Shown here: positions 1 to 64,000 of the stretch, in pieces
Position numbering within the stretch: position 1 is the first letter of the stretch
Layout: every line of letters begins with the position of its first letter
Origin: an uncultured Candidatus Saccharibacteria bacterium
Lineage (GTDB): Bacteria; Patescibacteriota; JAQUNI01
Length of the DNA stretch: 64,000 bases
Direction of reading: 5' to 3'
NCBI GenBank assembly: GCA_964555185.1
Contig: CAZKRD010000002.1
Location: 120,438 to 184,437 of the forward strand
The notes under the pieces: model-generated
What the model was told of the DNA's origin: nothing
What the model saw: the letters and a program-made list of their open reading frames with translations, nothing else
The model's database searches: none
Position numbers and translations under genes: made by a program

Positions 1-433
1 CATAATAATAGAGTGGTTTTTTTCCTATCCTATCCCTTATTAAAAAAATTTTACCCCTTTTTTTATCATAAATACAAAAAGCAAACATGCCATTTATTTT
101 TTCGAGCAACCTGTCAATCCCCCATTCTTCATAGCCATGAATTAGTATTTCCGTATCAGTGTTAGATCTAAAGTTGTGTTTTTGATAGAGTTCTTTTTTT
201 AAGGTTTGGTAATTATAAATTTCTCCATTACACACTATCCAGATATCTCCGTTCTCATTAGACATAGGCTGATTTCCAGCTTCAGACAGATCTATAATGC
301 TTAATCTTTTGAATCCTAACCTTATTTCATTTTCTTCATATTTTCCTTGATCATCAGGCCCTCTGTGCGCAATAGATTCTAGGTTTTTTTCTATGTTTAA
401 GTTTTGTCCAATAATACCGAATATACCACACAT
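1..433 (-). CDS. Asparagine synthetase/class-II glutamine amidotransferase, N-terminal part; the gene runs off the left edge of the window
   Basis: Minus-strand translation from the ATG at 433..431 gives MCGIFGIIGQ...RDRIGKKPLYYY. The catalytic N-terminal Cys and the amidotransferase-domain motifs match AsnB. There is no stop before position 1. The ORF track omits it because it is truncated. Confidence 0.6.
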   Translation of the reverse strand, partial: MCGIFGIIGQNLNIEKNLESIAHRGPDDQGKYEENEIRLGFKRLSIIDLSEAGNQPMSNENGDIWIVCNGEIYNYQTLKKELYQKHNFRSNTDTEILIHGYEEWGIDRLLEKINGMFAFCIYDKKRGKIFLIRDRIGKKPLYYY

Positions 434-629
434 AATTTTATATTTCTGACGCCGTGCCCCTCCATCAAGGAAATTTTTAAGAGTAAAATGTTTTTTGCCT
501 CTAAAAGCCACTAAACCGCATTTCTAATATATGCATGTATCACCTTTGGGAAAAATCTAGATTTTTCTATAATGATTATTGGCATTACATAACATACATT
601 TTTTCATATATTTATTCTCAGAGAGAAGA

Positions 630-2204
630 TTAATATTGTATTCTCAACCCTTTAAGGTAGCTTTGGACATACAATTTTGCTCTACTGATCACGAGGTGGG
701 GATTTTTTCCAATTGAATTGATCGCCCATAATACTTTTTCATTTAACGGTATTTTCTTTAGCGCAAGATGGTTAAGTTCTTGTAAAACGTTTTCTAAGTA
801 ACTAAAGGGCACAGTGTCACTGAAGGAGCGAATTACATTATCTCCATTATACATAAAAAAATTCTCAAATCTTTCTTGGTTACCAATAATGTTATGCTTT
901 TTGCAAAGATTCCATACTGCCGTTCCTGGATAAGGAACGGTAAGATAAACTTGAAAGAAATCTATCTTTTTAAGATTGGTTAAAATAAATTTTTTAGTTT
1001 CTTCGATCTCCGCTTTTGTCTCTGTTATAGAGCCGATCATGAAATTGCCAAATATATTTAATCCGGCCTTTCTAGTTGTTTCAATAGCCTTCTGATTTTG
1101 GGCTACCGAAACGGTTGGTCCTTTAAGAAACTTAAGCACTCGATCAGAACCGCTCTCAAAGCCAAATTCCAATTGTCTACAACCTGCTTGTTTCATTTTT
1201 CTTAGGAGAGGGAGCGCGTTTTTGTCAAGAAAATTTACTCTTACCTGACAGGACCAGATCATTTTTTTGTGATAACCTTTTTGGATCATCGCATTACAAA
1301 GTTTTATAACGCGGTCTCTATTGGCAATAAATAAATCATCATGAAAAAAGAGGGCTTTTACACTAAGATCATTAATTAATTCATCTATTTCTTTCATTAC
1401 ATAGGGAATGGAATGGGTCCTATATTTTTTTGCGATAATGTTGCTCGCGCAAAATTTGCATTGATAAGGGCAGCCTCGTGAAGTCAGAATACTTGTGCTT
1501 CGCCGAGCAGGAAGACCCCTGATCAATTGGCGAGGCGCTAAGTAATATTCGAGGTTAAAAAGTTTACGATCGGGGGGCGGAATTTTGTCTATATCCAAAA
1601 TAAGTTCTCGCTCGAGAGTTTTAATAATTCTACCATTCTTGGTTCGAAAAGCCAGCCCCTTTATTCTTTTTAAGCTGTCCGTGTTTAATTTGCCATCTTT
1701 TTTGAGCCAGGCTGTACATAGTTCGTTGATTGTTTCTTCAGCTTCGCCCAACAGGATAACATCTATTTTGGGATAATCGCGAAGTGTGCGTTCTGGTAAA
1801 ATTGATGCATGAATACCTCCGACAATAATTAAGACATCTTTTCTTATTTTTCTCATTTTACGTACTAGCGCGCCCGTTCTGACAATTTGGGGTGTGGTCG
1901 AGCTTATACCAACAATATCTGGTTTTTTCCGAAAAAAAATCTCCAAAATAGAATCCCCTGCGTTTTCATCTGCTAAACTGATATTAATATTACCCGGGTT
2001 ATATTTTTTCAGATATGATGAGATATAGCCAATCCCGAAAGATATATATTGATGTCTGCCTCTTACCGGAATTACCAATAATAGTTTTAATTTTTTTTTC
2101 ATGGAACAGAAATTCAATTTAGTCTTTCGGAGTAATGAAGAGCTCGGGGAAGGTTTTTTTTGGAAAATGAGTTTTATGAACTCTCTTGGATTTTTGGAAT
2201 GCAT
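630..2204 (-). CDS. Class B (cobalamin-binding) radical SAM enzyme
   Basis: 524 aa. The N-terminal B12-binding-like domain includes ...VGISSTTPQ...IIVGGIHAS.... The radical SAM motif is SRGCPYQCKFCAS (CxxxCxxC). Confidence 0.75.
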   Translation of the reverse strand: MHSKNPREFIKLIFQKKPSPSSSLLRKTKLNFCSMKKKLKLLLVIPVRGRHQYISFGIGYISSYLKKYNPGNINISLADENAGDSILEIFFRKKPDIVGISSTTPQIVRTGALVRKMRKIRKDVLIIVGGIHASILPERTLRDYPKIDVILLGEAEETINELCTAWLKKDGKLNTDSLKRIKGLAFRTKNGRIIKTLERELILDIDKIPPPDRKLFNLEYYLAPRQLIRGLPARRSTSILTSRGCPYQCKFCASNIIAKKYRTHSIPYVMKEIDELINDLSVKALFFHDDLFIANRDRVIKLCNAMIQKGYHKKMIWSCQVRVNFLDKNALPLLRKMKQAGCRQLEFGFESGSDRVLKFLKGPTVSVAQNQKAIETTRKAGLNIFGNFMIGSITETKAEIEETKKFILTNLKKIDFFQVYLTVPYPGTAVWNLCKKHNIIGNQERFENFFMYNGDNVIRSFSDTVPFSYLENVLQELNHLALKKIPLNEKVLWAINSIGKNPHLVISRAKLYVQSYLKGLRIQY

Positions 2205-2234
2205 ATTAGTTTTAACATTTTTAAGTGGCGAGAA

Positions 2235-3455
2235 TCAGGAAATTTTACAAATATCCTTAGAATCCTTACTCATAGCTTTTGATAACATATTAACCCACCT
2301 TGAATCCCCCAATACTTTAAAAGTATGTAATGTATTGGGTTTAATCACAAAAATATCTCCTTTTTTTACAATAAAATCTTTTTTTAAATTAGTATTTATA
2401 TCTAGTAAGGACACCTTAATCCTGCCATCTATAATATAGAAGCCCTCTTTAGTCTTTTTATGGTAATGGTTTCCCCTTGTGCATCCTTTTAGAGACTCAA
2501 TATAATTTATTTCTTCCCACTTTTCACCTTGCATAATTCCTGTCAATTTGCCTCGACCATCAGTAAAAGAAAAATAAGGGCTGATTAAATTTCCAAAAAG
2601 ATAATGTAACGATTTTTTTACGCTGGGACAAGAATCTCCTAATATCTGCCTGCTATATCCAGTATTCAATGAACTATCTTGAGCAATTGACCCATCTAAT
2701 GGTTGCCTGCATCTCTTAATTAATGATTTGTCTTTTCCCATTACTTTAGCTACCTGAACAGCAAAATTATAACGAGAGATTTTTTTCTTGCCCGCGATAT
2801 GGATAATGCCTCTATAATCTTTATTAATTAATTTTTCTATTGAGTCAGTAAGATAGTCAATATAGGTTGGTGTATAAAAGACATCATCAAAAATATCCAC
2901 TGTTTTGTTTTGTTTCAGGCAGTCTAATAAAAAATTAAAAAAGTTTCCGCCTCTTCCGTATACATTAGCGGTGCGACAAATGATATAATTTTTCAATTCA
3001 TCTTGAATATCCTTTTCCGACATGGCTTTTGTTTTGCCATAATAAGTTTTAGGATTTGTTGTCTCACTTTCTTTGTAATTGCCTTTTTTTCCGTCAAAAA
3101 TATAGTCAGATGACATAAAAACCAGCTTTATATTGGGATTAACTTTTGCTATTGCCTTAATAAAATTTTTTGTGCCGTCAATATTAACTCTTTGGGCATT
3201 TTTTTGATCTTTTTCGCATTGAGCTAAACTACTAATGCCAGCTGCGTGGATTATTATCTTAGGATGAACTTTTTTAACAATATCCAATACTGCTTTGATG
3301 CTGGTAATGTCTAATTTATAGGTCTTTTCTTTTTTAGATTGATTTAAAGTTGAAGCATAAATATCATAATTATTATCATTCTGCAGCTTTTGTCTTAAGT
3401 TGGATCCAATGTAACCATCAGCTCCGGTAATTAATATTGTTTTTTTGTTTTCCAT
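2235..3455 (-). CDS. Fused NAD-dependent sugar epimerase/reductase (N-terminal) and cupin (C-terminal) domains; a sugar-nucleotide modifying enzyme
   Basis: The N-terminus has the Rossmann motif ILITGADGYIGSNL and an RmlD/epimerase-like fold, including YGKTK. The C-terminal ~130 aa look like an RmlC/FdtA-type cupin (HYHKKTKEGFYIIDGRIKV...). Confidence 0.55.
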   Translation of the reverse strand: MENKKTILITGADGYIGSNLRQKLQNDNNYDIYASTLNQSKKEKTYKLDITSIKAVLDIVKKVHPKIIIHAAGISSLAQCEKDQKNAQRVNIDGTKNFIKAIAKVNPNIKLVFMSSDYIFDGKKGNYKESETTNPKTYYGKTKAMSEKDIQDELKNYIICRTANVYGRGGNFFNFLLDCLKQNKTVDIFDDVFYTPTYIDYLTDSIEKLINKDYRGIIHIAGKKKISRYNFAVQVAKVMGKDKSLIKRCRQPLDGSIAQDSSLNTGYSRQILGDSCPSVKKSLHYLFGNLISPYFSFTDGRGKLTGIMQGEKWEEINYIESLKGCTRGNHYHKKTKEGFYIIDGRIKVSLLDINTNLKKDFIVKKGDIFVIKPNTLHTFKVLGDSRWVNMLSKAMSKDSKDICKIS

Positions 3456-3469
3456 AATTTATAAAGTTT

Positions 3470-4903
3470 TTATTTATTATTAGGTTTAGACATTTTAATA
3501 GAATAAGCTAATATTTTTTTAGTTGCTGTCAACAAGCCCTCTCTTTTGATTTCGCTTGTTATAAAAAAACCTAATGTCTTTGGCTTTTTGAACAATACAT
3601 GTCTATACCACATCTTCCAGCCCAAATGAAACATTTCCTCAATTTTATTTGCTGGATAATCCAGATATGAGACCGCGCTTTTTCCAGTTGCATCAAAATA
3701 ACCAGGATCTTCAGAGATTAGCCATCCGTTTGTCTTCGCCTTTTTGTAAAATGTCGTACCAGGATAGGGTGTGGCAATAGCTATTTGGACAAGATCAGGA
3801 TTTGCGGCAATAACATCTTGTAACATCTGGTAATCCTTCTTCCACGTTGATTTACACAAACCGACCATCAAATTGACATAAGATTTCATCCCTAATTTTT
3901 TACATTGCTTAATAATTTCTAAAAGCCTTTCTCTTTTCAAGGGCTTTGGAATTGCCTTCAAAACATCTTGATCTAAATGTTCTAAGCCATATTTGTAAGT
4001 CACACATCCCGCCCTGGCCAGAAGTTCCAATGTTTCGTCATCCACTAAGCCGTCACCCATACATAGCCACTTCACTTTTAGTTTTCTGTTCATTATTTCT
4101 CCACAGATCCCATCTATATGTTTTTTGCTAGAGACCATATTATCGTCATCAAAATAAATTTCGTCAAATTTATATTTTTTTTGTAAATATTCCATCTCAT
4201 CCACTACGCTCTTGGCACTCCTCATACGGTAGACGTGTTTTCCGTAAAAGGATTCTACATTGCAGAAGCTGCACTTAAGACGGCAGCCCCTTGATGAAAC
4301 CATAATAATATTTCTGCCGTAGCAAGAAGGCTCATTATAATATTCAATCGGGGTATCATCTCTTTCGGGGAAAGGCAACAAATCTAAATCCGTAACTAAA
4401 TCAGGTTTATCATATTTTCTTTTTTGTGCGCTGATGAAATTCTTAGGGAGAATTTTACGATCAGATTTAAAAAATTCCAAAAGAGAAAATTCGTATTCAC
4501 CAACAATAGAATAATCAACCCGTGTTTTTTTTAAACACTCAAAAGGGTAATTTGTCGCGTAATTACCCACAGCTATTTTTTTAATATTTTTATCAACTGA
4601 ATCAAGTAACCTTTTATCATCTTCTACGCTAATCCATGTTGGTTCACAGACAATATGAGTTGGTTTAATTTTTTCTATAAAATCAATTGTTTTCTCAAAA
4701 CTCCATTTCATAGCCACTGCATCTTTGAAAACAGCATCAAGTCCATTCCTTTTTAATAAAGATGTTGTATATCCCATAAACCACGGATAGGGATAATATC
4801 TTAAAACGGCAGATCCCTCTTTGGTGGTGTTATACCATCTTGATCCGGACTTTAATACTAAACCCGGTAAATTAAGTATGAGTATTTTGTGCATTTGAAT
4901 CAA
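3470..4903 (-). CDS. Class B (cobalamin-binding) radical SAM enzyme
   Basis: 477 aa. The motif SSRGCRLKCSFCNV is a CxxxCxxC. An N-terminal B12-binding-like region is present. Its architecture matches the 630..2204 protein. Confidence 0.75.
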   Translation of the reverse strand: MIQMHKILILNLPGLVLKSGSRWYNTTKEGSAVLRYYPYPWFMGYTTSLLKRNGLDAVFKDAVAMKWSFEKTIDFIEKIKPTHIVCEPTWISVEDDKRLLDSVDKNIKKIAVGNYATNYPFECLKKTRVDYSIVGEYEFSLLEFFKSDRKILPKNFISAQKRKYDKPDLVTDLDLLPFPERDDTPIEYYNEPSCYGRNIIMVSSRGCRLKCSFCNVESFYGKHVYRMRSAKSVVDEMEYLQKKYKFDEIYFDDDNMVSSKKHIDGICGEIMNRKLKVKWLCMGDGLVDDETLELLARAGCVTYKYGLEHLDQDVLKAIPKPLKRERLLEIIKQCKKLGMKSYVNLMVGLCKSTWKKDYQMLQDVIAANPDLVQIAIATPYPGTTFYKKAKTNGWLISEDPGYFDATGKSAVSYLDYPANKIEEMFHLGWKMWYRHVLFKKPKTLGFFITSEIKREGLLTATKKILAYSIKMSKPNNK

Positions 4904-4919
4904 TTTTTTAGAAAACTAA

Positions 4920-6137
4920 TTATATAATGCAATCGGACAGATTTTTAGTAAGTAATTTATTAATATCTATGGTTTTGACAAACTCTTTGATATTAGCTTG
5001 ATACTCCTTCTGGAGATTTTCATCCAAAATAAATCTTTTTATTACCTTGATGATTTCATCTTTTTTATTATTAACCGCCAAGCAAACTCTCTTCTTACCT
5101 AATTCTTGAACAATGGCTGGAACCTTGGAAGCAATAGTTGGTATTCCAAAGCTTAAATAATATTTCACCTTGGCTGGTTCAGTGTATTTCATAAAATTTT
5201 CTTCATCTTTGTACAAAGCTACTCCTAAAATATTATTCACCATAAGTTTTGTGAATTTTTTTCCCTCTTCCACAAATCCATGAAAAATAATATTTTTTTC
5301 TAAACCTAATTTTTTTGCCAATTTTTTAAAATACTCTTCGTCCGGGCCACTGCCAATCAAGTTTAATTTGATTTTTTTAAATTCTTTTGCGAGTTCAAGA
5401 ACCACACTAAATAATAGATCAAGTAGATGATATCTATTTATGACGCCGCAATACACCAAAGAGAACTTATTATTCTCATTAATCGGCTTAGAAATAAATT
5501 TTTTCACATCTATCCCTAGAGGAATAATTTGATAGTCATGTTTACGGCGATCAAAATACCCGTATTTTTCTCTACCAATTATATGGCCTAGGGTGGTAAA
5601 CCAGATTGAATCGCTATTATTTAAACAAAATTGATCAATAATATAAAACACCCTATTTAAATATCTATATATACCCGCTGGTGGTAAAGGAAAAAAATCC
5701 ATTACGCGATAGATAACAAAATCAACTTTCCCTAACTTTTTTAGGATTAATCCACACAAGGTGCAAAAATAGTTGACCCCCATAAAGATCCTCTTCTTCC
5801 GCCTTGGCCTTTTCCGCAATAGAATAAGTGCTTGAGATAAATAAATAAGATAATTTAACGGTAGAAACAAAAAATACAAAAATTTATTATCAAAAACAGG
5901 TATTGAAAAGATAACTCTCTCGGATACCTTTGATTTATCTCTATAATGAATTAACGAAGAATGCATTCCCCCTTTACTATGGGGAAATTTCCATTTAAGG
6001 TAGGTAAAGTCAGCAAAATTATTAATAAAGTAACTGACATAGTTTTCTAACCCAACCGGCACAAATGAACAAAATAATAGACTGTTTTTTTTGTCCATAG
6101 TATTGCTTTTTATATTTCCAGCTTTTCCAAAGAACAT
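4920..6137 (-). CDS. Glycosyltransferase, family 1 (GT4-like)
   Basis: 405 aa. The C-terminal GT1 signature is ...LVYCGVINRYHLLDLL...IGSGPDEEY...FHGFVEE.... Confidence 0.55.
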   Translation of the reverse strand: MFFGKAGNIKSNTMDKKNSLLFCSFVPVGLENYVSYFINNFADFTYLKWKFPHSKGGMHSSLIHYRDKSKVSERVIFSIPVFDNKFLYFLFLPLNYLIYLSQALILLRKRPRRKKRIFMGVNYFCTLCGLILKKLGKVDFVIYRVMDFFPLPPAGIYRYLNRVFYIIDQFCLNNSDSIWFTTLGHIIGREKYGYFDRRKHDYQIIPLGIDVKKFISKPINENNKFSLVYCGVINRYHLLDLLFSVVLELAKEFKKIKLNLIGSGPDEEYFKKLAKKLGLEKNIIFHGFVEEGKKFTKLMVNNILGVALYKDEENFMKYTEPAKVKYYLSFGIPTIASKVPAIVQELGKKRVCLAVNNKKDEIIKVIKRFILDENLQKEYQANIKEFVKTIDINKLLTKNLSDCII

Positions 6138-6309
6138 TCTAATTTAAATTCTTGCGTGGGAATAAAGCAATTTAGGTTGTTTAAGAATTTCATTAACTAT
6201 TAAACTGCTTCATTTCCTTTATATTAACCTAGGGGTAATTTTTTGTCCAACGCTTCTACTAAAAAGTACCTACACTTTTTAAGTGATTTTTTAAATAGTG
6301 AACATTTTC

Positions 6310-6975
6310 TCATCGATTTTTTAGATGACTATTATATCTGGTAAGATGACCCTGACTTCCCTTTTTATAACATAAAAGCTTTCCTGAACTTGGCTTGGGG
6401 ACGCAGATATTGGGTTTAGCTAGTTTTTTGTATTTTAAGAAAAAAAGAAGACCGGCACTCAAGGTGGGAATGAAAATCAAATTACTAACAATGCTATTTT
6501 TTAAGAAAGGTAAAGCCATGATATAACATTGAGTTAGCCCTGAAATTGTATGAGGATACATATTCCAGAGAAGCCAGACGCCAAAATTAGTATAAAGATA
6601 AAAAAACACAGAAGCTCCCATTCCCATTCCGGTCAAGCTTAAAATAAATTTATAATTGTACCCTCGTTTTTTTCGGATCAGCCAACCCAAAAAACCGATG
6701 ACTGCCCAGGCCGACCACGTAAAGAGCAGGATGGGATCATTGCCGATGTACATATCAGAGAGTGCGATCATCGTGAGAGGGACGATAAAAGTGTAAAGAC
6801 CACCCAAAAGCGACCCAGCCAAGAGAGTGCAGACGGTGATTGTTTCGATATTAGGAATGTCCTTTAAGAGAATCCGGCCTCCAGCGCCTAAAACAATCAA
6901 AAAGACAGCAAGTTTCATTTTTGTTTTGTTTAGATTTTTTGTTTCCATATTTTTTTCAAAAGGAACTCTCTTCAA
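6310..6975 (-). CDS. ECF-transporter S-component-like membrane protein; possibly a CbrT-type cobalamin substrate-capture component
   Basis: 221 aa, about 6 predicted TM helices, with the size and topology of ECF S-components. It overlaps the downstream DUF4430 gene by 20 nt. Confidence 0.4.
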   Translation of the reverse strand: MKRVPFEKNMETKNLNKTKMKLAVFLIVLGAGGRILLKDIPNIETITVCTLLAGSLLGGLYTFIVPLTMIALSDMYIGNDPILLFTWSAWAVIGFLGWLIRKKRGYNYKFILSLTGMGMGASVFFYLYTNFGVWLLWNMYPHTISGLTQCYIMALPFLKNSIVSNLIFIPTLSAGLLFFLKYKKLAKPNICVPKPSSGKLLCYKKGSQGHLTRYNSHLKNR

Positions 6976-7393
6976 ATTTAAATTCTATTTTGTCTCCGGG
7001 TGAAACTTTTTGTTCAGAAACCCCCACCGGCGCCATTTCGGAATTAAAATAGTAGAGCCAGTATTTGTTTTGCTCTCCGTTTTTGATACCGTCAATTGCC
7101 TCAACTAAAACACCAAAATCGTATTCTTTAATCTCGAGAGTAATCTTATTTTGACCTGCTAATTCTAAAAGGAGCGCATAAACAGTTTTTTCTTCGCTAA
7201 AGTATAGATCAAAACTTTTAGTTTTGTTATTGCCGAAGTCGATCGTAAAATTGATTTTTTCTTTTTCTTCAGTTTTTGGGATAGGTTCGGTTTTGGGTTC
7301 TTGGCTATTGGTGTCTTGTTCCGGACAGCCAGCTCCGGTGATGATCATTAAGGAGAGAAGCAAGGGGATTAAGAGAATAGTTTTTTTACACAT
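6956..7393 (-). CDS. DUF4430-family lipoprotein (transcobalamin-like fold; putative B12-binding)
   Basis: Signal peptide plus lipobox (ITGAGC). The C-terminal KYWLYYFNSE...VSPGDKIEFKF resembles the DUF4430 consensus (W.YYVNG...DGD.I.W.Y). Confidence 0.5.
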   Translation of the reverse strand: MCKKTILLIPLLLSLMIITGAGCPEQDTNSQEPKTEPIPKTEEKEKINFTIDFGNNKTKSFDLYFSEEKTVYALLLELAGQNKITLEIKEYDFGVLVEAIDGIKNGEQNKYWLYYFNSEMAPVGVSEQKVSPGDKIEFKFEESSF

Positions 7394-7432
7394 AAGTTGT
7401 TTTGAGTTTTAATTCAATAGTATATTCTACAA

Positions 7433-8266
7433 TTAAATCTGAAATAAATCAAATATTTTTTCCGAAAAAAAGAAGTTATCTTTTTTTAAAACGAAATTGT
7501 TATGGTGAGCCAGGATAGAGAACGGTGAGCGGTCTAAGAGAGGGGTCAGTCGTCGCAAGAGAGGATAAAGCCGATTAGTGATTCTAGGGGGATATTCAGG
7601 AATTAAGTTCGATTTCCAGCTTTGAACTATACTTAAGCCGTGTTTTTTAAAAAGAAGTTTAATCTCTGTGTCACCAAAAAGAACATTGTGTTTAGGAAAG
7701 CCCAAAGCAGCGGACAGGTACTCAAGATAAGCCAGTCGTCTTGGGGTTTTAAAGATAAACAATAGTCCATTGTCTTTTAATACTCTTTTTAGTTCGGTTA
7801 AGACCCCATTTAATTCCTCGGGTGGTTCCACGTGTTCAATGACGGCGTAGGCGGTAATCAGATCAAAGTGTTTATCCGGAAAAGGAATCTCCCGGTCATT
7901 GAAATGGCTAAAATTGATTCCGAATGTTTTGTGGAATTTTTCCCAGATTAGTTTTTGTTGAATCAGGGTGTCGCTAAAATTCGGATCTCTCTGGCTTTTG
8001 TTGTTTTTTGTGTCAATTGCTTGGATTTCTACTCCATTAATCAGTTGGGAGAGAATGATTGCGAAAATTCCTGATCCAGTGCCAAAGTCTAGGATCTTAA
8101 AGCCATTTTTTAGATATTTTGCGGTAAATCTCGCGTCCGAATAGACAGAATCCATATAGAGCCTGCCGGAGAGCATGTATTCAATAGATGTTAAATAAGA
8201 CCACTGATTTTTTTTGTTGTTGGCTTGGCTGACAACATTAAATATTTTTTGAGTGGTTGGCCTCAT
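7433..8266 (-). CDS. Class I SAM-dependent methyltransferase
   Basis: Motif I ILDFGTGSGIFAI. Acidic motif II is present. 277 aa. Confidence 0.65.
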   Translation of the reverse strand: MRPTTQKIFNVVSQANNKKNQWSYLTSIEYMLSGRLYMDSVYSDARFTAKYLKNGFKILDFGTGSGIFAIILSQLINGVEIQAIDTKNNKSQRDPNFSDTLIQQKLIWEKFHKTFGINFSHFNDREIPFPDKHFDLITAYAVIEHVEPPEELNGVLTELKRVLKDNGLLFIFKTPRRLAYLEYLSAALGFPKHNVLFGDTEIKLLFKKHGLSIVQSWKSNLIPEYPPRITNRLYPLLRRLTPLLDRSPFSILAHHNNFVLKKDNFFFSEKIFDLFQI

Positions 8267-8299
8267 TTGATTAAATTAAAACTGGGGCCTCTGCAAAAT

Positions 8300-9238
8300 C
8301 TAAGATTTTGCGGGGTTTATTTTAGGATGATATTTTTTAATCTTTGGCAGGATTTTGATTCCGGCAGCAAACCCCTTAAGATAAGGTCTAATTCGGTTCA
8401 ATTGAGCGTAACGGATAAAGATCAGACAGTAGGAACAAAGGAAGAGCGGGTTGAAGAGCAAGAGGAAAATCAGGAAGTTAGGCAGGGGCGCAAATTTTTT
8501 CATAAAGATTATTCGGTTGCGGGCAAAATAGTAGATCCGGTAGGCCGTGCTTCTGACCATCACATTTTCAGCGAGATCGGTAGGGATCGCGATATCGTGA
8601 TAGACTAAAGCTTCCGGACAAAACAGTACTTTGTAGCCATTGAGTTTTATTCTCATGCTCCAATCCGCTTCCCCGTAGCTCATTACGTAGCGAGGATCCA
8701 TCATTCCTATTTTTCCGATTATCTCTCTTTTTACCAGCCAGACATTAGGCGCATGGTCAGTTTCTTTTACTCTATTGTATTGTCCCCTGTCAATTTCGTT
8801 GAGGCCAATGTATTTTGTTCGGCTGGTTAAAAGGTTTACTTTGTTTCCGGCAAACCAGATCCGATTTGGCTCTTTCAAATAATACATTTTAGGGGCGACT
8901 AAGCCCGCTTGACTGTTGTTTTGAGCGAGCTCAACAAGTTTTTTTAAGAAGTTTGGATCAAAAACATTATCACTGTCAACAAAGCAAAGTAGATCACCGA
9001 CCGCCTGCTTGATTCCTTCGTTTCTAGCGATTACCGCTCCCCCATTAGTTTTCCGTTTTATTAATTTGGTTTGGGGAAACAATCTCTCGATCATCGCATT
9101 TGTTTTATCGGTTGAAGCATTGTCCACTATGATAATTTCAAAAGGGCCGTAACTGGCGCGGAGCAATGAATTTAGGCACCGCTTAAGTTTTGCTTGGCGG
9201 TTGTAGGTCGGGATAATAATTGAGACCAGCGGATCCAT
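8300..9238 (-). CDS. Glycosyltransferase family 2, with C-terminal TM segments
   Basis: N-terminal SIIIPTYNR, DNASTD, and the DxD region VDSDN. Confidence 0.7.
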   Translation of the reverse strand: MDPLVSIIIPTYNRQAKLKRCLNSLLRASYGPFEIIIVDNASTDKTNAMIERLFPQTKLIKRKTNGGAVIARNEGIKQAVGDLLCFVDSDNVFDPNFLKKLVELAQNNSQAGLVAPKMYYLKEPNRIWFAGNKVNLLTSRTKYIGLNEIDRGQYNRVKETDHAPNVWLVKREIIGKIGMMDPRYVMSYGEADWSMRIKLNGYKVLFCPEALVYHDIAIPTDLAENVMVRSTAYRIYYFARNRIIFMKKFAPLPNFLIFLLLFNPLFLCSYCLIFIRYAQLNRIRPYLKGFAAGIKILPKIKKYHPKINPAKS

Positions 9239-9241
9239 ATT

Positions 9242-11113
9242 CTAGTTGAAAAATTTAAGATACCAAAGCAGGTAGATATAAATAGCCCAGATTTTCATCG
9301 CGTGGTCTTCCCTTCCTTGGCAGTGTTCTCTGATAAGGCGAGTGAGGTAACTTTTATTTATTTCCTCCGGACAGCTTTTATGGATAAGTCCCAGTATTTC
9401 CGGGGCAAGATCAGAGATCCATTTTGCCAGAGGCAGGCCGAAACCTTTTTTGAAGCGATAAATTATTTCTTTGGGCAGATACTTTTGGGCAATTTTTTTT
9501 AAAATGTATTTTGTTTCCCGGCCCCGCACCTTATATTCAAAAGGAATTTGGGCGGCGTATTCAATCACTTCCTTATCCAAGAAAGGAGAGCGGACTTCTA
9601 AGGAATGGGCCATGCTCTGGCGGTCTACTTTGTGAAGATACATATCGGCAAGCATTAATTTAGTGTCTAAGTAGATCATTTGGTCATTAGCTTTATCTTG
9701 TTGATGGTCGCGGAGCAGGAAATCAACATCTTCTCTAAAGAGTTTGTTGTCTATTTTTTGAGCTGGAAGCAGATCATTCTTTACTTCTTGGGGCGTAAAG
9801 GGGCTGACCCAAAATTGGTTGCGGTAGCGAGGAGGGTAAGGAAGACAAGCAATAAACCTTTTCGTTTTGTAATTGAATATTTTATTTTTTGGTTTTAACG
9901 GGAGCAAGGTTGTAAGTTTAGCAGCAAGGTTGTTTTTGATCACCCGAGGGAGCAGATCATACCAGGCCGCGTAGCGATGGATATAATATTTAGGATAGCC
10001 GCCAAAGGCCTCGTCTCCCCCATCGCCGCTTAGGGCGACACTGACTTTTGTCTTGGTAAATTTTGATAAGAGGTAAGTGGGCAGGATAGAGGGTTCGGCT
10101 AAGGGCTCGTCCATTTTTTCTAATATTTCAGAAAGGATGTCAAGCACTTCTGTGACCTTGAATATTTTCAGGTGGTGATCGGTATTATATCTGCGGGCAA
10201 CTATTTGGGCAAAGTTTGATTCGTTGAATTCTTTTTCTTCGAAACCAATCGAGAAGGTCTTAAGTTTCTTGCCTTTTAAAAACTTCGACATCATCGCGAC
10301 CACGAGGCTGCTGTCTAATCCCCCGCTTAAGAAAACGCCCAAGGGTACGTCGCTTACTAATCTTTTCTCCACCGCTGCTGAAATTTTTCGCTCCAGATTA
10401 AAAACAAGTTCCTTTTCCGGAGACTTCGTTTTTGGGGTGAACTTAAGATTCCAGTATCTTTTAACCTCCAGTTTCAGATTGCGAAGATTCAATTTTAAAT
10501 AGAAGCCAGGGGGTAGGCTTTTAACATTTTTAAAAAGAGTCTGGGGAGCGGGCGTGTAGCCAAAAGAGAAATATTTGATCATTCCCCTTTCACTTATTTT
10601 TTTGGGGAAGCGAGGGAAGAGGAGGATGGATTTGATTTCCGAGGCAAAGACAAATTCTTTGTTTTGAAAATAGTAATAGAGGGGTTTCTTCCCTAATCTG
10701 TCCCGGGCAATCAGGATCTCCCGGGCGCGCTTGTCATAAATGCAAAAAGCAAACATTCCCGAGATCTGCTCTAAGAGTTTTTCTTTAGATTCTTCATAGA
10801 GATGGACTAGAACCTCGGTATCTGTCTTAGTCGAAAACAGGTGGCCTCTGCTTTCCAATTTTTTTCTTAATTTAGCAAAATCATAGATCTCTCCGTTAAA
10901 GACAACCGCGATGCTTTTATCTTCGTTATAGATCGGTTGATTGCCGCCCGCAAGGTCAATGATTGATAACCGGCGGATCCCGATTGCAAAGTTGCGATCA
11001 AAGAATTCCCCCTTCGCATCCGGGCCGCGGTGTTTGATCGCCTCCTCCATTTTAGCAAGGATTTCGATTGGCCTCCTGATTCTTTGTGAATAGAATCCTG
11101 TTATTCCGCACAT
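9242..11113 (-). CDS. asnB: Asparagine synthetase (glutamine-hydrolysing)-family amidotransferase, as found in O-antigen/uronamide loci
   Basis: MCGITGFY with the catalytic Cys2. SGGLDSS PP-loop. 623 aa. Confidence 0.8.
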   Translation of the reverse strand: MCGITGFYSQRIRRPIEILAKMEEAIKHRGPDAKGEFFDRNFAIGIRRLSIIDLAGGNQPIYNEDKSIAVVFNGEIYDFAKLRKKLESRGHLFSTKTDTEVLVHLYEESKEKLLEQISGMFAFCIYDKRAREILIARDRLGKKPLYYYFQNKEFVFASEIKSILLFPRFPKKISERGMIKYFSFGYTPAPQTLFKNVKSLPPGFYLKLNLRNLKLEVKRYWNLKFTPKTKSPEKELVFNLERKISAAVEKRLVSDVPLGVFLSGGLDSSLVVAMMSKFLKGKKLKTFSIGFEEKEFNESNFAQIVARRYNTDHHLKIFKVTEVLDILSEILEKMDEPLAEPSILPTYLLSKFTKTKVSVALSGDGGDEAFGGYPKYYIHRYAAWYDLLPRVIKNNLAAKLTTLLPLKPKNKIFNYKTKRFIACLPYPPRYRNQFWVSPFTPQEVKNDLLPAQKIDNKLFREDVDFLLRDHQQDKANDQMIYLDTKLMLADMYLHKVDRQSMAHSLEVRSPFLDKEVIEYAAQIPFEYKVRGRETKYILKKIAQKYLPKEIIYRFKKGFGLPLAKWISDLAPEILGLIHKSCPEEINKSYLTRLIREHCQGREDHAMKIWAIYIYLLWYLKFFN

Positions 11114-11130
11114 AGCTTTAGTTCGATTTC

Positions 11131-11817
11131 TTAAATTTTTTTAAATTTTGCGAAGATAATCGCAAAACCTTTGCTTTTTTGGTATTCTTTATTTAACAGT
11201 TTTAGGATTTTGTTTTCAAAAAACAATTTTCTGCCAAAAAACCACTTGGCAAGATAGAGGTTATTTACTGCTAAAATTTCCCAGAAACGTCCACGCAGGC
11301 GCATATCTTGAAGCGCAAAACCGTTTTTGCGGGCCAAAGACTTTATTTCTCGTGTTGAGTAGTGACGGTGGCCAGAAAGCCACCAGGCCGGGTCAAAGGT
11401 GTTTGCTAAAAAGGATTGGTTTTGGGTCGATAAATAAAAAGACCCTTTTGGCCTTAGGACCCGACGAATTTCAGAGAACATCTTATTTTCTTTATTTTTT
11501 GGTATATGTTCAATCACTTCCCAGCTGACCACGGTGTCAAAATAATTTTGAGGGAAAGGGAGTTTGACAGCGCTCCCTGTTTTAAAGAAAACATTGTTTC
11601 TTTTAACGTTTCGGTTTGCGATCTCCAAGTTCTTTTTGGTAAGCTCTAGGCCAATGATTTTTCTGGATTCTTTCTGGGAGGCATACAATTCAAACCAGCC
11701 AAAGCCGCAGCCGATGTCCAGGATGATTTTGTTCTTGATGTCATTGTCTGCGACAAAACTTGCCGAGTATTTGGTGCGGCCGGCAAGGTTGCGAGCTGAT
11801 CCGATATTGATGTCCAT
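11131..11817 (-). CDS. Class I SAM-dependent methyltransferase
   Basis: ILDIGCGFGWFE motif I. VVSWEVIEHI. 228 aa. Confidence 0.65.
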   Translation of the reverse strand: MDINIGSARNLAGRTKYSASFVADNDIKNKIILDIGCGFGWFELYASQKESRKIIGLELTKKNLEIANRNVKRNNVFFKTGSAVKLPFPQNYFDTVVSWEVIEHIPKNKENKMFSEIRRVLRPKGSFYLSTQNQSFLANTFDPAWWLSGHRHYSTREIKSLARKNGFALQDMRLRGRFWEILAVNNLYLAKWFFGRKLFFENKILKLLNKEYQKSKGFAIIFAKFKKI

Positions 11818-11833
11818 TGTTTTTTGGTTTTAA

Positions 11834-12862
11834 TCACCAGTTTTTACGGTCCATCATCCTGGTTTTGTGGAAAACCAGCATTTCCAGAGAACGACTGGCG
11901 TAGATAAATAGAGTAATTAAACAGGCGATTGGATGGAAAAACCAAGCAGAATTTGGTTTTTTAGAGTAACCCCTGATTGCTTGCAGGCAGGTGGGAAAGA
12001 CAAGAGAGGAATAAAGGCAAAATTTGAATATCTTAGAGAGGCTTTTTTTGCTGGCCCAAGGGTAGACTCTTTTGTCGTTACCCTTGTTTTTGAAGTGCAG
12101 GAAATCAAGAATCCTTCTGGTTTGTTTACGGCAAAAGGTTTTTAAGTTCGGCGCATAAAGGTGATAAATACCCACATCTACTTTAGCAAAAGATTTGTGC
12201 TGGTTTACTGCCAGATCATAAGTGGCGTCAATATCAAAAAAGTAATCCTCTTTTGCATATTTTTCTACAGCTTTCTTCCTTACTAAAAAGCCGTTTGCTC
12301 CAATGGTGGGAAACTCGTCCCCGAGAGCTGCAACCTTAAGATATCTATCTTTTTTCTTTTGGCTTACTTTAATCCCGGTCCATTTGCCGGTTAGATAGTT
12401 GAAGCGATCATAATTTCCCAGAAACATACAGAGGGGGTCGTTTGCGCCGATTAACGAGCAGTACTGGTTGATTAGGCCCTCTTTTTTTCGGGTGTCATAT
12501 CTTAATGGCTCTGATCCTGTGATTTCTGGGTCGCGGAAGGGCCTGGTCATTTTAAGAAGCCAGTCCGGCCTGGGCAGAATATTGTCCGAGTCAATAAGCA
12601 GGATTAATTCGTTTTTCGCATTGTCAATCCCGGTTGCTTTTCCAGCTTCAGAAGTTTTAAGCGGGTTTTTGATTATCCGGGCGCGGAAACTTTTGGCAAT
12701 TTCTAAAGTGCTGTCAGTTGACCCTCCGTCTACAATAATAATCTCGATTAAATCCGGGGGGTAATCTTGTTTTTGGACAGAAGACAAAGACTCGCGCAAG
12801 GTGCGCGATGCGTTGAGGGTTGGCATAACCACGGATATTGAGGGGAGGTTTTTTAGCCGCAT
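11834..12862 (-). CDS. Glycosyltransferase family 2
   Basis: SVVMPTLN, IVDGGSTD, and DSDN (DxD). Confidence 0.7.
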   Translation of the reverse strand: MRLKNLPSISVVMPTLNASRTLRESLSSVQKQDYPPDLIEIIIVDGGSTDSTLEIAKSFRARIIKNPLKTSEAGKATGIDNAKNELILLIDSDNILPRPDWLLKMTRPFRDPEITGSEPLRYDTRKKEGLINQYCSLIGANDPLCMFLGNYDRFNYLTGKWTGIKVSQKKKDRYLKVAALGDEFPTIGANGFLVRKKAVEKYAKEDYFFDIDATYDLAVNQHKSFAKVDVGIYHLYAPNLKTFCRKQTRRILDFLHFKNKGNDKRVYPWASKKSLSKIFKFCLYSSLVFPTCLQAIRGYSKKPNSAWFFHPIACLITLFIYASRSLEMLVFHKTRMMDRKNW

Positions 12863-12904
12863 TTTACTCTTTAAGATAAAAAAAGAAGAGGACTTGAAGA
12901 GGAC

Positions 12905-13720
12905 TTAGAGAAAGGCGTCCTCTAGAGCGCGGGGGCAGGGGCAGGTTCGCCGCCCAGGGATAGATTCAATCATTTTAAGGATTAGTTTTTTAACCCTTTG
13001 CTCATTCTTTTTGAAAACCCGCAAAACCTCCTCCGCGGTTACGGGCTTTATATTTTGATACCCAGCAAGCCCTGTATCGTAATCCGTGATCAGAGCGACA
13101 TTAAGATAACAGATGGAAAGCTCACGTGCCAGAATTACTTCTGGGTAGGCGGTCATATTAATTACCTCCCAAGCCTGATCCTGAAACCATCTGCTTTCTG
13201 ATTTTGTCGAAAACCTGGGACCGGCAATCACCACGATCGTTCCTTTCTGATGATGGGGGATTTTTAGATTCTCGCAGGCTTTGTTTGCCACTTTCCGTAA
13301 GACTGGACAGTAAGGGTCGGCAGCGGAGATGTGGGCTGTTTGCGGGCCGTCAAAGAAAGTGTCAACTCGATTTTTGGTACGGTCAACAAATTGGTCGCAG
13401 ATCACAAAATCACCAGGTTTTACTTTCGGGTTCAGACTCCCACAAGCGCAGGGAGCAATAATTTGTTTCACGCCCAGTTTTTTCATCGCCCAAAGATTAG
13501 CGCGATAAGGGATTTTGTGGGGCGGTAGGGTATGGTTTTTACCGTGCCGCGGCAGGAAGGCAAGCCTTTTTCCTTTGTATTCGCCCAAGGTAATTTTGTC
13601 TGACGGCTTGCCATAGGGAGTGTCTACTTCTATTTTTTGCGGTTTTTGGAGCAGACTGTATAGTCCTGAACCGCCGAAGATACCGATATTAGCTTTGGCT
13701 TTTTTTGGTTTTGCAGACAT
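12905..13720 (-). CDS. mtnP: S-methyl-5'-thioadenosine phosphorylase (also cleaves 5'-deoxyadenosine)
   Basis: IGIFGGSGLY, full-length PNP/MTAP family, and ...HGKNHTLPPHKIPYRAN...VINMTAYPE.... Confidence 0.8.
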   Translation of the reverse strand: MSAKPKKAKANIGIFGGSGLYSLLQKPQKIEVDTPYGKPSDKITLGEYKGKRLAFLPRHGKNHTLPPHKIPYRANLWAMKKLGVKQIIAPCACGSLNPKVKPGDFVICDQFVDRTKNRVDTFFDGPQTAHISAADPYCPVLRKVANKACENLKIPHHQKGTIVVIAGPRFSTKSESRWFQDQAWEVINMTAYPEVILARELSICYLNVALITDYDTGLAGYQNIKPVTAEEVLRVFKKNEQRVKKLILKMIESIPGRRTCPCPRALEDAFL

Positions 13721-13827
13721 ACTGGCTATTTAATGTCAAATTTCAAAATCCAAATGACCAAAATTTGGCATTTGACATTTAGATTTGATTTGACATTTAT
13801 CATTTGAAATTTGAAATTTATTAACGG

Positions 13828-14346
13828 TTAGCTTTCAAATTTCAACAAAACGTGTTTTTTGTATCCTTTAATCTTCTTATATCCTTTTAGACTTAGCAAT
13901 TCTCCTAGGAGCGCAATGCCGATAATTTTAGCACCAAGTCTTTTAATAATTTTGATTGTTGCCTTGAGAGTATTCCCGGTCGCGAGAACATCATCAACAA
14001 TCAAAACCCTCTCCTCTGGTTTAATCGTGTCTTGGTGCATTTCCAAAACATCTTTGGCGTATTCATAGCTGTATTGTTCGCGAAGACACTTAAAAGGCAG
14101 TTTTCCTTTTTTGCGGACAATCGAGATGCCGGTTTTGAGTTTGTAGGCCACACCAGAAGCAAGTAGGAATCCTCGCGCATCAATGCCAACCACTTTTTGA
14201 ATTTTGGAATACTGAAAAGGCCTGGCCAGAGCGTTGATTGTATAGTGATAAACTCGAGCGTCTTCTAAGAGTGGCGTAATGTCTTTGAAACTTATTCCTT
14301 TCTTGGGAAAATCAGGGATTACCCTGATATATTTTTCTAGATTCAT
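13828..14346 (-). CDS. apt: Adenine phosphoribosyltransferase
   Basis: IPDFPKKGISFKDITPLL. PRPP-binding loop VLIVDDVLATGNT. I moved the start to the internal Met (MNLEKYI...) that matches the canonical APT N-terminus. The track ORF begins 13 codons upstream. Confidence 0.75.
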   Translation of the reverse strand: MNLEKYIRVIPDFPKKGISFKDITPLLEDARVYHYTINALARPFQYSKIQKVVGIDARGFLLASGVAYKLKTGISIVRKKGKLPFKCLREQYSYEYAKDVLEMHQDTIKPEERVLIVDDVLATGNTLKATIKIIKRLGAKIIGIALLGELLSLKGYKKIKGYKKHVLLKFES

Positions 14347-14431
14347 AATCTGTAAATTAGAAATGACTAATGCCCAAAATCCCAATTGGTAATTTTAGAT
14401 TTAATGAGAAGTTTCGTTAAGATCCTATATT

Positions 14432-14857
14432 TTACCCTGTATCTCTAAAGACATCAAATTTTTTGTAGGCTCGAAAGATTAAGAAGTAGGAAAGGGTTTT
14501 AAGGTGGTTCCCGATATCATCAAGGATAAGATGAAGGGTTAGACCAGAAGATAATCCAATTAGGATAGGGTTCCATTCTTTGTAATAGGTCAGAAGCCAG
14601 AGCAGTAATAGTAGTTCATAAGAATGAAGAGGAACATATGCCTTGTGGTTTTTTCGGCGCATGTAATTTTCAGTCAAGAAAAAGTCTTTGAGATTGAAAT
14701 ATCTGTCAGGCCGTGAGATCAAGAAATCAAGGATGTGGTCAAGATCAATAAAGATGCCGGAAAGAATCACTGCTAAACTCGCTGCTGTTGATTTTAGGAA
14801 ATAGTAGATTACGAGAGCTAAGACTACTGAAGAAAGGATATGGGTTCTTGGCTTCAT
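14432..14857 (-). CDS. Membrane-bound metal-dependent hydrolase (DUF457/YdjM-like)
   Basis: 141 aa, 3-4 TM helices. IFIDLDHILD... motif. Confidence 0.45.
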   Translation of the reverse strand: MKPRTHILSSVVLALVIYYFLKSTAASLAVILSGIFIDLDHILDFLISRPDRYFNLKDFFLTENYMRRKNHKAYVPLHSYELLLLLWLLTYYKEWNPILIGLSSGLTLHLILDDIGNHLKTLSYFLIFRAYKKFDVFRDTG

Positions 14858-14866
14858 TATTTTGTT

Positions 14867-16342
14867 TTAGGTTTTTGTTTTTTTAAAGTCAATAAGATGG
14901 CCAATGACGGCTTTCGCTCCCCGGCCAAAGTATCTAAGATCGTCAAGATTACGGATTGAGATCACTTGGCGGAAGATAAATTCGGGATCAAAGGCTACCC
15001 TATAGGTTTTTTGGACTAATTCTTGCAGTTTTTCCTCTGAGATTGGACTTTTCATAATCGCTTCACGCATATCGTAGCGATTCCAGTCCAAGGTCTTAAG
15101 CCAGCCCCGCTCTTTGCATTCTGAAAAAAGCGGGGTGCCTGGATAAGGAATCACGATTGTTGCCTGCAGGGTTTTGGCATACCCTTTGCGTAAGAGGTAA
15201 CAGCCCAATTTCATAGTTGCGCGTGCGTCTTCCTCTTTTTCCCAAGAGTAACCGAACATAATGGTTAAGTGAGGAGAGAGTCCGGCTTTAGCCGCCCTTC
15301 GGCAAGACTTTATAATTTTCTCGACGGTCATATTTTTATTGATTCTATCTAAGGTTTTCTGGCTGGCCGATTCCAAACCAAAGAGCAGAAAACGGAAGCC
15401 CGCTTCTCTCATTAATTGATAGCCTTTGCTATCCACAGCGTCAAACCGTAGATTACAATCCAAGACCATTTTTTGATTGTAACCCTTTTTGATCATCCCT
15501 TGACAGAAGCTTTGAAGCCATTTTCCTGTTGGTAGAGTGCCGGAGTCTTCCATAATTTCTCGGACACCTAAATTAATTAATCTGCCCACTTCTTCTACGG
15601 CCAATTCCGGACTTCTTGTTCTGTGAGTCCCTGGTGGAAAAAGAATGTGATTCCAGGAACAGAAAGTACACTTGCCCCACCAGCAGTCGCGGCCGCTCAT
15701 CATATAAGTACCGGGCGTGCGTGAGAAATTGCCATTCTGATAAGCATAGAGTTGCCATTTGGTCAGTTCGCGGTCAATAAAAGGGAGAGAGTCAAGGTTG
15801 TGATTTAATTGAAAAGGGCCTGTGTTTTTAATCTTTCCGTTTTCGCGAAACCAAAAGCCAGGTTTAAGCTCCTTCCCTTTCGAAAGATGATTAGCAAGAT
15901 TTAAGAGCATAAAGTCATAGTCGCCGCCGGTTAGGATATAGTCAACAGAAGAGTTCTCCAAGGATTCTTTAGGTAAAGATGTAACATGGTCACCCATCAG
16001 GGTAATTTCCAATTTCCAATTTCCAATTTCCAAATTTTTCTTTTTCAATTCGTCAATTATTTTCCAGTGATGCTTTACGGTTGGAGTTTTGGTTTCAATC
16101 GCGACGAGATCGGGTTTTTCTTTCAATATCCTTTTTTTCCATTCAGGGTAACTTAATTTTTCCGCGATACCGTCATCCCAAAAAATACCATACCCTTCTT
16201 TTTTTAACAGAGTAGCGGCATAGGCCGGCACCATTGGATAGATATAGGTGCAGGAGGAAAAAGTCTGATATTGCCGGTTTTGGCCGATCATCGGCGTCCC
16301 TTGTATTTTCGGCAGGGGTGGATAAGATATCGCAATTTTCAT
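14867..16342 (-). CDS. Class B (cobalamin-binding) radical SAM enzyme with atypical Cys spacing
   Basis: 491 aa. B12-binding-like N-terminus. The cluster motif is SGRDCWWGKCTFCSW, a CX4CX2C rather than CX3CX2C. It contains an in-frame (AATTTCC)x4 heptanucleotide repeat. Confidence 0.65.
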   Translation of the reverse strand: MKIAISYPPLPKIQGTPMIGQNRQYQTFSSCTYIYPMVPAYAATLLKKEGYGIFWDDGIAEKLSYPEWKKRILKEKPDLVAIETKTPTVKHHWKIIDELKKKNLEIGNWKLEITLMGDHVTSLPKESLENSSVDYILTGGDYDFMLLNLANHLSKGKELKPGFWFRENGKIKNTGPFQLNHNLDSLPFIDRELTKWQLYAYQNGNFSRTPGTYMMSGRDCWWGKCTFCSWNHILFPPGTHRTRSPELAVEEVGRLINLGVREIMEDSGTLPTGKWLQSFCQGMIKKGYNQKMVLDCNLRFDAVDSKGYQLMREAGFRFLLFGLESASQKTLDRINKNMTVEKIIKSCRRAAKAGLSPHLTIMFGYSWEKEEDARATMKLGCYLLRKGYAKTLQATIVIPYPGTPLFSECKERGWLKTLDWNRYDMREAIMKSPISEEKLQELVQKTYRVAFDPEFIFRQVISIRNLDDLRYFGRGAKAVIGHLIDFKKTKT

Positions 16343-17334
16343 TGATTTATTTCTCTCAAAGCGCTTTTTAGTTTTTTAGTGAAGATCAATCCTTGCAGGA
16401 AGCGCGCGCCATAGACAAGGTGGGTTAAGAAAACATATGGTATCGTTAACAAACCCACGGCTGGATTTTTTTCTTGGATCGTAGTAGCGATTACAGAGAT
16501 TAAGATTCCGAGACCATAGATTAGCCACAAGATCATTAAGAAATAGGAAAATAGAGAGTGCGGAGAGAGTGAGATCAAAACTAAACTTAGAAGCAGAAAG
16601 ATTAAGAAAAAGCTAGGGAGAAAATAGGAGATTTTCAATGAAGTTTCTGGAAATTTTTTGGCAAAAAAACCGCGGTGCAGACCATAACCCCCGATTTGTT
16701 TTAAATGGGCAAAGAGATTTTTGCGGCGGTGGTGGTAGGTTACCACCTTTGGATCGTAAACGATCTTACCGCCTTTTTTTATTATATTAAGACAGAGTTC
16801 AGTGTCTTCCCCGGGCCAGTATTTGGTTTTAAATCCTCTTAATTCTTCAAATTTTTTCTTGCGGATAAAAAAATTCACTGAAGGCCAGTCATAGATCATC
16901 TTTTTTTTCTTTCCGGGCAAATAGCGATCGCGAGCAGGGCCTGAAACCATAAAAGCGGAAAGACAAGCGCCAGAAGTTTTTTGGAGGATGCTGTCAGAAG
17001 GCGGAGTGATTGCTGGCCCGCCTAAGGCCGTGACTCTGCTGTTCTCGAAGTTTTTAGAGGCTCGGGAGAGCCAATCACGTTTTGGATAAGCATCGTCATC
17101 CAAAAAAGCCAGAATTTTTCCTCGAGTATGTTTTAGGGCGAAATTTCTTTTTTCTGCCGGCCCGATTTTTTCGGTTGGAATGATTTTTGTTTTCGGGAAT
17201 CCGTCTTTGGATTTTTTGTCTGGAAAGATCAGAATTTCAAAATTTTGATAATCAAGATTCAAGATATGGCGAATCGATTCGTGGATATAATCATTAATTT
17301 TAACAACCGGGATGATAATCGAGAACTTATACAT
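16339..17334 (-). CDS. Glycosyltransferase family 2 with a C-terminal membrane domain
   Basis: SIIIPV.., DDDAY (DxD), and hydrophobic C-terminal helices. Its stop overlaps the start of the upstream radical SAM gene in an ATGA arrangement. Confidence 0.65.
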   Translation of the reverse strand: MYKFSIIIPVVKINDYIHESIRHILNLDYQNFEILIFPDKKSKDGFPKTKIIPTEKIGPAEKRNFALKHTRGKILAFLDDDAYPKRDWLSRASKNFENSRVTALGGPAITPPSDSILQKTSGACLSAFMVSGPARDRYLPGKKKKMIYDWPSVNFFIRKKKFEELRGFKTKYWPGEDTELCLNIIKKGGKIVYDPKVVTYHHRRKNLFAHLKQIGGYGLHRGFFAKKFPETSLKISYFLPSFFLIFLLLSLVLISLSPHSLFSYFLMILWLIYGLGILISVIATTIQEKNPAVGLLTIPYVFLTHLVYGARFLQGLIFTKKLKSALREINQ

Positions 17335-17458
17335 TTAGTTCAAAGTTTAAAGTTCAAAATTCAAAGTTTAGTTCAAAATTCAAAGTTTTTAGTTTCACAA
17401 CTTTAAACTTTTGACTGTAATTTTTAACTTTTCACTTTGTACTTTGAACTGTTGAATT

Positions 17459-18409
17459 TCAGCGAGTCTGTGGCTGTTGAAAGTATTTAATTGTCCTTTT
17501 CAAGCCTTGATCTAATCCTACCTTTGGTTCCCATTTCAGTTTCTTGCGGGCCAGGGTGATGTCTGGTTTTCTCTTGGTCGGATCGTCTTGGGGTAGGGGC
17601 AAAAATTTAATTTTAGAGCGCGAACCCGTTAGTTTAATAATTTTCTTTGCCAGATCAATGATTTTGGTTTCTTTGGGATTGCCGAGATTAAAGGGTCCAA
17701 CTTCATCGCTTTGCATCATTTTAATAAGACCAGAGACTAAATCGTCAACATAAGAAAAGGAGCGGGTTTGCTCTCCTTTACCATAGACAGTCAGGGGTTC
17801 TCCTTTTAAAGCCTGATTAACAAAATTAGGGATTACCCGTCCGTCATTTACCCGCATCCGAGGACCATAGGTATTAAAGATCCGAACCATCTTAGCCTTT
17901 ACTTTATACTTGCGGATATAATTCATAACCAGACTTTCGGCAAAACGTTTGCCCTCATCATAACAGGAACGGAGGCCCAAGGTATTGACATAGCCTCGGT
18001 AGCTTTCTTTTTGAGGGTGGACTTGAGGGTCGCCGTAAATCTCGGAAGTAGAAGCGTGGAGCACGGTCGCCTGGTGTTCCATTGAGAGATCCAATATGTG
18101 GTTTAGACCTTCTGAACAGACCTTTAGGATTTTAATCGGATAGCGTGGGAAATCAACAGGCGAAGCTGGACAGGCTAGATTATAGATTTGGCCTATTTTA
18201 TCGGGCAGGGGCGGAATCCCTTCGGTGATGTTATGATCAATAAAAATAAAGTTGGGATTAGAAAGTAAACCCTCGATATTTTGATAAGACCCTGTTAGGA
18301 GATTGTCCACGCAGATTATTCTATTGTTTTTGATCAATTTGCGGACTAAGTGCGAGCCAATAAAACCCGCGCCGCCAGTAATCAGGATTGTTTTTTTAGA
18401 TTTAGGCAT
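17459..18409 (-). CDS. UDP-glucuronate decarboxylase (UDP-xylose synthase)-type SDR
   Basis: ILITGGAGFIGSHL, YDEGKR, 316 aa. This architecture is typical of UXS/ArnA-C. Confidence 0.7.
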   Translation of the reverse strand: MPKSKKTILITGGAGFIGSHLVRKLIKNNRIICVDNLLTGSYQNIEGLLSNPNFIFIDHNITEGIPPLPDKIGQIYNLACPASPVDFPRYPIKILKVCSEGLNHILDLSMEHQATVLHASTSEIYGDPQVHPQKESYRGYVNTLGLRSCYDEGKRFAESLVMNYIRKYKVKAKMVRIFNTYGPRMRVNDGRVIPNFVNQALKGEPLTVYGKGEQTRSFSYVDDLVSGLIKMMQSDEVGPFNLGNPKETKIIDLAKKIIKLTGSRSKIKFLPLPQDDPTKRKPDITLARKKLKWEPKVGLDQGLKRTIKYFQQPQTR

Positions 18410-18420
18410 AATGTTAAGAT

Positions 18421-19182
18421 TTAAGATTTATTATATTTTCTTATCATCTTTTCCCGTATTGCTTTAGGTTTATCATAAAACTTCAAAATTTTCAAGCGAT
18501 AGAAGACTGCTAAGGTATCGCGCAAAGATTTGTTTATCGAGCTCAATTTTATTGAACTGTGGCCAAAGTCCATTTTGAGATTTACTGGAATCTCCATAAT
18601 CTTATAGCGATAGTGGTGCGCTAGCGCCAAAAGCTCAATATCAAAGGCATAGGCTTTGACCAGGACCCTGGGGAAGATCCTAGAGAGCGCCTCTCTTTCA
18701 AAAAGTTTTAGCCCTACCTGACTGTCCTTGACCTTCATTTGGAAAAGAAGCTTAATTAGAGCTTGTGCTGATCGACTTAAAAACCGACGGCTAAGAGGGT
18801 AGATCACTTGAGAGTCAGGGTGCCTTTTTGAACCAATAATAACTGGTGTTTTATATTTCTGATAATATTCAAGGATTTCTTTGATATGAATAGGGTCAAA
18901 CTCCAAGCCAGCATCAAAGAAAATAATCAGATCACCTTGTGTTTGAGCAAATCCATACTTTAGGGCATAGCCCTTCCCTCTATTTTGAGGATAACCCAAG
19001 ATTTTGGTCTGGCTGCTGCGGTAATCCGAGGCCACCTTGAAGGTGTTGTCCTCCTTTCCATCGCAGATCACGATAATTTCCCAAAAATAAGGGAGGGTTT
19101 TTAGCAGGTTTTGCACCGCCTCAATGGTTTGGGCGATTTTACCCTCTTCGTTATAGGCAGGGATTAGGATTGAGACTTTCAT
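18421..19182 (-). CDS. Glycosyltransferase family 2 (polyprenol-phosphate sugar transferase-like)
   Basis: SILIPAYNEE, CDGKEDNT, DAG motif. 253 aa. Confidence 0.65.
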   Translation of the reverse strand: MKVSILIPAYNEEGKIAQTIEAVQNLLKTLPYFWEIIVICDGKEDNTFKVASDYRSSQTKILGYPQNRGKGYALKYGFAQTQGDLIIFFDAGLEFDPIHIKEILEYYQKYKTPVIIGSKRHPDSQVIYPLSRRFLSRSAQALIKLLFQMKVKDSQVGLKLFEREALSRIFPRVLVKAYAFDIELLALAHHYRYKIMEIPVNLKMDFGHSSIKLSSINKSLRDTLAVFYRLKILKFYDKPKAIREKMIRKYNKS

Positions 19183-20446
19183 TGCGGTTTTTTTTGTTTT
19201 GATAAAGATAAAAGACCATCAAGCCAATAAATAACAAGCCCATAGAGATTAGAACATTCAAGACAATTTGTTTGATCGAGTTATGATAGAACAGAATGAG
19301 AGTAATTTCTAAGACAGTGGCGCAGACCAGGATGTAGATGAATTTGAATTTGTGAATAGAAAGATAGTAATTTAAAAAGACATTGTTTAAAGCCAAGAAA
19401 AACATAGCCAGCCCAACGAGGCCAACCAAATGCGCTATCGACAAATAGGCAGAGCCAAAGAATACGCGCACCAGGATTTTGGGGAAGAGGAAGTAGATTA
19501 AAACCCCGGTCCCGCAGACCAAAGCCACGATTTTTAAGGATTGAGCGAGGAGGTGTTTATGCTCCTCGCCCTTTTTATATTTTTCGGCAACCATCGGAAA
19601 CATCGTCGCAACAATTGCGCCAATTACAAAGAAAATAATCTGGCCGAGTTTAGAGAGAGCAGAATATAGGCCCGCGTCTGTTTCTGTAAAAAAATGTTTG
19701 GCCATAATAATATCAATATTATAGAGCAAGGTAAAGCAAAAAAGTGAAATTAGAACCGGCAGGGCGTAAAGCAGGATTTTTTTGGTCTGCACATTCTTTT
19801 TTGCTCGAAAACGGAAGAGAAACCAGAGGGGCTTAAAAGCCAAGACGAAGACAGCGATACTGGCTGCTAGCATAGCAATTAGCGCGCCATAAACCCTAAA
19901 ACCCAAAAGCAGGAGTATAACCACCAAGGTAGTTTTAATTATCGGCATTACGATCATATTCCAGGCCAAAGACTTAAATTTTTGCAAGCCCCGCAAAACC
20001 CCTTGGACTACTGGGATTAGAAAGGAAAGAAAAACAATTACACCCAATAGAATGATCAATTTTGGCGAAGGGATTTTTAAGAAGCGAGCAAGAGAGGGAG
20101 AGAAGAAACAGAGAATAAAAAAGACAGCGAGGCCAATTAAGGTTAAGTTTTTTAAAAGGTATTTGATCAGATAATGGAGCTCGCCGTATTTTTTGCTGAC
20201 CTTGACATTACTGGCCAGTTTGACGCTGATCATCGAGATCACCCCTGTGGGTACGGCGAGAATGATGTTTAATGAGAGAAGAGAGGCCAAGATGCCATAG
20301 TCACCAGGGCCCAAGATCCGTCCGCTGATCAGATGAAACAAATAATTGCCAATACTTACTGCCATTGATCCTATGAAAAGTATAGAGCTGTTTTTAATCA
20401 GCTTATTAGATTTTAATTTAGAAATTGTGTTTTCTAGAAGAAGCAT
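19151..20446 (-). CDS. Wzx-like polysaccharide flippase (MOP superfamily)
   Basis: 431 aa with about 12 predicted TM helices, located in the glycan locus. Confidence 0.55.
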   Translation of the reverse strand: MLLLENTISKLKSNKLIKNSSILFIGSMAVSIGNYLFHLISGRILGPGDYGILASLLSLNIILAVPTGVISMISVKLASNVKVSKKYGELHYLIKYLLKNLTLIGLAVFFILCFFSPSLARFLKIPSPKLIILLGVIVFLSFLIPVVQGVLRGLQKFKSLAWNMIVMPIIKTTLVVILLLLGFRVYGALIAMLAASIAVFVLAFKPLWFLFRFRAKKNVQTKKILLYALPVLISLFCFTLLYNIDIIMAKHFFTETDAGLYSALSKLGQIIFFVIGAIVATMFPMVAEKYKKGEEHKHLLAQSLKIVALVCGTGVLIYFLFPKILVRVFFGSAYLSIAHLVGLVGLAMFFLALNNVFLNYYLSIHKFKFIYILVCATVLEITLILFYHNSIKQIVLNVLISMGLLFIGLMVFYLYQNKKNRNESLNPNPCL

Positions 20447-20458
20447 TTTTAATTCTGT

Positions 20459-21400
20459 TTATTGTTTTTTATTTCTTATTTTTTTAAACCACCCAACTGT
20501 TTCTTTGATTCCCTTTTCTAGGCGGGTTTGCGCCCCCCAATCTAACTCTTTTTGGGCCAAGCTGGAGTCTAGACTTATTTTATCTAGATCACCAGGTCGG
20601 GCTCTAGATAGTTTTGGTTTGATTTTGGTTTTCAATTCTTGATTAATCAGTTCAAAGATTTTCGCGGTTTCAGTTGCCCGGCCCGTACCGATGTTATAGG
20701 CCTTGTTTTTATCAGATGACATTGCTTTCAGATTAGCTCTAACAACGTCATTAACAAAAACATAATCCCTTTTGTTTTTGCCAAAAGCAAAGAGGGCCGG
20801 GGTTTCTCCATTTAGCAATTTATTAATGAAAATAGCAACCACCCCTGCTTCACCCAAAGGGTTTTGATAGGGGCCATAGACATTGGCATAACGCAGGGTG
20901 ATGTAAGGGAATTTATAAAGCTTATAGTAGATCTCAAGGTATTTTTCGGTCGCGTATTTAGAAGCGCCATAACAGGACAGAGGATTGATTGGGTAGGATT
21001 CTTTAACCGGGATTTTGTTGACCTCGCCATAGAGCGCTCCACCAGTGGAGCTGTAAATGAATTTTTTAATTTTGGCTTTATTTGCTTCGCCGATCAAATT
21101 TAAGGAGCCCAAAATGTTTATTTTAGCGTCCAGAATTGGTTTCTGGACAGATTTTCGGACATCAATCTGGGCAGCCAGGTGGAAGATATAGTCAATCTTG
21201 TGTTTTTGAAAAAGCGGTCCGAGATTGCTGTTGATTGTTTTCTTGGCGAAGATGAAGTTTTGATTGCGAGGAGGAAGGTTAGCAAGGGAACCAGTAGAAA
21301 GGTCGTCAATCACAATCACCTTGTGTTTTAATGCAAGCAGTTTTTTGACTAGATTAGAGCCGATAAAACCGGCTCCGCCAGTAACGAGAGAAGTGTTCAT
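20459..21400 (-). CDS. NAD-dependent sugar-nucleotide epimerase/dehydratase (GalE-like)
   Basis: VTGGAGFIGSNL, YGASK (YxxxK), 313 aa. Confidence 0.7.
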   Translation of the reverse strand: MNTSLVTGGAGFIGSNLVKKLLALKHKVIVIDDLSTGSLANLPPRNQNFIFAKKTINSNLGPLFQKHKIDYIFHLAAQIDVRKSVQKPILDAKINILGSLNLIGEANKAKIKKFIYSSTGGALYGEVNKIPVKESYPINPLSCYGASKYATEKYLEIYYKLYKFPYITLRYANVYGPYQNPLGEAGVVAIFINKLLNGETPALFAFGKNKRDYVFVNDVVRANLKAMSSDKNKAYNIGTGRATETAKIFELINQELKTKIKPKLSRARPGDLDKISLDSSLAQKELDWGAQTRLEKGIKETVGWFKKIRNKKQ

Positions 21401-21642
21401 TTTGTTTTTTATTTAATTACTTGGGGCCCCCGGAAAATTGAAAATTTTCTGGGGTAAAATTTGGGGCCTCCCAGCTCGAATCAAAGATTTGAGCTGGGGT
21501 ATATTTTTTAATATCAAAATATTCTCCTAAAAAGGAGCTTGTTCTTATCTTACCTTATTTTAGTATTTCAAAGGGCCAAGGTCAACCCTAGTTTGACTTT
21601 GTGGTTTTTTTTGATTAGAATAAGAGAAGAAAAGTAAAAAAT

Positions 21643-22113
21643 ATGAAAAGGTGCTTGATAATTTTTTTGTTTATTTTGATTCTTTTTTCAGGCTGTAAAC
21701 TGCCTCCCCGGCCCTGGGTCAATAAACGGCCAGCTAGCCCTGAAGGAGTGGTCAATGAGTTTTATGAGTTGTATTTTGATTGTCTTCAAAACGAACAGGT
21801 CACAATGCTGGACACCTGTTTAGAGACTCAAATTGGGCGGCCTTATTTTACCAAACAAAGCAGGGAAAAGGTCGCGAAAGTGGTTTCTAACGAACGCGAG
21901 TCTGATTATGATCCCCTGCTCTGCGCCCGCAATATCCCTACTGGTAGTTATAGTGTGGGGATTGCTTCTATTTCCGGGAATTTGGCTGATTTGGTTGTAA
22001 CTTTTAAGTATAGTCAGGAAGAACACAAGGTTCCAATTAAACTTATTCAGAAAAAAGAGATTTGGAACATAGATGATATTGACTGCTCGGCGTTTTTCAA
22101 ACCAAACAATTAG
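21643..22113 (+). CDS. Hypothetical lipoprotein
   Basis: Signal peptide with lipobox LFSGC. I recognise no conserved domain. Confidence 0.4.
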   Translation: MKRCLIIFLFILILFSGCKLPPRPWVNKRPASPEGVVNEFYELYFDCLQNEQVTMLDTCLETQIGRPYFTKQSREKVAKVVSNERESDYDPLLCARNIPTGSYSVGIASISGNLADLVVTFKYSQEEHKVPIKLIQKKEIWNIDDIDCSAFFKPNN

Positions 22114-22124
22114 AAAAATTCAAA

Positions 22125-22970
22125 ATGTTTTCTTCAAAACTTCGTAAAATATTTCGTTTGGGTTTTATCGCGGTTTTTGTTTTAATTTTTCTTTTTGTTG
22201 TTTATCAACACACCAACCCTTTTGGCCGGCCGCGGGTTTATGATTATTCGCTGTCGCGAAAAATAAACCGTTTTATCTCTCCTTTGAGGCCAAAGGAACG
22301 CCTCTCCCGGCACTATAAAGATCAAGCTTCCGATTGGGTTAAGGATCTGAAAGGCCCCTTGATTTATTTTGATCTCGGTCCGGTTTCTGCTGATCAGAAG
22401 TTGACTTTGACCATAAAATACAAAGCCGAAGTTTCTGAAATTAGGTTTGGTGAAGTGCTGTCAGCAGGCAAGGATTTAGATTACAGGGCCCACCCTTTCT
22501 ATAATGCTTTTCTCCAGGACTTGGACTGGGAATATGTTGAGAAAGAAGGTGTGTTTTTGTATCAAAAAGAGAAAATTTTTCCGTCTGTAGACGAGTATTT
22601 AACTAATGTTCCAGAAGACAAGGTTAATGCTGTTTATTTTTTTTCCGACCGCCGGATTAAGAATGCTGAAACCTTAACTCATTTTGAGAATCCCTTGGAA
22701 GAGATAGATTATATTGTTACTATTTATAAAAAGGCTCTTTTGGGCGAAGACGGATGGCTCGAAAACACTTATCAATTTGATATGGCCAATGCTTTTATGC
22801 GGGAAGATATGCTTGCTTACCTTTTTAGTATTCCGGAACTTGAAGGCTTAATTATTGCTTCCAACACGGTGATTCCCAAAGTAACGATCAGTCACATTCA
22901 GGTTATTGTTGAGGAGCCGCCGTCCAAATACTGGGTGCGGGCAAAAAAGTTATTCGGAGTAGACCAATAG
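22125..22970 (+). CDS. Hypothetical N-terminally membrane-anchored protein
   Basis: One N-terminal TM helix and a 250-aa soluble region with no recognisable motifs. It is tightly spaced after the previous gene. Confidence 0.4.
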   Translation: MFSSKLRKIFRLGFIAVFVLIFLFVVYQHTNPFGRPRVYDYSLSRKINRFISPLRPKERLSRHYKDQASDWVKDLKGPLIYFDLGPVSADQKLTLTIKYKAEVSEIRFGEVLSAGKDLDYRAHPFYNAFLQDLDWEYVEKEGVFLYQKEKIFPSVDEYLTNVPEDKVNAVYFFSDRRIKNAETLTHFENPLEEIDYIVTIYKKALLGEDGWLENTYQFDMANAFMREDMLAYLFSIPELEGLIIASNTVIPKVTISHIQVIVEEPPSKYWVRAKKLFGVDQ

Positions 22971-23003
22971 TTTTTATCAAATTCAAAATTTCACCGATTC
23001 TAG

Positions 23004-23252
23004 GTGATCACCCGGAATTGGTGGCATGATTCAAAAGGCATGATTCCAAATTCCCAATTTAAAAGAAAACTTTTTTATCAAATAATTTATGATCTATTCA
23101 TCATCGCTTTTGTGTTTTATCTGATTTTTATTTGGATTGATCGCGCTTTTAAAGATTATATCAGTCAGTATTTTAATCTTAATATTGTTTTGGTGATTGT
23201 TTTTGTCGCCGGCTTTTTGACCGTGATCCACAGAGCTAAAAAGAAAAAATAA
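23004..23252 (+). CDS. Small membrane protein, 2 TM
   Basis: 82 aa with two hydrophobic helices. Confidence 0.3.
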   Translation: MITRNWWHDSKGMIPNSQFKRKLFYQIIYDLFIIAFVFYLIFIWIDRAFKDYISQYFNLNIVLVIVFVAGFLTVIHRAKKKK

Positions 23253-23299
23253 AAAGCTTCAAATAAAAAATAAAGGCCTTTTCATTAAACCTTTATTTT

Positions 23300-23710
23300 T
23301 TATACAGAGGGTTCACCGTATATATTCTTTATTTGGAGAAAAAATTGTTTATTATTTTTTATTTTCTGGGCACGGGCCTCTAAGGGGCAGATGTAAATTT
23401 TTTCTGGCCCCAGGATATCTCTAACCGTGTTTTGAGCGTTTATTTTAATCCTGTTTCTTTTAAGCAGACTTACAGCTGGCTTGGTAGAAACCAAAGTGAT
23501 TACTTGGGAAATTATTTTTGCATAGACAATCAGTTTGGCGGAGGCTAGGCCCACAACCTTATCGTATAGAGTACATCCGTCAAGACGGCCCTTGTATTTA
23601 TTAACACAATCAATAAGTGGTTTTAAATATGGTTGCTTGGAATGATAGATGATTTCCCCATTTTTAATTAAGAGCAGAGAATATTTTTTAAAACAATCAT
23701 AGTCTGGCAT
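23300..23710 (-). CDS. DUF1893 (TM1506-like) family protein
   Basis: IKNGEIIY...LIVYAKI...CPLEARAQ resembles TM1506-family proteins, which have a cytidine-deaminase-like fold and unknown function. Confidence 0.4.
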   Translation of the reverse strand: MPDYDCFKKYSLLLIKNGEIIYHSKQPYLKPLIDCVNKYKGRLDGCTLYDKVVGLASAKLIVYAKIISQVITLVSTKPAVSLLKRNRIKINAQNTVRDILGPEKIYICPLEARAQKIKNNKQFFLQIKNIYGEPSV

Positions 23711-23725
23711 TTTAAGGGATTCCTT

Positions 23726-24268
23726 TTATTTTTTTGAAAGAAGGCCCGAGAGGCATAAATAATGCGCCCCTATCCCCCAAATAATGTTAGAGGCGGCCAG
23801 TGATAAGATTAACCCGATAATGAATCTCATCTCAAGATGGACCAGATAATAGTCAGTAATAATCAGCCAAGGCAGCTGCAGACAGTAAGCAAATAAAACA
23901 GCCAGGAGCAGAGGTAGTTTTAATCGCACAAACAAGCCGACAAAGAAGCCGAGAATAACATTGCCGACCAAGAGATAGGGATTGCTCATTATGATAGCAG
24001 AGTAGATTGAGCCAACAAGTCCTGACAGGGCTCCGCCCTTGGGTCCGTAAATTGCGGCTGCAATAAAAATCGCTAGTTGGAAAAAATGAATTTTAAAACC
24101 CCAAGGGGTAGAGAGATTGAAAAGACCCAATAAATTAGGCAGGACAATTAGAGACAAAAATAGAATCAAATTTTTTCGATTCCATTTAATATCAAAAGAG
24201 ATTTGAGAGCGGGCCCCACACAAAAGCGAAACTTTTGTGGGGTTCACTTTAATATATTCCGCGTTCAT
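23726..24268 (-). CDS. Small polytopic membrane protein (ECF S-component-like)
   Basis: 180 aa, 5-6 TM helices, glycine-rich helix GPKGGALSGLVGSIYSAI. Confidence 0.35.
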   Translation of the reverse strand: MNAEYIKVNPTKVSLLCGARSQISFDIKWNRKNLILFLSLIVLPNLLGLFNLSTPWGFKIHFFQLAIFIAAAIYGPKGGALSGLVGSIYSAIIMSNPYLLVGNVILGFFVGLFVRLKLPLLLAVLFAYCLQLPWLIITDYYLVHLEMRFIIGLILSLAASNIIWGIGAHYLCLSGLLSKK

Positions 24269-24271
24269 TTG

Positions 24272-24994
24272 TTACTTTAAATATATATGCTTATAGGTTC
24301 TTACTTTTTTTTGCAATTCTTTTTTTTCTTTTTCAACACTATTAATCTCTTTTGTGCCGGTACAGGCTGGATAACGGGAACAGCCGTAGAATGTACTGGA
24401 TCCGCCGCGCGAGGAGCGTTTTTTCATCATTGCTCCGCAGACAGGGCAGGTTACTTCCTCGATAAAATATAGGACCTTAGCGCTCCACATATCCGCCATA
24501 TGGAGGAGGACAGCCAAGGGTTTTATATTTTTGACAAAGTCCTTGAAATTGCTCCAGCCCCCTTCGGCATAGAGCAGGGCGTTAAGTTCGTTATCAGAGA
24601 GACCAATTCCAGAGCGGGCAAGTTCATTTAAGGTCCAGACTTCGGCAGGCAGATCAATGTCTTCCCAGCGCCAGCTATTTTTAGGATCTTCTTTGTAGGT
24701 GACAATTTTGGCAAAATCATGCAGATAGGCGGCTACGATCATTTCTTCTTTGGTAAAGTTAGGTTTCTGATAACTTATGTTATTATAGGGCAAGAATTTA
24801 GCCAGCCGGATCATCGTTTCCAAGACCTCGGTTGTATGCAAAAGGAGTCCGCCCGTGAAGTTATGATGATAGTTTTGAGCCGCGGGCGCGCGGTCAAAAT
24901 CCTTTTTATATTCTTGGGCGAATTTGGCGAGTTTGGTTTTAGCAAGGTGGGCGTATAGATCGAGCATAATTATTACATTGTCCCATTGCTTCAT
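24272..24994 (-). CDS. HD-domain phosphohydrolase fused to a C-terminal topoisomerase-type C4 zinc ribbon
   Basis: H...HD motifs (HHNFTGGLLLHT, YLHDFAK). The C-terminal CPVCGAMM...YGCSRYPACTGT matches the zf-C4 topoisomerase ribbon. Confidence 0.5.
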   Translation of the reverse strand: MKQWDNVIIMLDLYAHLAKTKLAKFAQEYKKDFDRAPAAQNYHHNFTGGLLLHTTEVLETMIRLAKFLPYNNISYQKPNFTKEEMIVAAYLHDFAKIVTYKEDPKNSWRWEDIDLPAEVWTLNELARSGIGLSDNELNALLYAEGGWSNFKDFVKNIKPLAVLLHMADMWSAKVLYFIEEVTCPVCGAMMKKRSSRGGSSTFYGCSRYPACTGTKEINSVEKEKKELQKKVRTYKHIYLK

Positions 24995-25016
24995 TGTTGT
25001 TTTTAAAACAATGAGC

Positions 25017-25367
25017 CTAACAGGTTAAATGGAGACAAGCGACTATGTTTTTATTTTGAGAGGAAAGCTTATTATAAATTTTGACTGCTTTTTTTGTATT
25101 AGAGATAATAACCTTGTCTATTTTTTGTTCGAGTTTATCGGTTAAGATCGGGTCTAGCTGCATTACATTATAATAGCCCGTACCGATGATTAGAATTTCT
25201 GGTTTGATTTCTAAAATTTCTGCAAAATTTTCTAAAACAGGGCGATGGTGATCAGTACAATACCAGACCCTTGTTTTTTCGGGGGAAACAATAAGATCAC
25301 CTTTGGTGTAAGTTTCACCGTTTACAGTAATCTTTCCGAATTGGTAGTCTTCGATAATTCCTCCCAT
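25017..25367 (-). CDS. Mth938-like (DUF498) domain protein
   Basis: 116 aa. ...PEILIIGTGYYNVMQLDP... resembles the Mth938 fold family. Confidence 0.35.
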   Translation of the reverse strand: MGGIIEDYQFGKITVNGETYTKGDLIVSPEKTRVWYCTDHHRPVLENFAEILEIKPEILIIGTGYYNVMQLDPILTDKLEQKIDKVIISNTKKAVKIYNKLSSQNKNIVACLHLTC

Positions 25368-25412
25368 TTTAAATTGTTACAGCATTGACCGATCGGTCAG
25401 TTTTGTAACGTT

Positions 25413-25892
25413 TTATTTTTTAAACAAGATTCCTCCTAAGGGATGGTAGGTAAAGACAATAAAACAAACCAGGAAAATTAAGAAGAGGAGAGTGATGATG
25501 AGAATAGAGATGCAATTGGGTTGAACCTTAGCAAGATAGTATTCTAAAATTTGGGCGATGATTATAGCCAGAGCCACGCTCAAAGCGCTCAAGGTGAAGC
25601 CTTGAGGGAAAATAAGCATAAAGATTACAACCAGGATCGGGACGGCTACAATCGCGGCAAGTTTGCCAAAAAAGATATTGTCTTGTTCGCCAAATTTGGG
25701 GATCAGGAATTCAATCAAGCCATAGATCAGCACAGCCCAGAAGGCAATTTTGGCAATTTCAAAAATGCTGCCATTATTTGCGCAGAATAATTTAGTTCCG
25801 CCGCAGTAGCGCAGAAAGGAGACCAGAAAGAGGATAATAATCACAGCGAGGATTTTGTAAAGGAGCAGTTTCTTCCGAGATAGTTTTTTCAT
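25413..25892 (-). CDS. Small polytopic membrane protein
   Basis: 159 aa, 4-5 TM helices. Confidence 0.35.
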   Translation of the reverse strand: MKKLSRKKLLLYKILAVIIILFLVSFLRYCGGTKLFCANNGSIFEIAKIAFWAVLIYGLIEFLIPKFGEQDNIFFGKLAAIVAVPILVVIFMLIFPQGFTLSALSVALAIIIAQILEYYLAKVQPNCISILIITLLFLIFLVCFIVFTYHPLGGILFKK

Positions 25893-26012
25893 CTTGATTT
25901 GCCCTACCCTCCATTTTTAGGGGATTAACATTCTTTAGTTCTTGTTTAATATCTTATTTATATTTTAGCAAATATTTAATTGGAAGACAATTTTTTGACA
26001 AAACTTAGAAGA

Positions 26013-27308
26013 TTATCTCCCAATCCCGACATAATTAAACCCCATTCTTTTAAGCTCTTTTGGTTTTAGAATGTTGCGGGCGTCTATGATGTTTGGTTTA
26101 CGCATAAGACTTTTTATTTTTTTGAGATTTATTTTTTTAAATTCAGGCCAAGGGGTGGCAATCACAAGAGCATCAGCCCCTTTCGAGCAAGTATAGGGAT
26201 TTTGAGAATAGCGGATTCTACTGCCTAAGATCTTTTTAGCGTTTGAAGCAGCTATTGGATCATAGGCTTGAATTTTCGCTTTGCGCTTTAAGAGGAGGTT
26301 GATAATATCAATTGCCGGGGATTCGCGCACATCATCGGTATTTTCTTTGAAGGAGAGTCCCCAGACGGCAATTTTTTTATTTTGGAGTCTGCCGGCAAGG
26401 GCGTTTTTGATTTTGCTGACCACAATTTCCCGTTGGTGTTTGTTAATTTGCATCGCAGCGTCAATTAATCTAAACCAGTAGCCCCCGGCTTGGGCAAAGT
26501 AATAGAGGGCAGAAACATCTTTCGGAAAACAGGAGCCGCCATAGCCCGGGCCTGCCTGCAGGAATTTTTCACCGATCCGAGAGTCTAAACCAATACCCTT
26601 GGCTACCATTTCCACATCAGCGTCATAGTTGTCGCAGAGATTCGCGATTTCGTTGATAAAGGATATTTTGAGGGCCAAAAAGGAGTTAGCGGCGTATTTA
26701 ATCATTTCTGCTGATTCTAGATTGGTGATTACGATCGGCGCCTTGAATTTCTTGTAGAGTTCTTTCATTATTTTGATCGCGGGGCTTTTCTGATTTTCAA
26801 AGCCTAGGACGATCCGGTCAGGGTGGAGAAAATCATTAATCGCTGTGCCCTCTCTTTGAAATTCAGGGTTAGAGACAACATCAAATCTGCCTTTATAGTT
26901 TTTGCGGATTTCTTTACGGACTAATTTACCCGTACCCACCGGCACGGTGCTTTTATCTACAATTACTTTGTAGTCTTTAAGGTTTTTTCCTAAATCATGA
27001 GCGACCCTTAAGACGTATTTTAAGTCCGCTTTTCCGTTTTGGTCTTGAGGCGTGCCTACGGCAATAAACACAACTTCCGCATCCTTGATTCCTTGGACAA
27101 GCGAGGTAGTGAAAGAGATTCTTTTTGCTTTCAGGTTTCTCCTTAACATTTCCGGCAGGCACTCTTCATAGATAGTAGGGATGCCTTTTTTCAGTTTGGC
27201 GATTTTATTCTTATCCAGATCAACACAGGATACCCTGTGGCCTAAATTGGCAAAACAGACACCTACACCAAGACCGACATAACCGGTACCAATGATTGCT
27301 AACTTCAT
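26013..27308 (-). CDS. ugd: UDP-glucose 6-dehydrogenase
   Basis: MKLAIIGTGYVGL, catalytic GGSCFPKD, 431 aa. Confidence 0.8.
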   Translation of the reverse strand: MKLAIIGTGYVGLGVGVCFANLGHRVSCVDLDKNKIAKLKKGIPTIYEECLPEMLRRNLKAKRISFTTSLVQGIKDAEVVFIAVGTPQDQNGKADLKYVLRVAHDLGKNLKDYKVIVDKSTVPVGTGKLVRKEIRKNYKGRFDVVSNPEFQREGTAINDFLHPDRIVLGFENQKSPAIKIMKELYKKFKAPIVITNLESAEMIKYAANSFLALKISFINEIANLCDNYDADVEMVAKGIGLDSRIGEKFLQAGPGYGGSCFPKDVSALYYFAQAGGYWFRLIDAAMQINKHQREIVVSKIKNALAGRLQNKKIAVWGLSFKENTDDVRESPAIDIINLLLKRKAKIQAYDPIAASNAKKILGSRIRYSQNPYTCSKGADALVIATPWPEFKKINLKKIKSLMRKPNIIDARNILKPKELKRMGFNYVGIGR

Positions 27309-27470
27309 TTTTTTAGGGATATAATTTTTAATTTCTAATTTTTAATTCTTAATCAATGTTTAATTTTTAATGATTTAATTTTTAAACAAGATAAGTTAGA
27401 AACAATAGAATGTTTAAAAATTAAAGCATTAAAAATTGATTAAAAACTAAAAATTAAGAATTAAAAATTG

Positions 27471-28367
27471 TCATTTCGCTCCATGTAATTCCCGATTTCT
27501 GACTAGAGTACTCGCTCGATACAGGGTTTCGGTGATTCCGGCGTCAGTCCACCAGCCGCGGAGGACTTCATATTCCATTAATCCTTTCTTAATATAGTGA
27601 TTATTCACATCAGTAATTTCTAATTCTCCTCTCTCGGAAGGTTTTAAGGTTTTAATTATATCATAAACCCGGCTGTCATACATATAAATACCAGTTACTG
27701 CTAGGTTGGATTTTGGATTTTTTGGTTTCTCCTCAATGCCAACTACTTTACCGTCTTTGATTTCGGCAACGCCGAAGCGCTCTGCGTCAGGCACTTCTTT
27801 CAGGAAGATTCGGGCGCCGCCCTTTTGTTCTTGGAATTTTCGGACCGCTTCCCCAATATTATCTTCAAAGATATTATCTCCCAAAATCACGACAACTTTC
27901 TGGTTATCTGCGAAATTTTTAGTCAAACCTAAAGCTTCGGCAATCCCGCCCGATCCTTGTTGATAGCCGTATTGGAGTTCTTTTAATCCAAATTCCTTGC
28001 CATTACCTAAGAGACGTAAAAAGTCGCCCGGATTATTGCCGCCAGTTACGATCATCACTTTCGAAATTCCTGCTTGGCTTAAAGTTTCCAAGGGGTAATA
28101 AATCATTGGCTTGGTGTAGATCGGCAGAAGGTGTTTGTTGGTCACCTTAGTTGCCGGCAAAAGCCGGGTGCCTGTTCCGCCAGCTAAAATAATCCCTTTG
28201 ATCTCTTGGCCAGCCTCTTCTTTGCGCGATTCCTCTGAACGTAAACGATCGTATTCGGCCATTCCCATCACCACGGTTTTTTCGCCATCATCCCCAATGA
28301 TGATGTGGGTCTTGTTCGTTTTTTTCGTAAGACCCGCGATTTTTCGTGAATTTTTTTTATTAAGCAT
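27471..28367 (-). CDS. rmlA: Glucose-1-phosphate thymidylyltransferase-family sugar nucleotidyltransferase (short form)
   Basis: GIILAGGTGTRLLP nucleotide-binding motif, followed by a ~240-aa catalytic core. The ~55-aa N-terminal extension in the track ORF may be a mis-set start. Confidence 0.7.
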   Translation of the reverse strand: MLNKKNSRKIAGLTKKTNKTHIIIGDDGEKTVVMGMAEYDRLRSEESRKEEAGQEIKGIILAGGTGTRLLPATKVTNKHLLPIYTKPMIYYPLETLSQAGISKVMIVTGGNNPGDFLRLLGNGKEFGLKELQYGYQQGSGGIAEALGLTKNFADNQKVVVILGDNIFEDNIGEAVRKFQEQKGGARIFLKEVPDAERFGVAEIKDGKVVGIEEKPKNPKSNLAVTGIYMYDSRVYDIIKTLKPSERGELEITDVNNHYIKKGLMEYEVLRGWWTDAGITETLYRASTLVRNRELHGAK

Positions 28368-28409
28368 GCATTAAAAGGAGTTTAAAAATTAAAAATTAAG
28401 AATTAAAAA

Positions 28410-29804
28410 TTAGTTTAGGTACTCTTCTAACGCTTCTTCCCATCTCCGCAGTTTCGGCAGCTTGGTATTGATTAAAACCGAACACAAGGGCCGCTTTGCT
28501 TTTGTCTCGTATTCCCGGCTGCTGATTGGCTTTATTTTAACCGGAATGTTTTTCAAAGCGAAAATTTTGCGCGCGAACTGATACCAATTAGTTTTTCCTT
28601 GGTTTGTGACGTGATAAATGCCAAAGGGCTTGTTTTGTTCAATAAGCTGTTTTGTCTCTCGAGCTAAATCACGGGCAAAGGTAGGCTTCCCCCACTGGTC
28701 ATTGACGACCTTCAGTTTAACATTGCTTTTTGATAATTGCAACATTTTTTTAACAAAATTTTCTCCTCTCTTGCCAAACATCCAAGAGCTGCGGATTAGG
28801 TAGTATTGATCAGTATTGCGCCGCAAGAGCGCCTCGCCCAAGAACTTTGATTTTCCATAGACATTGATTGGGTTGGGCTGGGCGGTTTCTTTATAACCCT
28901 TGCGATTTTTACCGTCAAAGACATAATCCGTGGAGTAGTGGACTAAAGTTGCGTTTATTCTTTTGGCAATTTGCGCTAAATACCCTACCGCTTTACCATT
29001 TATCCGCAAAACCTGCTTTTGGTTTGATTCGGCCCTTTCTACGTTAGTATAGGCAGCAGCGTTGATAATGATTGCTGGTTTAAGTTCCAGGATTCTTTGC
29101 TGTAGTTTTTTCTTGTTGGTAATATTTAATTTTTTCTTGTCCCAGGCGGTTAGCCTGTAGTTTTGAAATTCTTTTTTTAAGCACGAGCCAAGCATGCCTC
29201 GGGCGCCCAAGATCAAGACTTTTTTTTGAAAATTTGCAAGCAGTTTGTTGCGCGCCCGCACCAAGTCAGGATGGAGCCCCCTCTCTTTTTTGATAATCTG
29301 TTTCATATTTTCATCAAAAGCATTAAGCAGGGCTTGGTCTAGAGATTTGGAAGCTATTTTCAGGATGATTTTTGAGCCAGCCCAAATTTTGGGAGTGGGC
29401 GCGATAATATCCGAGAGATAAATAATTTTATCCAGGAAACTCATACAGGGTTTAGGCACGCAGTGCCTCTCAATTGCTTGGAGGATTTCTTTGTCGTGAA
29501 TGCCAAACTTTTTTCTAGAAAGGGATGCGCCGACAGGCGCATGGAGAAGGCTTGGATGGTTTTTGGTAAAGGAATCAATTTTGATCCGAAATTTGCAAGC
29601 GAGTTTCAAAAGTCTTTCTGAATTTAAATCACGCGCCATATCATGGATCAGGCCGGCAAGACGGACTTTTTCTAGGTTGATCCCTTTGTGGATCCGGGCC
29701 AATTTCTCCGCTGTTTTTACTACTTCCAAACTATGAAAAAATCTATCCCTCGATAGATTCCGCTGCAGGTAAGATTTGATTCTTTCTAGGTTTAAATCAT
29801 TCAT
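28410..29804 (-). CDS. rmlD: Fusion of a YqeK-type HD hydrolase (N-terminal) with dTDP-4-dehydrorhamnose reductase (C-terminal)
   Basis: N-terminal ~190 aa: HSLEVVKTAEKLA...AGLIHDMAR...IERH (YqeK/HD family). C-terminal: VLILGARGMLGS...YSTDYVFDG...NVYGKSK...DQWGKPT (RmlD). Confidence 0.7.
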   Translation of the reverse strand: MNDLNLERIKSYLQRNLSRDRFFHSLEVVKTAEKLARIHKGINLEKVRLAGLIHDMARDLNSERLLKLACKFRIKIDSFTKNHPSLLHAPVGASLSRKKFGIHDKEILQAIERHCVPKPCMSFLDKIIYLSDIIAPTPKIWAGSKIILKIASKSLDQALLNAFDENMKQIIKKERGLHPDLVRARNKLLANFQKKVLILGARGMLGSCLKKEFQNYRLTAWDKKKLNITNKKKLQQRILELKPAIIINAAAYTNVERAESNQKQVLRINGKAVGYLAQIAKRINATLVHYSTDYVFDGKNRKGYKETAQPNPINVYGKSKFLGEALLRRNTDQYYLIRSSWMFGKRGENFVKKMLQLSKSNVKLKVVNDQWGKPTFARDLARETKQLIEQNKPFGIYHVTNQGKTNWYQFARKIFALKNIPVKIKPISSREYETKAKRPLCSVLINTKLPKLRRWEEALEEYLN

Positions 29805-29837
29805 AAGATAAATCGATTTTGGTTAGGATAAGGGGAG

Positions 29838-29997
29838 ATTAATTTTCAATTTTCAAATCCCAATTTTCAATCAAATCCCAATTTTCAAATAGATTTAATT
29901 TTCAAACCTGCGAAAATGGTTTTGTTTGAAAATTTATTCATTGGTTATTGAAAATTGATTAGTAAATTGGTACTTGAAAATTGAAAATTAACTACTC
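29838..29997. repeat. MITE-like AT-rich intergenic repeat, copy A (inverted relative to copies B and C)
   Basis: The reverse complement begins GAGTAGTTAATTTTCAATTTTCAAGTACCAAT..., which is identical to the start of copy B. Internally it consists of AATTTTCAA/TTGAAAATT words. Confidence 0.7.
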
Positions 29998-30992
29998 TAT
30001 TTATGCTTATATTGCTTTCGATAGTATTTAAGATATTCTCCCGACTTGATCTTCTTCCACCACCATTCATTCTCTTTGTACCATTCTATGGTTTGCCGCA
30101 TCGCTTCTCCAAATTGATATTGCGGCTGCCAGCCCAGTTTCTGAACCTTAGTAGAATCCAGGGCGTAACGGCGATCATGACCCGGCCGGTCGGAAACCCG
30201 CTTAATCATTTCTTTGCCTTTGCCCAAAGTCTTCAAGATTAGATTGGTGATGTAAAGATTGGTTTTTGGATTATCACCGCCAATATTATAAATCTCCCCT
30301 ATTTTGCCTTTGTGGAGAACAAGATCTAAGGCAGAGCAGTTATCTAAAACATAAATCCAATCACGGACATTTTTGCCATCACCGTAAAGCGGCACCTTTT
30401 TTCCTTCAATGAGATTGGTGACGAAAAGAGGGATTAGTTTTTCCGGGTATTGATAAGGCCCAAAATTATTAGAGCTTCTCGTGATCAAAACCGGCAAACC
30501 AAATGTGCGGTGATAAGCGCGGACCATCAAATCCCCTCCTGTTTTGGAAGCAGAATAGGGATTGTTGGGAGCAAGCTCGGTTTTTTCAGTTGCTTTTCCG
30601 CGAGCCAGACTGCCGTAAACTTCATCCGTGCTTACCTGTAAATATTTCTTAATTTTGAATTCTTTTACTGCTTCCAATAAGTTTTTCGTGCCCAAGATGT
30701 CTGTGCGAATAAAGTCATCCGCGCCCATAATTGAGCGATCCACATGGGTTTCTGCAGCGAAGTTTACAATCATATTCACATTGCGAGCCGCTTGTTTCAC
30801 TGTTTTCCAATCCGCGATATCTCCTTTGACAAATTTATAGCGCGGGGTTTTGATCCCCCGTAGATTGTCTAGATTGCCGCAGTAAGTCAGTTTGTCTAAA
30901 TTAACCACGCGGTAGCGCGGGTATTTTTTTAAAATATAGCGGATGAAGTTGGAACCGATAAAACCCGCGCCGCCGGTTACGAGTAATTTCAT
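29997..30992 (-). CDS. rmlB: dTDP-glucose 4,6-dehydratase
   Basis: LVTGGAGFIGSNF, YSASK, 331 aa, classic RmlB. Confidence 0.85.
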   Translation of the reverse strand: MKLLVTGGAGFIGSNFIRYILKKYPRYRVVNLDKLTYCGNLDNLRGIKTPRYKFVKGDIADWKTVKQAARNVNMIVNFAAETHVDRSIMGADDFIRTDILGTKNLLEAVKEFKIKKYLQVSTDEVYGSLARGKATEKTELAPNNPYSASKTGGDLMVRAYHRTFGLPVLITRSSNNFGPYQYPEKLIPLFVTNLIEGKKVPLYGDGKNVRDWIYVLDNCSALDLVLHKGKIGEIYNIGGDNPKTNLYITNLILKTLGKGKEMIKRVSDRPGHDRRYALDSTKVQKLGWQPQYQFGEAMRQTIEWYKENEWWWKKIKSGEYLKYYRKQYKHK

Positions 30993-31546
30993 AATATTTT
31001 TTTGTGGAGACAGTATTTATAAAGGAGGGCTAGAGTTGGTGAACCGATAATCTTATTTTCGATAATCATTTTTTGGATCTCTTTAAGACTAAATTTTTTT
31101 ACTTCCGAGATTTCAGAAGGATCGGGAATTTTATCAATTTTTTTTAAGTCTTGAGCAAGATAAATATAGGAATATTGCGGCAAGACAGTTCCTGATACAT
31201 AGGAGATGCCAATTTTGGTCCACTTTTGAGCAGAAAGGCAAGCTTCTTCCTCGAGTTCCCTTTTGGCGGCATTCAGATAGGTTTCTCTTTTTGAATCTTT
31301 GTGTCCCATGGGCAATTCCCAGGTATATTCCCCCAAAGTGTAGCGATACTGACGGACAAGCCAGAGTTTTCCATTTCTGTCTTCAGGGATGATTGCGACA
31401 AAGGGATCTTTTTTAATATAGTAATAGTTTGTTTTGCGTCCTAAAGGGTTCAACACCTGGTCCTTGTAAAGATCAAGATAAGCGCAGTGGTAGATCCGGC
31501 GAGAGGAAATTTTTTGCCAAGGCTGTTTTTGATGGATTTTCGGCAT
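30989..31546 (-). CDS. NUDIX hydrolase (sugar-nucleotide/ADP-ribose pyrophosphatase-like)
   Basis: NUDIX box ...GHKDSKRETYLNAAKRELEEEA... Its stop overlaps the rmlB start by 4 nt. Confidence 0.6.
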   Translation of the reverse strand: MPKIHQKQPWQKISSRRIYHCAYLDLYKDQVLNPLGRKTNYYYIKKDPFVAIIPEDRNGKLWLVRQYRYTLGEYTWELPMGHKDSKRETYLNAAKRELEEEACLSAQKWTKIGISYVSGTVLPQYSYIYLAQDLKKIDKIPDPSEISEVKKFSLKEIQKMIIENKIIGSPTLALLYKYCLHKKIL

Positions 31547-31603
31547 TGTTAATTTTGATTAACTATATCTTAGTTTAACAAGAGAGGAATTTTTCGACAA
31601 GAA

Positions 31604-31778
31604 GAGTAGTTAATTTTCAATTTTCAAGTACCAATGTACTAATCAATTTTCAATTTACAAGTACCAATTTTCAATCAATTTTCAATAACCAATGACTAAA
31701 TGTTCAAACTGTTTGAAAATTAAATCATTGAACCTTAGGATTTGATTGAAAATTGAGATTTGTAAATTGAAAATTAAT
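31604..31778. repeat. MITE-like AT-rich intergenic repeat, copy B
   Basis: About 125 bp are ~95% identical to copy C and form an inverted match to copy A. It lies between the rmlC stop and the NUDIX start. Confidence 0.7.
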
Positions 31779-31784
31779 ATCCTC

Positions 31785-32240
31785 TTATCCCATCTTAATC
31801 CCCCAACCATACGGAACCAGTTCAGTATCATAAGGCAGGCGGTATTCATCTGGTTTCTCTGGATTGTAGGGATGGGTTGGCGTATTGATGATTAGAGCTT
31901 CTTCTTCGGACACGCATTTCCAGCCGTGATAAACCTGTTTTGGGATTTGAATTAAACTCGGATTGTGCTCGCCGATAAAAAATTCATTGATTTCTCCCAA
32001 AGTCCGGGATCCGATCCTGCCGTCATAGAGGACAAGCTTGATCATGCCGCGCAGGCAGCAAATAGAATCGGTTTGGACTTTATGCAGATGCCAAGCCTTA
32101 ACCACGGAAGGGTAAGTGGTCGTTAAATAGACTTGACCGAATTTCTCGAAGATTTCATCATCAGAGCGCAGGATCTCCATCACCCGGCCCCGTTCGTCAG
32201 GATGAATTTTAAGTTTTTTAGTTTTGACGCCGGAAATCAT
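31785..32240 (-). CDS. rmlC: dTDP-4-dehydrorhamnose 3,5-epimerase-family cupin (short form)
   Basis: 151 aa. ...AWHLHKVQTDSICCLRGMIKLVLYD... is an RmlC-like cupin core. Confidence 0.6.
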   Translation of the reverse strand: MISGVKTKKLKIHPDERGRVMEILRSDDEIFEKFGQVYLTTTYPSVVKAWHLHKVQTDSICCLRGMIKLVLYDGRIGSRTLGEINEFFIGEHNPSLIQIPKQVYHGWKCVSEEEALIINTPTHPYNPEKPDEYRLPYDTELVPYGWGIKMG

Positions 32241-33411
32241 GATATTTAAAAGATTTAAGAAGGGCTTTAGGATTTTTCGTTTCCACCCCGCCTTTTTTTA
32301 GAAGTAAAGTCTGGTAGAGCCTTATTGTCTGATTTGCAACTTTATTCCAATTATAGAACTTGCGGACTCTTTCGCGAGCCAGCCGCCCCATTTTGAGAAC
32401 CAGTTCGGGGTGGTCATTTAGAAATTCCAGTCCCTTTTTAAGGCTCGCTACACTCCTTGACTTAAAGCTATAACCCGCTTCGCCCATCGCTTCTTTGTTT
32501 TCCGGAATATCTGAAACTAAAACACAACGGCCAAAACCCAAGGCCTCAAGCAGACTTAAAGACAGGCCCTCTGCTTTTGATGGTAGCACATAAAGGTAAG
32601 CATTGGAAAATAATTCGAGGAGGGTTTCCCCTTGCTGACTGCCGGTAAAGATAATATTAGGATTGCCTTTTGCTGTTTTTTTAAGATAATTTTCATAGGC
32701 TCGATTGCCAAGATTGCTGCCGCCAACAATAACCAGTTTCTTGTTCGTATTTAATTTTTGGAAAGCATTGATTAAATAGTGAATCCCTTTGCGCGGAACC
32801 AGCCGCGAAACAGTTAGGAAATAATTGTTTTCAGAGAGTCCCCATTTTTTGATTAGTTTTGCCCGCTTGGAACGAGCAAGTGCGGCTCCGTTGGGGATAT
32901 AATAGATTTGACTTTTGGCCGGATTATTTTTTCGGCAGTATTGGTAAAGAATTCTGGAAACAACAATTGTCGCGTCAGGAAGTAAAACCACGGTTTTTTC
33001 AGCCAGAGTTAAAAAGAAGCGAGCGAGGATTCCCCATTTTTGATCAAAACAGTCGCGGCACTGAAAAGTTGTGATTGTGACTGCTTTCCTCTTTAGGATC
33101 CGAGGAATAAAAGCAAGCAGAGAAGGGCCCACCGAATGGATATGGACAACATCCACTCTTTTAAACAAAACATGAATAAGAGAGAAAAAAGTATGGGTAA
33201 TCGTGTCTAAATTCTTTGTGGGAATCGAAGGGGTATAGATTATATCGATTCCTTTGTATTTTTTTCTTTTGCTTTTGGTGTATTTATGCCGAGAGTAAAC
33301 AAAAATTCTGTGTCCTCTTTGGACCAGTTTTTTGGCTAATTCTTCAACATGCCGCTCTACTCCGCCTTCGCGGCAGGGAATCCCTTTTGCTCCAATTATC
33401 GCTATTTTCAT
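32218..33411 (-). CDS. Glycosyltransferase family 1
   Basis: C-terminal GT-B motif ...VLPSKAEGLSLSLLEALGFGRCVLVSD.... Confidence 0.7.
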   Translation of the reverse strand: MKIAIIGAKGIPCREGGVERHVEELAKKLVQRGHRIFVYSRHKYTKSKRKKYKGIDIIYTPSIPTKNLDTITHTFFSLIHVLFKRVDVVHIHSVGPSLLAFIPRILKRKAVTITTFQCRDCFDQKWGILARFFLTLAEKTVVLLPDATIVVSRILYQYCRKNNPAKSQIYYIPNGAALARSKRAKLIKKWGLSENNYFLTVSRLVPRKGIHYLINAFQKLNTNKKLVIVGGSNLGNRAYENYLKKTAKGNPNIIFTGSQQGETLLELFSNAYLYVLPSKAEGLSLSLLEALGFGRCVLVSDIPENKEAMGEAGYSFKSRSVASLKKGLEFLNDHPELVLKMGRLARERVRKFYNWNKVANQTIRLYQTLLLKKGGVETKNPKALLKSFKYHDFRRQN

Positions 33412-33550
33412 TGGCTTTTAAGCAGTGTTTAAATAAGTTGATATTATAGAACTATAATTAATAAAAGTCAAGAAAAGGTGTCATTGCGGGCGACTCCACA
33501 CCTTTTTTGAAAAAAGGCGTGGAAGAGCGCGGCAATCTCGTGAAATACAA

Positions 33551-34765
33551 TCAAATTATTAATAGTTTTTTATAGACTTTCGTTAATTTTTTATAATAAG
33601 CTTCTGGGTCGTATTTTTTAATTTCTGCCTTTGCTCTTTGCCCTATTTTTTGGGTCAATTTTGGATTGTGAAAGAGGTATTGGATTTTTTTTCTTAATTC
33701 ATCTCGATTTTCAAAAAGCAGACCGTCTTTCCCTTGTTCAATCAGTTCAGGCAGAGCTCCTCTCGCGCTTGCGACTACGGTTTTTCCTAAATTGAATGCC
33801 TCTAGAACAGCAAGGCCAAAAGTTTCTTCGCTCATGCTGGGTACAACCACAAAACAAGAATTCGCAATCAGTTTTTTTAATTCTTTTTCGTTTTTAAAAC
33901 CCAAAAATTCTACATTAGAAATATTTTTCTGGGCAACCGTCTTGATTAACCTATTTTTGTCTGGACCTTTGCCCGCTATTTTGAATTTAATCCAAGGGAG
34001 CTCTAAAGCTGTCGAAATTAAAAGATCCAGTCCCTTTTCCGAGGCAAGCCGGCCAAAATAGAGAACATAATCTTTTTTTCTATTTTGGGCCGCTATTTTT
34101 GCTGGCTTTATAAAATGCGGCAGGACAATTAATTTGTTTTCTGACATTCCCCAGGCAGTTAGTTTGTTTTTTACAAATTGACTGGGACAGATAAAAATAT
34201 CGACATATTTCTGATAAAAACAAAAAGTTTTGTGGAGATACATCTCGAGTGAACTTAGAAGGGAGGCAAAATAAGAATCTTTGACGCATTTATTTAAAAA
34301 GCATTGATAGTATTTATGTTGTTTGCATTTCTCGCAAACCTGACCTTTGTTAAATAATTTGTAATTTGGACAAATCAATTTGTAGTCATGGACAGTCATC
34401 ACAATCGGAATATTATTCTTTTTTAAAATTCCTAAAATAGAGGGTGAAATCTGATGATAGATATTGTGGATATGAGCAATGCCTGGTTTTTCTTTTTTGA
34501 TTAATTTTTTAATTTTTTTGCGTGCTTCTAGAGAATAAAGGATTCGGGCTGCGTTTTTTAGAGCTTTTAGAGAGAATCTAACTCTTTTTAAATTCATTTC
34601 ACTGACAAAATATTCTTGATAGGCAGATGAAATATTTTTTTTACCTTCCATTGCAAAAGGAATCACAGTGTGGCCGCGCGCTTCTAGTAATTCTGTTAAA
34701 TCAAAATAATGACGGTCTGATCCGCCCTGGATGTGATGGAATTTATTGATATTCAAGATGATCAT
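33551..34765 (-). CDS. Glycosyltransferase family 1
   Basis: ...VVVPSMSEETFGLAVLEAFNLGKTVVAS... (EX7E-like). Confidence 0.7.
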   Translation of the reverse strand: MIILNINKFHHIQGGSDRHYFDLTELLEARGHTVIPFAMEGKKNISSAYQEYFVSEMNLKRVRFSLKALKNAARILYSLEARKKIKKLIKKEKPGIAHIHNIYHQISPSILGILKKNNIPIVMTVHDYKLICPNYKLFNKGQVCEKCKQHKYYQCFLNKCVKDSYFASLLSSLEMYLHKTFCFYQKYVDIFICPSQFVKNKLTAWGMSENKLIVLPHFIKPAKIAAQNRKKDYVLYFGRLASEKGLDLLISTALELPWIKFKIAGKGPDKNRLIKTVAQKNISNVEFLGFKNEKELKKLIANSCFVVVPSMSEETFGLAVLEAFNLGKTVVASARGALPELIEQGKDGLLFENRDELRKKIQYLFHNPKLTQKIGQRAKAEIKKYDPEAYYKKLTKVYKKLLII

Positions 34766-34774
34766 ATTTTAAAA

Positions 34775-35662
34775 CTATGTTTTCCTGTATTTTAAATAAA
34801 GCTTGGTTCCGCTCAAGAATTTAATCAAATGGAAGCTAAGATTATGTTTGGGGTAATGTTTTTTCCAAAAGTAAAGCAAGCTTTTTCTTTCATGAAGTTT
34901 TGGGATAAAAGAGTTTCTCGAGGAGGCTTTGTGTTTATGAATCACTTGGGTTTTGCCCCAAAAGATAATCTTAAATCCTGCTTTCTTTACTCTTTTGCAG
35001 AAATCAATGTCTTCGAGATACATAAAATATCTAGGATCAAAGAGGCCAACTTTGTCAAAGACAGATCTGCGGATGAAAGGACAGGTTCCAGAGAGCCATT
35101 TTACTTCTCTCATCTGATAGAATTTTTTCCGAGTTAAAATATTGGGCATAATGATTCTGCCCCAAGGAAGGATCTTGTAAAGCAGTGTAGCCTGCAAGAT
35201 CTCAGATAAAAGAGAAGGGTAATTGCCAAAATTAGTTTGCAGTTTTCCGCCCGGGTAAACAAGGCGCGGTGAAAGGATAGCGACATCAGGATTTTGATCT
35301 AAGAATTTCAAAGTGCGTAGTAAAGATTTATTCACAAAAGCATCTGTATTGAGAAGCAAAACATATTCACCGCGCGCTTTCCGAATTCCTTGGTTGACAG
35401 CTCGAGCAAAGCCACGATTTTTTTTGTTAACAATTAACTTTACTTTAGGGAAATGTTTTTTAATAAGTAGAACAGACTCATCTTCTGAATTGTTATCAAT
35501 TAAAATAATCTCGTGTTTTATTTCAGAAAATGAAGAATAGACCCTTTCTAAACACTTTAGAGTTAATCTAGCTGTATTGTAACTTGGGATGATGACAGAA
35601 AGTTGCATTATTTTTTTGCTAAGAATCTGTTTTGGACTAAAAGCAGTCCCACAATATACCAA
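34775..35662 (-). CDS. Glycosyltransferase family 2
   Basis: SVIIPSYN, IDNNSEDES, and DxD in LLNTDAF. Confidence 0.7.
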   Translation of the reverse strand: MVYCGTAFSPKQILSKKIMQLSVIIPSYNTARLTLKCLERVYSSFSEIKHEIILIDNNSEDESVLLIKKHFPKVKLIVNKKNRGFARAVNQGIRKARGEYVLLLNTDAFVNKSLLRTLKFLDQNPDVAILSPRLVYPGGKLQTNFGNYPSLLSEILQATLLYKILPWGRIIMPNILTRKKFYQMREVKWLSGTCPFIRRSVFDKVGLFDPRYFMYLEDIDFCKRVKKAGFKIIFWGKTQVIHKHKASSRNSFIPKLHERKSLLYFWKKHYPKHNLSFHLIKFLSGTKLYLKYRKT

Positions 35663-36969
35663 AAGATAATTCCGTAATAGAGTCCGACTAGTGTGACCTC
35701 TAAAAGAGCATTGATTAAAACTATGATCATGGTTGAGACAAAGCCAAGGTACAGAATTTTATCGTTTTGCTCTTTGGCCAAGGCTTTCATCTTTTTAAGT
35801 TCACGGTAAATTTGACGGATAATCAGGATTAAAATTGCTAAACCAATAAGACCGAGTTCTAAAACTATTTGCAAAAAGAAATTATTGCTTTCACTCTCGA
35901 TAGACCAGGGTAAAAGATTTTTATACTCCAATTTTAAATTGCCAACCCCATATCCTAAAATGGGTTTTTGAAAGAAGAGCTTGAAGGCCACTTTGCCTTC
36001 GGTTATTCTAAAGTTTGTATTTGGATCACTAGCTGTATTATAGATTCTTTCTAAAAGTTTTCTGCTATAAGAAGCAAGGGGGAAAGCAATGAGGAGCAGA
36101 ATAACAATTAAGATAACAAGAGCTAAAAGTTTTTGAATCTTTTGTTTGGTGAAGAAATAGGAAAGACCAGAGAGTGCGGCAATAATTTCTCCTTTGCCTA
36201 AAGTGAGAGCAGAAGCAGTAAATCCTAAAACTATTTGTAAAGAAAGAATAATCTTTAACCATATTTTTTTAGTGTTGAGGGCAAGTGCATAGGTTAAAGG
36301 CAAGGTTAGAATAATCACAGCCGCGATGTAAACCCATCTGCCCACTGGGGTTATGATCCATTCTCGAGCAATAGTATAGTTTCCATTAAATCCACCTAAA
36401 GAAGCAACCTTGGAAATTAGTTGAATTGAAACCAAGAATCCAGTTAAAGGCAGACTGTAAAGAGCAATTTTAAGATCTTTTTTGGTTCTAACGAGGTTAA
36501 TAATTAAGAACAGAATAGCAAGGTGAAAAAGTAAAGCACGAATTGCGATCAAAGCTCGAGAAAGGTTATGAGCCCAGCCCAAAGATAAGACAGCAAGAGC
36601 AAGATAAAGGATTAAGATCACAAGAAGAAAAGGAAACTTTATTTCTCTAATTTTTCTGCGGGTCAGGATTTGTAAAACAAAGAGAACAGAGATTAGAATG
36701 ATTAAAATTTCTCCCAAAGTAATCTCATAATACCAATCCCTAATTCTTAAAGTGGTCACCTGGCCAAAAATAATTGTTGGCAGGATTAAGGCCAAGATTA
36801 AGGCCGGTTTTTTCAAATAAAGAAAAATAGAAAGTAAAAAACCAGCAAGTATAGCTAAAAGTAACAGCAGAGCCTGCCATTCCCCGCTTTGGTAATAACA
36901 AAACAGAGGCATAAAGATACCAAAGAAGAGAATTAAAAGAGACAAGATGATTATTTTTTTAGTTCTCAT
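35608..36969 (-). CDS. O-antigen ligase/polymerase-like polytopic membrane protein (Wzy/WaaL family)
   Basis: 453 aa, 10 or more TM helices, with a larger periplasmic loop near the C-terminal third. It sits in the glycan locus. Confidence 0.5.
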   Translation of the reverse strand: MRTKKIIILSLLILFFGIFMPLFCYYQSGEWQALLLLLAILAGFLLSIFLYLKKPALILALILPTIIFGQVTTLRIRDWYYEITLGEILIILISVLFVLQILTRRKIREIKFPFLLVILILYLALAVLSLGWAHNLSRALIAIRALLFHLAILFLIINLVRTKKDLKIALYSLPLTGFLVSIQLISKVASLGGFNGNYTIAREWIITPVGRWVYIAAVIILTLPLTYALALNTKKIWLKIILSLQIVLGFTASALTLGKGEIIAALSGLSYFFTKQKIQKLLALVILIVILLLIAFPLASYSRKLLERIYNTASDPNTNFRITEGKVAFKLFFQKPILGYGVGNLKLEYKNLLPWSIESESNNFFLQIVLELGLIGLAILILIIRQIYRELKKMKALAKEQNDKILYLGFVSTMIIVLINALLEVTLVGLYYGIIFWYIVGLLLVQNRFLAKK

Positions 36970-37021
36970 AGACGTTAGACTATACTATATTTTATTAGTA
37001 TTGTCAATCAAAATTAAAAGT

Positions 37022-37076
37022 TAAAAAAAGGACAAAGAGAAGCAAGGTATTTCTTGTTTTTTGCTTTCTTTGTCCC
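37022..37076 (-). terminator. Rho-independent terminator for the 37094..38311 gene
   Basis: The 16-bp stem GGACAAAGAGAAGCAA / TTGCTTTCTTTGTCC is followed on the minus strand by CTTTTTTTAAC. Confidence 0.6.
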
Positions 37077-37093
37077 GTAGGACTCGTGGCGAG

Positions 37094-38311
37094 TTACTGA
37101 GTTATTACTCTACCGTTCTTTATTTCCAGATCCAGGTAGTAGGATCCGTCAGCGTTCTGGCCGACCAGTACACTCGAAACATCTTCTGGTGTGAAGATCA
37201 GCCAGTTGCTGGTCTGATCCAGTGGATCAAAGGGAATGTTGGGATTTCTGGCTACGACATTGGCCCGCGTGGTGATGTTGTAGGCGATGTTACTTGCCTG
37301 GACTTTGTAAACACCACCGACTTTTACCATAGGAACCGTGGCCAACCACTCATCGAAATCTCCGGTCATATATAGAACTTCGCCAGTCCTAGGTCCACCA
37401 TACTTGAGGCGAGCCGGATTGATTACGATATCCTGATCATTATTTTCAATCCGGATCAGCCATTCACCATCTGGCGGCTCGACAGGCGGATCGACATACG
37501 GATCTCCGCCACCGATGTTGATATTTACCTGAACGTTACACGATCCTCCGTTCAGATAGTTGCCGCTATTATCCAGGGATCCATCAAAGTCATAGACCGG
37601 GTAAGCAATTGCGCTTCCGGGATCGGTTTCAACCAGGTAACAGGCGGTTGTCCCATTTACCATCGCTCCAATAGTTCTTCTTGAGCCTGCCTGAAAGTGA
37701 AAGCGCATCGTTCGACCTGGCGGATACTTAGTTCCAAATATCCATTTTCCAGTAGATTCATATGACATCTTAACTAACAATCCACCAGTTGCCTGTGACC
37801 ACAGGTACATTTGCGATCCGGATGTGCCTTCGATGGCATATGTTACTTTTCGTAATGGTTTCTCTGGAGCGAGCTGGTGAATGGACCCATTCGGCTTGAA
37901 CATCAAGAGAAACTTTCCCTCGTCCGTATAATTAGCCAGCGAGGTTCCATTTACCATCACATCGAAGAAGGGATAGTCATGGTACACCTTGAGATACCCT
38001 TCTTTACCGGAATAGAAAGTTAGACTTACGTTTGCTAGATCTCCTGGGCTTGCGAATTCTTTCAGGGTGCTCCCATCGGCAAAAATGTCACTTTCCAGAC
38101 AAATTTGGGTAGAACCAGTAGTGCCCGGGGCGAGCGTGTTGCTGTTCGGTACTGCAGCATCTGCCCAGGGTAACGAGACATTGGCGGCGATAGTTCCGGA
38201 CTCGAACAGATTGTTACCTGTGAGACTTGCTAACGGACTGCGAGCTTCTTCGCAACCAACCAGAGCCAGCAGAATAAATATTGTTATGCTTGAGAAAATT
38301 AATTTTCTCAT
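37094..38311 (-). CDS. Secreted lipoprotein of unknown function, encoded in a GC-rich island
   Basis: Signal peptide with lipobox LALVGC. 405 aa, rich in Gly, Asn and Thr. Third-codon-position GC is clearly above that of neighbouring genes. Confidence 0.45.
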   Translation of the reverse strand: MRKLIFSSITIFILLALVGCEEARSPLASLTGNNLFESGTIAANVSLPWADAAVPNSNTLAPGTTGSTQICLESDIFADGSTLKEFASPGDLANVSLTFYSGKEGYLKVYHDYPFFDVMVNGTSLANYTDEGKFLLMFKPNGSIHQLAPEKPLRKVTYAIEGTSGSQMYLWSQATGGLLVKMSYESTGKWIFGTKYPPGRTMRFHFQAGSRRTIGAMVNGTTACYLVETDPGSAIAYPVYDFDGSLDNSGNYLNGGSCNVQVNINIGGGDPYVDPPVEPPDGEWLIRIENNDQDIVINPARLKYGGPRTGEVLYMTGDFDEWLATVPMVKVGGVYKVQASNIAYNITTRANVVARNPNIPFDPLDQTSNWLIFTPEDVSSVLVGQNADGSYYLDLEIKNGRVITQ

Positions 38312-38337
38312 TTTTCGTTCACTCCTTCTTTATCATT

Positions 38338-38374
38338 GTCATTGCTTCGCTTGTTGTCACTCGCTCGCAATGAC
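38338..38374. repeat. Short inverted-repeat element GTCATTGCTTCG...TCACTCGCT...CGCAATGAC, copy 1
   Basis: It shares the terminal 9-bp inverted repeats and an internal TCACTCGCT with the element at 55040..55095. Confidence 0.5.
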
Positions 38375-38387
38375 AGATCGACATGTT

Positions 38388-38603
38388 TCAGCAGGGGTCT
38401 TCTTCAGCTTCCAGCTTTTCCAGTATTCTTATTTGATTATCTTCCAGGCGGTTCGAAGCTCTCTTCAAATACTGAAGATCAGCCTCGAGATTGCTCGATT
38501 TTCCTCCTCCAAAGCAACAGTAGACTCCGCATCCGGAGAACAGAAGCAAAGCGATTAAGATCAAGCAGATTGCTGCAATTCTCGTTTTCATTACCAACAA
38601 CAC
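38388..38603 (-). CDS. Small lipoprotein with a coiled-coil tail
   Basis: Signal peptide plus lipobox LLFSGC. 71 aa. Confidence 0.3.
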   Translation of the reverse strand: MLLVMKTRIAAICLILIALLLFSGCGVYCCFGGGKSSNLEADLQYLKRASNRLEDNQIRILEKLEAEEDPC

Positions 38604-39403
38604 CTCCTTTCCAGTTTCTGTGACGGGATATAAGCCATTTTGACCAAGATCCGATTTTCATCCTGGTCAACATCAATCCTTCCAGTCTGCAAGTTTTTCT
38701 CTTTGTGCCTCACCCGCGCCCAAGAAACCTCTACGAAACTATTCTTTCGCATCAGTTTCAGATAAAGTCCTGCTTGGGGCCGGTAGGTCCCCTTATAATT
38801 CCGGTTATGATAGTGAACCCAGATAAACTGCGGTCCAATTTCAACAACCTTGTGGGGAGTCAATCCTATTCGCACAACAGCTTCATTATAGACGCTGTCA
38901 AGTCTCAAACCCCTTAATCTTCCAAGATCAGAGGTTGAATAGGCAGCTTCTACAACTACTGGTTTTTGCCTAAAACCCATTTGAGCAGCGAAACGATTTG
39001 AACTGAAGTCCAGGTTATGTTTCGTCTTAACCTCATCCCAGATAAGGATATGAAACCATTTCCAGTAAGAAAAGGCTTCTAGATTAAGATTGTAACCTAG
39101 CAGTTCTTCGCCCTTTCCTTCTTGCAGGCTCTGGGCGCTCCAATACTCATAATCGATTCTTTGCCACATCACTCCGCCATCCAGATTAAGTCTGAGTGGG
39201 ATTTTCCATGGTCGCTTTGTAGCAATACCTATGGCCACGGTGTCCTCGTTGAGGAAATTGTGGGCTACCCCAATCTCCAGCTGCGCTAGATCAGTGAGAG
39301 GAATAGCAACACCTATATTACAAGCAGCTTCATTTTCTTCTGCCTGCGTCGTTAGTCCAGTTAACAAGAACATTATTGCTGTAATAATCAAACATTTTCT
39401 CAT
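38591..39403 (-). CDS. Secreted beta-rich protein, possibly a beta-barrel, in the GC-rich island
   Basis: Signal peptide. Alternating hydrophobic dyads (LEIGVAHNF, VVVEAAYST, LYLKLMRK, ILVKMAYIP). C-terminal aromatic residue (W). Confidence 0.35.
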   Translation of the reverse strand: MRKCLIITAIMFLLTGLTTQAEENEAACNIGVAIPLTDLAQLEIGVAHNFLNEDTVAIGIATKRPWKIPLRLNLDGGVMWQRIDYEYWSAQSLQEGKGEELLGYNLNLEAFSYWKWFHILIWDEVKTKHNLDFSSNRFAAQMGFRQKPVVVEAAYSTSDLGRLRGLRLDSVYNEAVVRIGLTPHKVVEIGPQFIWVHYHNRNYKGTYRPQAGLYLKLMRKNSFVEVSWARVRHKEKNLQTGRIDVDQDENRILVKMAYIPSQKLERRCCW

Positions 39404-39613
39404 CCTTTACCTCCGTTTCGTTGATTTTAGATATCTTAAACTGTTAACTCGCCATTATATATAATTACCCTCACCTTTTGAGAGAACCACCTGCTTTGGT
39501 ACGCATCCCTCTCTAGAAAATTTTCGAAATTCGTTTTCTAGAAAGCGGGACAAGTGATTCCCCAAAAAGTGAAGGCAATTATTTTTTTGGAAAAGAACGA
39601 AATATATTAAAAC

Positions 39614-40372
39614 TTATCGATTGATGATTTTAAGCCCTCCGATATAACCGCCAGAGTTATTGTTAACCTCTTCCTCTTGAAGATTCTTTTCTGGCTCTGG
39701 CGCTATTTCCTTTTTTTCTTTGTAGGTTTCTTTCTTTGGACGTTTCTTTTTTTTCTTTTCAGGCTTTCCCATATTCCAGGCAATGTAAATAGCCGAAATT
39801 ACTAAACCGACAAAAAAGCTTAAAATAGTATTTAAAAGCAGATTGGGCTTGACTGGTCTTTCAGAAACCAAAGGGGTATCAATCACTAAAACATTAACTT
39901 GATCACCAAGATTGTAATACTTTTTGCCTTTATCAGAGAAAACATAGATAATCGCATTAGCAATCTTTCTGGTTTCTTTTTCTGAAGGGTGATAGACACT
40001 AATTTCAATAATACTTGTGTCCGTAGTGACTCGAGAATCAACCATATTTGCCCATTTTTTTCTCAAATCCTTTTCTTTGGTTGGAAAATAGGCTTTATCA
40101 ATAGGGAATCCTGAATTTAGGACATCTTTTTGAAAGGCGCTGCTTTTAATTATTTTTGCAAGCAGAACAGCCAGTCTTTCTGCTGATTGACTGGCTTGGT
40201 ACATATCTAAATTAAAGGTTGCTTTTTGGCTAACTAGAATACTGGCTTTGGCTCTGTAAAGCGGTTCGCGAAGAAAGCTGGTGATTAAGCTGATTGCCAT
40301 TACAACCAGGACAATAATCACAATTGCTCTGTAATCGTAGCGGATTTTTCCAAGATATTGTTTGAAATTCAT
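39614..40372 (-). CDS. Wzz-like polysaccharide chain-length determinant (PCP family)
   Basis: The N-terminal and C-terminal TM helices flank a ~150-aa periplasmic region. The tail is Lys-rich. Confidence 0.5.
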   Translation of the reverse strand: MNFKQYLGKIRYDYRAIVIIVLVVMAISLITSFLREPLYRAKASILVSQKATFNLDMYQASQSAERLAVLLAKIIKSSAFQKDVLNSGFPIDKAYFPTKEKDLRKKWANMVDSRVTTDTSIIEISVYHPSEKETRKIANAIIYVFSDKGKKYYNLGDQVNVLVIDTPLVSERPVKPNLLLNTILSFFVGLVISAIYIAWNMGKPEKKKKKRPKKETYKEKKEIAPEPEKNLQEEEVNNNSGGYIGGLKIINR

Positions 40373-40501
40373 GGGTTTTTTAACAAAGAGATTATTCTAA
40401 GACATAATAAAAAATCTGTCAAGGTTTTGACAGGATTGTTTAATCAAAGGATTAGAGGGTTAACGGATTATCCAATCTTTTGTTAATCCGTAAGCCGTTA
40501 A

Positions 40502-41776
40502 TTAATTGTCTTTCATTTTTCCCAAAGTAACTTTAATTTCTAAAGTTTTTTTGTTTCTTAGAACCGTCAATATAACTTCATCATTTGGTTTATATTTTTG
40601 GAGCAAACCCACAAGAGAATGATTTTCGTTTATTTCATATTCATTGATTTTGGTAATGATATCAAGCTCTTTTAATCCAGCTTTCTGGGCGGGCGAGCCG
40701 GGCACGATCGGCAGAAGATCAGGATCACCAGTATAAATCAAGATTCCGTTATTTGTTGCTAACTGATTTAGGGAGGCAAATTCCGGGGTGATTGGGATAT
40801 AACGGATGCCGATAAGGGGCCGGATGATTTTGCCTTCGCGGATCACGCTTTCAATCACAGTTTTAACATTGTCAATCGGGATTGCGAATCCGACGAGTTG
40901 ACCATTAGCGTCAATCGCCGTGTTAATGCCAATTACTTGACCACTTAGGTTAATCAGCGGTCCGCCGGAATTACCGGGATTGATCGCGGCATCGGTCTGG
41001 ATGACGTCCTCTAGGCTTTCGGTTTGAAATAATCCATTGCCGGCTTTTATTGAGCGGCTGATTCCAGAAACCACGCCGGCGGTTACTGTGTTTTGGTATT
41101 CGCCTAAGGTGTTGCCGATCGCGATCACTCTTTGTCCTACTTCTAAATCAGTAGAGTTGCCTAAATCCACGACAGGCAAGTTTTCAGCCTCGATTTTAAT
41201 AATTGCGAAATCATTAGAGGGATCGCGCGCGATTACTTTTGCTTTGTAGCTTTTTCCTTCTTGGGTGATTACAGTGTAAGTGGCTTGTTCTTCTGCAACA
41301 ACATGTTTGTTGGTAGCGATTAATCCATCATTAGTGATGATAAAACCGGTGCCGCCCGTTTTTTGCTGGTAGATATTGCCGAAAAAGCCGCGGAAGTCCC
41401 TTTCGCTTACGATATTGACCACGGCGGGCGAAATTTTTTTGACCGCTTGAATAATGCCGGATTCTTCGGTAACCGTGATTTTTTCACTTTTTTCAATCAC
41501 CACTGGCTGGTCTGTCTGCAAAAAGCTTATTTTTTCCAAAGCGGGAATAGTGGAAAGGCGGGGCAGAATAAATCTATCCATCGCAATATTAGAGAAAGCC
41601 CCCGCAATAAAAGCAATAATCAGAATGAGCAAAAAGAAGCTTGCGCGGGAAAGACAGAATCCACTTTTAGTTTTTGGAATTTTTGTTCTGCCTGAAACCG
41701 CAGGTAGTCTCATTTGAGTGGAATGAGCTCCGGTTTGAATAGATTTTATTTGGATATCTTTGAGATTATCGCGCAT
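40502..41776 (-). CDS. htrA: HtrA/DegP-family serine protease with a PDZ domain
   Basis: Catalytic GNSGGPL. The Ser-His-Asp trypsin fold is followed by a C-terminal PDZ domain. An N-terminal TM anchor is present. Confidence 0.8.
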   Translation of the reverse strand: MRDNLKDIQIKSIQTGAHSTQMRLPAVSGRTKIPKTKSGFCLSRASFFLLILIIAFIAGAFSNIAMDRFILPRLSTIPALEKISFLQTDQPVVIEKSEKITVTEESGIIQAVKKISPAVVNIVSERDFRGFFGNIYQQKTGGTGFIITNDGLIATNKHVVAEEQATYTVITQEGKSYKAKVIARDPSNDFAIIKIEAENLPVVDLGNSTDLEVGQRVIAIGNTLGEYQNTVTAGVVSGISRSIKAGNGLFQTESLEDVIQTDAAINPGNSGGPLINLSGQVIGINTAIDANGQLVGFAIPIDNVKTVIESVIREGKIIRPLIGIRYIPITPEFASLNQLATNNGILIYTGDPDLLPIVPGSPAQKAGLKELDIITKINEYEINENHSLVGLLQKYKPNDEVILTVLRNKKTLEIKVTLGKMKDN

Positions 41777-41861
41777 ATTTTTGAATTAGAATTGTCTAAT
41801 CGGCAGACTAGAAATTCTGATAATTTGTTAACCCGTTAATTCGCAAAATTCGTTAATCGAT

Positions 41862-42671
41862 TCACTGCGGCTTCCACTGGGCTGTTGCGAGCACCGATGT
41901 GATTACGATCACAGCAATACTGAAATAGACCTTGATCAATTTTCTGGTCAGAGCTTCCCGTGAATAGTGTTCTAGGATACCTAAGATGATGTAAAAACTG
42001 GCCATCAGGACAATGCTGTTTGCAATATAATTGGTCGGCCAAAAGCTCAATGACCAGAAGATTTGGGCGAGACCCAAAGAAATCACATTGGCATAGACCA
42101 AAGCTCTTCTTGGTGGAAATATTTCACTAAGGAATTGCCAGGCAAGCAGAAAGATGATTACTACAGCGACAATCAGCGTCTGCCAAATCGCGAAAGAAAG
42201 GAGATAGATTATACCAAAAAGACTGCTTAAAGCAAAAAAAGCAGTTAGGAGGATTAGGGCTTGATTGACGGTTAGAATAATTCTTCTTCTTTTGTCTTGT
42301 TCTGATTTCAAGATTACCTGCTTTTTGCTTTCAGCATGATAATGGCTCAAAACAGAGATATTATTCAAAACAATAGCCAAAACAATACTGATCCCAAAAA
42401 GAAAGATGTGCTGGGTTAAGCTTTTTTGGGCGAGGACAAAAAGAGAGAGACTGGCTAATGTATAAAGAGTTGGCAGAATCAGGTAGGAGAGCTTTTTTAA
42501 TTTTTTGGTCTGCCAAAATCCACTCAAATAAAGAGAGGATAAAATCACGACCGCGATTAAAATAATAAAAAGCCACCAGAATAGTTCTGGCTTCTGGATT
42601 ATCGTTTCCATTATAGCGAACATAGCGAGAACAGGAATCGCAATCGCGGTTTTGGAGAGAAAAGCGCTCAT
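41862..42671 (-). CDS. Polytopic membrane protein of unknown function
   Basis: 269 aa with about 8 TM helices. Its start overlaps the valS stop by 4 nt. Confidence 0.4.
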   Translation of the reverse strand: MSAFLSKTAIAIPVLAMFAIMETIIQKPELFWWLFIILIAVVILSSLYLSGFWQTKKLKKLSYLILPTLYTLASLSLFVLAQKSLTQHIFLFGISIVLAIVLNNISVLSHYHAESKKQVILKSEQDKRRRIILTVNQALILLTAFFALSSLFGIIYLLSFAIWQTLIVAVVIIFLLAWQFLSEIFPPRRALVYANVISLGLAQIFWSLSFWPTNYIANSIVLMASFYIILGILEHYSREALTRKLIKVYFSIAVIVITSVLATAQWKPQ

Positions 42672-45001
42672 AACTCAATATTTTTAGTTAAAAATTCCAC
42701 AATTTTTTTTTGTTCTTCTGGCAGATTAAGTTTTACTTTTCTTTTTTCTGTCCGGATTCTGGTTACGGCTTCCTGAATTCTGTTAAATTCTTTTTCTACT
42801 TTTAGATTGCGGTATTCTTTTTGGAATTCTGGCCAAGGGCTGACAATTAAATCCGTCTTTTCCAGTTTTTGGTATACCTCTTCAGTGATAAAAGGAATAA
42901 AGGGGTGGAGCATCCTTAAGCTGTCTTTCAGGACTGTTCTTAAAACAAAATTTACTTTTTTGGACTCTTTTTTTGTTACAGAATTGGACGATCGTCCAGA
43001 TTTGTAACGTTTGCTTTTTTGCTGGTTGTAAATTCTCTGTTTTGCGATTTCTAAATACCAATCACAGAGTTCATTCCAGAAAAAGCGGTAGAGTCTTCTT
43101 GCCGCGCGGGCAACCTGATAGGTTTCTAAGGAATCACTAACTTTTTTGATTGTATAATGCAGGCGAGAAAGAATCCACTGATCGCTTGGGTGGCTTGAAG
43201 GTTTTTTTGGTTTTTGTGCCGGTTTTGTGTTGTGAATAACAAATTTAGACGCATTATGGACTTTGGTTGTGAAGTTGCGGCCGGCTTTAATCGCGTCTTC
43301 CATTGCCTGTTTGCTCATTGCGATATCGCGGCCCGGGTAGGCCATTCGGGCAAGGGCGAAGCGCAAGGAGTCGGCAGAATATTTTTGAATCATCAATAAA
43401 GGATCCACGCCGTTGTTTAGCGATTTGCTCATCTTGCGCCCTTGTTCGTCGCGGAGCGTGCCATGGATAAAGACCGTTTTAAAAGGCGCTCTCTTTCCGA
43501 ATTTGATTCCCAAGATAATCATTCGGCAGATCCAAAGATAAAGAATACCCGGGGCAGTGATCATCAGGTCAGAGGGGTAATATTTTTTAAGATCAGCGCT
43601 TTTGCGGTCAGGCCAGCCCAAGGCTGAAAGAGGCCAGAGGCCTGATGAAAACCAGGTATCTAAAACATCGGTTTCTTGTTTGATTTTGCTCCCGCCGCAT
43701 TTTGGGCATTTTTTTGGTTTTTTAGCACTCACAATCGGCGGGCATTTTTTCTCTTTGCAATAATAGACTGGCATTGGATGGCCCCAGACAAGCTGGCGGG
43801 AGATGCACCAGTCATGGATATTGGAAAGCCAGAGAAGAGCTTGTTTCCCATACCTTTCCGGTAGGAATTTAACATCGCCTTTTTTGATTGCTGTAATTGC
43901 AGGTTTTGATAACCCTTTCATTTTTACAAACCATTGTTTCGAGATTTGGGGTTCAATAATACTCTTACAACGTTCACAAAAAGCAACCGAATGTTTAATC
44001 TCTTCTGTCTTTTTAAGGTAGCCTTGTTTTTGAAGATCATTAATCACAATCTGCCGTGCTTGATTGACAGATAGACCATTGTATTTCTCTGGCACATTGA
44101 TCATTTTGCCATCGCGATTAATCACTAGAGGTTTTTCCAAGTTATGGCGCTCTCCAATTTCATAGTCAGTTAGATCATGAGCAGGTGTTACCTTAACCGC
44201 CCCTGTGCCGAATTTAGGATCAACCACTTGGTCTGTCACAATCGGGATTTTGCGGTTAACTAGAGGCAGAGTCACTTTTTCGCCAACCAGATCTTTGTAA
44301 CGTTTATCATCTGGATGGACAGCTACAGCTGTATCTCCTAGCATAGTCTCTGGTCTTGTGGTCGCGACTGTAATTTTTTGATCCTCGTTTAAGGGATAGT
44401 CAATATAGTAGAGTTTGCCCTTTTGTTCTTTGTATTCTAATTCTAAGTCTGTGATCGCGGTGTTGCATTTGGGGCACCAGTGGACAATGTAGCGGCCGCG
44501 ATAAATCAGTTTGTCACGGTAAAGGCGGATAAATTCTTCCTGCACTGCCTTGCATGGACCGGGATCCAAAGTAAAGGTTTTGCGGGACCAGTCAGCTGAC
44601 TCGCCCAAGGCTTTTGATTGCTCTAGAATCTTTTTTTCATAAATCCGCGCCCACTTCCAAATGTATTTTAGAAATTCCTTCCGCCCCAGATCCTCATGTG
44701 TTTTACTCTCTTCTTTTTGGAGTTTTTTCTCCATTGTTCCCTGCATTTGAATACCGGCATGGTCAACACCGGGCAGCCACAGGGTGTCAAAACCCTGCAT
44801 TCTTTTGGCGCGAATTAAGATATCCGTGATCGTGTGCTGCAGAGCATGGCCTAGATGGAGTTCGCCGGTTAGGTTTGGCGGCGGCATAATCATCACAAAA
44901 GGCTTTTTTTTGGATCGGTTATTGGCGCGAAAATAATTTTTTCGGTGCCAATAATCATACCACCTTTTTTCAGTTTTAGAAGGATTATATTTTTTATCCA
45001 T
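42668..45001 (-). CDS. valS: Valyl-tRNA synthetase
   Basis: HIGH-like PPPNLTGELHLGHA, KMSKS, 777 aa with an editing domain. Confidence 0.9.
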   Translation of the reverse strand: MDKKYNPSKTEKRWYDYWHRKNYFRANNRSKKKPFVMIMPPPNLTGELHLGHALQHTITDILIRAKRMQGFDTLWLPGVDHAGIQMQGTMEKKLQKEESKTHEDLGRKEFLKYIWKWARIYEKKILEQSKALGESADWSRKTFTLDPGPCKAVQEEFIRLYRDKLIYRGRYIVHWCPKCNTAITDLELEYKEQKGKLYYIDYPLNEDQKITVATTRPETMLGDTAVAVHPDDKRYKDLVGEKVTLPLVNRKIPIVTDQVVDPKFGTGAVKVTPAHDLTDYEIGERHNLEKPLVINRDGKMINVPEKYNGLSVNQARQIVINDLQKQGYLKKTEEIKHSVAFCERCKSIIEPQISKQWFVKMKGLSKPAITAIKKGDVKFLPERYGKQALLWLSNIHDWCISRQLVWGHPMPVYYCKEKKCPPIVSAKKPKKCPKCGGSKIKQETDVLDTWFSSGLWPLSALGWPDRKSADLKKYYPSDLMITAPGILYLWICRMIILGIKFGKRAPFKTVFIHGTLRDEQGRKMSKSLNNGVDPLLMIQKYSADSLRFALARMAYPGRDIAMSKQAMEDAIKAGRNFTTKVHNASKFVIHNTKPAQKPKKPSSHPSDQWILSRLHYTIKKVSDSLETYQVARAARRLYRFFWNELCDWYLEIAKQRIYNQQKSKRYKSGRSSNSVTKKESKKVNFVLRTVLKDSLRMLHPFIPFITEEVYQKLEKTDLIVSPWPEFQKEYRNLKVEKEFNRIQEAVTRIRTEKRKVKLNLPEEQKKIVEFLTKNIEL

Positions 45002-45123
45002 GGTTTGATTGTGATATTATTATTCTAGTCCAGATACAATGAGTTGGCAAGCTCAAAAATTTGGTTTATTTGGGTTTTTGAGGTAGAATTGTATAGAGTC
45101 AATTTTTTATTTTTTAATTTTTA

Positions 45124-46281
45124 TTGAAATCTATGGCTAAGAAATTAAAAGTCGGCGTTCTTTTTGGCGGTAAATCAGCAGAACACGAGGTCTCCTTGGT
45201 TTCCGCCCAGTCAGTGATTGAAAATTTGAATAAAAATAAATACGAAGTGATTCCGATTGGAATCACTCGGGAAGGCAAATGGATTTCTGCTGGCAAGCCC
45301 CTGGAATATTTGAAAAAAGGTCGAAAGAATAAAATCCGTAAAAATGCTCTACCGGGCGTTAGAAAAAATAACGTAGGGGCGCGCCGTGGCGCGCCCGCTT
45401 CAGAGCTTGCCACAACAGCGCGCGTGAAAAATTACCCAAAAATAGACGTTATTTTCCCGGTGCTTCATGGTACTTATGGTGAAGACGGTACGGTTCAAGG
45501 GTTTTTAGAGCTTGCTGATATCCCCTATGTCGGAGCTGGTGTTTTAGGATCGGCGTTGGGCATGGATAAGGTGATTCAAAAGAAGCTTTTCAAAGCGCAT
45601 AATTTGCCCGTGGTTCCCTGTTTAGCTTTTGCCCGTAAACAGATTTTAGAACGCCTGGATCCGGAGGTGGTAAAAAAGATTGAAAGAGAGTTAGGCTATC
45701 CTTGTTTTACTAAGCCGGCGAACCTCGGTTCTTCAGTGGGTATTTTTAAAGCGCATACGAGAAGAGAGCTCCAATATATGATTAAAAAATCCGCGCGCTT
45801 TGACCGCAAAATCATTGTGGAAAAGGCCGTACCCAACGCGCGCGAGATTGAGGTTGCGGTTTTAGGCAATGGCGATCCAGGGGTTTCGGTCTGCGGCGAG
45901 ATTATTTCCTCTAACGAGTTCTATGATTATGATGCCAAGTATGTTGACGGTAAGAGTAAAGCGATTATTCCGGCCAAAATTTCAAAAAGAGTAAGTAACA
46001 AGATTCGCGAGATCGCAAAAAAAGCTTTTTTGGCCTTGGATTGCGCTGGCATGTCCCGAGTGGATTTTTTGGTGGACGGTAAAACCAATAAGATTTATCT
46101 AAGCGAACTGAACACGATCCCTGGTTTTACTTCAATCTCAATGTATCCCAAACTCTGGCAGGCGTCCGGTCTTTCCTATCCTCGTCTTTTGGATCAACTG
46201 ATCCGGCTTGCCATGGCTCGTCACTGCGATAAACAAAAAACCGAAACCATGGTACAATTAAAAAAGGATTGGTATCGGTGA
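45124..46281 (+). CDS. ddl: D-alanine--D-alanine ligase
   Basis: MKSMAKKLKVGVLFGGKSAEHEVSL, ATP-grasp motifs, ...ELNTIPGFT.... The N-domain loop carries a GC-only palindromic insertion. Confidence 0.85.
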   Translation: MKSMAKKLKVGVLFGGKSAEHEVSLVSAQSVIENLNKNKYEVIPIGITREGKWISAGKPLEYLKKGRKNKIRKNALPGVRKNNVGARRGAPASELATTARVKNYPKIDVIFPVLHGTYGEDGTVQGFLELADIPYVGAGVLGSALGMDKVIQKKLFKAHNLPVVPCLAFARKQILERLDPEVVKKIERELGYPCFTKPANLGSSVGIFKAHTRRELQYMIKKSARFDRKIIVEKAVPNAREIEVAVLGNGDPGVSVCGEIISSNEFYDYDAKYVDGKSKAIIPAKISKRVSNKIREIAKKAFLALDCAGMSRVDFLVDGKTNKIYLSELNTIPGFTSISMYPKLWQASGLSYPRLLDQLIRLAMARHCDKQKTETMVQLKKDWYR

Positions 46282-46720
46282 TGAATTATGAATAATGCCA
46301 CCAATTCCGGGTGGTCACCTAGAATCGGTGAAATTTTGAATTTTGAGTTTTGAATAAATCAAAATAAAATATGGGCGTTATTAGCCATCGAGAAATAGGT
46401 ATGGTCAGAAGGTATGCAAGCACAAGCAATTAGCACAAAACGAAGTTCAAATTTGCCTCTTAGAGGAAGCTGAAAGACAATTAGAAATATTTGTTAAATA
46501 TGCCACGGATTATTTTAACAAGCGACATAGTTCTTTTGGGGCTGAAATTATTAGTAAACACAAAGAGATTTTAGAGATTATTCAAGAGGTTTTGAAAAAT
46601 AAAAAAAGAAAGCTATCAACAAAGACGGTAAGATCAAGAGACCGCACGGGGATTTTTAAGCTAATTACAGATTGGAGCAGCCAGCAGCGGGCTTTCGAGA
46701 TAGCAGCTTGAATTTTTGGG

Positions 46721-46978
46721 TTATTTGACTCCTTGAATTTCCTGCAACCTGAAGCTGTTCCCTTTTATTTTTTTGATTTCAATTTTTGCTTTTTGGGCTG
46801 GGGTGTTTTGAGAAAGGAGGCTTAGATTAAATTTCAAATTATCCGAAGACAGCGCTTCGCTGTGCTCTTCAATTTCGCCAAGTTCTAGTTTGATTTTGGT
46901 GATTTTTTTTAAATGATTTTTACGGCCGTATTCCAAAACTTGCTTTAGGATTCGGCCAGCAGCGTGTAAGTCGTGCAT
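46721..46978 (-). CDS. hypA: HypA-like hydrogenase nickel-insertion protein, N-terminal domain only, lacking the Zn-binding Cys motifs
   Basis: MHDLHAAGRILKQVLEYGRKNHLKKITKIKLELGEI resembles the HypA N-terminus. The 85-aa product contains no cysteines. Confidence 0.45.
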   Translation of the reverse strand: MHDLHAAGRILKQVLEYGRKNHLKKITKIKLELGEIEEHSEALSSDNLKFNLSLLSQNTPAQKAKIEIKKIKGNSFRLQEIQGVK

Positions 46979-47010
46979 AAGTTATGAATTATGAATCATG
47001 AATTTTGCAT

Positions 47011-48267
47011 TTAATGTACGGCGCAGGTAATGCAAAGGTCATAGGCGCGGATCAGCATTTTGATCGCTTGTTTCTGTTTTTTAAGATGGCTTTTTTCTGC
47101 TAAGAATCCCTCCAGATCGTATTCAAGGTTAAGTAAGAATTGGGCAGTCGGGGTAATGATATTGCAGTCGCGGATTTTGCCGCGAGCATCAATCCGGTAA
47201 TAATGAAAGAGGAGGCCGCGAGGCGCTTCATTCACTGCCAGTCCTTCCCCTGCTTTCAGCTTGTATTTTTTGTCTGCCTTATTTTTGATTTTTAAAGATT
47301 GAAGCAACTTTTTAGTCTGTTCAATGCAGTGGATAATTTCAATCATCTGGGCCAGAAGATTATAAAAAATATTGTAACAGGGCAGTTCAAACTGCGCCCT
47401 GCTTACTGCCCGCCGCGCTTCTGGATTTAGTTTTTTGTAACTCAAATTAATCCGGGCCAGGGCGCCGACAAGATAAGCATCCTCTTTGAGTTTGACTTTT
47501 TTGACTGGGTCCTCTTCCATCTCCTGAATTTCGGAAGCGGCTTTTAAGAATGCTTTAGCTGTATATTTTTTGTTTTTTGATGTTTTAATTCTGCCTTGAT
47601 CCAGAGCATATTCGCTTAGATCGTCCAGGCCCACGAAGGTGGTGAGCCGGGCAAACTGGGGAAAGGTTAGGTTGTTTAAGAAATCAAAGAGCTGGTTTGC
47701 TGTTTCCAAATTGCTTTCAATTTGATCCAGGATTTTTTGAAGATCAGATTTTTTAGGCAGGACCCGAAAGCCGCCAATTGTGGTTGTGGTCGGGTGGATG
47801 TCGCGGCCGCCAATTAGATTCAGGATCAAGTTGCCAAAGTCGCGGATCTCGATTGCGGCTCGGGCGATTTTTGGATTGATTTTTGCTAGGGTCAGGTCGC
47901 TTTTCAGATTGAAAAAATCCCCCAAAGCTAAGAAGTAGATGTGGGTCATATGGCTTTGGATTTGCTGGCCTAAAAGCATTAGTTTGCGCAGGATGATAGT
48001 CTGCTCGCTTGGCCGGACGGCCAATGCCGCCTCCAAGGCTTTAATTGAGGTTAGGTTGTGGACAGTCGGACAAATGCCGCAAATCCGAGAGGTGATCCAA
48101 GGCGCTTCTGTCCATGGACGACCCAAAAGCAAGCCTTCAATAAACCGCGCTCCTTCCTTGACTTCAATCCGCGCTTTTTTTATCCGACCCGCTTCTAAAT
48201 TTCCAACAAAACCGGCATGACCCTCGATCTTATTTATTTCGTTTATTTTAATTGTTACCTTTTCCAT
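47011..48267 (-). CDS. [NiFe] hydrogenase large subunit (group 3b sulfhydrogenase alpha-like)
   Basis: N-terminal RICGICPTVH and C-terminal DLCITCAVH, the Ni-Fe ligating CxxC pairs. 418 aa. Confidence 0.8.
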   Translation of the reverse strand: MEKVTIKINEINKIEGHAGFVGNLEAGRIKKARIEVKEGARFIEGLLLGRPWTEAPWITSRICGICPTVHNLTSIKALEAALAVRPSEQTIILRKLMLLGQQIQSHMTHIYFLALGDFFNLKSDLTLAKINPKIARAAIEIRDFGNLILNLIGGRDIHPTTTTIGGFRVLPKKSDLQKILDQIESNLETANQLFDFLNNLTFPQFARLTTFVGLDDLSEYALDQGRIKTSKNKKYTAKAFLKAASEIQEMEEDPVKKVKLKEDAYLVGALARINLSYKKLNPEARRAVSRAQFELPCYNIFYNLLAQMIEIIHCIEQTKKLLQSLKIKNKADKKYKLKAGEGLAVNEAPRGLLFHYYRIDARGKIRDCNIITPTAQFLLNLEYDLEGFLAEKSHLKKQKQAIKMLIRAYDLCITCAVH

Positions 48268-48332
48268 TTTTGGTTTTGCTGAAAATAAAAATTAAATAAA
48301 AATTAAAAAATAAAAATTACGGATTGTAAAAA

Positions 48333-49061
48333 TCATTTTCTGTTCCCAAAAATTTCCAGTATCCTCTGATATTCTTTGATCCCTACCATTTTTTTCATTT
48401 TTTCTAAATTTGGTTCGTCTATTAATCCGCGGCATCCAGTGCAGCCAAGTCCGCCGCGGAGACAGACAGCCCCGCACCCGCCCCGGATGATCGGTCCAAG
48501 ACAGGTTTTTCCAGCGAGAAGCAGACAAGAGTACTGCTTGATTTGACATTCATAACAGACGGGCCGATTAGGAAGATAAGGTTTTTGACCATAGGCCAGC
48601 TGTTTTAAAACCTCCAAAATTTCTTTGCCTTCCGGCGGGCAGCCGGGGATTACAAAGTCAACTGCTGTATAAGCGGAAAGCGGTTTTATTTTCAGATTAT
48701 CAATTCTTTTGCTTTGGGGGTAAACATATTTTGCGATTTCGCTTTTTTTGCCGTAATTTTTTATTGCCTGAACACTGCCCAAATGGGCGCAAGCGCCCAA
48801 GGCGATTAAGGTTTTGCTTTTCGCCCGGAGATTTTCTAGTTTCTCCTTTTCTTCTTTGCGGACTACATTGCCTTCTATAATTGTGATGTCGATTTTTAAA
48901 TCCTTTTTCATCTCTTCATCTTCAATCAGGTGAAAATCGATCAACTCGAATTCGTCTAAAACTTCAAAAAGTTCCTGGCCCAGATCCAAGGCAGTAAAAA
49001 GACAGCCATTGCAGGAAGTAAGAGAGGTGATGATTAAAGATTTTTTTGTTTTGTTTTTCAT
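48333..49061 (-). CDS. [NiFe] hydrogenase small subunit (sulfhydrogenase delta-like)
   Basis: ...ITSLTSCNGC..., GACAHLG, GCPP, CYEC, and multiple Fe-S Cys clusters. Confidence 0.75.
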   Translation of the reverse strand: MKNKTKKSLIITSLTSCNGCLFTALDLGQELFEVLDEFELIDFHLIEDEEMKKDLKIDITIIEGNVVRKEEKEKLENLRAKSKTLIALGACAHLGSVQAIKNYGKKSEIAKYVYPQSKRIDNLKIKPLSAYTAVDFVIPGCPPEGKEILEVLKQLAYGQKPYLPNRPVCYECQIKQYSCLLLAGKTCLGPIIRGGCGAVCLRGGLGCTGCRGLIDEPNLEKMKKMVGIKEYQRILEIFGNRK

Positions 49062-49070
49062 TGTTGGCGC

Positions 49071-49856
49071 TTACTTCGAGAACGGTATTTTTTTGTTTTG
49101 ATCTAAATTTAATTTGAAATTTTTTTCTAGGATTTTTCCTGCCCCCGGGTTTTTGCTTTCGGCAATGATTGAGGAAAGCAAATCAAACCGGTAAAGTCCG
49201 GGCTTGCCAAAGTCAATTGTCTCCTTGTTTTGTTTAGAAACCTTAGTGAGGTATTCAATTTGTTTTTGCTTGCTTTCTAATTTTTGAGCAAGCAAGACAA
49301 GCCTTTGGTTTGCGCTTGAATCTATGATTACGCCGAAGTGATGGAAAACATTCTGATTTTTTTTGATTTCCAGATCTCTCGGGACAAAGGCGTTTTTGAA
49401 GATTATTTTTTTTGTCTGAAAGCCGTATTCTAAATCCGCCAAAGTATTGTTGCTTACGGTCCGCAAGTTGGTTGTCTTGCAGACGGTTAAAATATGAGCA
49501 AGGGCATAAGCCGGAGAATAAACCTTTTCAATTTCATTTTCGGACAGAGCGATCTGGTGGTCAATAGCAAAGCAGTCTAAGATATCTTGATCGCGGAGCA
49601 AGGTTTTCCCGTGTTTCTCGGCATAAAAACTGATTGTATTCGGGAAGGCGGTCAGGATGTGCTTTGAAAGAGTAGAGAGTTTAACCGGCGACTGCTTGAT
49701 GAATTTTTTAAGATCGGTTGTGTTAACACAAAAAGGATGCAGGAAGAGCTTGCTTACAGTCTTCACTGCTCTTTCGGTTAGCTTTATTTTCTCAAAATTA
49801 GGCAGGGTTTTTTTTCTGTTTTCATTTAGCTTTTGGATAAGGTCTTCTTTGACCAT
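49071..49856 (-). CDS. Hypothetical protein inserted in the hydrogenase gene cluster
   Basis: 261 aa with no recognisable motifs. Confidence 0.3.
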   Translation of the reverse strand: MVKEDLIQKLNENRKKTLPNFEKIKLTERAVKTVSKLFLHPFCVNTTDLKKFIKQSPVKLSTLSKHILTAFPNTISFYAEKHGKTLLRDQDILDCFAIDHQIALSENEIEKVYSPAYALAHILTVCKTTNLRTVSNNTLADLEYGFQTKKIIFKNAFVPRDLEIKKNQNVFHHFGVIIDSSANQRLVLLAQKLESKQKQIEYLTKVSKQNKETIDFGKPGLYRFDLLSSIIAESKNPGAGKILEKNFKLNLDQNKKIPFSK

Positions 49857-50728
49857 AGTCTGTGTTGAAAAATGACAAGATAGACACCTAAAGAGAGAAG
49901 GATAATCCCCAAGATTTTTAAAGGTAGTATTGTCTGGTCGATAAAGACCAAAGAGAGCAGGGCGGTAAGCGGGGCGCCTAGTGATAGGATCGCGGTCGCG
50001 GTGAAGGCAGGAATGTATTTTAAGCCGTTATAAAACGTGATGACATAAGCAAACAGAATTATACTGCTGATCACAATCCAAATGTATTGCCCTAGAGAGT
50101 CACCTGGGATCATATTAGATAATCCTTGTTTTGCGATTAAGAAAATCAGGATGAAAATTGTGCCAAAAAACATTCTGCCCCAGGCCACGGTAAAAGCGGA
50201 AAGATTTTTCAAGAGCTTTTTAGAGAGCGCGATTTCAAAAGCCCACATCATTGTCGCGATTAAAATTAGAAAGTCTCCTCGGTTGAAGGCCTCTGGTCTG
50301 TATTGGAAATAACAGATACTGCCAGAGAGGATAACAAGCGCGGCAATCAGTTCGTATTTATTTATTTTTTTCTTTAGGAAAATCCAGGAGATCGGAATCA
50401 GCCAAACAAAGAGGGTTTTATGGAACAAGCTGGCTTGAGCCGCCGAGGTGATGGCCAAACCCTTAAAAAACAGCAAGAAAGGGATTGAGCCGCCGATCAG
50501 GCCAACCAGAATCAGTGTCAGCCAGTTTTTGTTTGTTAGGGATTTGAATTCTTTGAGACGGTAGATCAAAAGAATGGCGGTTGTTAGCAGGAGCGCGACA
50601 ATCAGGTTTTTAGCAAAGGTGAAGAAGTAAGGGTCAAGACCTTTTACTCCCCATTTGTTCAAGAAGATCGCAAAGCCGGAAATGACGGCGGCGGTTAAGA
50701 CTAATAGAATACCTTTGGTGGATTTCAT
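49826..50728 (-). CDS. EamA/DMT-family transporter
   Basis: 10 TM helices, two EamA-like halves, 300 aa. Confidence 0.65.
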   Translation of the reverse strand: MKSTKGILLVLTAAVISGFAIFLNKWGVKGLDPYFFTFAKNLIVALLLTTAILLIYRLKEFKSLTNKNWLTLILVGLIGGSIPFLLFFKGLAITSAAQASLFHKTLFVWLIPISWIFLKKKINKYELIAALVILSGSICYFQYRPEAFNRGDFLILIATMMWAFEIALSKKLLKNLSAFTVAWGRMFFGTIFILIFLIAKQGLSNMIPGDSLGQYIWIVISSIILFAYVITFYNGLKYIPAFTATAILSLGAPLTALLSLVFIDQTILPLKILGIILLSLGVYLVIFQHRLWSKKTLSKS

Positions 50729-50805
50729 AATTTTTTAATTTCAAATTTCAAAATCTAAATGTCAAATCAAACTCAAAGTTCAAAATCAAAAAGATTGCAA
50801 ATTTG

Positions 50806-51021
50806 TCATTTGGATTCGGCTTGGTATTTTAAGTGTTTTATTAACCGAAATATATTTCGAGCTTGTTTAGTGGATAGTTTGCCAATAATTAGACTGTTTT
50901 GCTTCAAGATCCAATCTCCTTTTTTAACTGAAACCAAAGAAGAATCAAGGGTGTCTCCTTGTTCTGATTTTGCTTGATTTCCTTTTATTTGAGTTATTTT
51001 TTGAGGTAAAGCAAAACACAT
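50806..51021 (-). CDS. Small hypothetical protein
   Basis: 71 aa, Lys-rich. It abuts the repeat copy C. Could be spurious. Confidence 0.2.
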   Translation of the reverse strand: MCFALPQKITQIKGNQAKSEQGDTLDSSLVSVKKGDWILKQNSLIIGKLSTKQARNIFRLIKHLKYQAESK

Positions 51022-51023
51022 GT

Positions 51024-51230
51024 TAGTTAATTTTCAATTTTCAAGTACCAATGTACTAATCAATTTTCAATTTTCAAGTACCAATTTTCAATCAATTTTC
51101 AATAACCAATAACTAAATGTTCAAACTGTTTGAAAATTAAATCTATTTGAACCTTCGTCCCGAGCTCAGGTCGAGGGAAATTATGATTTGATTGAACATT
51201 GGTCCTTGTAAATTGGTAATTCAAACAATA
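51024..51230. repeat. MITE-like AT-rich intergenic repeat, copy C, carrying a nested GC-rich hairpin insertion
   Basis: It shares ~125 bp with copy B. The element is interrupted at 51152..51180 by CGTCCCGAGCTCAGGTCGAGGGAAATTA and resumes with GATTTGATTGAA.... Confidence 0.7.
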
Positions 51231-51242
51231 TTTTCAACCTTG

Positions 51243-52052
51243 TCAGATGACATCAGGGATATTTTTAATTTTTTCCCAAGCAAACACCGGTCCGTCTTGG
51301 CATACATATTTTCCATTGACCAGGACGCAGTGCTGACAGACGCCAATCCCGCAGTGGATCCGGCGCTCCAAGGACAGATAGATGTTTTTGTCTTTGAATT
51401 TTAATTTTTTTAACCTCTCCAAAACAAATTTATACATAACAGGCGGGCCAACCACGAAAGCAAGGGCTTGTTTTAGAGTTTTATGTTTATCGAATAAAGT
51501 GGTGATTACGCCTACATTGCCGCGCCAACGGGGCTGGCACTGGTCCAAGGTGACTCGGACATCAATTTTGTTTTTGCGCCAGGCCGGAAACTCTTTTTCA
51601 AAGATACGATATTCCTCGCATCGGGTTCCATAAAAAAGTTGTACTTGCCGGTAAGCCCGCCTTTTGCTGATGATGCTTTTTATTACTGAACGGAGAGGAG
51701 CAAGACCAATGCCGCCAGCCACAATCAGGAGATTCTTTTGAGAGATTTTTTCCAAAGGAAAACCATGGCCATAGGGTCCGCGGGCGCCGATTAGATCTCC
51801 TTTTTTTAATTTGAAAAGCGAATCAGTTAAAACCCCTTTCTCTTGGACCGTGATTTGGAATTGTTTGGAATCGTATTGGCTGGAACAAAAAGCAAAGGGA
51901 GCTTCTCCCACTCCAGGCAAAGAGATTTCTGAAAACTGGCCTGCTGTAAAATGGATTTTTTTCTCTGGTTTGATTGTGAAGACTTTTACATTAGGAGCGT
52001 CGCAATAGACGTTTAATATTTTTGCTTTTTGCGGGATGAGGTCGTTTTTCAT
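51243..52052 (-). CDS. Sulfhydrogenase gamma-like subunit (FAD/NAD(P)-binding oxidoreductase with a 2Fe-2S site)
   Basis: Ferredoxin-reductase-type fold. C-terminal CGIGVCQHCV cluster. Confidence 0.75.
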   Translation of the reverse strand: MKNDLIPQKAKILNVYCDAPNVKVFTIKPEKKIHFTAGQFSEISLPGVGEAPFAFCSSQYDSKQFQITVQEKGVLTDSLFKLKKGDLIGARGPYGHGFPLEKISQKNLLIVAGGIGLAPLRSVIKSIISKRRAYRQVQLFYGTRCEEYRIFEKEFPAWRKNKIDVRVTLDQCQPRWRGNVGVITTLFDKHKTLKQALAFVVGPPVMYKFVLERLKKLKFKDKNIYLSLERRIHCGIGVCQHCVLVNGKYVCQDGPVFAWEKIKNIPDVI

Positions 52053-53005
52053 TTCGAGAATTTTTTTATTTTTTCTAGGTTTTTTTGGATATTAATCCCG
52101 ACCGGACAAACCTCGTTGCATCTTCCGCATTGGACGCAGCCAACAAATCCATATTCTTCGGGCATCCGGACAAACTTGTGGTCGTACCAATTGTAGATCC
52201 TTTCTTCAATATTCTTTAAGAATTTGTGCCCGCCCGCAACCTCGGAAAATTCTGAATAAAAGCAGTTTCCCCATTCGCGTTTAACTTTTCCTTCAGTGTC
52301 TGTTTTCAAATCGTAGCAATAACAGGTAGGACAGACCATGGTGCACTTGCCGCAGGCAAGGCATCTTTTGGCTAAATCTTTCCAAATCTTGGCGCCGCGC
52401 GACTTTTTCATTTTTTCTTTGATCTCAAGCCAATAAGCAGAATCTCCGCGGTTTAAGCGAAGCGGGCCTTGATATTCAATATGCTGATAGTCTTCTTGCT
52501 TAAAGTTTTCTAAGATTCTTTGGCCGTCCTCCGAGCCGGTGAATAAGCGATAGGTATTGTCTTGATTTCGATCAATATAAATATCAAATTTTAAATGCCG
52601 TAGGATTTTTTCCTCAAAGTTTTTGTAAGAGAGATTTTGATCAGGGATCGGTGACTTGCCGATAATAATTGTGTTACGTAAACTAGCTTGGAAATAAGGG
52701 TCGCGAGCAAAGATGATCGCGTATTGGGTTAGAGCTTCTAGATCAAACAAAGGAATGCCAAAGATTACCCTTTTTTTTATTGGCGGTTTTTGGGATTCAA
52801 ATTTTTTATTTTGGTATTGGTACAAGACTCTAGAGGGCGGCAAAAATAATTTCCGCAAAGGATAAAAAGATTTTTCGTCTTCTTCAATCTGATCTCCCGA
52901 ATTAATTTTCACAAAATCAACCAGTTCGCCCATTCTTTTGCGCGCCCAAACCTCAAAGCGCAGACAAAGCCAGTCAATAAGATTGTGATAAATAACAGAG
53001 TCCAT
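52049..53005 (-). CDS. Sulfhydrogenase beta-like subunit (4Fe-4S ferredoxin domains)
   Basis: CLACGKCTMVCPTC and CVQCGRCNEVCP motifs. It overlaps the gamma subunit gene by 4 nt. Confidence 0.7.
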   Translation of the reverse strand: MDSVIYHNLIDWLCLRFEVWARKRMGELVDFVKINSGDQIEEDEKSFYPLRKLFLPPSRVLYQYQNKKFESQKPPIKKRVIFGIPLFDLEALTQYAIIFARDPYFQASLRNTIIIGKSPIPDQNLSYKNFEEKILRHLKFDIYIDRNQDNTYRLFTGSEDGQRILENFKQEDYQHIEYQGPLRLNRGDSAYWLEIKEKMKKSRGAKIWKDLAKRCLACGKCTMVCPTCYCYDLKTDTEGKVKREWGNCFYSEFSEVAGGHKFLKNIEERIYNWYDHKFVRMPEEYGFVGCVQCGRCNEVCPVGINIQKNLEKIKKFSK

Positions 53006-53152
53006 GGGGAAATTGTTCTAATTATTTTAATTATTCTAATTGACCTAAACAAACCCCAATGACCAAATCCTAATGACCTAAATGTTTGAATGGTTTTTTA
53101 AAGATTGGGATTTCTGACATTGTTTAGAATCATTAGAACAATTAGAATAATT

Positions 53153-54064
53153 CTATTTCTCTTTTGCCAAATAGTTAAAAGCCGAGATTGCCGCTTTTGC
53201 TCCCTCGCCGGCCGCGATCACGATCTGCTCATAAGCGACATCTGTAATGTCGCCGCAGGCAAAAATTCCTTCTGTACTCGTGCAGCAGAATTTGTCTATT
53301 TTTATTTTGTTATCTTGATCTAATTGAACCAGATTTTTAACAATTTGCGAGTTTGGAATGCTGCCAATTTCAACAAAGACCCCTTCCAATTTTATTTTTT
53401 TCGCTTTTCCGGTCTTGTTATCTTTTATTTTCATCCCCGCTACTAAACTTTGACCAAAGATTTCAGTGATTTGAGTCTGGGTTAAAATCTCAATTTTTGC
53501 TAAAGATTTAACTCGCTCAAGCAGTAGAGGGTCGCCTTTACAGATTGGGCCGGCTTCAATGAGATAAATTTTATTTGCGACCTTGTCCATTTGAATCGCG
53601 GTTTCCAGGCCGGAGTTTCCACTTCCTACCACGGCAACAGTTTTTCCAGCAAATAGGGGTCCATCACAGGTAGCGCAGTAAGTAACGCCTTTGTTTTTGA
53701 ATTTTGACTCTCCTGGCACAGAGAGTCTCCGTGGCTTTTTGCCCATTGCCAGGATGATTGTACTTCCTTTAAAGGTTCCCTTTTCAGTCTTCACCTGAAA
53801 ATCTGAAGGTTCAGCTTTTGTTATTTTGGTCGCCTGATCTTTTTTGATCTCTACGGCGAACTTTTCCAGATGTTTGGTGAGTTTTTGAGCCAGTCCGACT
53901 CCGGTTTCAGAACTAAGCGCGGGGTAATTTTCGACTTCCCATGTCTCCAAAACTTGTCCTCCAAGATTAGGGCTTAGGAGCAGGATTTTTAGTTTTTTGC
54001 GGGCCGCATAGATGCCTGCCGTGATTCCGGCCGGCCCCCCGCCAATAATGATTGTGTCGTACAT
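53153..54064 (-). CDS. trxB: Thioredoxin-disulfide reductase
   Basis: IIGGGPAG, redox-active CATCDG, GSGNSG NADPH site, 303 aa. Confidence 0.8.
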   Translation of the reverse strand: MYDTIIIGGGPAGITAGIYAARKKLKILLLSPNLGGQVLETWEVENYPALSSETGVGLAQKLTKHLEKFAVEIKKDQATKITKAEPSDFQVKTEKGTFKGSTIILAMGKKPRRLSVPGESKFKNKGVTYCATCDGPLFAGKTVAVVGSGNSGLETAIQMDKVANKIYLIEAGPICKGDPLLLERVKSLAKIEILTQTQITEIFGQSLVAGMKIKDNKTGKAKKIKLEGVFVEIGSIPNSQIVKNLVQLDQDNKIKIDKFCCTSTEGIFACGDITDVAYEQIVIAAGEGAKAAISAFNYLAKEK

Positions 54065-54157
54065 AACTTTAATGCAAAAATCAAAATGTAATTCAGAATG
54101 TAAAAATAATTTTGCATTTTACATTTTCATTTTGACCTTTGCATTTTGATTTTTGCA

Positions 54158-54985
54158 TTATTTCTGGCATTTTGAACAAAAGTGGGCTGATCTATTATTG
54201 ATTTTGATCCGTTTAATCGTTGTTTTGCATTTTTTACAAGGGTCTCCTGTCCGGTGATAGACCCTAAGGTGCAGTTGGTGCTTTCCCTTCTTGCCATAAG
54301 CTTCGCGGTACCACTGATCAGAAGTGCCGTGGTGCTTGATCGCCTCGCGCAATACTTTTTTGATTGCTCGATAGAGACTTTGTAATTTTGCAGGCGGGAT
54401 TTTACCAGTCGGGGTTTCGGGATGGATCTTGGCCAGAAACAGCGCTTCGTCAGAATAGATATTGCCGATCCCGCTTATTTTAGCTTGATCAAGAAGCAGG
54501 GTTTTGATTTTTGCGGTTTTCCCTTTGAGGATTTCTTTGAATTTTTGAAAGGTGAATTTAGGCTCCAGAGGATCAGGCCCTAGTTTTTGAATCTTGCCGA
54601 AATCTTTTTCTAACTCCTTTTTAGGGAGAAGCCAGATTTGGCCGAATTTGCGCAGATCATTAAAACGTAGTTCGCAAAGTTTCCCTAAAGAGAACTTAGC
54701 ATGATTATATTTATCCGGCAGATCAGAGGGCTTTCGGATAAAGAGCTGACCGGTCAGCCGTAAATGAATGGCGAGGATTAGTCCGCCTGATAATTCCAAG
54801 AGGATAATTTTTCCCTTTCTTCTAACCTTAATGATTTTTTGATTCTGAATTGTTTGTTGAAATTTTTTCAAGCTATGCCCGACCAGCATTTTGGGCGTGT
54901 CTGAAGAAAAGGCGGTAATCGTTTTGCCGCGGATCCCTCTTTGGAGTTGTCTTACGATGGTTTCGACTTCAGGGAGTTCAGGCAT
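54158..54985 (-). CDS. mutM: Formamidopyrimidine-DNA glycosylase
   Basis: MPELPEVE N-terminus (catalytic Pro2) and C-terminal zinc finger CKKCKTTIKRI...SAHFCSKCQ. I moved the start to this Met. The track ORF is 25 codons longer. Confidence 0.75.
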   Translation of the reverse strand: MPELPEVETIVRQLQRGIRGKTITAFSSDTPKMLVGHSLKKFQQTIQNQKIIKVRRKGKIILLELSGGLILAIHLRLTGQLFIRKPSDLPDKYNHAKFSLGKLCELRFNDLRKFGQIWLLPKKELEKDFGKIQKLGPDPLEPKFTFQKFKEILKGKTAKIKTLLLDQAKISGIGNIYSDEALFLAKIHPETPTGKIPPAKLQSLYRAIKKVLREAIKHHGTSDQWYREAYGKKGKHQLHLRVYHRTGDPCKKCKTTIKRIKINNRSAHFCSKCQK

Positions 54986-55039
54986 AATATCAGTTAAAAG
55001 TGCAAAGTGAAAAGTTACAGCGCGAGCTGTCATTGCTTC

Positions 55040-55095
55040 GTCGCCTCTCGCTCGTTTCACTCGCTTGAGACTCCTCGCAATGACAAATTGAAATT
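55040..55095. repeat. Short inverted-repeat element GTCATTGCTTCG...TCACTCGCT...CGCAATGAC, copy 2
   Basis: The terminal inverted repeats GTCATTGC/GCAATGAC and the internal motifs are shared with 38338..38374. It lies ~55 bp upstream of the fpg start. Confidence 0.5.
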
Positions 55096-55151
55096 TGTCA
55101 CCTTGAACTTTGCCTGCCTGCCGAAGCCTTGGCGTAGGCAGGAATTTTGAA

Positions 55152-56606
55152 CTAATTTTGCCCGATCATTACCGCGATCGGCTGGAGGCGGGCGATTTTT
55201 TTAGTGATTTTACGTTCGACCAGAGCATCAATCACCAGCTCAATATCTTTATAGGCCATCGGCGCTTCGTCCAAGACCTCAAGGACAGATCTAAAGTTGG
55301 TTAAGATATTACCCAGTTTTTTTTCAAACTCTTGGGGCTTGACTTCTCTTTTTGCCTGTGTGCGGGAGAGCCTTCTTCCCGCGCCGTGATTGACAGAATA
55401 GAAAGTCTCTTGAGCATTTTCGCCGGCAACCAGGATGTAAGAAGGGGTGGCCATTGAACCAGGGACAAGCGCGGGGTGGCCGGTTTCTTGATAGATTTTT
55501 GGATTTTGAGGGTGATTTGCCGGCAGAGCCCTAGTTGCTCCTTTGCGGTGGATTAAATACTCTCTGCCCGAAGAGTCTTTTTCAAATTTGGCAATGTTAT
55601 GAGCAACATCGTAGAGCAGTTCCATACCTAAAGCTTCAGGGTCTTTACCGAACATTTCGGCAAAGGCATCTCTGACATCGTGCATAATTAAGTGGCGGTT
55701 ACAGAAAGCATAATTAACCGCTGCTGCCATTGCTTTGAAATAGTTTTGACCCGCTTCGGATCGAATCGGTACGGCAGCTAAGCCCTTGGTCGGGATATAG
55801 AGACCTTGTTTTTGAGCTTCTTCAAACAACGTCTGCATATAATCATGGCCGATTTGATGACCAAAGCCGCGGGAACCACAGTGAATCATTACGCAAATAT
55901 TGTTTTGGGAAAGACCAAAGGTTGAAGCCGCTTTTTCATTATATATTTTTTCGATTACTTGAATATCAATGAAATGATTGCCGCCGCCTAAAGTACTTAA
56001 TTGATTTTCACCTCGCCTTTGCGCCCGGTCAGAAACAGCGCCTAAATCCGCGCCTGCCATGATTCCCCTCTCCTCACAATGTTCAATATCAGAAGGTTGA
56101 CCATAGCCTTTTTGGACCAAAAGAGGTACACCTTTTTTTACAACATCAGCTAAGCTAATGTCTCGTAGTTTGCCCCTTACCCCAGATTTACCTGTGCCCA
56201 GAGGGATCCGTTTTTCAATCTTACGCATTAGCTTTCTTAATTTCGGCTTGTCTATTTTTTTATTCTTTCCTTGGAATTTTGAAAGCGGGATCCCTGTTTT
56301 GACAAGTCTCACCCCGCAATTAATATCATAACCAACCGCGCCTGCTGAAATTAATCCTTTTTCAGGATCCATTGCCATCACCCCGCCAATCGGCAAGCCA
56401 AAACCAACGTGGATATCAGGGAGGCCGATTACGGGCTCAATTACGCCCTGAAGAGAAGCGGCAGCGGCCAGTTGATCTAAAGACTCGTCTTCCTCCAGCT
56501 CCTCTTTTAGTTCGTTATTTAAATATAAAACCGCGTCAACCAGCATTTGGCCGTGTTTTTTAATCCGGAAGCGATTTTTGCCGTCAGGCAAAAGATTGTA
56601 TCGCAT
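55152..56606 (-). CDS. rtcB: RNA-splicing ligase RtcB
   Basis: ...GYDINCGVR..., NHAGAGR-like (VNHGAGRR), HNIA. I set the start at MRYNLLPDG, two nt after the ferredoxin stop. Confidence 0.85.
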   Translation of the reverse strand: MRYNLLPDGKNRFRIKKHGQMLVDAVLYLNNELKEELEEDESLDQLAAAASLQGVIEPVIGLPDIHVGFGLPIGGVMAMDPEKGLISAGAVGYDINCGVRLVKTGIPLSKFQGKNKKIDKPKLRKLMRKIEKRIPLGTGKSGVRGKLRDISLADVVKKGVPLLVQKGYGQPSDIEHCEERGIMAGADLGAVSDRAQRRGENQLSTLGGGNHFIDIQVIEKIYNEKAASTFGLSQNNICVMIHCGSRGFGHQIGHDYMQTLFEEAQKQGLYIPTKGLAAVPIRSEAGQNYFKAMAAAVNYAFCNRHLIMHDVRDAFAEMFGKDPEALGMELLYDVAHNIAKFEKDSSGREYLIHRKGATRALPANHPQNPKIYQETGHPALVPGSMATPSYILVAGENAQETFYSVNHGAGRRLSRTQAKREVKPQEFEKKLGNILTNFRSVLEVLDEAPMAYKDIELVIDALVERKITKKIARLQPIAVMIGQN

Positions 56607-56608
56607 AT

Positions 56609-56797
56609 TTACTTTTTGATTTTGATTGCTTCTACCGGGCAGGCTTGGGCCGCGTCCTGGACATCGCACCCTTCTGCTCCTTCTGGCTTTAACACCTTTG
56701 CTTTGTAGGTATCCTGGTTTAGTTTAAAAACTTGAGGGCACATTGTCTCGCAAGTATTACAGCCAATACATTTTTCTTGATCAATGGTTATTTTCAC
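56609..56797 (-). CDS. Small 4Fe-4S ferredoxin
   Basis: CIGCNTCETMCP ... CP. 62 aa. Confidence 0.65.
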   Translation of the reverse strand: MKITIDQEKCIGCNTCETMCPQVFKLNQDTYKAKVLKPEGAEGCDVQDAAQACPVEAIKIKK

Positions 56798-56873
56798 ATT
56801 TTTATTTTATAAATCAAACAATAGCAAAAAACTTTTTCGAAATTTAAAACTCGAAGTTTTTTAAATTTAAGAA

Positions 56874-57029
56874 TTATTTACAGCAACAGGTTGTTTTGTA
56901 GCAGTCACACTTTGGCGGACAGGTACAGTTTTCGACAGTTTCTCCGCAATCGCAGGGACACATCTGGGAGCTTTTTTTATTCTTTTTTTTATCCGAAAGA
57001 GACTTGGGGTTGCAGATTCTGCAGGACAT
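56874..57029 (-). CDS. Cysteine-rich small protein (metallothionein-like)
   Basis: MSCRICNPK...CPCDCGETVENCTCPPKCDCYKTTCCCK has about 13 Cys in 51 aa. The longer track ORF begins in an (AATTTCC)n intergenic repeat. Confidence 0.35.
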   Translation of the reverse strand: MSCRICNPKSLSDKKKNKKSSQMCPCDCGETVENCTCPPKCDCYKTTCCCK

Positions 57030-57145
57030 AGTAGCATTTTTTAATTTCCAATTTCCAATTCTCAATTTCCAATGAATTTTTAATGTTTAAATTTTCAATA
57101 ACAATAAAATGTTTAAAAATTCATTCATTAAAAATTGAATCAAAA

Positions 57146-57391
57146 TTAAGAATTAAGAATTAATTTATCGATTTTCTCCCGATCAAATCCTAAAATAACT
57201 TCTTCTTTCTTGCCTTTTTCAATAAGGGTTACGGGTACGCCCATTTGGCCTGATTTCTGGATCATTTCTTCTGCCGCCTTCTGATCTGCGGCAATATTAA
57301 TCTCTTGAAATTCGATTTTATTTTGCTTCAAGTACTCTTTTAACAGAACGCAGTGGGGACAGACAGGCGTGGAGTAAATTTTAATTGTCAT
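57146..57391 (-). CDS. Glutaredoxin/NrdH-like redoxin
   Basis: CPHC active site in a thioredoxin fold. 81 aa. Confidence 0.7.
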   Translation of the reverse strand: MTIKIYSTPVCPHCVLLKEYLKQNKIEFQEINIAADQKAAEEMIQKSGQMGVPVTLIEKGKKEEVILGFDREKIDKLILNS

Positions 57392-57601
57392 ATCGTTCTT
57401 GGTTTTCTAGTTTAACCAATATTATTATAGCATATTAATTATAATTGTAAATAAAAATAAGAGATGGCATATGCTCGTTTATTTATCCTTAGCGAGGAGT
57501 ATAAAGCGTTTACATATGCCATCTCTGGAGACTACGAGAGCGATCTTGACGATCTCGGATTTAGTCTCTGTTAGTCAAGGATTGTATAGGATTTTCGATT
57601 A

Positions 57602-58687
57602 TTAAAACAATTCTCGCGCTAAATCCCAGTAAGCATCATTCCCCTCTTCTTTTTGCCAAGACCACCATTCTACGCCCCAGAGATAAACTTCGGTAAAACC
57701 GCATTGCTTGCTGTAATCTATAATTTCCTGAAATTTTTCCGGGGTCATTGTTTTGGCGATGATTTCGGGGGCTAAGGTTTTAATATCTCCGTGGACCCAG
57801 GGTTCAGCCTGTTGTTCTGAAACAATCACGGGTTTATTGCCGAAAAGAAGGCGCATCAAAGCAACCTTGCGCTGATAAAAAATCGCCGGGATGCGATATT
57901 TCATATAGCCCAAAACCCGGTTATAGACATATTTATATAAAGAAGTGCCAAGGATATCAGCGCGGCGGAATTCGCCGACCCACAAAGAAAGCTCGCCTGA
58001 TGAAGTGAGCATAATCGGTCGGTTATCTAAGGCCCGTACTAATTCGATTTCTGAATCAAAAAATTCCTTGTCTAATTTTGGACAGTTGCCAAAAGAGTGG
58101 AAAAAGAAAGGTTCATTCTCTACTTGCCAGATTTTAATTCCTTCTTTATCTCTATATCGTTCAACAGTTTTTTGAATGATTTCTAAAAGTTCAGTTTGCC
58201 TTTTTTCTTCTTCCAGATTTTTTGCCCATTCTGGGATATGGCATTCGGGCCAGCGCGGCAGTTTTTGGCCCAGAGCCAGAATGATTTCCGCGTTCGCTTT
58301 CTCTGCTTCTTCAATCTGCCAGTCCAATTCAGAAAAATCATAGTTATCTTTTTCTGTCTCGATTAAATCCCAGTAAGCAACTAATCTAAGTTTTTTTACT
58401 TTAAGATCGTGGAGGATCTCCCGGAAGACTTGTTGGGGATCCTGATCATAACCGCGCACGCTTTTAGTAGAAAAAGTAACACCGTACTCAACCTGTTCTG
58501 TTTGTTTTGGAATCCCAATTACAAAATAACCAAAACCCAGAGCCAAGAAACTGAATATTGTTGAGAGAGTTATTATTAAGCAAATTTTTAGGTAACCAAA
58601 AAACAGAATTTTGCATTTTGAATTTTCATTTTGATTTTCCCTCGACCTGAGGCTCAGGACTCGAAGGTTGATTTTTGATTTTTGCAT
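57602..58687 (-). CDS. Membrane-anchored glycoside hydrolase, clan GH-A ((beta/alpha)8)
   Basis: The catalytic acid/base motif WQVENEP. One N-terminal TM helix. The first ~25 codons are encoded by a GC-hairpin repeat and CAAAATG words. The start overlaps the EamA stop (TAATG). Confidence 0.5.
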   Translation of the reverse strand: MQKSKINLRVLSLRSRENQNENSKCKILFFGYLKICLIITLSTIFSFLALGFGYFVIGIPKQTEQVEYGVTFSTKSVRGYDQDPQQVFREILHDLKVKKLRLVAYWDLIETEKDNYDFSELDWQIEEAEKANAEIILALGQKLPRWPECHIPEWAKNLEEEKRQTELLEIIQKTVERYRDKEGIKIWQVENEPFFFHSFGNCPKLDKEFFDSEIELVRALDNRPIMLTSSGELSLWVGEFRRADILGTSLYKYVYNRVLGYMKYRIPAIFYQRKVALMRLLFGNKPVIVSEQQAEPWVHGDIKTLAPEIIAKTMTPEKFQEIIDYSKQCGFTEVYLWGVEWWSWQKEEGNDAYWDLARELF

Positions 58688-59580
58688 TATTTGAAGGCCA
58701 GAATCGCTAATCCCAAAGTAATCAGAACCACGGCAATTACTTTTTGCGCGCGGTGGGTTTTAAATTCCTCGGCAAATAATTTAGGCAGTTTTCTTGCTAA
58801 GATTAGAGCAATCAGGATCAAAAAGACGTATTGAATTCCTTGAAGGGCGTTGACGATGGTTACTGATGACGAGAAAATCGCGTAATTCAACATTATAAAA
58901 GAAAGGGCAGCGACTGCGCGTACGCCCAAGTAGCCCACTCCTACTTTCAAGCCCACTTTTTTTGGCGCTTCTTTGATTTGTTTGCGAAAGTGAGGCAAAG
59001 CAAAAATAGCAAGGGCGGCAATAATACTGCCGATCCTGGTCCAGATAAAGCCAGCCCAAAAAGTTCCATTAGTATAGACAAATTTTGTCAAAACAAAAGA
59101 GGCGGCAAAAAAGAAAGCGGCTAAAATGCCCCAGAAGATTCCTTTGCCCGAGAAGATATTATGGCGCCGCCGCTCGGAAGTAATCAAGATGCCGCCTAAG
59201 ATTAATAGGTAAAAAGCAATAAATTGGTTGCCGCTTAACTTTTCTCCCAAAAAAGAATAACTTAAAACAAAAGTAAAGATTGGGATCATTGTGCCGACAA
59301 GCGGGATAACTCGGGAAGTAGGATTTTTTTCAATCGCAAGGTAAAAGAAGACCAAAGCAATCGTAAACAGAATCCCTGCTAAAAGAGCGGTGATAATTGT
59401 TTTGATTTGGGGAGTGGCGGTTGCCAGTGGAATCAGCAAGAGAACAAAAATACTCAAGATTCCATTGTAGAAAGCATAGACCACTGGCGCTTTTACCTCG
59501 CGGGACAAAATATATTTGTCCGCGATAAAAACTAAAGCGGCAAGCAGGTGGGCACAGATGATAAAGAAAAGCCAAGACAT
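58687..59580 (-). CDS. EamA/DMT-family transporter
   Basis: 10 TM helices, 297 aa. Confidence 0.6.
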   Translation of the reverse strand: MSWLFFIICAHLLAALVFIADKYILSREVKAPVVYAFYNGILSIFVLLLIPLATATPQIKTIITALLAGILFTIALVFFYLAIEKNPTSRVIPLVGTMIPIFTFVLSYSFLGEKLSGNQFIAFYLLILGGILITSERRRHNIFSGKGIFWGILAAFFFAASFVLTKFVYTNGTFWAGFIWTRIGSIIAALAIFALPHFRKQIKEAPKKVGLKVGVGYLGVRAVAALSFIMLNYAIFSSSVTIVNALQGIQYVFLILIALILARKLPKLFAEEFKTHRAQKVIAVVLITLGLAILAFK

Positions 59581-59673
59581 GAATTTAAATCAAAAGTCAA
59601 AATGCAAAAATCAAAATGAAAATGTAAAATGTAAAATTTCCTGACGTAAATTATTATTTGGAATTTGTAATTT

Positions 59674-60900
59674 TTATTCGGAATTTATTTGGAATTTGTA
59701 ATTTGTAATTTGGAATTTTTCAATAATCTCCTTATATCTATAAGCCGATTCTCTGGGGGTTCTTTTTTGGGTTTTGTAGTCAATATCCACAAGTCCAAAG
59801 CGCGGAGCAAAGCCGTATGCCCATTCAAAGTTATCGAGTAGTGACCAATGGAAATAACCGTGAACTGGAACATTTTGAGCAAGAGCGCGGCTGATCGCCT
59901 CAATATGTTGTGTTATAAATCGGGGCCGCAGACTATCTTGTTTATCCGCTATTCCATTTTCCGTGATATAGATCGGCAGATTGTATTTTTTTAATTTGAG
60001 GAGAGTTTGATATAGACCTTCCGGATAAATTTCCCAGCCAAGATCAGAAACATTTTGACTTTCGTTCTCGGTTTGATAAAAGGGGCGGTGGAGTGTTGTC
60101 CGGATAAAATCGCGATAGTAATAATTTACTCCCAGGAAGTCGTGATAACCTTTAGTTTTTTTGTAAAACAGATGATTCCAGAATTTGTCAGCCAAGCGGC
60201 AGGCAATTTTATCGAAAAAAGATTTGGCCGGTTCAAAGTAAATAAAGTTTTTAGCAATGCCGACTTGAGCTTCAGGCAGGAGGGCGTGGATTTTGAGGTA
60301 AGCTTTTTTGTGGGATTTGACTAGATTTTTCAATGCCCTTTTAAATTTATGGAAGCTTTTTTCTCCTGGCGGCCATTTCCCCTGCAGATAACCAAATCCA
60401 GCATAGACATTAGGTTCATTAATCGTAATCCAGAGATCAACATAGTCAGAGAATCTTTTGACTGCGGTTTCAACAAAGCGCGTGAAGTAATATCTGCTTT
60501 TGCGGTTTAAAAATCCTCCTTTTTGAGAGAACCAGAGAGGCAGAGTAAAGTGATGCAGAGTAAGCATAACCCTCAAGTCCCGTTCCCGCAGGGCCTTTAA
60601 AACAGCAATGTAGTGATTTATTTCTTTTTCAGAAAATTTTCCTTCTTCTGGTTCAATCCTGCTCCATTCTAAAGACAGCCGATGCGTGTTGTGGCCTAGA
60701 CTTTTTGCCAAATCAAAATCCTCTCGGAATAAATTATAATGGTTGCAGGCTTCCCCTGAAGATTCTAGATTTTTGTGAGTCTGTTCCCATTCCCACCAGT
60801 CATTGTTGCGGTTATTCCCTTCAACTTGATGAGCGGAAGTCGCCGCGCCCCAGAGGAAATTTGAAGGAAAGTTTTTTAATTTTTCTAACATATTGTTCAA
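59674..60900 (-). CDS. Glycoside hydrolase family 1 beta-glucosidase
   Basis: FLWGAATSAHQVEG, TINEP (acid/base), ITENG (nucleophile). 408 aa. Confidence 0.85.
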   Translation of the reverse strand: MNNMLEKLKNFPSNFLWGAATSAHQVEGNNRNNDWWEWEQTHKNLESSGEACNHYNLFREDFDLAKSLGHNTHRLSLEWSRIEPEEGKFSEKEINHYIAVLKALRERDLRVMLTLHHFTLPLWFSQKGGFLNRKSRYYFTRFVETAVKRFSDYVDLWITINEPNVYAGFGYLQGKWPPGEKSFHKFKRALKNLVKSHKKAYLKIHALLPEAQVGIAKNFIYFEPAKSFFDKIACRLADKFWNHLFYKKTKGYHDFLGVNYYYRDFIRTTLHRPFYQTENESQNVSDLGWEIYPEGLYQTLLKLKKYNLPIYITENGIADKQDSLRPRFITQHIEAISRALAQNVPVHGYFHWSLLDNFEWAYGFAPRFGLVDIDYKTQKRTPRESAYRYKEIIEKFQITNYKFQINSE

Positions 60901-61050
60901 AATCTTTAATTTTTAATTTGTAATTTTTATTTAATTTCCCTCGACCTAAGGACTTCGGCTGAGCTCAGTCGAACGCCCTCGGGACGAAGGTTTATTTTTT
61001 ATTGTTTAGAAATTAAGAATTGCAAATTCAACAAAAATTAAAAATTACCC

Positions 61051-61233
61051 TTAGATTCCCCTAAATAACCCCCCTAAGATTAAAAGTAATGGTGCGCCTA
61101 ACAGCGCATAGATCCCAACCTCATAATCAACTTCCAAAAGAGGCAGAGAAACAACTGTTCCAGAAATACCAACAATCAACAGTCCCAAGGCGGCAATTAA
61201 AGTAATTAAACGAGGAGGGCTGATGAAATTCAT
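61051..61233 (-). CDS. Small membrane protein
   Basis: 60 aa, 2 TM. Its stop overlaps the next start by 4 nt. Confidence 0.25.
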   Translation of the reverse strand: MNFISPPRLITLIAALGLLIVGISGTVVSLPLLEVDYEVGIYALLGAPLLLILGGLFRGI

Positions 61234-61430
61234 ATGATTTTCAGAATTGAACTAATAAAAAGAAGGATTGTAGAAATGATTAAAGTCCAAATCACTGTCC
61301 AATCAGGGAGAGGCAGCCAAAAATAGGCAATAAGAGCAAAGAGCCACAAACCAATGCCGATAATTAGGGTTGGCGTACGCGGCGGATTCAATCTTTTTTT
61401 GAAAAAAGAATAGAGTTGATTAATTTTCAT
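61230..61430 (-). CDS. Small membrane protein
   Basis: 66 aa, 2 TM. It overlaps the NUDIX gene stop by 4 nt. Confidence 0.25.
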   Translation of the reverse strand: MKINQLYSFFKKRLNPPRTPTLIIGIGLWLFALIAYFWLPLPDWTVIWTLIISTILLFISSILKII

Positions 61431-61909
61431 TTTGTAATATCTATTTTGTGTTTCAATATTTTCTCACCTTTTGAGTCGAAAACAAATTCGGCTTTCAGAT
61501 TTTTACCAGCAAGTACCTTGGGCAGCCAGAGAGAATCATCAATCCACATTTTAGCATAAGGAATTTTACTAATTGGCACCCATTGGGGCTTCATCTCTTC
61601 TGACTCTTTAGGTTTCCCCTGCCATTTATCAATCAAAAATACATGGCACTCTTGATTCCAGTTTTGATCTTCAGGGGCATCATAAAATAGGAATTTTAGC
61701 ACAGCTCGCTGTTTGTAGGCCAAGGGTTTTACACCAATTTCCTCCTTTATCTCACGGATCATGGCTTCATCGATACTTTCTCTTTTGCCTTCTTCTATTT
61801 TACCACCACAACCATTCCATTTTCCGGCTCCAAATCCCCTTTTCTTCATTGCTAAGAGAATCTGATTTTCACGGATTAAGAAAGCGAGTGTTGTTTTTTG
61901 CAATTTCAT
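61427..61909 (-). CDS. NUDIX hydrolase (MutT-like)
   Basis: NUDIX box GGKIEEGKRESIDEAMIREIKEEIGV. Confidence 0.7.
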   Translation of the reverse strand: MKLQKTTLAFLIRENQILLAMKKRGFGAGKWNGCGGKIEEGKRESIDEAMIREIKEEIGVKPLAYKQRAVLKFLFYDAPEDQNWNQECHVFLIDKWQGKPKESEEMKPQWVPISKIPYAKMWIDDSLWLPKVLAGKNLKAEFVFDSKGEKILKHKIDITK

Positions 61910-61920
61910 GTTGTGTTGAT

Positions 61921-62937
61921 TTACTTTGCAAATTTAATAAAATATTCTTTAGGTTTTAGTTCGCTTAAAATAAGCGATCCCCAATTCTTGTCAGTGTCTG
62001 ATAATCTTTTAATCCCTTCCTTATCTTCGTATAGGGGATCGACAACCCGTGATTTGCAGAAAAGAGAGCTTCCATTCTTTTCAGGGTCATTCATAGGCTC
62101 AATTTTGTTATTCATCCTATCATTAAGAAGCTTCAATCTTTTGTCCTGACTCAAATGAGGCGTGATTTTTTTCAAGACTTCCTGGTCTGTTTTATACAAA
62201 TCTACTTTTTTTATATATTTTTTTTCGAGCGCGTGCTTTAAATAATCCCCAACAGTTTTAAACATTACAGCAGTAGAGAATGCGGCATAGTAAGAGGTAT
62301 TCATTTGGTAGAAAATTTTGGCGAATTCTTTACCGCTTTTAAAATTTCTGAAAACCCATTGTTGATTCTCGACTCGCAAATTATCCAAAAAATAATCTAT
62401 TCGAATTTTGCCTGCTATTTTATAGAAAAAAGCGTCTCTTAACAGATAATCAATTCGGTCAGCACAGAGATCAGGTAAGAGTTTTTCTTTTAAGGGGAAA
62501 TTGGTATCGTCTAAGATATAATCAAGATCAATTTTGTTTTTTTTCAAAATTTTTGCGACTTGAGAGTTCTTGATAAACTCCGGCATCAGGTCGTCTTGGT
62601 GTGATTGGTTTTTCTGGGACTCTTGAGAACCCAAGACAAAATCAATGCAATGCGAAAAACAAGAATGCGAAATATCGTGAATCAAACCCGCGATTTGTTC
62701 AAGTGGCGGCGCGCCAAAATTTTTTAATAAAATATAAACCCCCATGGAATGTTCAAACCGGTTGTGTTTTAGGGGATCAAAGGCAAGATCGCGAAGATTG
62801 GAAAGTTCATAGTATAAATCACCATAGCCGATTTGGTTGATTCCTTTTAGTCTTTGCAGTTCCGGGGTTTTAATAAGATCCAAAATAATCCTTTTTTTGA
62901 TTTCTATCTTTCCATAAATAGAATCTTGGTAGATCAT
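61921..62937 (-). CDS. HD-domain metal-dependent phosphohydrolase
   Basis: ...FEHSMGV...AGLIHDISH... Confidence 0.6.
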   Translation of the reverse strand: MIYQDSIYGKIEIKKRIILDLIKTPELQRLKGINQIGYGDLYYELSNLRDLAFDPLKHNRFEHSMGVYILLKNFGAPPLEQIAGLIHDISHSCFSHCIDFVLGSQESQKNQSHQDDLMPEFIKNSQVAKILKKNKIDLDYILDDTNFPLKEKLLPDLCADRIDYLLRDAFFYKIAGKIRIDYFLDNLRVENQQWVFRNFKSGKEFAKIFYQMNTSYYAAFSTAVMFKTVGDYLKHALEKKYIKKVDLYKTDQEVLKKITPHLSQDKRLKLLNDRMNNKIEPMNDPEKNGSSLFCKSRVVDPLYEDKEGIKRLSDTDKNWGSLILSELKPKEYFIKFAK

Positions 62938-63509
62938 AACACATTAACATTAAACTTTTCTAAGCTCTGAACAAGAGAGCTTAGGGGTAGGCCGACAACA
63001 TTAGAATAGTCTCCTTCAATTTTTTGAATTAAGAGTTGGCCAAGCCCCTGAATACCGTAAGCGCCAGCTTTATCTAAGGGTTGGTCGGTTTTGATATAAT
63101 TTTTGATCTCTTGAGGTTTTAGCTTGCGGAAATAGACTTTGGTCTCGATTGCTTTAGATAAGTTTTTTTTGGTTTTAGTGTCAATGATTGTATAGCCAGT
63201 GATTACAGAATGAACCCTTCCGCTCATTTTAGAAAGCATGGCAAAAGCGTGTTTTCTTGAGCGCGGTTTGCCCAAGATTTTATTCTGGAAAGCAATCAAA
63301 GTATCTGCCGCGATCACAATTGCGTCTTTTTTGTTTTTAGCAACAGCGCGAGCTTTGCCTTGGGACATTGTTACGGCTAGCTTTTTAGGCGTTAATTTTT
63401 TTGTTAAATCTTCTTCATAATCACTTTCTTCAGTAACAAAAGGCAAACTTAAAATTTTAAACAATTCCCTCCGTCTTGGTGATCTAGAACCTAAAATTAT
63501 TTTACGCAT
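62934..63509 (-). CDS. maf: Maf-family nucleoside triphosphate pyrophosphatase
   Basis: ILGSRSPRRRELF...IAADTLI... Maf signature. 191 aa. Confidence 0.8.
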   Translation of the reverse strand: MRKIILGSRSPRRRELFKILSLPFVTEESDYEEDLTKKLTPKKLAVTMSQGKARAVAKNKKDAIVIAADTLIAFQNKILGKPRSRKHAFAMLSKMSGRVHSVITGYTIIDTKTKKNLSKAIETKVYFRKLKPQEIKNYIKTDQPLDKAGAYGIQGLGQLLIQKIEGDYSNVVGLPLSSLVQSLEKFNVNVL

Positions 63510-63680
63510 AATGATAATTTGTCTATTTTATTATACCAAATTTAACTATTTATGGGAAAGAAATTTGATTAAAAAATGATTCCATGTTTTAATATAGTTT
63601 CTGAAAGTTCTTTGTTAATTGCTTTGTTTTTTTTGAATTTCTTGGGTTCTTTTGAACATTAGAGGAAGGGAAAGTGAGCT

Positions 63681-64000
63681 ATGCGCACATTGATTAAAGC
63701 AGAATTAGTTATCATTGCAATGGTTGCTGGGGGATTCCTCATGAACATGAATTGTATTATAGGAATACAAGAGACTTCAGAGGAACTGGATCTTATCTTA
63801 GCTTTCCAAAGTGGAGTGGTTATCATTTTGATCAGTATCTCGATATCCATTTTGATTTTTTGCAAAATGAAAGATCTGATATATATTCGCGAAGTAGGCA
63901 GTGTAGTATCTGGTTGTTTAGCATTATTGGTTGTCACTCTCTTTGCGGGCAAGTATCAATTACAGCCGCCATATAGGCTGTGGGCAACCATTGGTGGAAT
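63681..64000 (+). CDS. Hydrophobic membrane protein, N-terminal part (the gene runs off the right edge of the window)
   Basis: An ATG at 63681 is preceded by AGGAAGGGAAAG. The reading frame stays open to the window end, encoding MRTLIKAELVIIAMVAGG...ILISISISILIF.... It is not in the ORF track because it has no stop codon in the window. Confidence 0.35.
   Translation, partial: MRTLIKAELVIIAMVAGGFLMNMNCIIGIQETSEELDLILAFQSGVVIILISISISILIFCKMKDLIYIREVGSVVSGCLALLVVTLFAGKYQLQPPYRLWATIGG

Follow-up and report, generated by a model that had tools for sequence, protein, structure and literature searches.

A predicted cobalamin scavenging pair in a Patescibacteria surface-glycan locus with three class-B-type radical SAM genes

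Overview

The 64-kb stretch of DNA analyzed here (the window) comes from a Patescibacteria (CPR) genome. It holds a locus for surface-glycan biosynthesis that spans at least 37 kb, and the recruitment of a B12 uptake pair (DUF4430/DUF6580) into this locus is well supported; of all the parts examined, this pair has the strongest support. The explanation that we consider probable as a whole is that the cobalamin scavenging pair supplies class-B radical SAM (rSAM) client enzymes. Because the pair adjoins three B12-type radical enzymes, the cell-surface sugars of this organism probably depend on borrowed B12; a bacterium with a tiny genome would have kept two-gene B12 scavenging within a surface-sugar cluster. 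The analysis covers gene identities, folds, remote homology, comparative neighborhoods and riboswitches, and suggests candidate sugar chemistry for the three enzymes (rSAM1, rSAM2 and rSAM3).

Locus organization

Every open reading frame from 630 to 21400 is on the minus strand, in a single run with short intergenic gaps (Table 1). An earlier note on this DNA had placed these genes correctly, coordinates included, and its description of the region as an extensive locus for surface glycans, containing three radical SAM genes of class-B type, is supported. Its list of glycan neighbors holds for the GT2 and GT4 glycosyltransferases, the methyltransferases and AsnB (Pfam and NCBIfam; for AsnB, TIGR01536 at 506 bits, above cutoff, and TIGR03108 at 557 bits, below cutoff), but the "epimerase-cupin fusion" was rejected in favor of an RmlD-like reductase (188 bits with the NCBIfam rmlD model, which is under the cutoff) with a C-terminal cupin (PF14667 and Cupin_2 at residues 298-385). 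The gene that opens the run matches the NCBIfam galE model at 190 bits, below cutoff. The rSAM3 start and the stop of the GT2 gene upstream share 4 nt, and this GT2 has the same position beside rSAM3 in L090, L091, L092, L004 and L055. Orthologues of the YdjM-like gene occur in L004, L010 and L055, where its position between rSAM3 and apt is kept across the clade.

Table 1. Predicted genes of the minus-strand run, with the evidence for each assignment.
Gene or product	Position	Strand	Evidence and remarks
rSAM1, class-B radical SAM	630..2204	-	B12-binding domain and rSAM core; CPYQCKFC at residue 245
RmlD-like 4-keto-sugar reductase with C-terminal cupin (WbuC/Polysacc_synt_C-like), fusion	2235..3455	-	PF04321 187 bits
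rSAM2, class-B-type radical SAM, diverged N-terminal Rossmann-like domain	3470..4903	-	PF04055; CRLKCSFC at residue 207
GT4-family glycosyltransferase	4920..6137	-	PF00534, PF13692; final gene of low-GC block 1-6300
DUF6580 membrane protein, predicted cobalamin-specific ECF S-component	6310..6948	-	PF20221 113 bits; start uncertain
DUF4430 protein, secreted or membrane-anchored; predicted extracytoplasmic corrinoid binder (CbrS-like)	6956..7393	-	PF14478 51 bits
Class I SAM-dependent methyltransferase	7433..8266	-	PF13489, PF08241
GT2 glycosyltransferase	8300..9238	-	PF00535 127 bits
AsnB-type glutamine amidotransferase (EPS-associated type)	9242..11113	-	PF00733 312 bits
Class I SAM-dependent methyltransferase	11131..11817	-	PF13649, PF08241
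GT2 glycosyltransferase	11834..12862	-	PF00535 82 bits
MtnP, 5'-methylthioadenosine phosphorylase	12905..13720	-	NF005876, TIGR01694
Apt, adenine phosphoribosyltransferase	13828..14385	-	NF002636, TIGR01090
YdjM-like small membrane protein	14432..14857	-	PF04307 29.3 bits, borderline
rSAM3, class-B rSAM family	14867..16342	-	PF04055 57 bits; CWWGKCTFC (CX4CX2C) at residue 220
GT2 (Glyco_trans_2_3 type)	16339..17334	-	PF00535, PF13632; constant partner upstream of rSAM3
SDR sugar-nucleotide dehydratase or decarboxylase (UXS/ArnA-like or 4,6-dehydratase-like)	17459..18409	-	PF16363, PF01370; NCBIfam matches
Small GT2, polyprenyl-phosphate sugar synthase-like (PgfS, ArnC, PpgS, AglJ)	18421..19182	-	PF00535 95 bits; NCBIfam matches below cutoff
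Wzx-type (MOP) flippase	19151..20446	-	PF01943, PF13440
GalE-like SDR epimerase or dehydratase	20459..21400	-	PF01370 201 bits; opens the run

In this lineage the pair belongs to a backbone, lacking a riboswitch, of Wzx-GT2-SDR-GT2-rSAM3-YdjM-(GT2)-apt-mtnP-DUF4430-DUF6580, followed by a low-GC cassette that encodes the GT4, rSAM2, the RmlD-cupin fusion and rSAM1. The low-GC block has a GC content of 0.30-0.36 and reversed GC skew, and its boundary is exactly at the DUF6580 stop. Since the block that holds rSAM1 and rSAM2 is foreign in composition, part of the juxtaposition reflects insertion of a cassette and not an ancient operon, and since the block ends at the DUF6580 stop, the adjacency of these two genes to the pair could be an accident of insertion. 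The block was counted against the favored explanation.

The predicted uptake pair

The DUF4430 protein and its S-component-like partner very probably constitute a cobalamin uptake system, as the earlier note had proposed, because fold, remote CbrT homology, NrdJ/BtuR neighborhoods and riboswitches at orthologous loci agree. The structure model of DUF4430 (pLDDT 80) has the fold of a transcobalamin beta-domain; its best 19 Foldseek matches (E 2e-6 to 9e-5) are to RUMGNA_00854, a DUF4430 structural-genomics protein, and to intrinsic factor, transcobalamin and haptocorrin. DUF6580 is predicted to be a cobalamin-specific protein of the ECF S-component fold and a remote homologue of CbrT. The best PDB sequence match of its family profile is CbrT (6fnp_A), with a full-length alignment (hhalign probability 88%, E 3e-6) and a D-[IL]-P-N-V motif common to both.

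The two identities in the earlier note's overlapping S-component and lipoprotein genes stand, but the overlap depends on the start codon. Candidate starts of DUF6580 are TTG 6975, ATG 6948 and ATG 6918 (the last yields the 202-aa product recorded in the protein collection as P0001), and only TTG 6975 creates an overlap, of 20 nt. The window copy of DUF4430 has an imperfect lipobox (ITGAG-C); in several homologues the lipobox is canonical.

We predict that DUF4430, as a membrane-anchored extracytoplasmic binder, captures B12 outside the cell and passes it to the DUF6580 S-component for transfer across the membrane, either with an ECF ATPase module or alone, like BtuM. The substrate in this organism would be cobalamin. 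No ECF A/T module, BtuR or NrdJ was found within the 64-kb window, which was counted against the favored explanation.

The radical SAM enzymes

By sequence, the three enzymes are assigned to different class-B (B12-binding-domain) subfamilies. The earlier note had attributed B12-binding-like N-termini to all of them; on its own sequence rSAM1 alone has PF02310 above cutoff (66 bits vs 32.1; PF04055 69 bits). Its best NCBIfam matches, HpnJ and BchE, are below cutoff, and its PDB matches are AprD4, OxsB, MgmA (9ccb) and TokK. In full-length searches PF04055 is the sole Pfam domain of rSAM2 and rSAM3. When the N-terminal 200 aa were searched alone, PF02310 reached 15 bits (E 0.018) in rSAM3 and gave no match in rSAM2, even at E<=10; this weak signal was also counted against the favored explanation.

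Support for rSAM2 and rSAM3 comes from full-length B12-rSAM family matches and from homologues. The NCBIfam HpnJ model spans residues 34-446 of rSAM2 (E 1e-50) and residues 75-463 of rSAM3 (E 1e-42), and the BchE model spans residues 37-449 of rSAM3; in both proteins these alignments extend into the N-terminal domain, all below equivalog cutoffs. PF02310 is present in 47 of 51 rSAM2 homologues, and TsrM, TokK, CysS and OxsB align to the rSAM2 family profile through the N-terminal domain. The rSAM3 family is highly conserved: homologues number 5659 (E<=1e-10), the best being 57-62% identical and found across bacteria and archaea; most of the best 120 have PF02310 and 119 of these 120 have CX4CX2C. 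Residues 165-475 of OxsB align with the profile of the rSAM3 family, and a Wzx-GT2-GT2-rSAM cassette is conserved around the family. It is this family membership that suggests cobalamin use by rSAM2 and rSAM3.

Some of these enzymes, rSAM2 especially, might instead be AprD4-type radical diol dehydratases that deoxygenate a sugar together with the adjacent SDR reductase, the Rossmann-like domain having lost B12 binding. AprD4 binds no cobalamin (PMC12931638), and its architecture is similar to that of rSAM1-3. Among solved structures, AprD4 (6fd2) is the best match of both rSAM1 and rSAM2, and for rSAM3 it shares first place with MgmA, which was counted against the favored explanation, and the rSAM2 N-terminus without PF02310 points the same way. 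AprD4 pairs with AprD3, to which the RmlD-like reductase flanking rSAM2 would be analogous. However, AprD4 aligns to the rSAM core only, unlike the cobalamin enzymes, whose alignments to the rSAM2 family profile extend through its N-terminal domain, and the NCBIfam AprD4 model scores 50 bits on rSAM2 compared with 173 bits for HpnJ. With PF02310 in nearly all rSAM2 family members and a B12 importer next door, we consider this alternative unlikely.

In the explanation based on cobalamin supply, the most likely substrates of rSAM1-3 would be sugars linked to nucleotides or lipids, with imported cobalamin as the presumed cofactor. Candidate reactions include C-methylation and a rearrangement or deoxygenation of the HpnJ or AprD4 kind.

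Gene neighborhoods in other species

We compared 80 species-level loci from other species, mostly Patescibacteria. DUF4430 is directly upstream of DUF6580 in 46, and NrdJ (B12-dependent ribonucleotide reductase) or BtuR (cobalamin adenosyltransferase) is encoded within 8 kb of the pair in 37. The NrdJ copy tested for class, that of L011, is class II (best PDB match T. maritima B12-dependent RNR, 450 bits). The usual context in most related genomes is an NrdR-NrdJ-BtuR operon, in which the pair often follows a cobalamin riboswitch and would feed the reductase. A cobalamin riboswitch, which the earlier note had suggested looking for in this operon, appears only at orthologous loci: of 28 related loci that were scanned, 7 have RF00174 (35.7-73.9 bits) directly upstream of the pair, following BtuR (L011, L012, L019, L033, L057, L076, L077). 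None was found anywhere in the window, which was counted against the favored explanation, or at 10 stand-alone pair loci scanned.

A class-B rSAM gene directly adjoins the pair in nine species and is about 2 kb away in a tenth. PF02310 exceeds its cutoff in the adjoining enzymes of L048, L058, L061, L062, L066, L068, L082 and L083, and in L079 an rSAM3 orthologue and the DUF4430 start overlap by 4 nt. Across the 80 loci, rSAM and NrdJ/BtuR contexts never occur together. Because the pair repeatedly adjoins class-B rSAMs in other species, the supply of cofactor to adjoining client enzymes is a reasonable reading. The order rSAM3-YdjM-apt-mtnP-DUF4430-DUF6580 is kept in L004, L010 and L055 despite insertions. 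In L055 both genes of the pair are frameshifted and rSAM3 is intact, another point counted against the favored explanation.

Alternatively, the pair, YdjM and apt-mtnP could be remnants of an ancestral CPR nucleotide-metabolism neighborhood (NrdR-NrdJ-BtuR-DUF4430-DUF6580-DCD-YdjM), later interrupted by variable glycan cassettes; the importer would serve an RNR elsewhere and proximity to rSAMs would be meaningless. Consistent with this are the dominance of NrdJ/BtuR contexts, a dCTP or dCMP deaminase downstream of the pair in 14/80 loci, YdjM-DUF1287 fusions downstream of it in L007, L009, L020 and L029, glycan-gene insertion points that differ among the window, L004 and L010, the foreign block that starts right after DUF6580, and the frequency of MTAP-APT pairs without rSAMs. 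We nevertheless regard it as improbable: two unrelated class-B rSAM subfamilies adjoin the pair in the nine species, which are outside the window's clade, in overlapping or near-touching frames, when chance adjacency is estimated at about one case or fewer in 80; these loci never also hold NrdJ or BtuR, and the window run keeps to one strand with short gaps.

The adenine salvage genes

MtnP (NF005876 345 bits, cutoff 306; TIGR01694 304 bits, cutoff 275) and Apt (NF002636 205 bits, cutoff 125; TIGR01090 197 bits, cutoff 186) both exceed equivalog cutoffs, so the earlier note's identifications hold; a dedicated 5'-deoxyadenosine salvage arm is not supported. MTA phosphorylases accept 5'-deoxyadenosine (DHAP shunt), and this is a plausible MtnP substrate here, but the link to rSAM chemistry is weak. 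Among 80 metagenome loci of MTAP relatives, 79 have no rSAM, DUF4430 or DUF6580 neighbor (counted against the favored explanation), the remaining one, which has an rSAM nearby, belongs to a contig identical with that of a close relative, and in about 17 APT adjoins MTAP without a nearby rSAM. Near the pair or rSAMs, apt-mtnP occurs only in one narrow clade (L004, L010, L055; DUF6580 67-72% identical), and it is present in 2/80 DUF6580 species loci. The position of mtnP-apt is lineage-specific synteny, not evidence of a dedicated arm; it is an ordinary adenine-salvage unit that could also clear 5'-deoxyadenosine.

The self-contained module proposed earlier, with B12 import, radical glycan chemistry, 5'-deoxyadenosine clearance by MtnP and adenine recycling by Apt as co-selected arms, has in its favor this substrate range and the contiguity of rSAM3-YdjM-apt-mtnP-DUF4430-DUF6580 in L055 and apt-mtnP-DUF4430-DUF6580-B12-rSAM in L004, but with the association confined to one clade, APT-MTAP adjacency elsewhere without rSAMs, and no MtnA-like isomerase or aldolase for 5-deoxyribose-1-phosphate among the Pfam-scanned window ORFs, it is not supported and seems to us doubtful.

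Comparison with known systems

If rSAM1-3 catalyze C-methylation, they would share this feature with GenK and GenD1. The placement of DUF4430/DUF6580 beside NrdJ in related loci has a precedent in L. delbrueckii, where cbrS-cbrT is part of an nrdJ-cbrS-cbrT-pduO cluster (PMC5997447); in L. rhamnosus a DUF4430 gene adjoins rtpR (PMC9963975).

Locus organization and gene content

All ORFs between 630 and 21400 lie on the minus strand with short gaps, and Pfam and NCBIfam matches confirm the gene content of a glycan locus (table below) that an earlier note had read from the sequence alone. One annotation is revised: the gene described as an epimerase-cupin fusion does encode a cupin, but its enzyme part is an RmlD-like reductase. 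Overlap of the DUF6580 gene with the DUF4430 gene, also proposed, holds only if TTG 6975 is the start; homologue alignment favours 6948 or 6918, and 6918 is the start of the product recorded in the protein collection. A second AsnB-like gene is cut by the window start. Glycan genes extend to ~37 kb (a UDP-glucose dehydrogenase, an RmlA/B/C/D set, GT4s, a GT2 and a Wzy-like protein). A second deoxy-sugar set encodes RmlA, RmlB, an RmlC-like and a NUDIX protein, and within it is an unusual 464-aa fusion of an HD domain to RmlD. A separate cluster encodes the large subunit of a [NiFe]-hydrogenase, a small subunit (Oxidored_q6), a FAD/NAD-binding Fe-S subunit and a 4Fe-4S dicluster protein; we presume a resemblance to the cytoplasmic group 3 hydrogenases reported in CPR.

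The names attached to homologues of the window proteins are those of Patescibacteria (Kerfeldbacteria, Falkowbacteria, Doudnabacteria, Nealsonbacteria), and the identical sequence also occurs on contigs of up to 355 kb. Three loci considered as strain variants with differing gene lengths (L001-L003) are 100% identical to the window, and only their gene calls differ. A scan for promoters and terminators was uninformative (17 terminator-like sites vs 19.5 expected).

Features of the glycan locus and other gene sets of the window
Feature	Coordinates	Strand	Basis
Radical SAM protein rSAM1	630-2204	minus	Pfam, NCBIfam
Radical SAM protein rSAM2	3470-4903	minus	Pfam, NCBIfam
Radical SAM protein rSAM3	14867-16342	minus	Pfam, NCBIfam
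DUF6580 protein (start uncertain)	6310-6948	minus	Pfam, NCBIfam
DUF4430 protein	6956-7393	minus	Pfam, NCBIfam
MTA phosphorylase (mtnP)	12905-13720	minus	above equivalog cutoffs
Adenine phosphoribosyltransferase (apt)	13828-14385	minus	above equivalog cutoffs
YdjM-like protein	14432-14857	minus	
SDR, UXS/ArnA-like	17459-18409	minus	
Small GT2	18421-19182	minus	
Glycosyltransferases (four GT2, the small one included, and one GT4)		minus	Pfam, NCBIfam
Class I methyltransferases (two)		minus	Pfam, NCBIfam
AsnB amidotransferase		minus	Pfam, NCBIfam
RmlD-like reductase-cupin fusion		minus	Pfam, NCBIfam
Two SDRs (the UXS/ArnA-like one included) and Wzx flippase		minus	Pfam, NCBIfam
Second deoxy-sugar set	27471-32240		
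HD-domain-RmlD fusion	28410-29804		
Hydrogenase cluster	47011-53005		

Fold and homology of the DUF4430 and DUF6580 proteins

The DUF4430 and DUF6580 genes (hereafter the pair) very probably encode a corrinoid uptake system. The earlier proposal of a B12 uptake pair is supported by homology to CbrT, by a beta-domain fold, by NrdJ/BtuR neighbourhoods and by riboswitches at orthologous loci. Profiles and predicted structures were needed for the structural matches; single-sequence PDB searches with either protein returned nothing useful.

The likeness of the DUF6580 protein to an ECF S-component is borne out. It has the small, six-helix, integral-membrane S-component fold in a confident predicted model (pLDDT 87.7), and 24 residues are invariant in an alignment of 38 sequences. 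Among PDB sequences, the DUF6580 profile best matches a 182-residue chain named 'Membrane protein' in 6FNP (ECF-CbrT cobalamin transporter), which we take to be CbrT. The alignment runs end to end, includes a D-[IL]-P-N-V motif common to both, and has an hhalign probability of 88% (E 3e-6). CbrT is not itself a DUF6580 member, as it matches PF12822 (51 bits) rather than PF20221, and thus the kinship is remote. PF20221 is the sole Pfam match of the window protein, which does not match PF12822; 3 of 120 DUF6580 homologues also carry PF12822.

The transcobalamin-like fold suggested for the DUF4430 protein likewise stands. It matches PF14478 with 51 bits (cutoff 23.8), and its model has a pLDDT of 80, with residues 45-145 above 85. 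The 19 best Foldseek matches comprise a DUF4430 protein from structural genomics and, after it, intrinsic factor, transcobalamin and haptocorrin (E 2e-6 to 9e-5); on the isolated human beta-domain the TM score is ~0.76 (E ~1e-5). In a Falkowbacteria locus (L039, 3434-5266), a 610-aa protein combines a prenyltransferase/SQHop-cyclase-like alpha-toroid with DUF4430, the full two-domain architecture of animal transcobalamin. Immediately downstream of this gene are a second DUF4430 gene and DUF6580.

Genomic context and regulation of the pair

DUF6580 was located at 80 loci in a scan of species-representative genomes; nearly all of them are from CPR and one is from a DPANN archaeon. ORFs were called at these loci and neighbouring genes identified by phmmer and hmmsearch, using queries from loci with Pfam content on record. 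DUF4430 is directly upstream of DUF6580 at 46 of the 80 loci, and NrdJ or the cob(I)alamin adenosyltransferase BtuR/CobO is within 8 kb at 37, typically in the order NrdR-NrdJ-BtuR-DUF4430-DUF6580. The single NrdJ tested (from L011) is class II, scoring 450 bits against the B12-dependent ribonucleotide reductase (RNR) of T. maritima vs at most 261 for the next-best PDB entry outside class II. The DPANN locus (L086, an Iainarchaeum MAG) has NrdJ-BtuR-DUF4430-DUF6580 in the order seen in CPR bacteria, which suggests a module common to both groups of ultra-small symbionts.

At other loci (L048, L058, L061, L062, L066, L068, L082, L083) the pair directly adjoins a class-B radical SAM gene whose product has PF02310 above cutoff and DUF4070. 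At L079 the neighbour is an rSAM3 orthologue (51% identity) that shares 4 nt with the start of DUF4430. The NrdJ/BtuR and radical SAM contexts never occur together at any one of the 80 loci. The importer seems to go with the B12 client that a given lineage has retained, mostly class II RNR and in some cases class-B radical SAM enzymes.

Cobalamin riboswitches (RF00174) are directly upstream of the pair at 7 of the 28 loci scanned with Rfam; those at L011, L012, L019, L033, L057, L076 and L077 score above the gathering threshold and lie on the coding strand in the gap that separates BtuR from the pair. The same gap in L031, L071 and L007 has weak nhmmer matches to the L011 riboswitch, where Rfam made no call. 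A scan of the stand-alone DUF4430-DUF6580 loci identified none. Nor did the cobalamin riboswitch sought elsewhere in the operon materialize: Rfam identified none in the window (the whole at the gathering threshold, 1-22000 at E<=5), and sub-threshold matches (PhrS, snoRNAs) are attributed to chance. Only 39 nt separate the pair from the upstream methyltransferase gene. Genes for ECF A and T components were not identified in the 64-kb window, and none were noted at loci with Pfam-annotated neighbours.

A different arrangement occurs at two loci with a cobalamin-type riboswitch just downstream of DUF6580 (RF00174 in L054, 8493-8612; AdoCbl-II in L079, 7552-7606). In both, it is followed by a gene for a protein of 609-659 aa with no Pfam match, after which L054 has the class III (B12-independent) RNR NrdD. 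These large proteins may be further B12-regulated surface factors.

Radical SAM enzymes

All three proteins have a radical SAM core (PF04055, 57-69 bits) with the CX3CX2C motif or an accepted variant: CPYQCKFC in rSAM1, CRLKCSFC in rSAM2 and CWWGKCTFC (CX4CX2C) in rSAM3. The B12-binding-like N-termini described for all of them are confirmed in the protein itself for rSAM1 (PF02310, 66 bits), whereas rSAM2 has no match of its own and rSAM3 reaches 15 bits, both below the Pfam threshold, and for these two the matches are at family level only. PF02310 is present in 47 of 51 rSAM2 homologues, and the rSAM2 family profile aligns with TsrM, TokK, CysS and OxsB from the N-terminal domain onward and with AprD4 over the core only. 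The L079 orthologue of rSAM3 reaches 27.6 bits, most of the top 120 rSAM3 homologues have PF02310, and the rSAM3 family profile, from its position 64, aligns with OxsB residues 165-475. The best NCBIfam matches of rSAM2 and rSAM3 are all B12-dependent radical SAM families (HpnJ, BchE, BzaD, ApyD, PhpK and others), with alignments that span the N-terminal domain. Mutual identity is 24-27%; the three represent separate subfamilies rather than recent paralogues. Many rSAM2 relatives are parts of very large proteins (1000-2600 aa), some with 2-4 separate radical SAM-like stretches, which are unusual fusions.

Class-B architecture alone does not prove cobalamin use, because neither AprD4 nor ArsL binds cobalamin even though their Rossmann-like domains are related (PMC12931638). 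Among solved structures, AprD4 gives the best match to rSAM1 and to rSAM2; for rSAM3 it ties with MgmA.

The rSAM3 family is very large (5659 matches at E<=1e-10), and its top matches are 57-62% identical across Nitrospinae, Omnitrophica, Auribacterota, Methanoperedens and CPR. The CX4CX2C motif replaces CX3CX2C in 119 of 120 homologues; we do not regard it as novel, given that the cobalamin enzymes OxsB and GenD1 share it (PMC9204698, PMC4340712). A Glyco_trans_2_3-type GT2 always precedes rSAM3, in a Wzx-GT2-(SDR)-GT2-rSAM cassette kept in Nitrospinae (L090, L091), Methanoperedens (L092) and CPR. In the window, the rSAM3 start and the GT2 stop overlap by 4 nt. The small GT2 resembles polyprenyl-phosphate sugar synthases (PgfS, ArnC, PpgS) and the adjacent SDR resembles UXS/ArnA-type enzymes, resemblances that point to a lipid- or nucleotide-linked sugar as the likely substrate. 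GenK/GenD1-type C-methylation, HpnJ-like ring chemistry and AprD4-like deoxygenation with a neighbouring reductase are all compatible with this setting.

Probable coupling of the pair to the radical SAM genes

The loci in the clade of the window (L004, L010 and L055; DUF6580 67-72% identical) have a common backbone, Wzx-GT2-SDR-GT2-rSAM3-YdjM-(GT2)-apt-mtnP-DUF4430-DUF6580, into which different glycan genes are inserted at different points. L004 has a further B12-dependent radical SAM gene directly after DUF6580. In the window, composition breaks at ~6300, at the 3' end of the DUF6580 gene, with the coding strand unchanged. The block from 1 to 6300 (GT4, rSAM2, RmlD-cupin, rSAM1 and the cut AsnB) has a GC content of 0.30-0.36 and negative GC skew, against 0.37-0.43 and positive skew in the rest of the run (6300-22000), and L004 and L055 have other genes at its position. 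Judged by this break, the low-GC block looks like a laterally acquired or exchangeable cassette. Together with the backbone, it suggests that rSAM3 is a long-standing neighbour of the pair and that rSAM1 and rSAM2 arrived by cassette exchange.

Class-B radical SAM genes recur beside the pair in unrelated CPR lineages, and on this ground we consider it rather probable that the pair is functionally coupled to neighbouring radical SAM clients by supplying their cofactor. The main alternative is that the arrangement is relic synteny from a nucleotide-metabolism neighbourhood, in keeping with the YdjM-type genes and dCTP or dCMP deaminases that also flank the pair in NrdJ-type loci.

In both types of neighbourhood, genes for YdjM-like membrane proteins are found repeatedly close to the pair. 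In the clade of the window this is a small protein of 141 aa encoded between rSAM3 and apt; in NrdJ-type loci, DUF6580 is followed by a YdjM-DUF1287 fusion (L007, 10131-11336; L009, 9684-10877), and a dCTP/dCMP deaminase is present too. In L055, from a Doudnabacteria MAG, DUF4430 and DUF6580 are split by frameshifts (7470-8511) and mtnP, apt and rSAM3 are intact; the frameshifts represent either pseudogenization of the importer or assembly errors.

The mtnP-apt genes

Both enzyme identities are secure, with scores above the NCBIfam equivalog cutoffs (MTAP 345 vs 306 and 304 vs 275; APT 205 vs 125 and 197 vs 186). The further proposal that they form a 5'-deoxyadenosine salvage arm for the radical SAM enzymes is not supported. 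Searching metagenomes with an MTAP alignment gave 80 loci (49-71% identity). APT adjoins MTAP in ~17 of these, as it does here, an arrangement that recalls the MTA cycle/DHAP shunt; the window differs in that no MtnA-like isomerase, MtnK or aldolase was identified among the ORFs scanned with Pfam. Only one of the 80 loci (L093) has a class-B radical SAM gene, DUF4430 or DUF6580 within 7 kb, and because its contig and that of L055 agree in length and gene order, we regard the two as one contig. The metagenome scan thus revealed no wider MTAP-radical SAM synteny. Among the 80 DUF6580 loci, MTAP and APT occur together only at L010 and L055. Given this restricted linkage and the lack of an isomerase or aldolase among the ORFs scanned, we conclude that mtnP-apt is a unit for adenine salvage of the generic kind and that its placement in this locus is particular to the lineage. 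What is known of MTA phosphorylases makes 5'-deoxyadenosine cleavage plausible on chemical grounds, but we consider it unlikely to be the role of MtnP here, where the genomic context lends it no specific support.

Implications

Patescibacteria live at the expense of other cells and are without most pathways of cofactor biosynthesis; to our knowledge, little has been established about how they acquire and use vitamins. The kinds of components described here are all known (class-B radical SAM enzymes, an S-component with a beta-domain binder like CbrS/CbrT, and MTAP/APT). New are the assignment of DUF6580 and DUF4430 as a CPR B12 uptake pair with one DPANN example, its recruitment into a glycan locus beside class-B radical SAM genes without a riboswitch, and the conservation of the rSAM3 cassette across both prokaryotic domains. 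The literature searched yielded no mention of DUF6580 and nothing on B12-dependent radical SAM enzymes in polysaccharide loci.

Tentatively, we propose that in CPR and at least one DPANN archaeon a DUF4430 surface binder and a DUF6580 S-component, perhaps without an ECF motor, could form a dedicated two-part B12 scavenger that is undescribed in the literature searched, and that it might be recruited here for three cobalamin-dependent radical SAM enzymes making C-methylated or rearranged sugars. If so, the surface glycan of an obligate symbiont would depend directly on host or community B12, and vitamin supply would be a lever on surface structure and host interaction. On a comparative basis, corrinoid uptake is a concrete, testable function for two DUF families widespread in CPR. 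The analysis also brings to attention a very conserved Wzx-GT2-GT2-rSAM cassette common to bacteria and archaea.

Comparison with known systems

The nrdJ-cbrS-cbrT-pduO cluster of L. delbrueckii led to the discovery of CbrT (ECF-CbrT, PDB 6FNP; PMC5997447), and in L. rhamnosus a DUF4430 gene adjoins rtpR (PMC9963975). In the CPR relatives, the pair is likewise beside a B12-dependent RNR and an adenosyltransferase, with a small partner gene upstream, and we infer that CbrS is a DUF4430 protein. The DUF6580 protein shares with CbrT the S-component fold and the profile match, but belongs to PF20221 rather than PF12822, and no ECF module is seen near the pair. The CPR adenosyltransferase is of the BtuR/CobO type, not PduO. 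Unlike the L. delbrueckii cluster, the window has glycan and class-B radical SAM genes as neighbours and neither an RNR nor a riboswitch. BtuM of Thiobacillus denitrificans, an S-component-like protein that transports B12 on its own (PMC6072759; PDB 8c7p, 8ovv), has no detectable sequence similarity to DUF6580 and lacks a DUF4430 partner.

The window DUF4430 protein shares PF14478 and its fold with the beta-domain of transcobalamin, intrinsic factor and haptocorrin, but consists of this domain alone behind a signal or anchor peptide. A literature search found no demonstrated cobalamin binding by any bacterial DUF4430 member.

The three radical SAM proteins resemble GenK, GenD1, HpnJ and OxsB in combining an N-terminal B12-type Rossmann domain (a putative one in rSAM2 and rSAM3) with a radical SAM core, and the GT2-rSAM3 pairing is reminiscent of HpnI-HpnJ. 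For each of them the top NCBIfam model is HpnJ. Scores for the B12-dependent radical SAM families are far below equivalog cutoffs (e.g., HpnJ 146-173 bits vs 578), and thus none of the three is an orthologue. Their setting also differs, being a Wzx-dependent glycan locus rather than an antibiotic or hopanoid pathway.

Follow-up and report, generated by a model that had tools for sequence, protein, structure and literature searches.

The word-built hairpins at gene junctions in a 64,000-nt stretch of an uncultured Candidatus Saccharibacteria contig (the window) are probably selfish, dispersed inverted-repeat elements that colonise such junctions, resemble the intervening sequences (IVSs) of 23S rRNA and, in their full form, carry a gene for a four-helix-bundle protein. 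The two arms would be tandem arrays of 7-nt units, and most copies would be gene-less. In the AATTTTC/TTGAAAA family at least, the full-length form would have a TIGR02436/PF05635 gene of ~120 aa between its arms, and loss of this gene by internal deletion would leave a 'solo' hairpin. We propose that elements of this kind have colonised gene junctions across many Patescibacteria, some of them within operons, and that they turn over fast, swap arms by recombination and acquire small GC-rich hairpin inserts. Replication slippage may lengthen or shorten the heptamer arrays, and RNase III is predicted to cut the AU-rich stem of 40-70 bp in the transcript, as in rRNA intervening sequences, which would make insertion between cistrons tolerable.

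A preliminary description had reported that most of the longer intergenic spacers are built from short words and their reverse complements. The pattern is real, but 'most' was too strong. From position 13721 on, word arrays account for 13 of the 28 spacers of at least 60 nt, and 10-11 of these 13 fold into long AT-rich hairpins (MFE z between -3 and -10.8 relative to shuffled sequence). The words prove to be heptamers in tandem: TRF assigned a period of 7 to 12 of the 13 array spacers and a period of 9 to one, and autocorrelation of the pooled spacers gave z values of 9.9, 5.7 and 2.5 at lags 7, 14 and 21, with coding sequence showing 3-periodicity only. The word-built spacers have a GC content of 13-27%, lie between genes and often span the distance from stop codon to start codon. 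As had been described, they are non-random inverted arrays of words, and the same words recur in different spacers. They fold far better than shuffled sequence. Arms of the window hairpins measure 20-68 nt, are 74-95% complementary and can form long stems. Stability per 100 nt is -25.4 kcal for native half pairs and -16.1 kcal for chimeras, indicating that arm complementarity is family-specific; for family-1 copies the average is -24 kcal. The remaining spacers contain ordinary terminators with a GC stem and a T-tract, followed by TTGACA/TATAAT promoters.

Hairpins were confirmed in nine of the 12 intervals previously listed (13721-13827, 17335-17458, 27309-27470, 29805-29996, 31547-31784, 51022-51242, 53006-53152, 54065-54157 and 57050-57161). 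The other three are arrays without a word hairpin. The one at 50729-50805 is a half element (period-7 z 4.8, MFE z -0.9) that matches its orthologue in locus L004 at 72 of 77 positions. At 58591-58686, heptamer arrays in direct orientation flank a GC-rich mini-hairpin. Two non-complementary arrays (AAAATGT; ATTTGTA/ATTTGGA) occupy 59581-59739 (period-7 z 7.2, MFE z +1.5 to +2.1), where the L004 spacer is 47 nt long and holds a GC hairpin.

Evidence for a parent element came from full-length copies in other loci, in which the arms bracket a ~120 aa gene of the TIGR02436/PF05635 four-helix-bundle type ('23S rRNA intervening-sequence protein'). Such genes lie within arms in L030, L045, L020/L121, L095/L042 and L082; the encoded protein scores 71-77 bits against TIGR02436 (cut-off 24), its reading frame starts within the inner 5' arm and stops at the first triplet of the 3' arm. 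The family-1 element at 29837-29996 (minus strand; nhmmer E 2.4e-17; z -5.6 for 29805-29996), which is inverted relative to the next two family-1 copies, is alignable over 130 of 163 nt to the cassette of L030, from which it differs by a deletion of ~335 nt. It retains ATGAATAAATTTTCAAACAAAA, encoding MNKFSNK, the first seven codons at the N-terminus of the L020/L121 protein, together with the stop-codon region GGTTTGAAAATTAAAT. A partly deleted intermediate with a 242-nt deletion is found in L023, giving a deletion series from L030 through L023 to the window copy. The alignments thus mark 29837-29996 as an apparent gene-less remnant of a four-helix-bundle cassette, formed by internal deletion, and membership of the sequence family marks 31604-31784, 51022-51242 and 57036-57165 as apparent 'solo' hairpins left by gene deletion. 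The shared N-terminal codons are themselves word-like, which would suit the opposite order of events, insertion of a gene into a pre-existing hairpin; the L023 intermediate favours deletion and leaves that alternative a small residual probability.

No four-helix-bundle gene is present in the window, in L004 or in L005. By sequence, only the AATTTTC family is linked to the cassette, and its profile gave no significant match to the six other window hairpins (E 0.13-0.95). Four-helix-bundle genes also occur with arms of other words (the second copy in L030, L115 and L011), and in a sample of these genes chosen by protein alone, bracketing was clear in three of four and partial in the fourth. More than 6000 PF05635 homologues were detected; the 120 best listed are 68-99% identical, and each source name given for these is a CPR lineage. 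The other window families (13721, 17335, 27309, 53006, 54065 and 60901) may be of the same nature.

Among the gene-less family-1 copies, the element at 31604-31784 (plus strand; nhmmer E 2.7e-19) lies between NUDIX and RmlC genes, carries an internal 33-nt duplication and has 68-nt arms that are 78% complementary; the interval 31547-31784 folds with z -6.3. The element at 51022-51242 (plus strand), also a hairpin, is located between an NAD-binding gene and hypC and ends 6 nt before the hypC ATG. Its GC-rich mini-hairpin insert of 26 nt at 51152-51177 is missing from the 31604 copy, the L004 orthologue and L085. A family-1 relative built from AATTTCC/GGAAATT words occupies the glutaredoxin-ferredoxin junction at 57036-57165 (nhmmer E 1.7e-13; 49-nt arms, 76% complementary, at 57050-57161); its arms extend into the ends of both flanking genes, and it has the core AATGAATGAATTTTTAAAC in common with family 1. 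As the preliminary description had noticed, AATTTCC also occurs inside a coding sequence: a perfect array of 4.3 units (TRF) at 16004-16033 on the minus strand encodes LEIGNWKLEI in a radical-SAM gene. The reading frame is intact, and the array, which corresponds to an 8-aa insertion relative to the paralogue at 3470-4903, is matched by the family-1 3'-arm profile (E 7.7e-6).

The hairpins of the other families differ in which arm comes first. In the A-first class, exemplified by 13721-13827, the A-rich arm (here CAAATTT/CAAATGA words) is 5' on both strands. That hairpin fills its whole spacer (MFE -24.1, z -3.5; period-7 z 6.8; 20-nt arms, 90% complementary) and has relatives in 14 other loci. 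A second A-first hairpin, at 17335-17458, consists of AGTTCAA/AACTTTG words (MFE -31.0, z -4.3; period-7 z 8.4; 42-nt arms, 74% complementary), a word family found also at non-orthologous sites in L008 (5340-5427), L004 (9909-10000), L094 and L035. A third, at 54065-54157 (CAAAATG/CATTTTG; 22-nt arms, 95% complementary; z -5.3), is replaced at the orthologous spacer by other words in L004 (AGTTCAA) and L005 (TAATCAG). The longest hairpin is T-first, at 27309-27470 (TAATTTT/TTAAAAA words, GC 13%; 59-nt arms, 81% complementary; MFE -44.2, z -10.8). It has relatives in 44 loci, its segment 27401-27464 is 88% identical to 57100-57163, and its match to the family-1 profile is not significant (E 0.2). 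Another T-first hairpin of TAATTTT words, at 60901-61050 (24-nt arms, 88% complementary; MFE -37.9, z -3.7), contains nested GC-rich mini-hairpin inserts at about 60925-60985; L004 has a CCAATAA-word hairpin instead. The hairpin of 9-mer words (AATTATTCT/TTAGAATAA) at 53006-53152 has 33-nt arms that are 82% complementary (z -3.6), and in L004 its left arm is conserved, with family-1 words in place of the right arm.

The hairpins had been considered lineage-specific. They are not specific to this lineage, nor, in all probability, were they generated where they sit. An exact family-1 24-mer, which includes the non-repetitive word AAGTACC, was found in metagenomes from many environments (113 stretches) and in 97 distinct flanking contexts, and the other window families have matches in 3-44 unrelated loci each, among loci that had been chosen for a different reason. 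The elements exist in many dispersed copies with inverted ends (termini TAATTTTC...GAAAATTA), and their arms vary between 68 and 272 nt; there are also half elements, as well as in-frame copies within coding sequences. Their suggested role as recombination substrates is borne out by chimeric arm pairs in L004 (10913-11080) and L062 and by the replacement of whole spacers between genomes with 91% identity in TrxB. Between such genomes, orthologous spacers have also been gained or lost. An origin in place, by slippage and intrastrand template switching (quasipalindrome correction) with neither mobility nor a parent element, would account for the variable copy number of the tandem heptamers and for the different words at orthologous sites, and in many bacteria heptamers rank first among long simple repeats, a prevalence that work cited in PMC4679880 attributes to polymerase slippage. 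It is nevertheless improbable overall and largely refuted for family 1, given the spread of the specific 24-mer, the remnants of a four-helix-bundle gene inside hairpins and the distant segments 31607-31726 and 51024-51143, which are 98% identical over 120 nt. Moreover, arms are as complementary to the partners of other copies as to their own (11.6 and 11.1, respectively); intrastrand correction predicts the opposite. This lack of copy-specific compensation is accompanied by a lack of strand asymmetry in stability (26 versus 24 copies, p 0.31; 12 of 19 in another comparison), and there is therefore no sign of selection on an RNA stem.

The same two results weigh against the hairpins being selected terminators or insulators between co-directional genes, bidirectional in the A-first class, as the preliminary description had partly proposed. 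Such a role would fit their location between genes, often from stop codon to start codon, the U-rich 3' arm at 13721, 17335 and 54065, which would give a weak RNA:DNA hybrid, and the Fpg-TrxB junction, which keeps a hairpin of some word set in three genomes. However, the stems are almost devoid of G+C, most lack a T-tract, the 3' arm of the T-first class is A-rich, and a consensus scan of window positions 45000-64000 called no site in any word hairpin, even though other spacers of the same genome use canonical terminators. In relatives, trxB and the next gene (Fer4_22) abut or overlap without a spacer in L008/L009 and are separated in L010 by a 127-aa gene with spacers of only 9-11 nt. Together with the half elements and in-frame copies, these observations make a selected terminator unlikely, if somewhat less so than the remaining alternatives. 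We likewise consider it improbable that each arm serves as an outward-facing promoter or AU-rich translation leader of the adjacent gene. ATTGAAA arrays automatically yield TTGnAA-17 nt-GAAAAT, with weak matches in the 51022 and 57036 arms, canonical promoters here lie 9-35 nt from the ATG, and a regulatory role of heptamer repeats beside start codons has been discussed for Beggiatoaceae and Nostoc (PMC4679880; bioRxiv 10.1101/2022.06.06.494920). Outward-facing starts were located within 15 nt on the right in 15 of 37 cases and within 11 nt on the left in 15 of 26 (81 full copies), but stop codons abut the ends equally tightly (right 20/31, left 27/38), many overlapping the element by 2 nt, so that proximity to gene starts reflects elements filling minimal spacers. 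The promoter matches reach only 9 of 12 positions and barely exceed shuffles (56 versus 38.8 +/- 6.5), and this reading leaves the A-first class and the enclosed gene unexplained. The genome is nearly devoid of Shine-Dalgarno sequences, and its leaders are very short. Least probable by far is that the arrays are binding sites for nucleoid-associated or other DNA-binding proteins, or modulators of supercoiling through cruciform extrusion. They are AT-rich and periodic, and the cholera toxin promoter offers a precedent in its TTTTGAT heptads, which recruit transcriptional regulators (bioRxiv 10.1101/2021.05.14.444153). Yet word content changes completely from spacer to spacer and from one orthologous site to the next, the helical repeat of DNA is not 7, and arms that are 74-81% complementary with loops of 14-90 nt form cruciforms poorly.

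Reading the hairpins as IVS-like selfish elements also connects them to known systems. The preliminary description knew of no equivalent, but STRR heptamer hairpins (PMC2670836) and the IVS stem enclosing a four-helix-bundle gene (PMC4990558) are both known. The IVS is regarded as a selfish element that has inverted repeats at its termini, contains an S23p ORF prone to decay, is excised by RNase III and spreads horizontally by no known mechanism (PMC4990558), and 23S_rRNA_IVP/PF05635 ORFs occur in rRNA insertions of CPR bacteria (PMC11270868). Like 23S rRNA IVSs with an S23p/PF05635 ORF (Leptospira, Coxiella, Brucella, Xanthomonas-type protein), the elements described here have complementary termini that form a long stem, and their full-length relatives hold a gene for a ~120 aa four-helix-bundle protein in the loop, oriented with the host transcript. 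Whereas IVSs sit in helices of 23S (or 16S) rRNA and are known to be excised by RNase III, a cleavage that we only infer for our elements, the window contains no rRNA, and every copy in the window, like every metagenome copy inspected, lies between protein-coding genes or, occasionally in frame, within them. Their arms further differ from those of IVSs in being tandem heptamer arrays of variable length, and gene-less copies outnumber full ones. STRRs are 7-bp tandem intergenic units capable of forming hairpins, for instance between hupS and hupL, whose function is not known (PMC2670836). The 12 spacers with 7-nt tandem units share this design in non-coding DNA, but the host is, by its homologues, a Patescibacteria-type genome, and the words are very AT-rich, unlike the described units, such as CCCCAGT, of heterocystous cyanobacteria.

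In REP/REPIN systems, the RAYT gene is flanked by inverted repeat copies, and gene-less copies are seen as non-autonomous (PMC3116915). Our elements resemble them as hairpin-forming intergenic repeats in many dispersed copies, with a protein gene flanked by inverted repeats. By contrast, the protein enclosed here is a small, multi-copy helical bundle that lacks an HUH/Y1 nuclease motif, GC-rich palindromes of 20-40 nt do not serve as repeat units, and no Y1_Tnp (RAYT) gene was detected in the window or the annotated loci. MITEs such as Correia, RUP and BOX are short, non-coding elements with inverted ends, arise as internal-deletion derivatives, lie at gene junctions and affect transcripts. 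The present elements are likewise short, non-coding, inverted at their ends and located at gene junctions, and appear to be internally deleted from a longer parent, but their arms are internally repetitive and vary in length, the parent encodes only the four-helix-bundle protein, and the window contains no transposase. Nor was a target-site duplication found: the longest direct repeat shared by the two flanks averaged 1.53 nt, versus 1.90 +/- 0.14 nt for shuffled pairings (n = 78), although the imprecise definition of the 3' ends weakens this comparison.

The same architecture extends to other phyla. Of ten four-helix-bundle genes on plasmids from filamentous cyanobacteria and Bacteroidota, eight are bracketed by inverted heptamer arrays. 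A 50-kb stretch of one Nostoc plasmid holds two such genes, each of them bracketed; close by, identical word pairs also lie without a gene between them. Gene-less pairs and gene-bracketing arrays are present in Nostoc, Planktothrix, Anabaena and Bacteroidota plasmids, and this shared arrangement ties the elements to the cyanobacterial STRR repeats. Our literature search found no paper linking STRRs to four-helix-bundle genes. We raise, tentatively and as a speculation with the odds against it, the idea that S23p/Avd-like PF05635 proteins are trans-acting partners of heptamer hairpins, and that cassettes and solos form one unrecognised mobile or self-maintaining class common to Patescibacteria, filamentous cyanobacteria and Bacteroidota. 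If true, the idea would account for the STRR repeats, known for 35 years, and for what the rRNA intervening-sequence proteins do.

The small GC-rich inserts recall the small dispersed repeats (SDRs) of cyanobacteria, which Elhai et al. are said to have described in 2008 as tiny, palindromic and nested, inserted in repeats. Those in the window are SDR-like in their tiny size of ~26 nt (51152-51177), palindromic form, nesting (60925-60985) and position within repeats, but the sequences are unrelated. Their putative mobility was examined in a single pair of sites, one filled and one empty. GC-rich inserts of ~26 nt in AT-rich arms were also observed in L020, L022, L029, L038, L052, L091 and L099.

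Comparison with dinucleotide shuffles bore out the preliminary description of the spacers as non-random word hairpins, with corrections to the proportion of spacers involved and to three of its examples. Minimum free energy z-scores ranged from -3.5 to -10.8 for seven spacers (13721-13827, 17335-17458, 27309-27470, 29805-29996, 31547-31784, 53006-53152, and 54065-54157), and folding also revealed long stems in 51022-51242, 57036-57165, and 60901-61050. The inverted arms measure 20-68 nt and are 74-95% complementary. Each "word" is a heptamer repeated in tandem: Tandem Repeats Finder reported a period of 7 in almost all word-hairpin spacers, and the autocorrelation of pooled spacers peaked at lags 7, 14, and 21 (z = 9.9, 5.7, and 2.5, respectively), with coding sequence displaying period 3 only. 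DNA curvature by phased A-tracts was rejected as an explanation of the arrays, the period being 7 rather than about 10.5. In a chimera control, 5′ halves joined to their own 3′ halves reached -25.4 kcal per 100 nt versus -16.1 with halves of other spacers, showing that the complementarity is specific; the exceptions were spacers sharing a word family. What had been called "most" longer spacers is really about half: from 13721 on, 28 spacers measure at least 60 nt, of which 13 are word-built, and 10-11 of these 13 fold. Three spacers previously listed as hairpins (50729-50805, 58591-58686, and 59581-59739) are heptamer arrays with no word hairpin. Named by their starts, the hairpins fall into two intrinsic classes, each identical in appearance on either strand: T-first elements, 5′-AATTTTC...loop...GAAAATT-3′ (27309, 29837, 31604, 51022, 53006, 57036, and 60901), and A-first elements with an A-rich 5′ arm and a T-rich 3′ arm (13721, 17335, and 54065).

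The elements are dispersed and bounded by inverted repeats. Positions 31607-31726 and 51024-51143 are 98% identical, and 29837-29996 is the same element inverted; we refer to these AATTTTC/TTGAAAA-word hairpins as family 1. A second pair, 27401-27464 and 57100-57163, is 88% identical. Exact matches to the 24-mer AATTTTCAATTTTCAAGTACCAAT were found in 113 metagenome stretches, sampled from many environments, and in 97 distinct flanking contexts, 81 of which have a recognisable 3′ arm, with element lengths of 68-272 nt. Relatives of other window families were present in loci fetched for an unrelated reason (44 loci for 27309, 12 for 17335, and 14 for 13721). Element ends abut both types of gene boundary, with start codons 0-15 nt away and stop codons often overlapping the terminal AA, so that the elements fill otherwise minimal spacers. 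Half elements with a single arm also exist, one of which is the sole separator of rpsC and rplP (L098). Copies even lie in frame within coding sequences. In topA on three contigs (L075, L078, and L084), a family-1 5′ arm, consisting of the 24-mer plus TTTCAAACAAAAG, adds LNFQFSSTNFQTK to topoisomerase I directly after the AHEAIRPT motif; the insert is identical on all three, and their flanks vary at synonymous sites. In the window, the AATTTCC array of a radical-SAM gene constitutes an 8-aa insertion relative to its paralogue.

In about ten metagenome contexts of family 1, a gene sits between the arms. In this cassette the 5′ arm reads AATTTTCAATTTTCAAGTACCAATTTTCAATGAAATTCCA|ATG and leads into an ORF of ~120 aa, whose stop codon, TGA, opens the 3′ arm TGAAAATTAAATTATTGAAAATTCATTGAAAATTGAAAATTGGGATTTGAAAATTA. 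The encoded product matches TIGR02436, "four helix bundle protein", at 71-77 bits (cut-off 24) and belongs to family PF05635, 23S_rRNA_IVP. Integron attC sites were rejected as an identity, given that the gene is flanked by an arm on each side instead of preceding one single site and that there is no integrase. Shortened copies form a deletion series. In L023, the last 40 codons alone remain between the arms, and window element 29837-29996, aligned with the L030 cassette over 130/163 nt with about 335 nt missing, keeps both the stop-codon region and ATGAATAAATTTTCAAACAAAA, which encodes MNKFSNK, the N-terminus of the L020/L121 protein. A family-1 profile matched 31611-31775, 51028-51224, and 57042-57157 (E 1e-13 to 1e-19) as well as the AATTTCC array within the window coding sequence, and gave zero matches to the remaining window hairpins; by sequence, the cassette link thus covers only four of the window's 10-11 hairpins. 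The window itself contains zero full cassettes, and tblastn found no four-helix-bundle gene in the window or in the related loci L004 and L005. Our sequence comparisons show that the AATTTTC family derives from, or has arms in common with, the PF05635-gene cassette.

Other word families bracket four-helix-bundle genes as well, including AAATCCT/AGGATTT (second copy in L030), AATTTTG/CAAAATT (L115), and AATTAAG/CTTAATT (L011). When four genes were picked by protein similarity alone, three had clear arms and one a partial arm. The homologues found number more than 6000; identity is 68-99% for the 120 best listed, whose source names all denote CPR lineages (Azambacteria, Parcubacteria, Paceibacterota, and WWE3). 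Many homologues sit on contigs of just 0.5-2.5 kb because the elements break short-read assemblies of CPR genomes.

Related loci revealed how quickly the elements turn over. A TrxB search of genome contigs returned an unrelated archaeon as its sole match. Among the metagenome loci, L004 (TrxB 91% identical) is syntenic with window positions 43-64 kb, and so is L005 (63%). Orthologous spacers keep their architecture and not their sequence: the Fpg-TrxB hairpin is built of CAAAATG words in the window, AGTTCAA in L004, and TAATCAG in L005. Between the window and L004, entire spacers were swapped, gained, or lost (NiFe-HypA, 32 vs 132 nt; GH1-EamA, 159 vs 47 nt). Arms recombine, with a single-arm swap in one spacer (L004 10913-11080) and chimeric arm pairs elsewhere (e.g., L062). 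In L008/L009 (62%), TrxB overlaps the next gene with zero spacer, and in L010 (65%) the two are parted only by an extra 127-aa gene with spacers of 9-11 nt; the hairpins are therefore insertions into junctions that need no spacer, operon-internal junctions included. These loci, together with the more distant L011, have heptamer hairpins of their own at other sites. Judging from these relatives, the word hairpins are not conserved regulatory sites. L002 and the window are identical in sequence, leaving no strain-level variation in repeat number to compare.

The elements also receive inserts. GC-rich mini-hairpins of ~20-30 nt (about 26 nt), such as CCTTCGTCCCGAGCTCAGGTCGAGGG and CCGCC-N3-GGCGG pairs, lie inside AT-rich arms or at or near the hairpin apex, both in the window (51152-51177, about 58642-58670, and 60925-60985) and in L004 (8975-9005, 10955-10990, and 17055-17076), L011 (14970-15000), L020, L022, L029, L038, L052, L068, L091, and L099. 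One window copy contains an insert at a site that is empty in near-identical copies (31604, L085, and the L004 orthologue), and the inserts at 60925-60985 are a nested pair. These mini-hairpins look like cyanobacterial "small dispersed repeats". In two unrelated contigs, L143 (about 540-600) and L090, the family-1 5′ arm is split by another, unlike palindrome of ~60 nt (CACCCTGTTAAATA...TATTTAACAGGGTA).

The same architecture was found outside the CPR. A tblastn search of 72,556 plasmids with the CPR protein matched 18 records, 16 from cyanobacteria, nearly all filamentous, and two from Bacteroidota. Inverted heptamer arrays surround the annotated four-helix-bundle gene in eight of the 10 plasmid cases inspected, the other two having direct arrays. 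The arm words include (AATTCGT)4 and (ACGAATT)3 in Nostoc flagelliforme, CGTAAAT and ATTTACG in Planktothrix, and a TAACTGA type in Chondrinema. Within 50 kb of the Nostoc plasmid, arrays bracket each of the two four-helix-bundle genes exactly, and the bracketing word pairs recur nearby as gene-less inverted pairs. The samples behind this association are small: 10 genes on plasmids, about 14 from the CPR, and a single 50-kb control region. The plasmid arrays are what the cyanobacterial literature calls STRR heptamers; it describes them as able to form hairpins, as between hupS and hupL, and assigns them no function (PMC2670836). Related arrays have been treated elsewhere (PMC4679880; bioRxiv 10.1101/2022.06.06.494920). 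Our literature search found no paper tying STRR heptamers to four-helix-bundle genes, which is not proof of absence. Several of the cyanobacterial plasmid cassettes lie inside or beside defence operons: between cas2 and cas1 and antisense to the cas genes (L125 and L126), beside cas1 (L131), and between DISARM drmD and an MmeI-type enzyme (L127).

Nearly all window genes are on the minus strand, so every spacer runs from one gene's 3′ end to the next gene's 5′ end. Terminators with GC stems and T-tracts, followed by TTGACA-17-TATAAT promoters only 9-35 nt from the ATG, were seen in 33412-33550, 36970-37093, 40373-40501, and 57392-57601. These promoter positions and the near-absence of Shine-Dalgarno sequences from window genes suggest that mRNAs are leaderless or have very short leaders. 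Rfam at gathering thresholds and a tRNA scan gave zero matches across the window. That the word hairpins are themselves selected terminators is disfavoured by their stem composition, by relatives without any spacer at the same junction, and by the lack of arm compensation and strand bias: an arm matches its own partner no better than those of other copies, and sense versus antisense stability gave no signal of RNA-level selection in either the window set or 51 family-1 copies. Nucleoid-protein sites are likewise disfavoured, given the diversity of words. In-place slippage with template switching, and nothing more, is contradicted by the 97 contexts of the 24-mer and by the gene remnants inside hairpins. 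It is possible that the arms act, as a side effect, as outward promoters or AU-rich leaders, for the words automatically produce TTGAAA-17-GAAAAT and arm ends are often 1-8 nt from an ATG; against this, element ends lie as tight against stop codons, and a consensus promoter/terminator scan gave only weak, non-diagnostic matches.

We favor selfish cassettes that decay into solo hairpins. The 23S rRNA intervening sequence (IVS) is a stem enclosing the S23p gene, is regarded as selfish, and is cut from the transcript by RNase III (PMC4990558); S23p-type ORFs are known in CPR rRNA insertions (PMC11270868). By analogy with IVS stems, the AU-rich stems would be RNase III substrates in mRNA, so that insertion between cistrons would be tolerated. 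Slippage would alter array length, and the remaining word families of the window may share the origin of family 1. As for the means of spread, no transposase gene was found in the window, nor were RNase III or four-helix-bundle protein genes, and no target-site duplication was found at family-1 elements, a weak test given their imprecisely defined 3′ ends.

IVS cassettes, STRR heptamers, and MITE- or REPIN-type decay are each known separately. To our knowledge, their identity with one another is new, as are the abundance of such elements between protein-coding genes in a CPR genome and the finding that heptamer hairpins accompany four-helix-bundle genes across phyla. Three separately described things are thereby linked: STRR-type heptamer repeats, the four-helix-bundle "intervening-sequence protein" family, and the unusually fragmented, repeat-rich spacers of CPR genomes. 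If the link extends genome-wide, it provides a testable model of a parent cassette with solo hairpins and makes Nostoc or Anabaena a tractable system for the role of the protein. In practice, the elements can be mistaken for terminators or regulatory RNAs, and they break short-read CPR assemblies. Short-read contigs frequently terminate in word hairpins (13 of 118 24-mer matches are no more than 150 nt from where a locus ends); L002 stops at the 27309-27470 hairpin, 66 nt before the UDP-glucose dehydrogenase gene, and contigs with close TrxB or four-helix-bundle homologues are mostly 0.5-3 kb long.

The window belongs to a 355-kb metagenome scaffold (ENA ERZ23486238 scaffold_19). Its gene content is otherwise unremarkable (dTDP-rhamnose and glycosyltransferase genes, TrxB, Fpg, RtcB, and a NiFe-hydrogenase cluster), and the nearest named homologues of its proteins are from Patescibacteria/CPR bins. 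Positions 1-13700 have a G+C content of 32-36% versus about 40% and short spacers without word hairpins; their radical-SAM/B12, glycosyltransferase, and methyltransferase genes suggest that this region may form an island of its own for glycan modification. Two small minus-strand genes could easily be overlooked: hypC (50806-51021; 71 aa, MCFALP...) and a 4Fe-4S ferredoxin gene (56874 to about 57035; about 62 aa). The longest ORF of the ferredoxin gene begins within a hairpin arm, and translation probably starts at the ATG at about 57035. Four long spacers of 204-439 nt (46282-46720, 56670-56873, 38312-38590, and 21401-21642) have no word arrays, Rfam matches, or clear ORFs; the last is divergent and contains several GC-rich stems, including GGCCCC...GGGGGCCCC. 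Finally, a 48-nt palindrome followed by a T-tract (TTGTTACAG.ATTG..CGATCG..CAG.TTTGTAACGTTT) occurs in two copies with 83% identity, 25374-25421 and 42973-43020. One is in a spacer (hairpin z -4.0), and the other lies on the antisense strand in the 3′ part of a class I aminoacyl-tRNA synthetase gene (42668-45001), which Pfam indicates to be LeuRS.

Follow-up and report, generated by a model that had tools for sequence, protein, structure and literature searches.

Do five closely packed genes on one strand of a Torokbacteria-like (CPR) genome form a single functional module, or are they separable units that have come to lie side by side? A sequence-only reading of the locus had proposed a salvage operon and had taken conservation of the arrangement in related genomes as its own test. 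We compared gene content, predicted folds and conserved residues across related and distant loci, and we now consider it probable (roughly 0.6) that the cluster is a lineage-specific juxtaposition of three units, with the roles proposed below, in a CPR genome whose closely packed genes nearly all point the same way.

Layout and genomic setting

Within the 64-kb window, by which we mean the whole stretch of DNA analysed, all five minus-strand open reading frames were re-found, and the coordinates, the 3–45 bp spacers and all five domain calls of the sequence-only reading were reproduced. Listed by position, the genes encode a 136-aa TM1506/DUF1893 protein of deaminase-like fold (23300–23710); a 180-aa membrane protein with the fold of an ECF-transporter S component (23726–24268); a 240-aa protein with an HD domain and a C-terminal zinc ribbon, here called HDZn (24272–24994); a 116-aa Mth938/DUF498-domain protein (25017–25367), which is a variably present accessory gene; and a 159-aa multi-pass membrane protein without a known family, here called m159 (25413–25892). 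The spacers, in the same order, are 15, 3, 22 and 45 bp. We refer to the S-component gene and the TM1506 gene as the first and second genes of a cassette.

A consensus scan matched a promoter-like pattern on the minus strand at 25962–25990 (TTGTCT, a 17-nt spacer with TG, and TAAAAT), within the 120 bp that precede the m159 gene. At the other end of the cluster, between convergent genes and directly after the TM1506 stop codon, RNAfold analysis of a 70-nt stretch predicted an A/T-flanked hairpin whose stem of 17 bp runs into a U-tract (about 23255–23303, no strand assigned; ΔG −14.8 kcal/mol), likely a bidirectional intrinsic terminator that would close the transcription unit. The promoter-like site together with the hairpin and its T-tract is compatible with a single predicted transcript for all five genes. 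The minus strand carries 56 of the window's 60 genes; same-strand neighbours are separated by a median of 33 bp, and in 60% of cases by no more than 45 bp. Tight co-directional spacing is thus the genomic default here, and spacing alone is no evidence of a functional operon; more generally, tight co-directional clusters in CPR genomes need comparative support before they are annotated as operon-level modules.

The cluster sits inside a large rfb/glycosyltransferase/flippase locus of the window. The 64 kb hold no tRNA genes. PADLOC gave no match for any of the five proteins, on which basis we ruled out a defence-system reading, and a plasmid-borne origin was likewise rejected when a tblastn search with TM1506 against PLSDB returned no match. 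A palindrome in the spacer between the m159 and Mth938 genes is not conserved in the related locus L101.

Gene content of related and distant loci

Of the loci compared, only those of the window's species-level lineage have the full five-gene set, while syntenic relatives carry two-, three- and four-gene subsets. Six loci (L090–93, L095, L100) hold m159 and HDZn without the cassette; L003, L012, L094 and L096 hold m159, HDZn, the S component and TM1506 without Mth938; and an Mth938–HDZn arrangement is found in L101, where a 159-aa gene lies upstream and the Mth938 gene (54% identity) is placed between m159 and HDZn, and in L104, where Mth938 (47%) lies upstream of HDZn and the contig ends before m159. 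Mth938 is missing from L003, L012, L094, L096, L090–93, L095, L097 and L100. In L090–93, L095, L099 and L100 a terminator comes after HDZn and the cassette is absent; m159 precedes HDZn wherever the contig extends far enough. Between L003 and L100 the DNA is collinear, with about 78–80% identity, except for one indel (1064 bp versus 110 bp), which contains exactly the S-component and TM1506 genes.

Orthologues of m159, 66–87% identical, lie upstream of HDZn, either directly or with only Mth938 between them, in all Torokbacteria-like loci on contigs long enough to show the position (L099 and L104 end before it), and among 80 TM1506 loci m159 occurs only in L012. Judged by gene content, m159 and HDZn are a Torokbacteria-specific pair that occurs also without the cassette. 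The cassette in turn lies directly after HDZn in two Torokbacteria lineages, with spacers of 3–63 bp, so that co-transcription and some local functional link are possible.

The cassette itself has a far wider distribution, over many anaerobic bacteria and archaea. TM1506 homologues were collected by a full HMMER representative search (a word-indexed search returned only the window TM1506 itself), and 80 TM1506 loci were gathered with a 38-sequence alignment subset. In 49 of the 80, which come from Syntrophales and from DPANN and other archaeal MAGs, the gene immediately before TM1506, on its strand, encodes an S-component homologue; most junctions overlap by 4–7 nt, and in three of three reverse look-ups, begun at the S component, TM1506 followed it with an overlap of 4 nt. 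HDZn, m159 and Mth938 are absent from 48 of the 49 cassette-bearing loci and from 79 of the 80 TM1506 loci. Mth938 occurs in none of the 80, so that the co-occurrence of DUF1893 with Mth938, put forward as a check on the module, is not seen. By these neighbourhoods, the S component with TM1506 is the only broadly conserved module of the cluster, and the overlapping junctions mark the two genes as translationally coupled. The S component is missing from 31 of the 80 loci, which implies that TM1506 can act without it.

The HD/zinc-ribbon protein and its upstream neighbours

HDZn combines a YhaM-like HD domain (about residues 25–175) with a topoisomerase-I-type C4 zinc ribbon at the C-terminus (residues 181–218); judging by the orthologues, translation probably begins at M10 (24967). 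The ribbon matches Zn_ribbon_Top1 (PF01396) at 45.8 bits against a cut-off of 32 (E=5e-12). Matches to HD and TraI_2 are weak and sub-threshold, and those to YhaM and MobH are weak as well; the YhaM equivalog model NF010007, for example, scores 23.4 bits where its cut-off is 460, and aligns at model positions 135–199 only. HDZn also matches phrog_5889 (E=5e-14). The family is tiny, with 16 proteins from Torokbacteria-like CPR bacteria and a few relatives, and distant homologues adjoin RadC. Throughout these 16 homologues H43, H44, H53, H92, D93, H165 and D168 are invariant, as are the zinc-ribbon residues C183, C186, C205 and C211, and the PAAxxHHNFxGGL motif is common to HDZn and YhaM/Cbf1. 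An AF2 model of HDZn (pLDDT 83.8) gave a single significant fold match in the PDB, to YhaM (9h3f_A, E=1.3e-4, probability 1.0, 178 columns).

YhaM is a single-stranded DNA 3'-deoxyribonuclease and an RNA 3'-5' exonuclease (PMC12107432, PMC11347170). HDZn shares the metal-site motifs HHNFxxGL...HD...H...D with the HD domains of YhaM/Cbf1 and MobH/TraI_2; unlike YhaM, it is much shorter (231–240 aa) and lacks the N-terminal OB fold, bearing the C-terminal topoisomerase-I-type C4 zinc ribbon instead. HDZn is thereby a new architecture in the YhaM-type nuclease group, a group recently implicated in DNA uptake. Its motifs and modelled fold place the HD domain with the YhaM/MobH nucleases and not with generic phosphatases that might act on an imported metabolite, and we infer that HDZn most likely trims the 3' ends of single-stranded nucleic acid. 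This agrees with the second thought of the sequence-only reading, that the zinc ribbon could point to nucleic-acid targeting, which fits both the YhaM/MobH-type HD domain and the RadC-adjacent distant homologues. In the second of our three proposed units (24272–24994 and 25413–25892), a new membrane protein is paired with a predicted metal-dependent nuclease or phosphohydrolase of the YhaM-type HD class, whose topoisomerase-type, ssDNA-binding zinc ribbon substitutes for the OB fold of YhaM.

The membrane protein of this unit, m159, has no family match in Pfam, NCBIfam, PADLOC or PHROG, and its hydropathy profile contains about 4–5 hydrophobic segments. We considered whether it is a second S component and rejected the idea, as the two are unrelated (hhalign probability 0.3). 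The third proposed unit (25017–25367) would consist of the Mth938-domain protein by itself, present in some relatives only. It matches DUF498/Mth938 (PF04430) at 75.8 bits against a cut-off of 33 (E=3e-21, model positions 1–109 of 109), and PDB sequence searches matched it to MTH938 (1ihn, E=1e-6), PH1505 and human AAMDC. Like these three and NDUFAF3, it consists of one domain, of about 115 aa, and covers the Pfam model from end to end; it differs from other Mth938/DUF498 proteins in that, in some relatives, it is inserted between two unrelated genes. We know of no function for the prokaryotic members of this family.

The S-component/TM1506 pair and its possible roles

Taken singly, the 180-aa membrane protein falls below the thresholds of the relevant models (PF12822: 20.5 bits, cut-off 30.7; TIGR04518: 22.2 bits, cut-off 60). 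At the level of its family, 48 of 50 members match PF12822 at E<=1e-3 (best 5e-8), and 40 of 50 match PF07155. A few members carry the NCBI name 'ECF transporter S component'. An AF2 model of the window protein (pLDDT 85.7) was searched with Foldseek, and PDB ranks 1–29 were all ECF S components (RibU, FolT, PanT, ThiT, BioY), with probabilities of 0.90–1.0 (most 1.0) and TM scores of 0.46–0.65 over about 155–180 columns. The model thus confirms the predicted six-helix fold of an ECF S component, and together with the family-wide Pfam matches it backs the earlier ECF-S-like call. S components are small integral membrane proteins (about 160–200 aa); the membrane protein here, at about 165–180 aa, is of like size, and its predicted fold corresponds to solved group II S components (RibU, FolT, ThiT, BioY, PanT) over its full length.

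In S components such as ThiT and RibU, an AxxxA motif in the first transmembrane helix serves for docking to EcfT. The first long helix of the 180-aa protein (residues 31–47, consensus LPNLLG) lacks a conserved AxxxA, and a near-invariant A66-x3-A70 lies in the second helix, with the helices numbered as in the model. Neither an ABC Walker A nor an LSGGQ signature is present in the open reading frames of at least 100 aa in the 64-kb window, and no ABC or CbiQ family recurs within +/-6 kb of the pair among the 80 loci; a shared ECF module may be encoded elsewhere in these genomes. A riboswitch upstream of the cluster, which had been suggested as a further check, was not found: Rfam searches returned none at the gathering threshold across the whole window, and none of relevance at E<=1 on 23200–26100 or on 29 bacterial loci with the pair. 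Those bacterial loci gave a single Rfam match, in L067, to an nhaA-I element that lies at a distance of 3 kb and is unrelated to the pair. Nor is any salvage enzyme of a known pathway consistently adjacent to the pair. The window protein therefore differs from known S components in its sub-threshold Pfam scores, in the lack of EcfT or EcfA nearby, and in having neither a riboswitch nor a known vitamin-pathway partner at the pair. It resembles solitary S components and PnuC-NadR in being encoded away from an ATPase or T component and beside a cytoplasmic protein that possibly acts on the solute.

That cytoplasmic protein is a clear member of the TM1506/DUF1893 family (PF08973: 70.6 bits, cut-off 27, E=1e-19), and its profile matches PDB entries 1vk9 and 9e9a at E of about 1e-22. 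An alignment of 103 TM1506 representatives shows no variation at D50, G54 and E111, and conservation of at least 90% at C108 and S24. In 1vk9 the counterpart of D50 is chain residue 68, which we take to be native Asp56, assuming the usual 12-residue tag. Asp56 of TM1506 is reported to be ADP-ribosylated, and its pocket to hold an unidentified ligand (PMC3239186); on that numbering, the conserved Asp of the family here corresponds to the residue modified there. We found Nudix-TM1506 and TM1506-ArgZ_C/LOR-SDH fusions, and TM1506 also occurs alone or as a secreted lipoprotein of tandem repeats. The long representatives are Nudix, ArgZ_C, DUF4381 or tandem-TM1506 fusions, with no S-component/TM1506 Rosetta-stone fusion among them.

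The link between TM1506 and a membrane protein is already known, and our finding is a modest one: a known, uncharacterised pair with unrelated neighbours. Iyer, Zhang, Rogozin & Aravind (2011; PMC3239186) described, in Firmicutes and Bacteroidetes, a TM1506-family gene beside a small multi-pass '5TM' protein, which they called a predicted channel, with a redox enzyme as a frequent third partner, and they proposed control of transport. We infer that our membrane family is their '5TM protein'. In contrast to their account, the partner here has an ECF S-component fold, and the pair is spread over CPR bacteria, Syntrophales and archaeal MAGs that include DPANN. The third redox partner was an aldo/keto reductase with a rubredoxin ribbon in their study; here it is a DUF362 protein with 4Fe-4S, found in 24 of the 80 TM1506 loci (mainly Syntrophales, plus two archaeal MAGs). 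L108 carries only a distantly related DUF362 gene, the window carries none, and besides DUF362 no other family recurs across lineages around the pair. DUF362 shares a Pfam clan with LarA_N, which binds a nicotinic-acid-derived cofactor (PMC11770544).

In the first proposed unit (23300–24268), the S-component-fold protein would bind and translocate a micronutrient that is small and nucleotide-like, with pyridine nucleotides or ADP-ribose compounds as the most plausible class, and may do so without a dedicated ECF ATPase module. TM1506 would capture or chemically convert the solute at the cytoplasmic face through its pocket of invariant Asp, Cys and Glu, an arrangement of metabolic trapping by analogy with PnuC-NadR. 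An NAD- or ADP-ribose-type ligand is our best guess for the pair. The idea draws on a single observation in a crystal structure and on fusions that are rare, and the DUF362/LarA_N clan link (PMC11770544) was also counted among the ligand hints.

We regard as hardly credible a single salvage operon of all five genes, in which a phosphorylated precursor would enter through the S component, lose its phosphate to the HD protein and be modified by DUF1893, with Mth938 and the second membrane protein as helpers. Five co-directional genes with 3–45 bp spacers between a promoter-like site and a terminator-like hairpin are what such an operon would look like, and HDZn adjoins the cassette in a second Torokbacteria lineage too; but this short spacing is ordinary for the genome, and the presence/absence pattern already largely refutes the idea, with the complete arrangement confined to one species-level lineage, the cassette found without the other three genes in 48 of 49 loci, and HDZn and m159 found without the cassette in L090–93, L095 and L100. 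Since the arrangement is not conserved in related genomes, the five-gene module fails the test that the sequence-only reading had set itself. Its salvage route survives in part: the genes of the S component and DUF1893 are neighbours in one orientation, frequently with overlapping ends, which ties them functionally and makes transport plus cytoplasmic processing a reasonable idea for those two, whereas an HD domain of nuclease (YhaM/MobH) type with an ssDNA-type zinc ribbon speaks against the dephosphorylation step.

The remaining alternatives concern the pair. Instead of being an enzyme for the imported solute, TM1506 could be a regulatory or gating subunit of the membrane protein, acting as an NAD/ADP-ribose sensor or an auto-ADP-ribosylating switch, and the membrane protein may then be a channel and not a vitamin importer; this is essentially the 2011 proposal (PMC3239186), and we hold it to be unlikely. 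The ADP-ribosylated Asp56, matched by the invariant Asp here, the earlier links to the 5TM protein and redox enzymes with the transport control proposed from them, a translational coupling that suggests a stoichiometric complex, and the recurrent Fe-S/DUF362 neighbour, which suggests a redox link, all speak for it. However, the membrane protein has a substrate-binding S-component fold and not a known channel fold, and the solitary, lipoprotein-repeat and enzyme-fused forms of TM1506 fit a ligand-processing domain equally well. A role for the cassette, or even the whole cluster, in cell-envelope glycan synthesis, for example in supplying or modifying a nucleotide-activated precursor, appears very improbable. 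It would suit the rfb/glycosyltransferase/flippase surroundings of the window and a tight same-strand run in L108 (HAD, NTP_transferase, S component, TM1506, CapK_C, DUF362) that is flanked by glycosyltransferases and a flippase. Only 2 of more than 50 contexts are of this kind, however, and the neighbours in Syntrophales and most archaea are unrelated housekeeping genes (RNR, aminotransferase, DAP epimerase, deoxyhypusine synthase); glycan loci take up much of CPR and DPANN genomes, so that chance embedding of the pair is likely.

Under the preferred reading of three juxtaposed units, TM1506/DUF1893, a family with a crystal structure since the 2000s and without a function, gains an obligate-looking partner in an S-component-fold carrier. 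That the pair is common to DPANN archaea, CPR bacteria and syntrophs narrows the search to the uptake and processing of small, nucleotide-like nutrients, and it offers a simple two-gene system for expression and assay. A bolder version, which we think quite unlikely, would make the pair a self-sufficient scavenger free of the ECF ATPase: a solitary carrier with a deaminase-fold enzyme that covalently captures or converts a pyridine-nucleotide or ADP-ribose compound through the invariant Asp, exchanged horizontally between DPANN and CPR as a toolkit of host-dependent, cofactor-auxotrophic episymbionts and, in Torokbacteria, perhaps wired behind a YhaM-like ssDNA nuclease that scavenges nucleic acids.

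We propose from sequence comparison that the cassette moves horizontally and that the Torokbacteria copies group with those of DPANN archaea. The S component is up to 66–69% identical to DPANN archaeal proteins, and in a neighbor-joining tree without support values the window and L012 copies sit with an archaeal clade. The window S component shares 66% identity with an archaeal copy and only 50% with that of L012.

Setting and spacing of the five genes

The five minus-strand open reading frames of the sequence-only reading were recovered as a tight array with spacers of 15, 3, 22 and 45 bp, and every one of its domain calls was reproduced with Pfam and NCBIfam. In order of rising coordinates they encode TM1506/DUF1893 (23300-23710, 136 aa; Pfam E=1e-19); an ECF-S-like membrane protein (23726-24268, 180 aa) with weak, sub-threshold matches to ECF S components in both databases; HDZn, an HD/zinc-ribbon protein (24272-24994, 240 aa; Zn_ribbon_Top1 E=5e-12, with weak HD, TraI_2, YhaM and MobH matches); Mth938/DUF498 (25017-25367, 116 aa; Pfam DUF498 E=3e-21); and the membrane protein m159 (25413-25892, 159 aa), which has no Pfam or NCBIfam match. 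The window is a section of a 355-kb metagenomic scaffold (ENA ERZ23486238, BAEC19-1 scaffold_19) whose relatives carry the label Candidatus Torokbacteria, a CPR lineage.

Judged by spacing alone, this clustering is not beyond chance: the minus strand carries 56 of the 60 window genes (open reading frames of at least 100 aa), and same-strand gaps have a median of 33 bp, with 60% of them no longer than 45 bp. This extreme strand bias and dense packing make operon inference from spacing unreliable in the window. A pattern-based candidate promoter-like site in the 120-bp gap upstream of the m159 gene and a 17-bp, A/T-flanked hairpin directly 3' of the TM1506 stop codon are compatible with a single predicted transcript. 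The m159-Mth938 spacer holds a composite palindrome (25376-25409, GTTACA-aaac-TGACCGATCGGTCA-atgc-TGTAAC); the spacer is homologous in the related locus L101, but the palindrome is not kept there.

Surrounding the cluster is a large rhamnose, UDP-sugar, glycosyltransferase and flippase locus with features of its own, all on the minus strand: a 464-aa fusion of an HD domain, N-terminal and YqeK-like on visual inspection, with dTDP-4-dehydrorhamnose reductase, RmlD (28410-29804), kept in the related locus L003 (478 aa) inside a rhamnose operon; a NUDIX hydrolase gene (30989-31546) between RmlB-like dehydratase and RmlC-like epimerase genes of the dTDP-rhamnose cluster, a placement also kept in L003; and, in the glycosyltransferase/flippase part, a 491-aa radical SAM protein (14867-16342).

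Gene content across related loci

A homologue search with HDZn returned 16 proteins in all, and further loci came from a metagenome scan. In L003-L006 (HDZn 72% identity) the order is m159-HDZn-S component-TM1506 and the Mth938 gene is absent; L094 and L096 have the same four-gene form. In the Torokbacteria CG09 loci L090-L093 (HDZn 72%), m159 and HDZn are followed by a strong terminator and convergent genes, and tblastn detected neither the S component nor TM1506. Four loci from the metagenome scan (L095, L097, L099 and L100) carry HDZn without these two genes, with m159 upstream wherever the contig reaches. Either side of an indel of 1064 bp versus 110 bp, L003 aligns collinearly with L100 at ~78-80% DNA identity, and the 1064-bp version holds exactly the S-component and TM1506 genes. 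Mth938 lies upstream of HDZn in L101 (54% identical) and L104 (47%).

A full HMMER search with TM1506 over 1.84 billion representatives gave 519 relatives, and scanning 185,579 species genomes by pattern yielded 80 loci, from Syntrophales/Smithella, Woesearchaeota, Nanoarchaeota, other archaeal MAGs and one Torokbacteria-like MAG (L012). A homologue of the 180-aa protein lies immediately upstream of TM1506, on the same strand, in 49 of the 80 (E-values 1e-15 to 1e-67, all below 1e-30 except one truncated open reading frame), with junctions that overlap by 4-7 nt in most. Reverse look-ups from the membrane protein (a Thermoproteota MAG, L108 and L109/L110) led in 3/3 to a TM1506 gene immediately downstream that overlaps by 4 nt. 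HDZn and m159 were found near TM1506 only in L012, and DUF1893 did not co-occur with Mth938 in any TM1506 locus (0/80).

Because gene content varies in this way across the HDZn and TM1506 loci, the five genes are three separable units, and the idea that they constitute a novel five-gene module is unsupported. The only broadly conserved unit is the S-component/TM1506 cassette; HDZn, whose YhaM-like HD/zinc-ribbon architecture is rare, goes with m159, a membrane partner specific to the lineage; and the Mth938 gene is dispensable.

The HD/zinc-ribbon protein

HDZn is a YhaM-type HD domain joined to a topoisomerase-type ribbon. Its invariant residues are the classical HD metal ligands (H43/H44, H53, H92-D93, H165 and D168) and four ribbon cysteines, its PAAxxHHNFxGGL motif occurs in YhaM/Cbf1 too, and the only PDB entry that its AF2 model (pLDDT 83.8) matches significantly is 9h3f_A, a cryo-EM structure of YhaM (E=1.3e-4, probability 1.0, 178 columns). 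YhaM is a 3'-5' exoribonuclease and a single-stranded DNA 3'-deoxyribonuclease needed for DNA uptake (PMC11347170, PMC12107432). HDZn differs in lacking the OB fold of YhaM and scores 23 bits against the YhaM equivalog model, whose cut-off is 460, which rules it out as a YhaM orthologue. Among phage families it matches phrog_5889 (E=5e-14), whose function is unknown, and it matches none of the defence models.

Distant HDZn homologues (L007-L009, 37-43% identity) adjoin RadC, FolD and SHMT, and none of the other four genes is present at these loci. Because RadC neighbours these distant relatives, our best inference is that HDZn processes single-stranded nucleic acid; its ribbon presumably binds single-stranded DNA. 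Thus, of the two roles entertained in the sequence-only reading, nucleic-acid targeting is the one supported, rather than the metabolite phosphatase. The partner m159 is constant beside HDZn in Torokbacteria; no relatives were detectable elsewhere, L012 excepted, among the 80 TM1506 loci, and the S-component family is unrelated to it. At L007 and L009 (features noted at 298-660 and 5418-6080, and at 921-1586, respectively) the distant homologue lies directly upstream of RadC, then FolD and SHMT, and L007 has a T4SS_pilin gene in the vicinity.

The S-component/TM1506 pair

Foldseek with an AlphaFold2 model of the 180-aa protein (pLDDT 85.7) bore out its label as S-component-like: PDB ranks 1-29 are solved S components, including RibU, FolT, PanT, ThiT, BioY and HmpT (probability 0.90-1.0, most 1.0; TM 0.46-0.65). 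The family is strongly conserved, with H61, N96, N103 and D139 invariant, and its members match PF12822 (48/50) and PF07155 (40/50). No ABC ATPase signature was found across the window, and no ECF T or A component recurs among the neighbours of the 80 TM1506 loci. A search for upstream riboswitches in the window and at 29 bacterial loci found none, and therefore the usual shortcut to the substrate of an S component fails. An nhaA-I riboswitch match in a deltaproteobacterial MAG (L067 7317-7365, minus strand; 45.2 bits, gathering score 37) lies ~3 kb downstream of the pair and is unrelated to it.

DPANN proteins share 66-69% identity with the window protein. A neighbour-joining tree without support values places the S components of the window and of L012 in an archaeal, largely DPANN clade, away from the Syntrophales clades, and the window copy is 66% identical to archaeal copies as against 50% to its syntenic counterpart in L012. 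Taken with the clean indel, this suggests, as a lead, that the cassette may have moved horizontally between DPANN archaea and CPR bacteria.

Iyer et al. (2011; PMC3239186) placed TM1506 in the deaminase-like fold and described an unknown ligand in its conserved pocket and ADP-ribosylation at Asp56; in Firmicutes and Bacteroidetes they noted that its gene is linked in operons to those of a redox enzyme and of a "5TM protein predicted to form a channel". The gene pair itself had therefore been noted before, and to it we add a CPR member and the ECF-S-fold identity of the carrier. In TM1506 alignments D50, G54 and E111 never vary and C108 hardly does; window D50 aligns with residue 68 of the 1vk9 chain, which, on the assumption of a standard 12-residue expression tag, would be native Asp56. 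In rare proteins TM1506 is fused to a Nudix hydrolase or an ArgZ-C/LOR-SDH Rossmann domain. The sole other family recurring in many of the 80 loci is DUF362 with 4Fe-4S (24 loci, mainly Syntrophales), the remaining neighbours being lineage-specific housekeeping genes; DUF362 falls into one Pfam clan with LarA_N, the N-terminal domain of LarA, to which a nicotinic-acid-derived cofactor binds (PMC11770544). D50/Asp56, the fusions and the DUF362 clan point, weakly but concordantly, to a ligand of the pyridine-nucleotide or ADP-ribose type.

We propose, at a probability of about 0.3, that the S-component-fold carrier would move such a compound across the membrane and that TM1506 would capture or convert it at the cytoplasmic face. 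The main rival, the view of Iyer et al. in which TM1506 senses NAD/ADP-ribose and so regulates the membrane protein, we hold to be somewhat less probable still, and a glycan-related role is suggested by the context of the window and L108 only. If the proposed carrier and TM1506 together form an ATPase-independent system, present in episymbiotic archaea and bacteria alike, that scavenges cofactor precursors, the weight of the finding would grow.

The fusions seen in proteins P0137, P0146, P0108 and P0119 are Nudix-TM1506, TM1506-ArgZ_C/LOR-SDH, a tandem-TM1506 lipoprotein and DUF4381-TM1506. The DUF362 + 4Fe-4S dicluster protein (~350-370 aa; L018-L063, e.g. L032 8004-9062 and L021 4870-5979) flanks TM1506 in two archaeal MAGs and otherwise in Syntrophales, at times replacing the S component directly upstream. 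In L108 (3635-8593) the pair is part of a closely packed series of genes on one strand, for HAD hydrolase, sugar-phosphate nucleotidyltransferase, S component, TM1506, CapK_C-like adenylate-forming enzyme and a DUF362 protein without the Fe-S domain, only distantly related to that family; the series lies within a glycan locus that also encodes glycosyltransferases and a flippase. A deoxyhypusine synthase gene adjoins the pair in L019, L038, L048, L057 and L074 (e.g. L074 2586-3590); four of these five loci are archaeal, and L048 is from a Smithella MAG.
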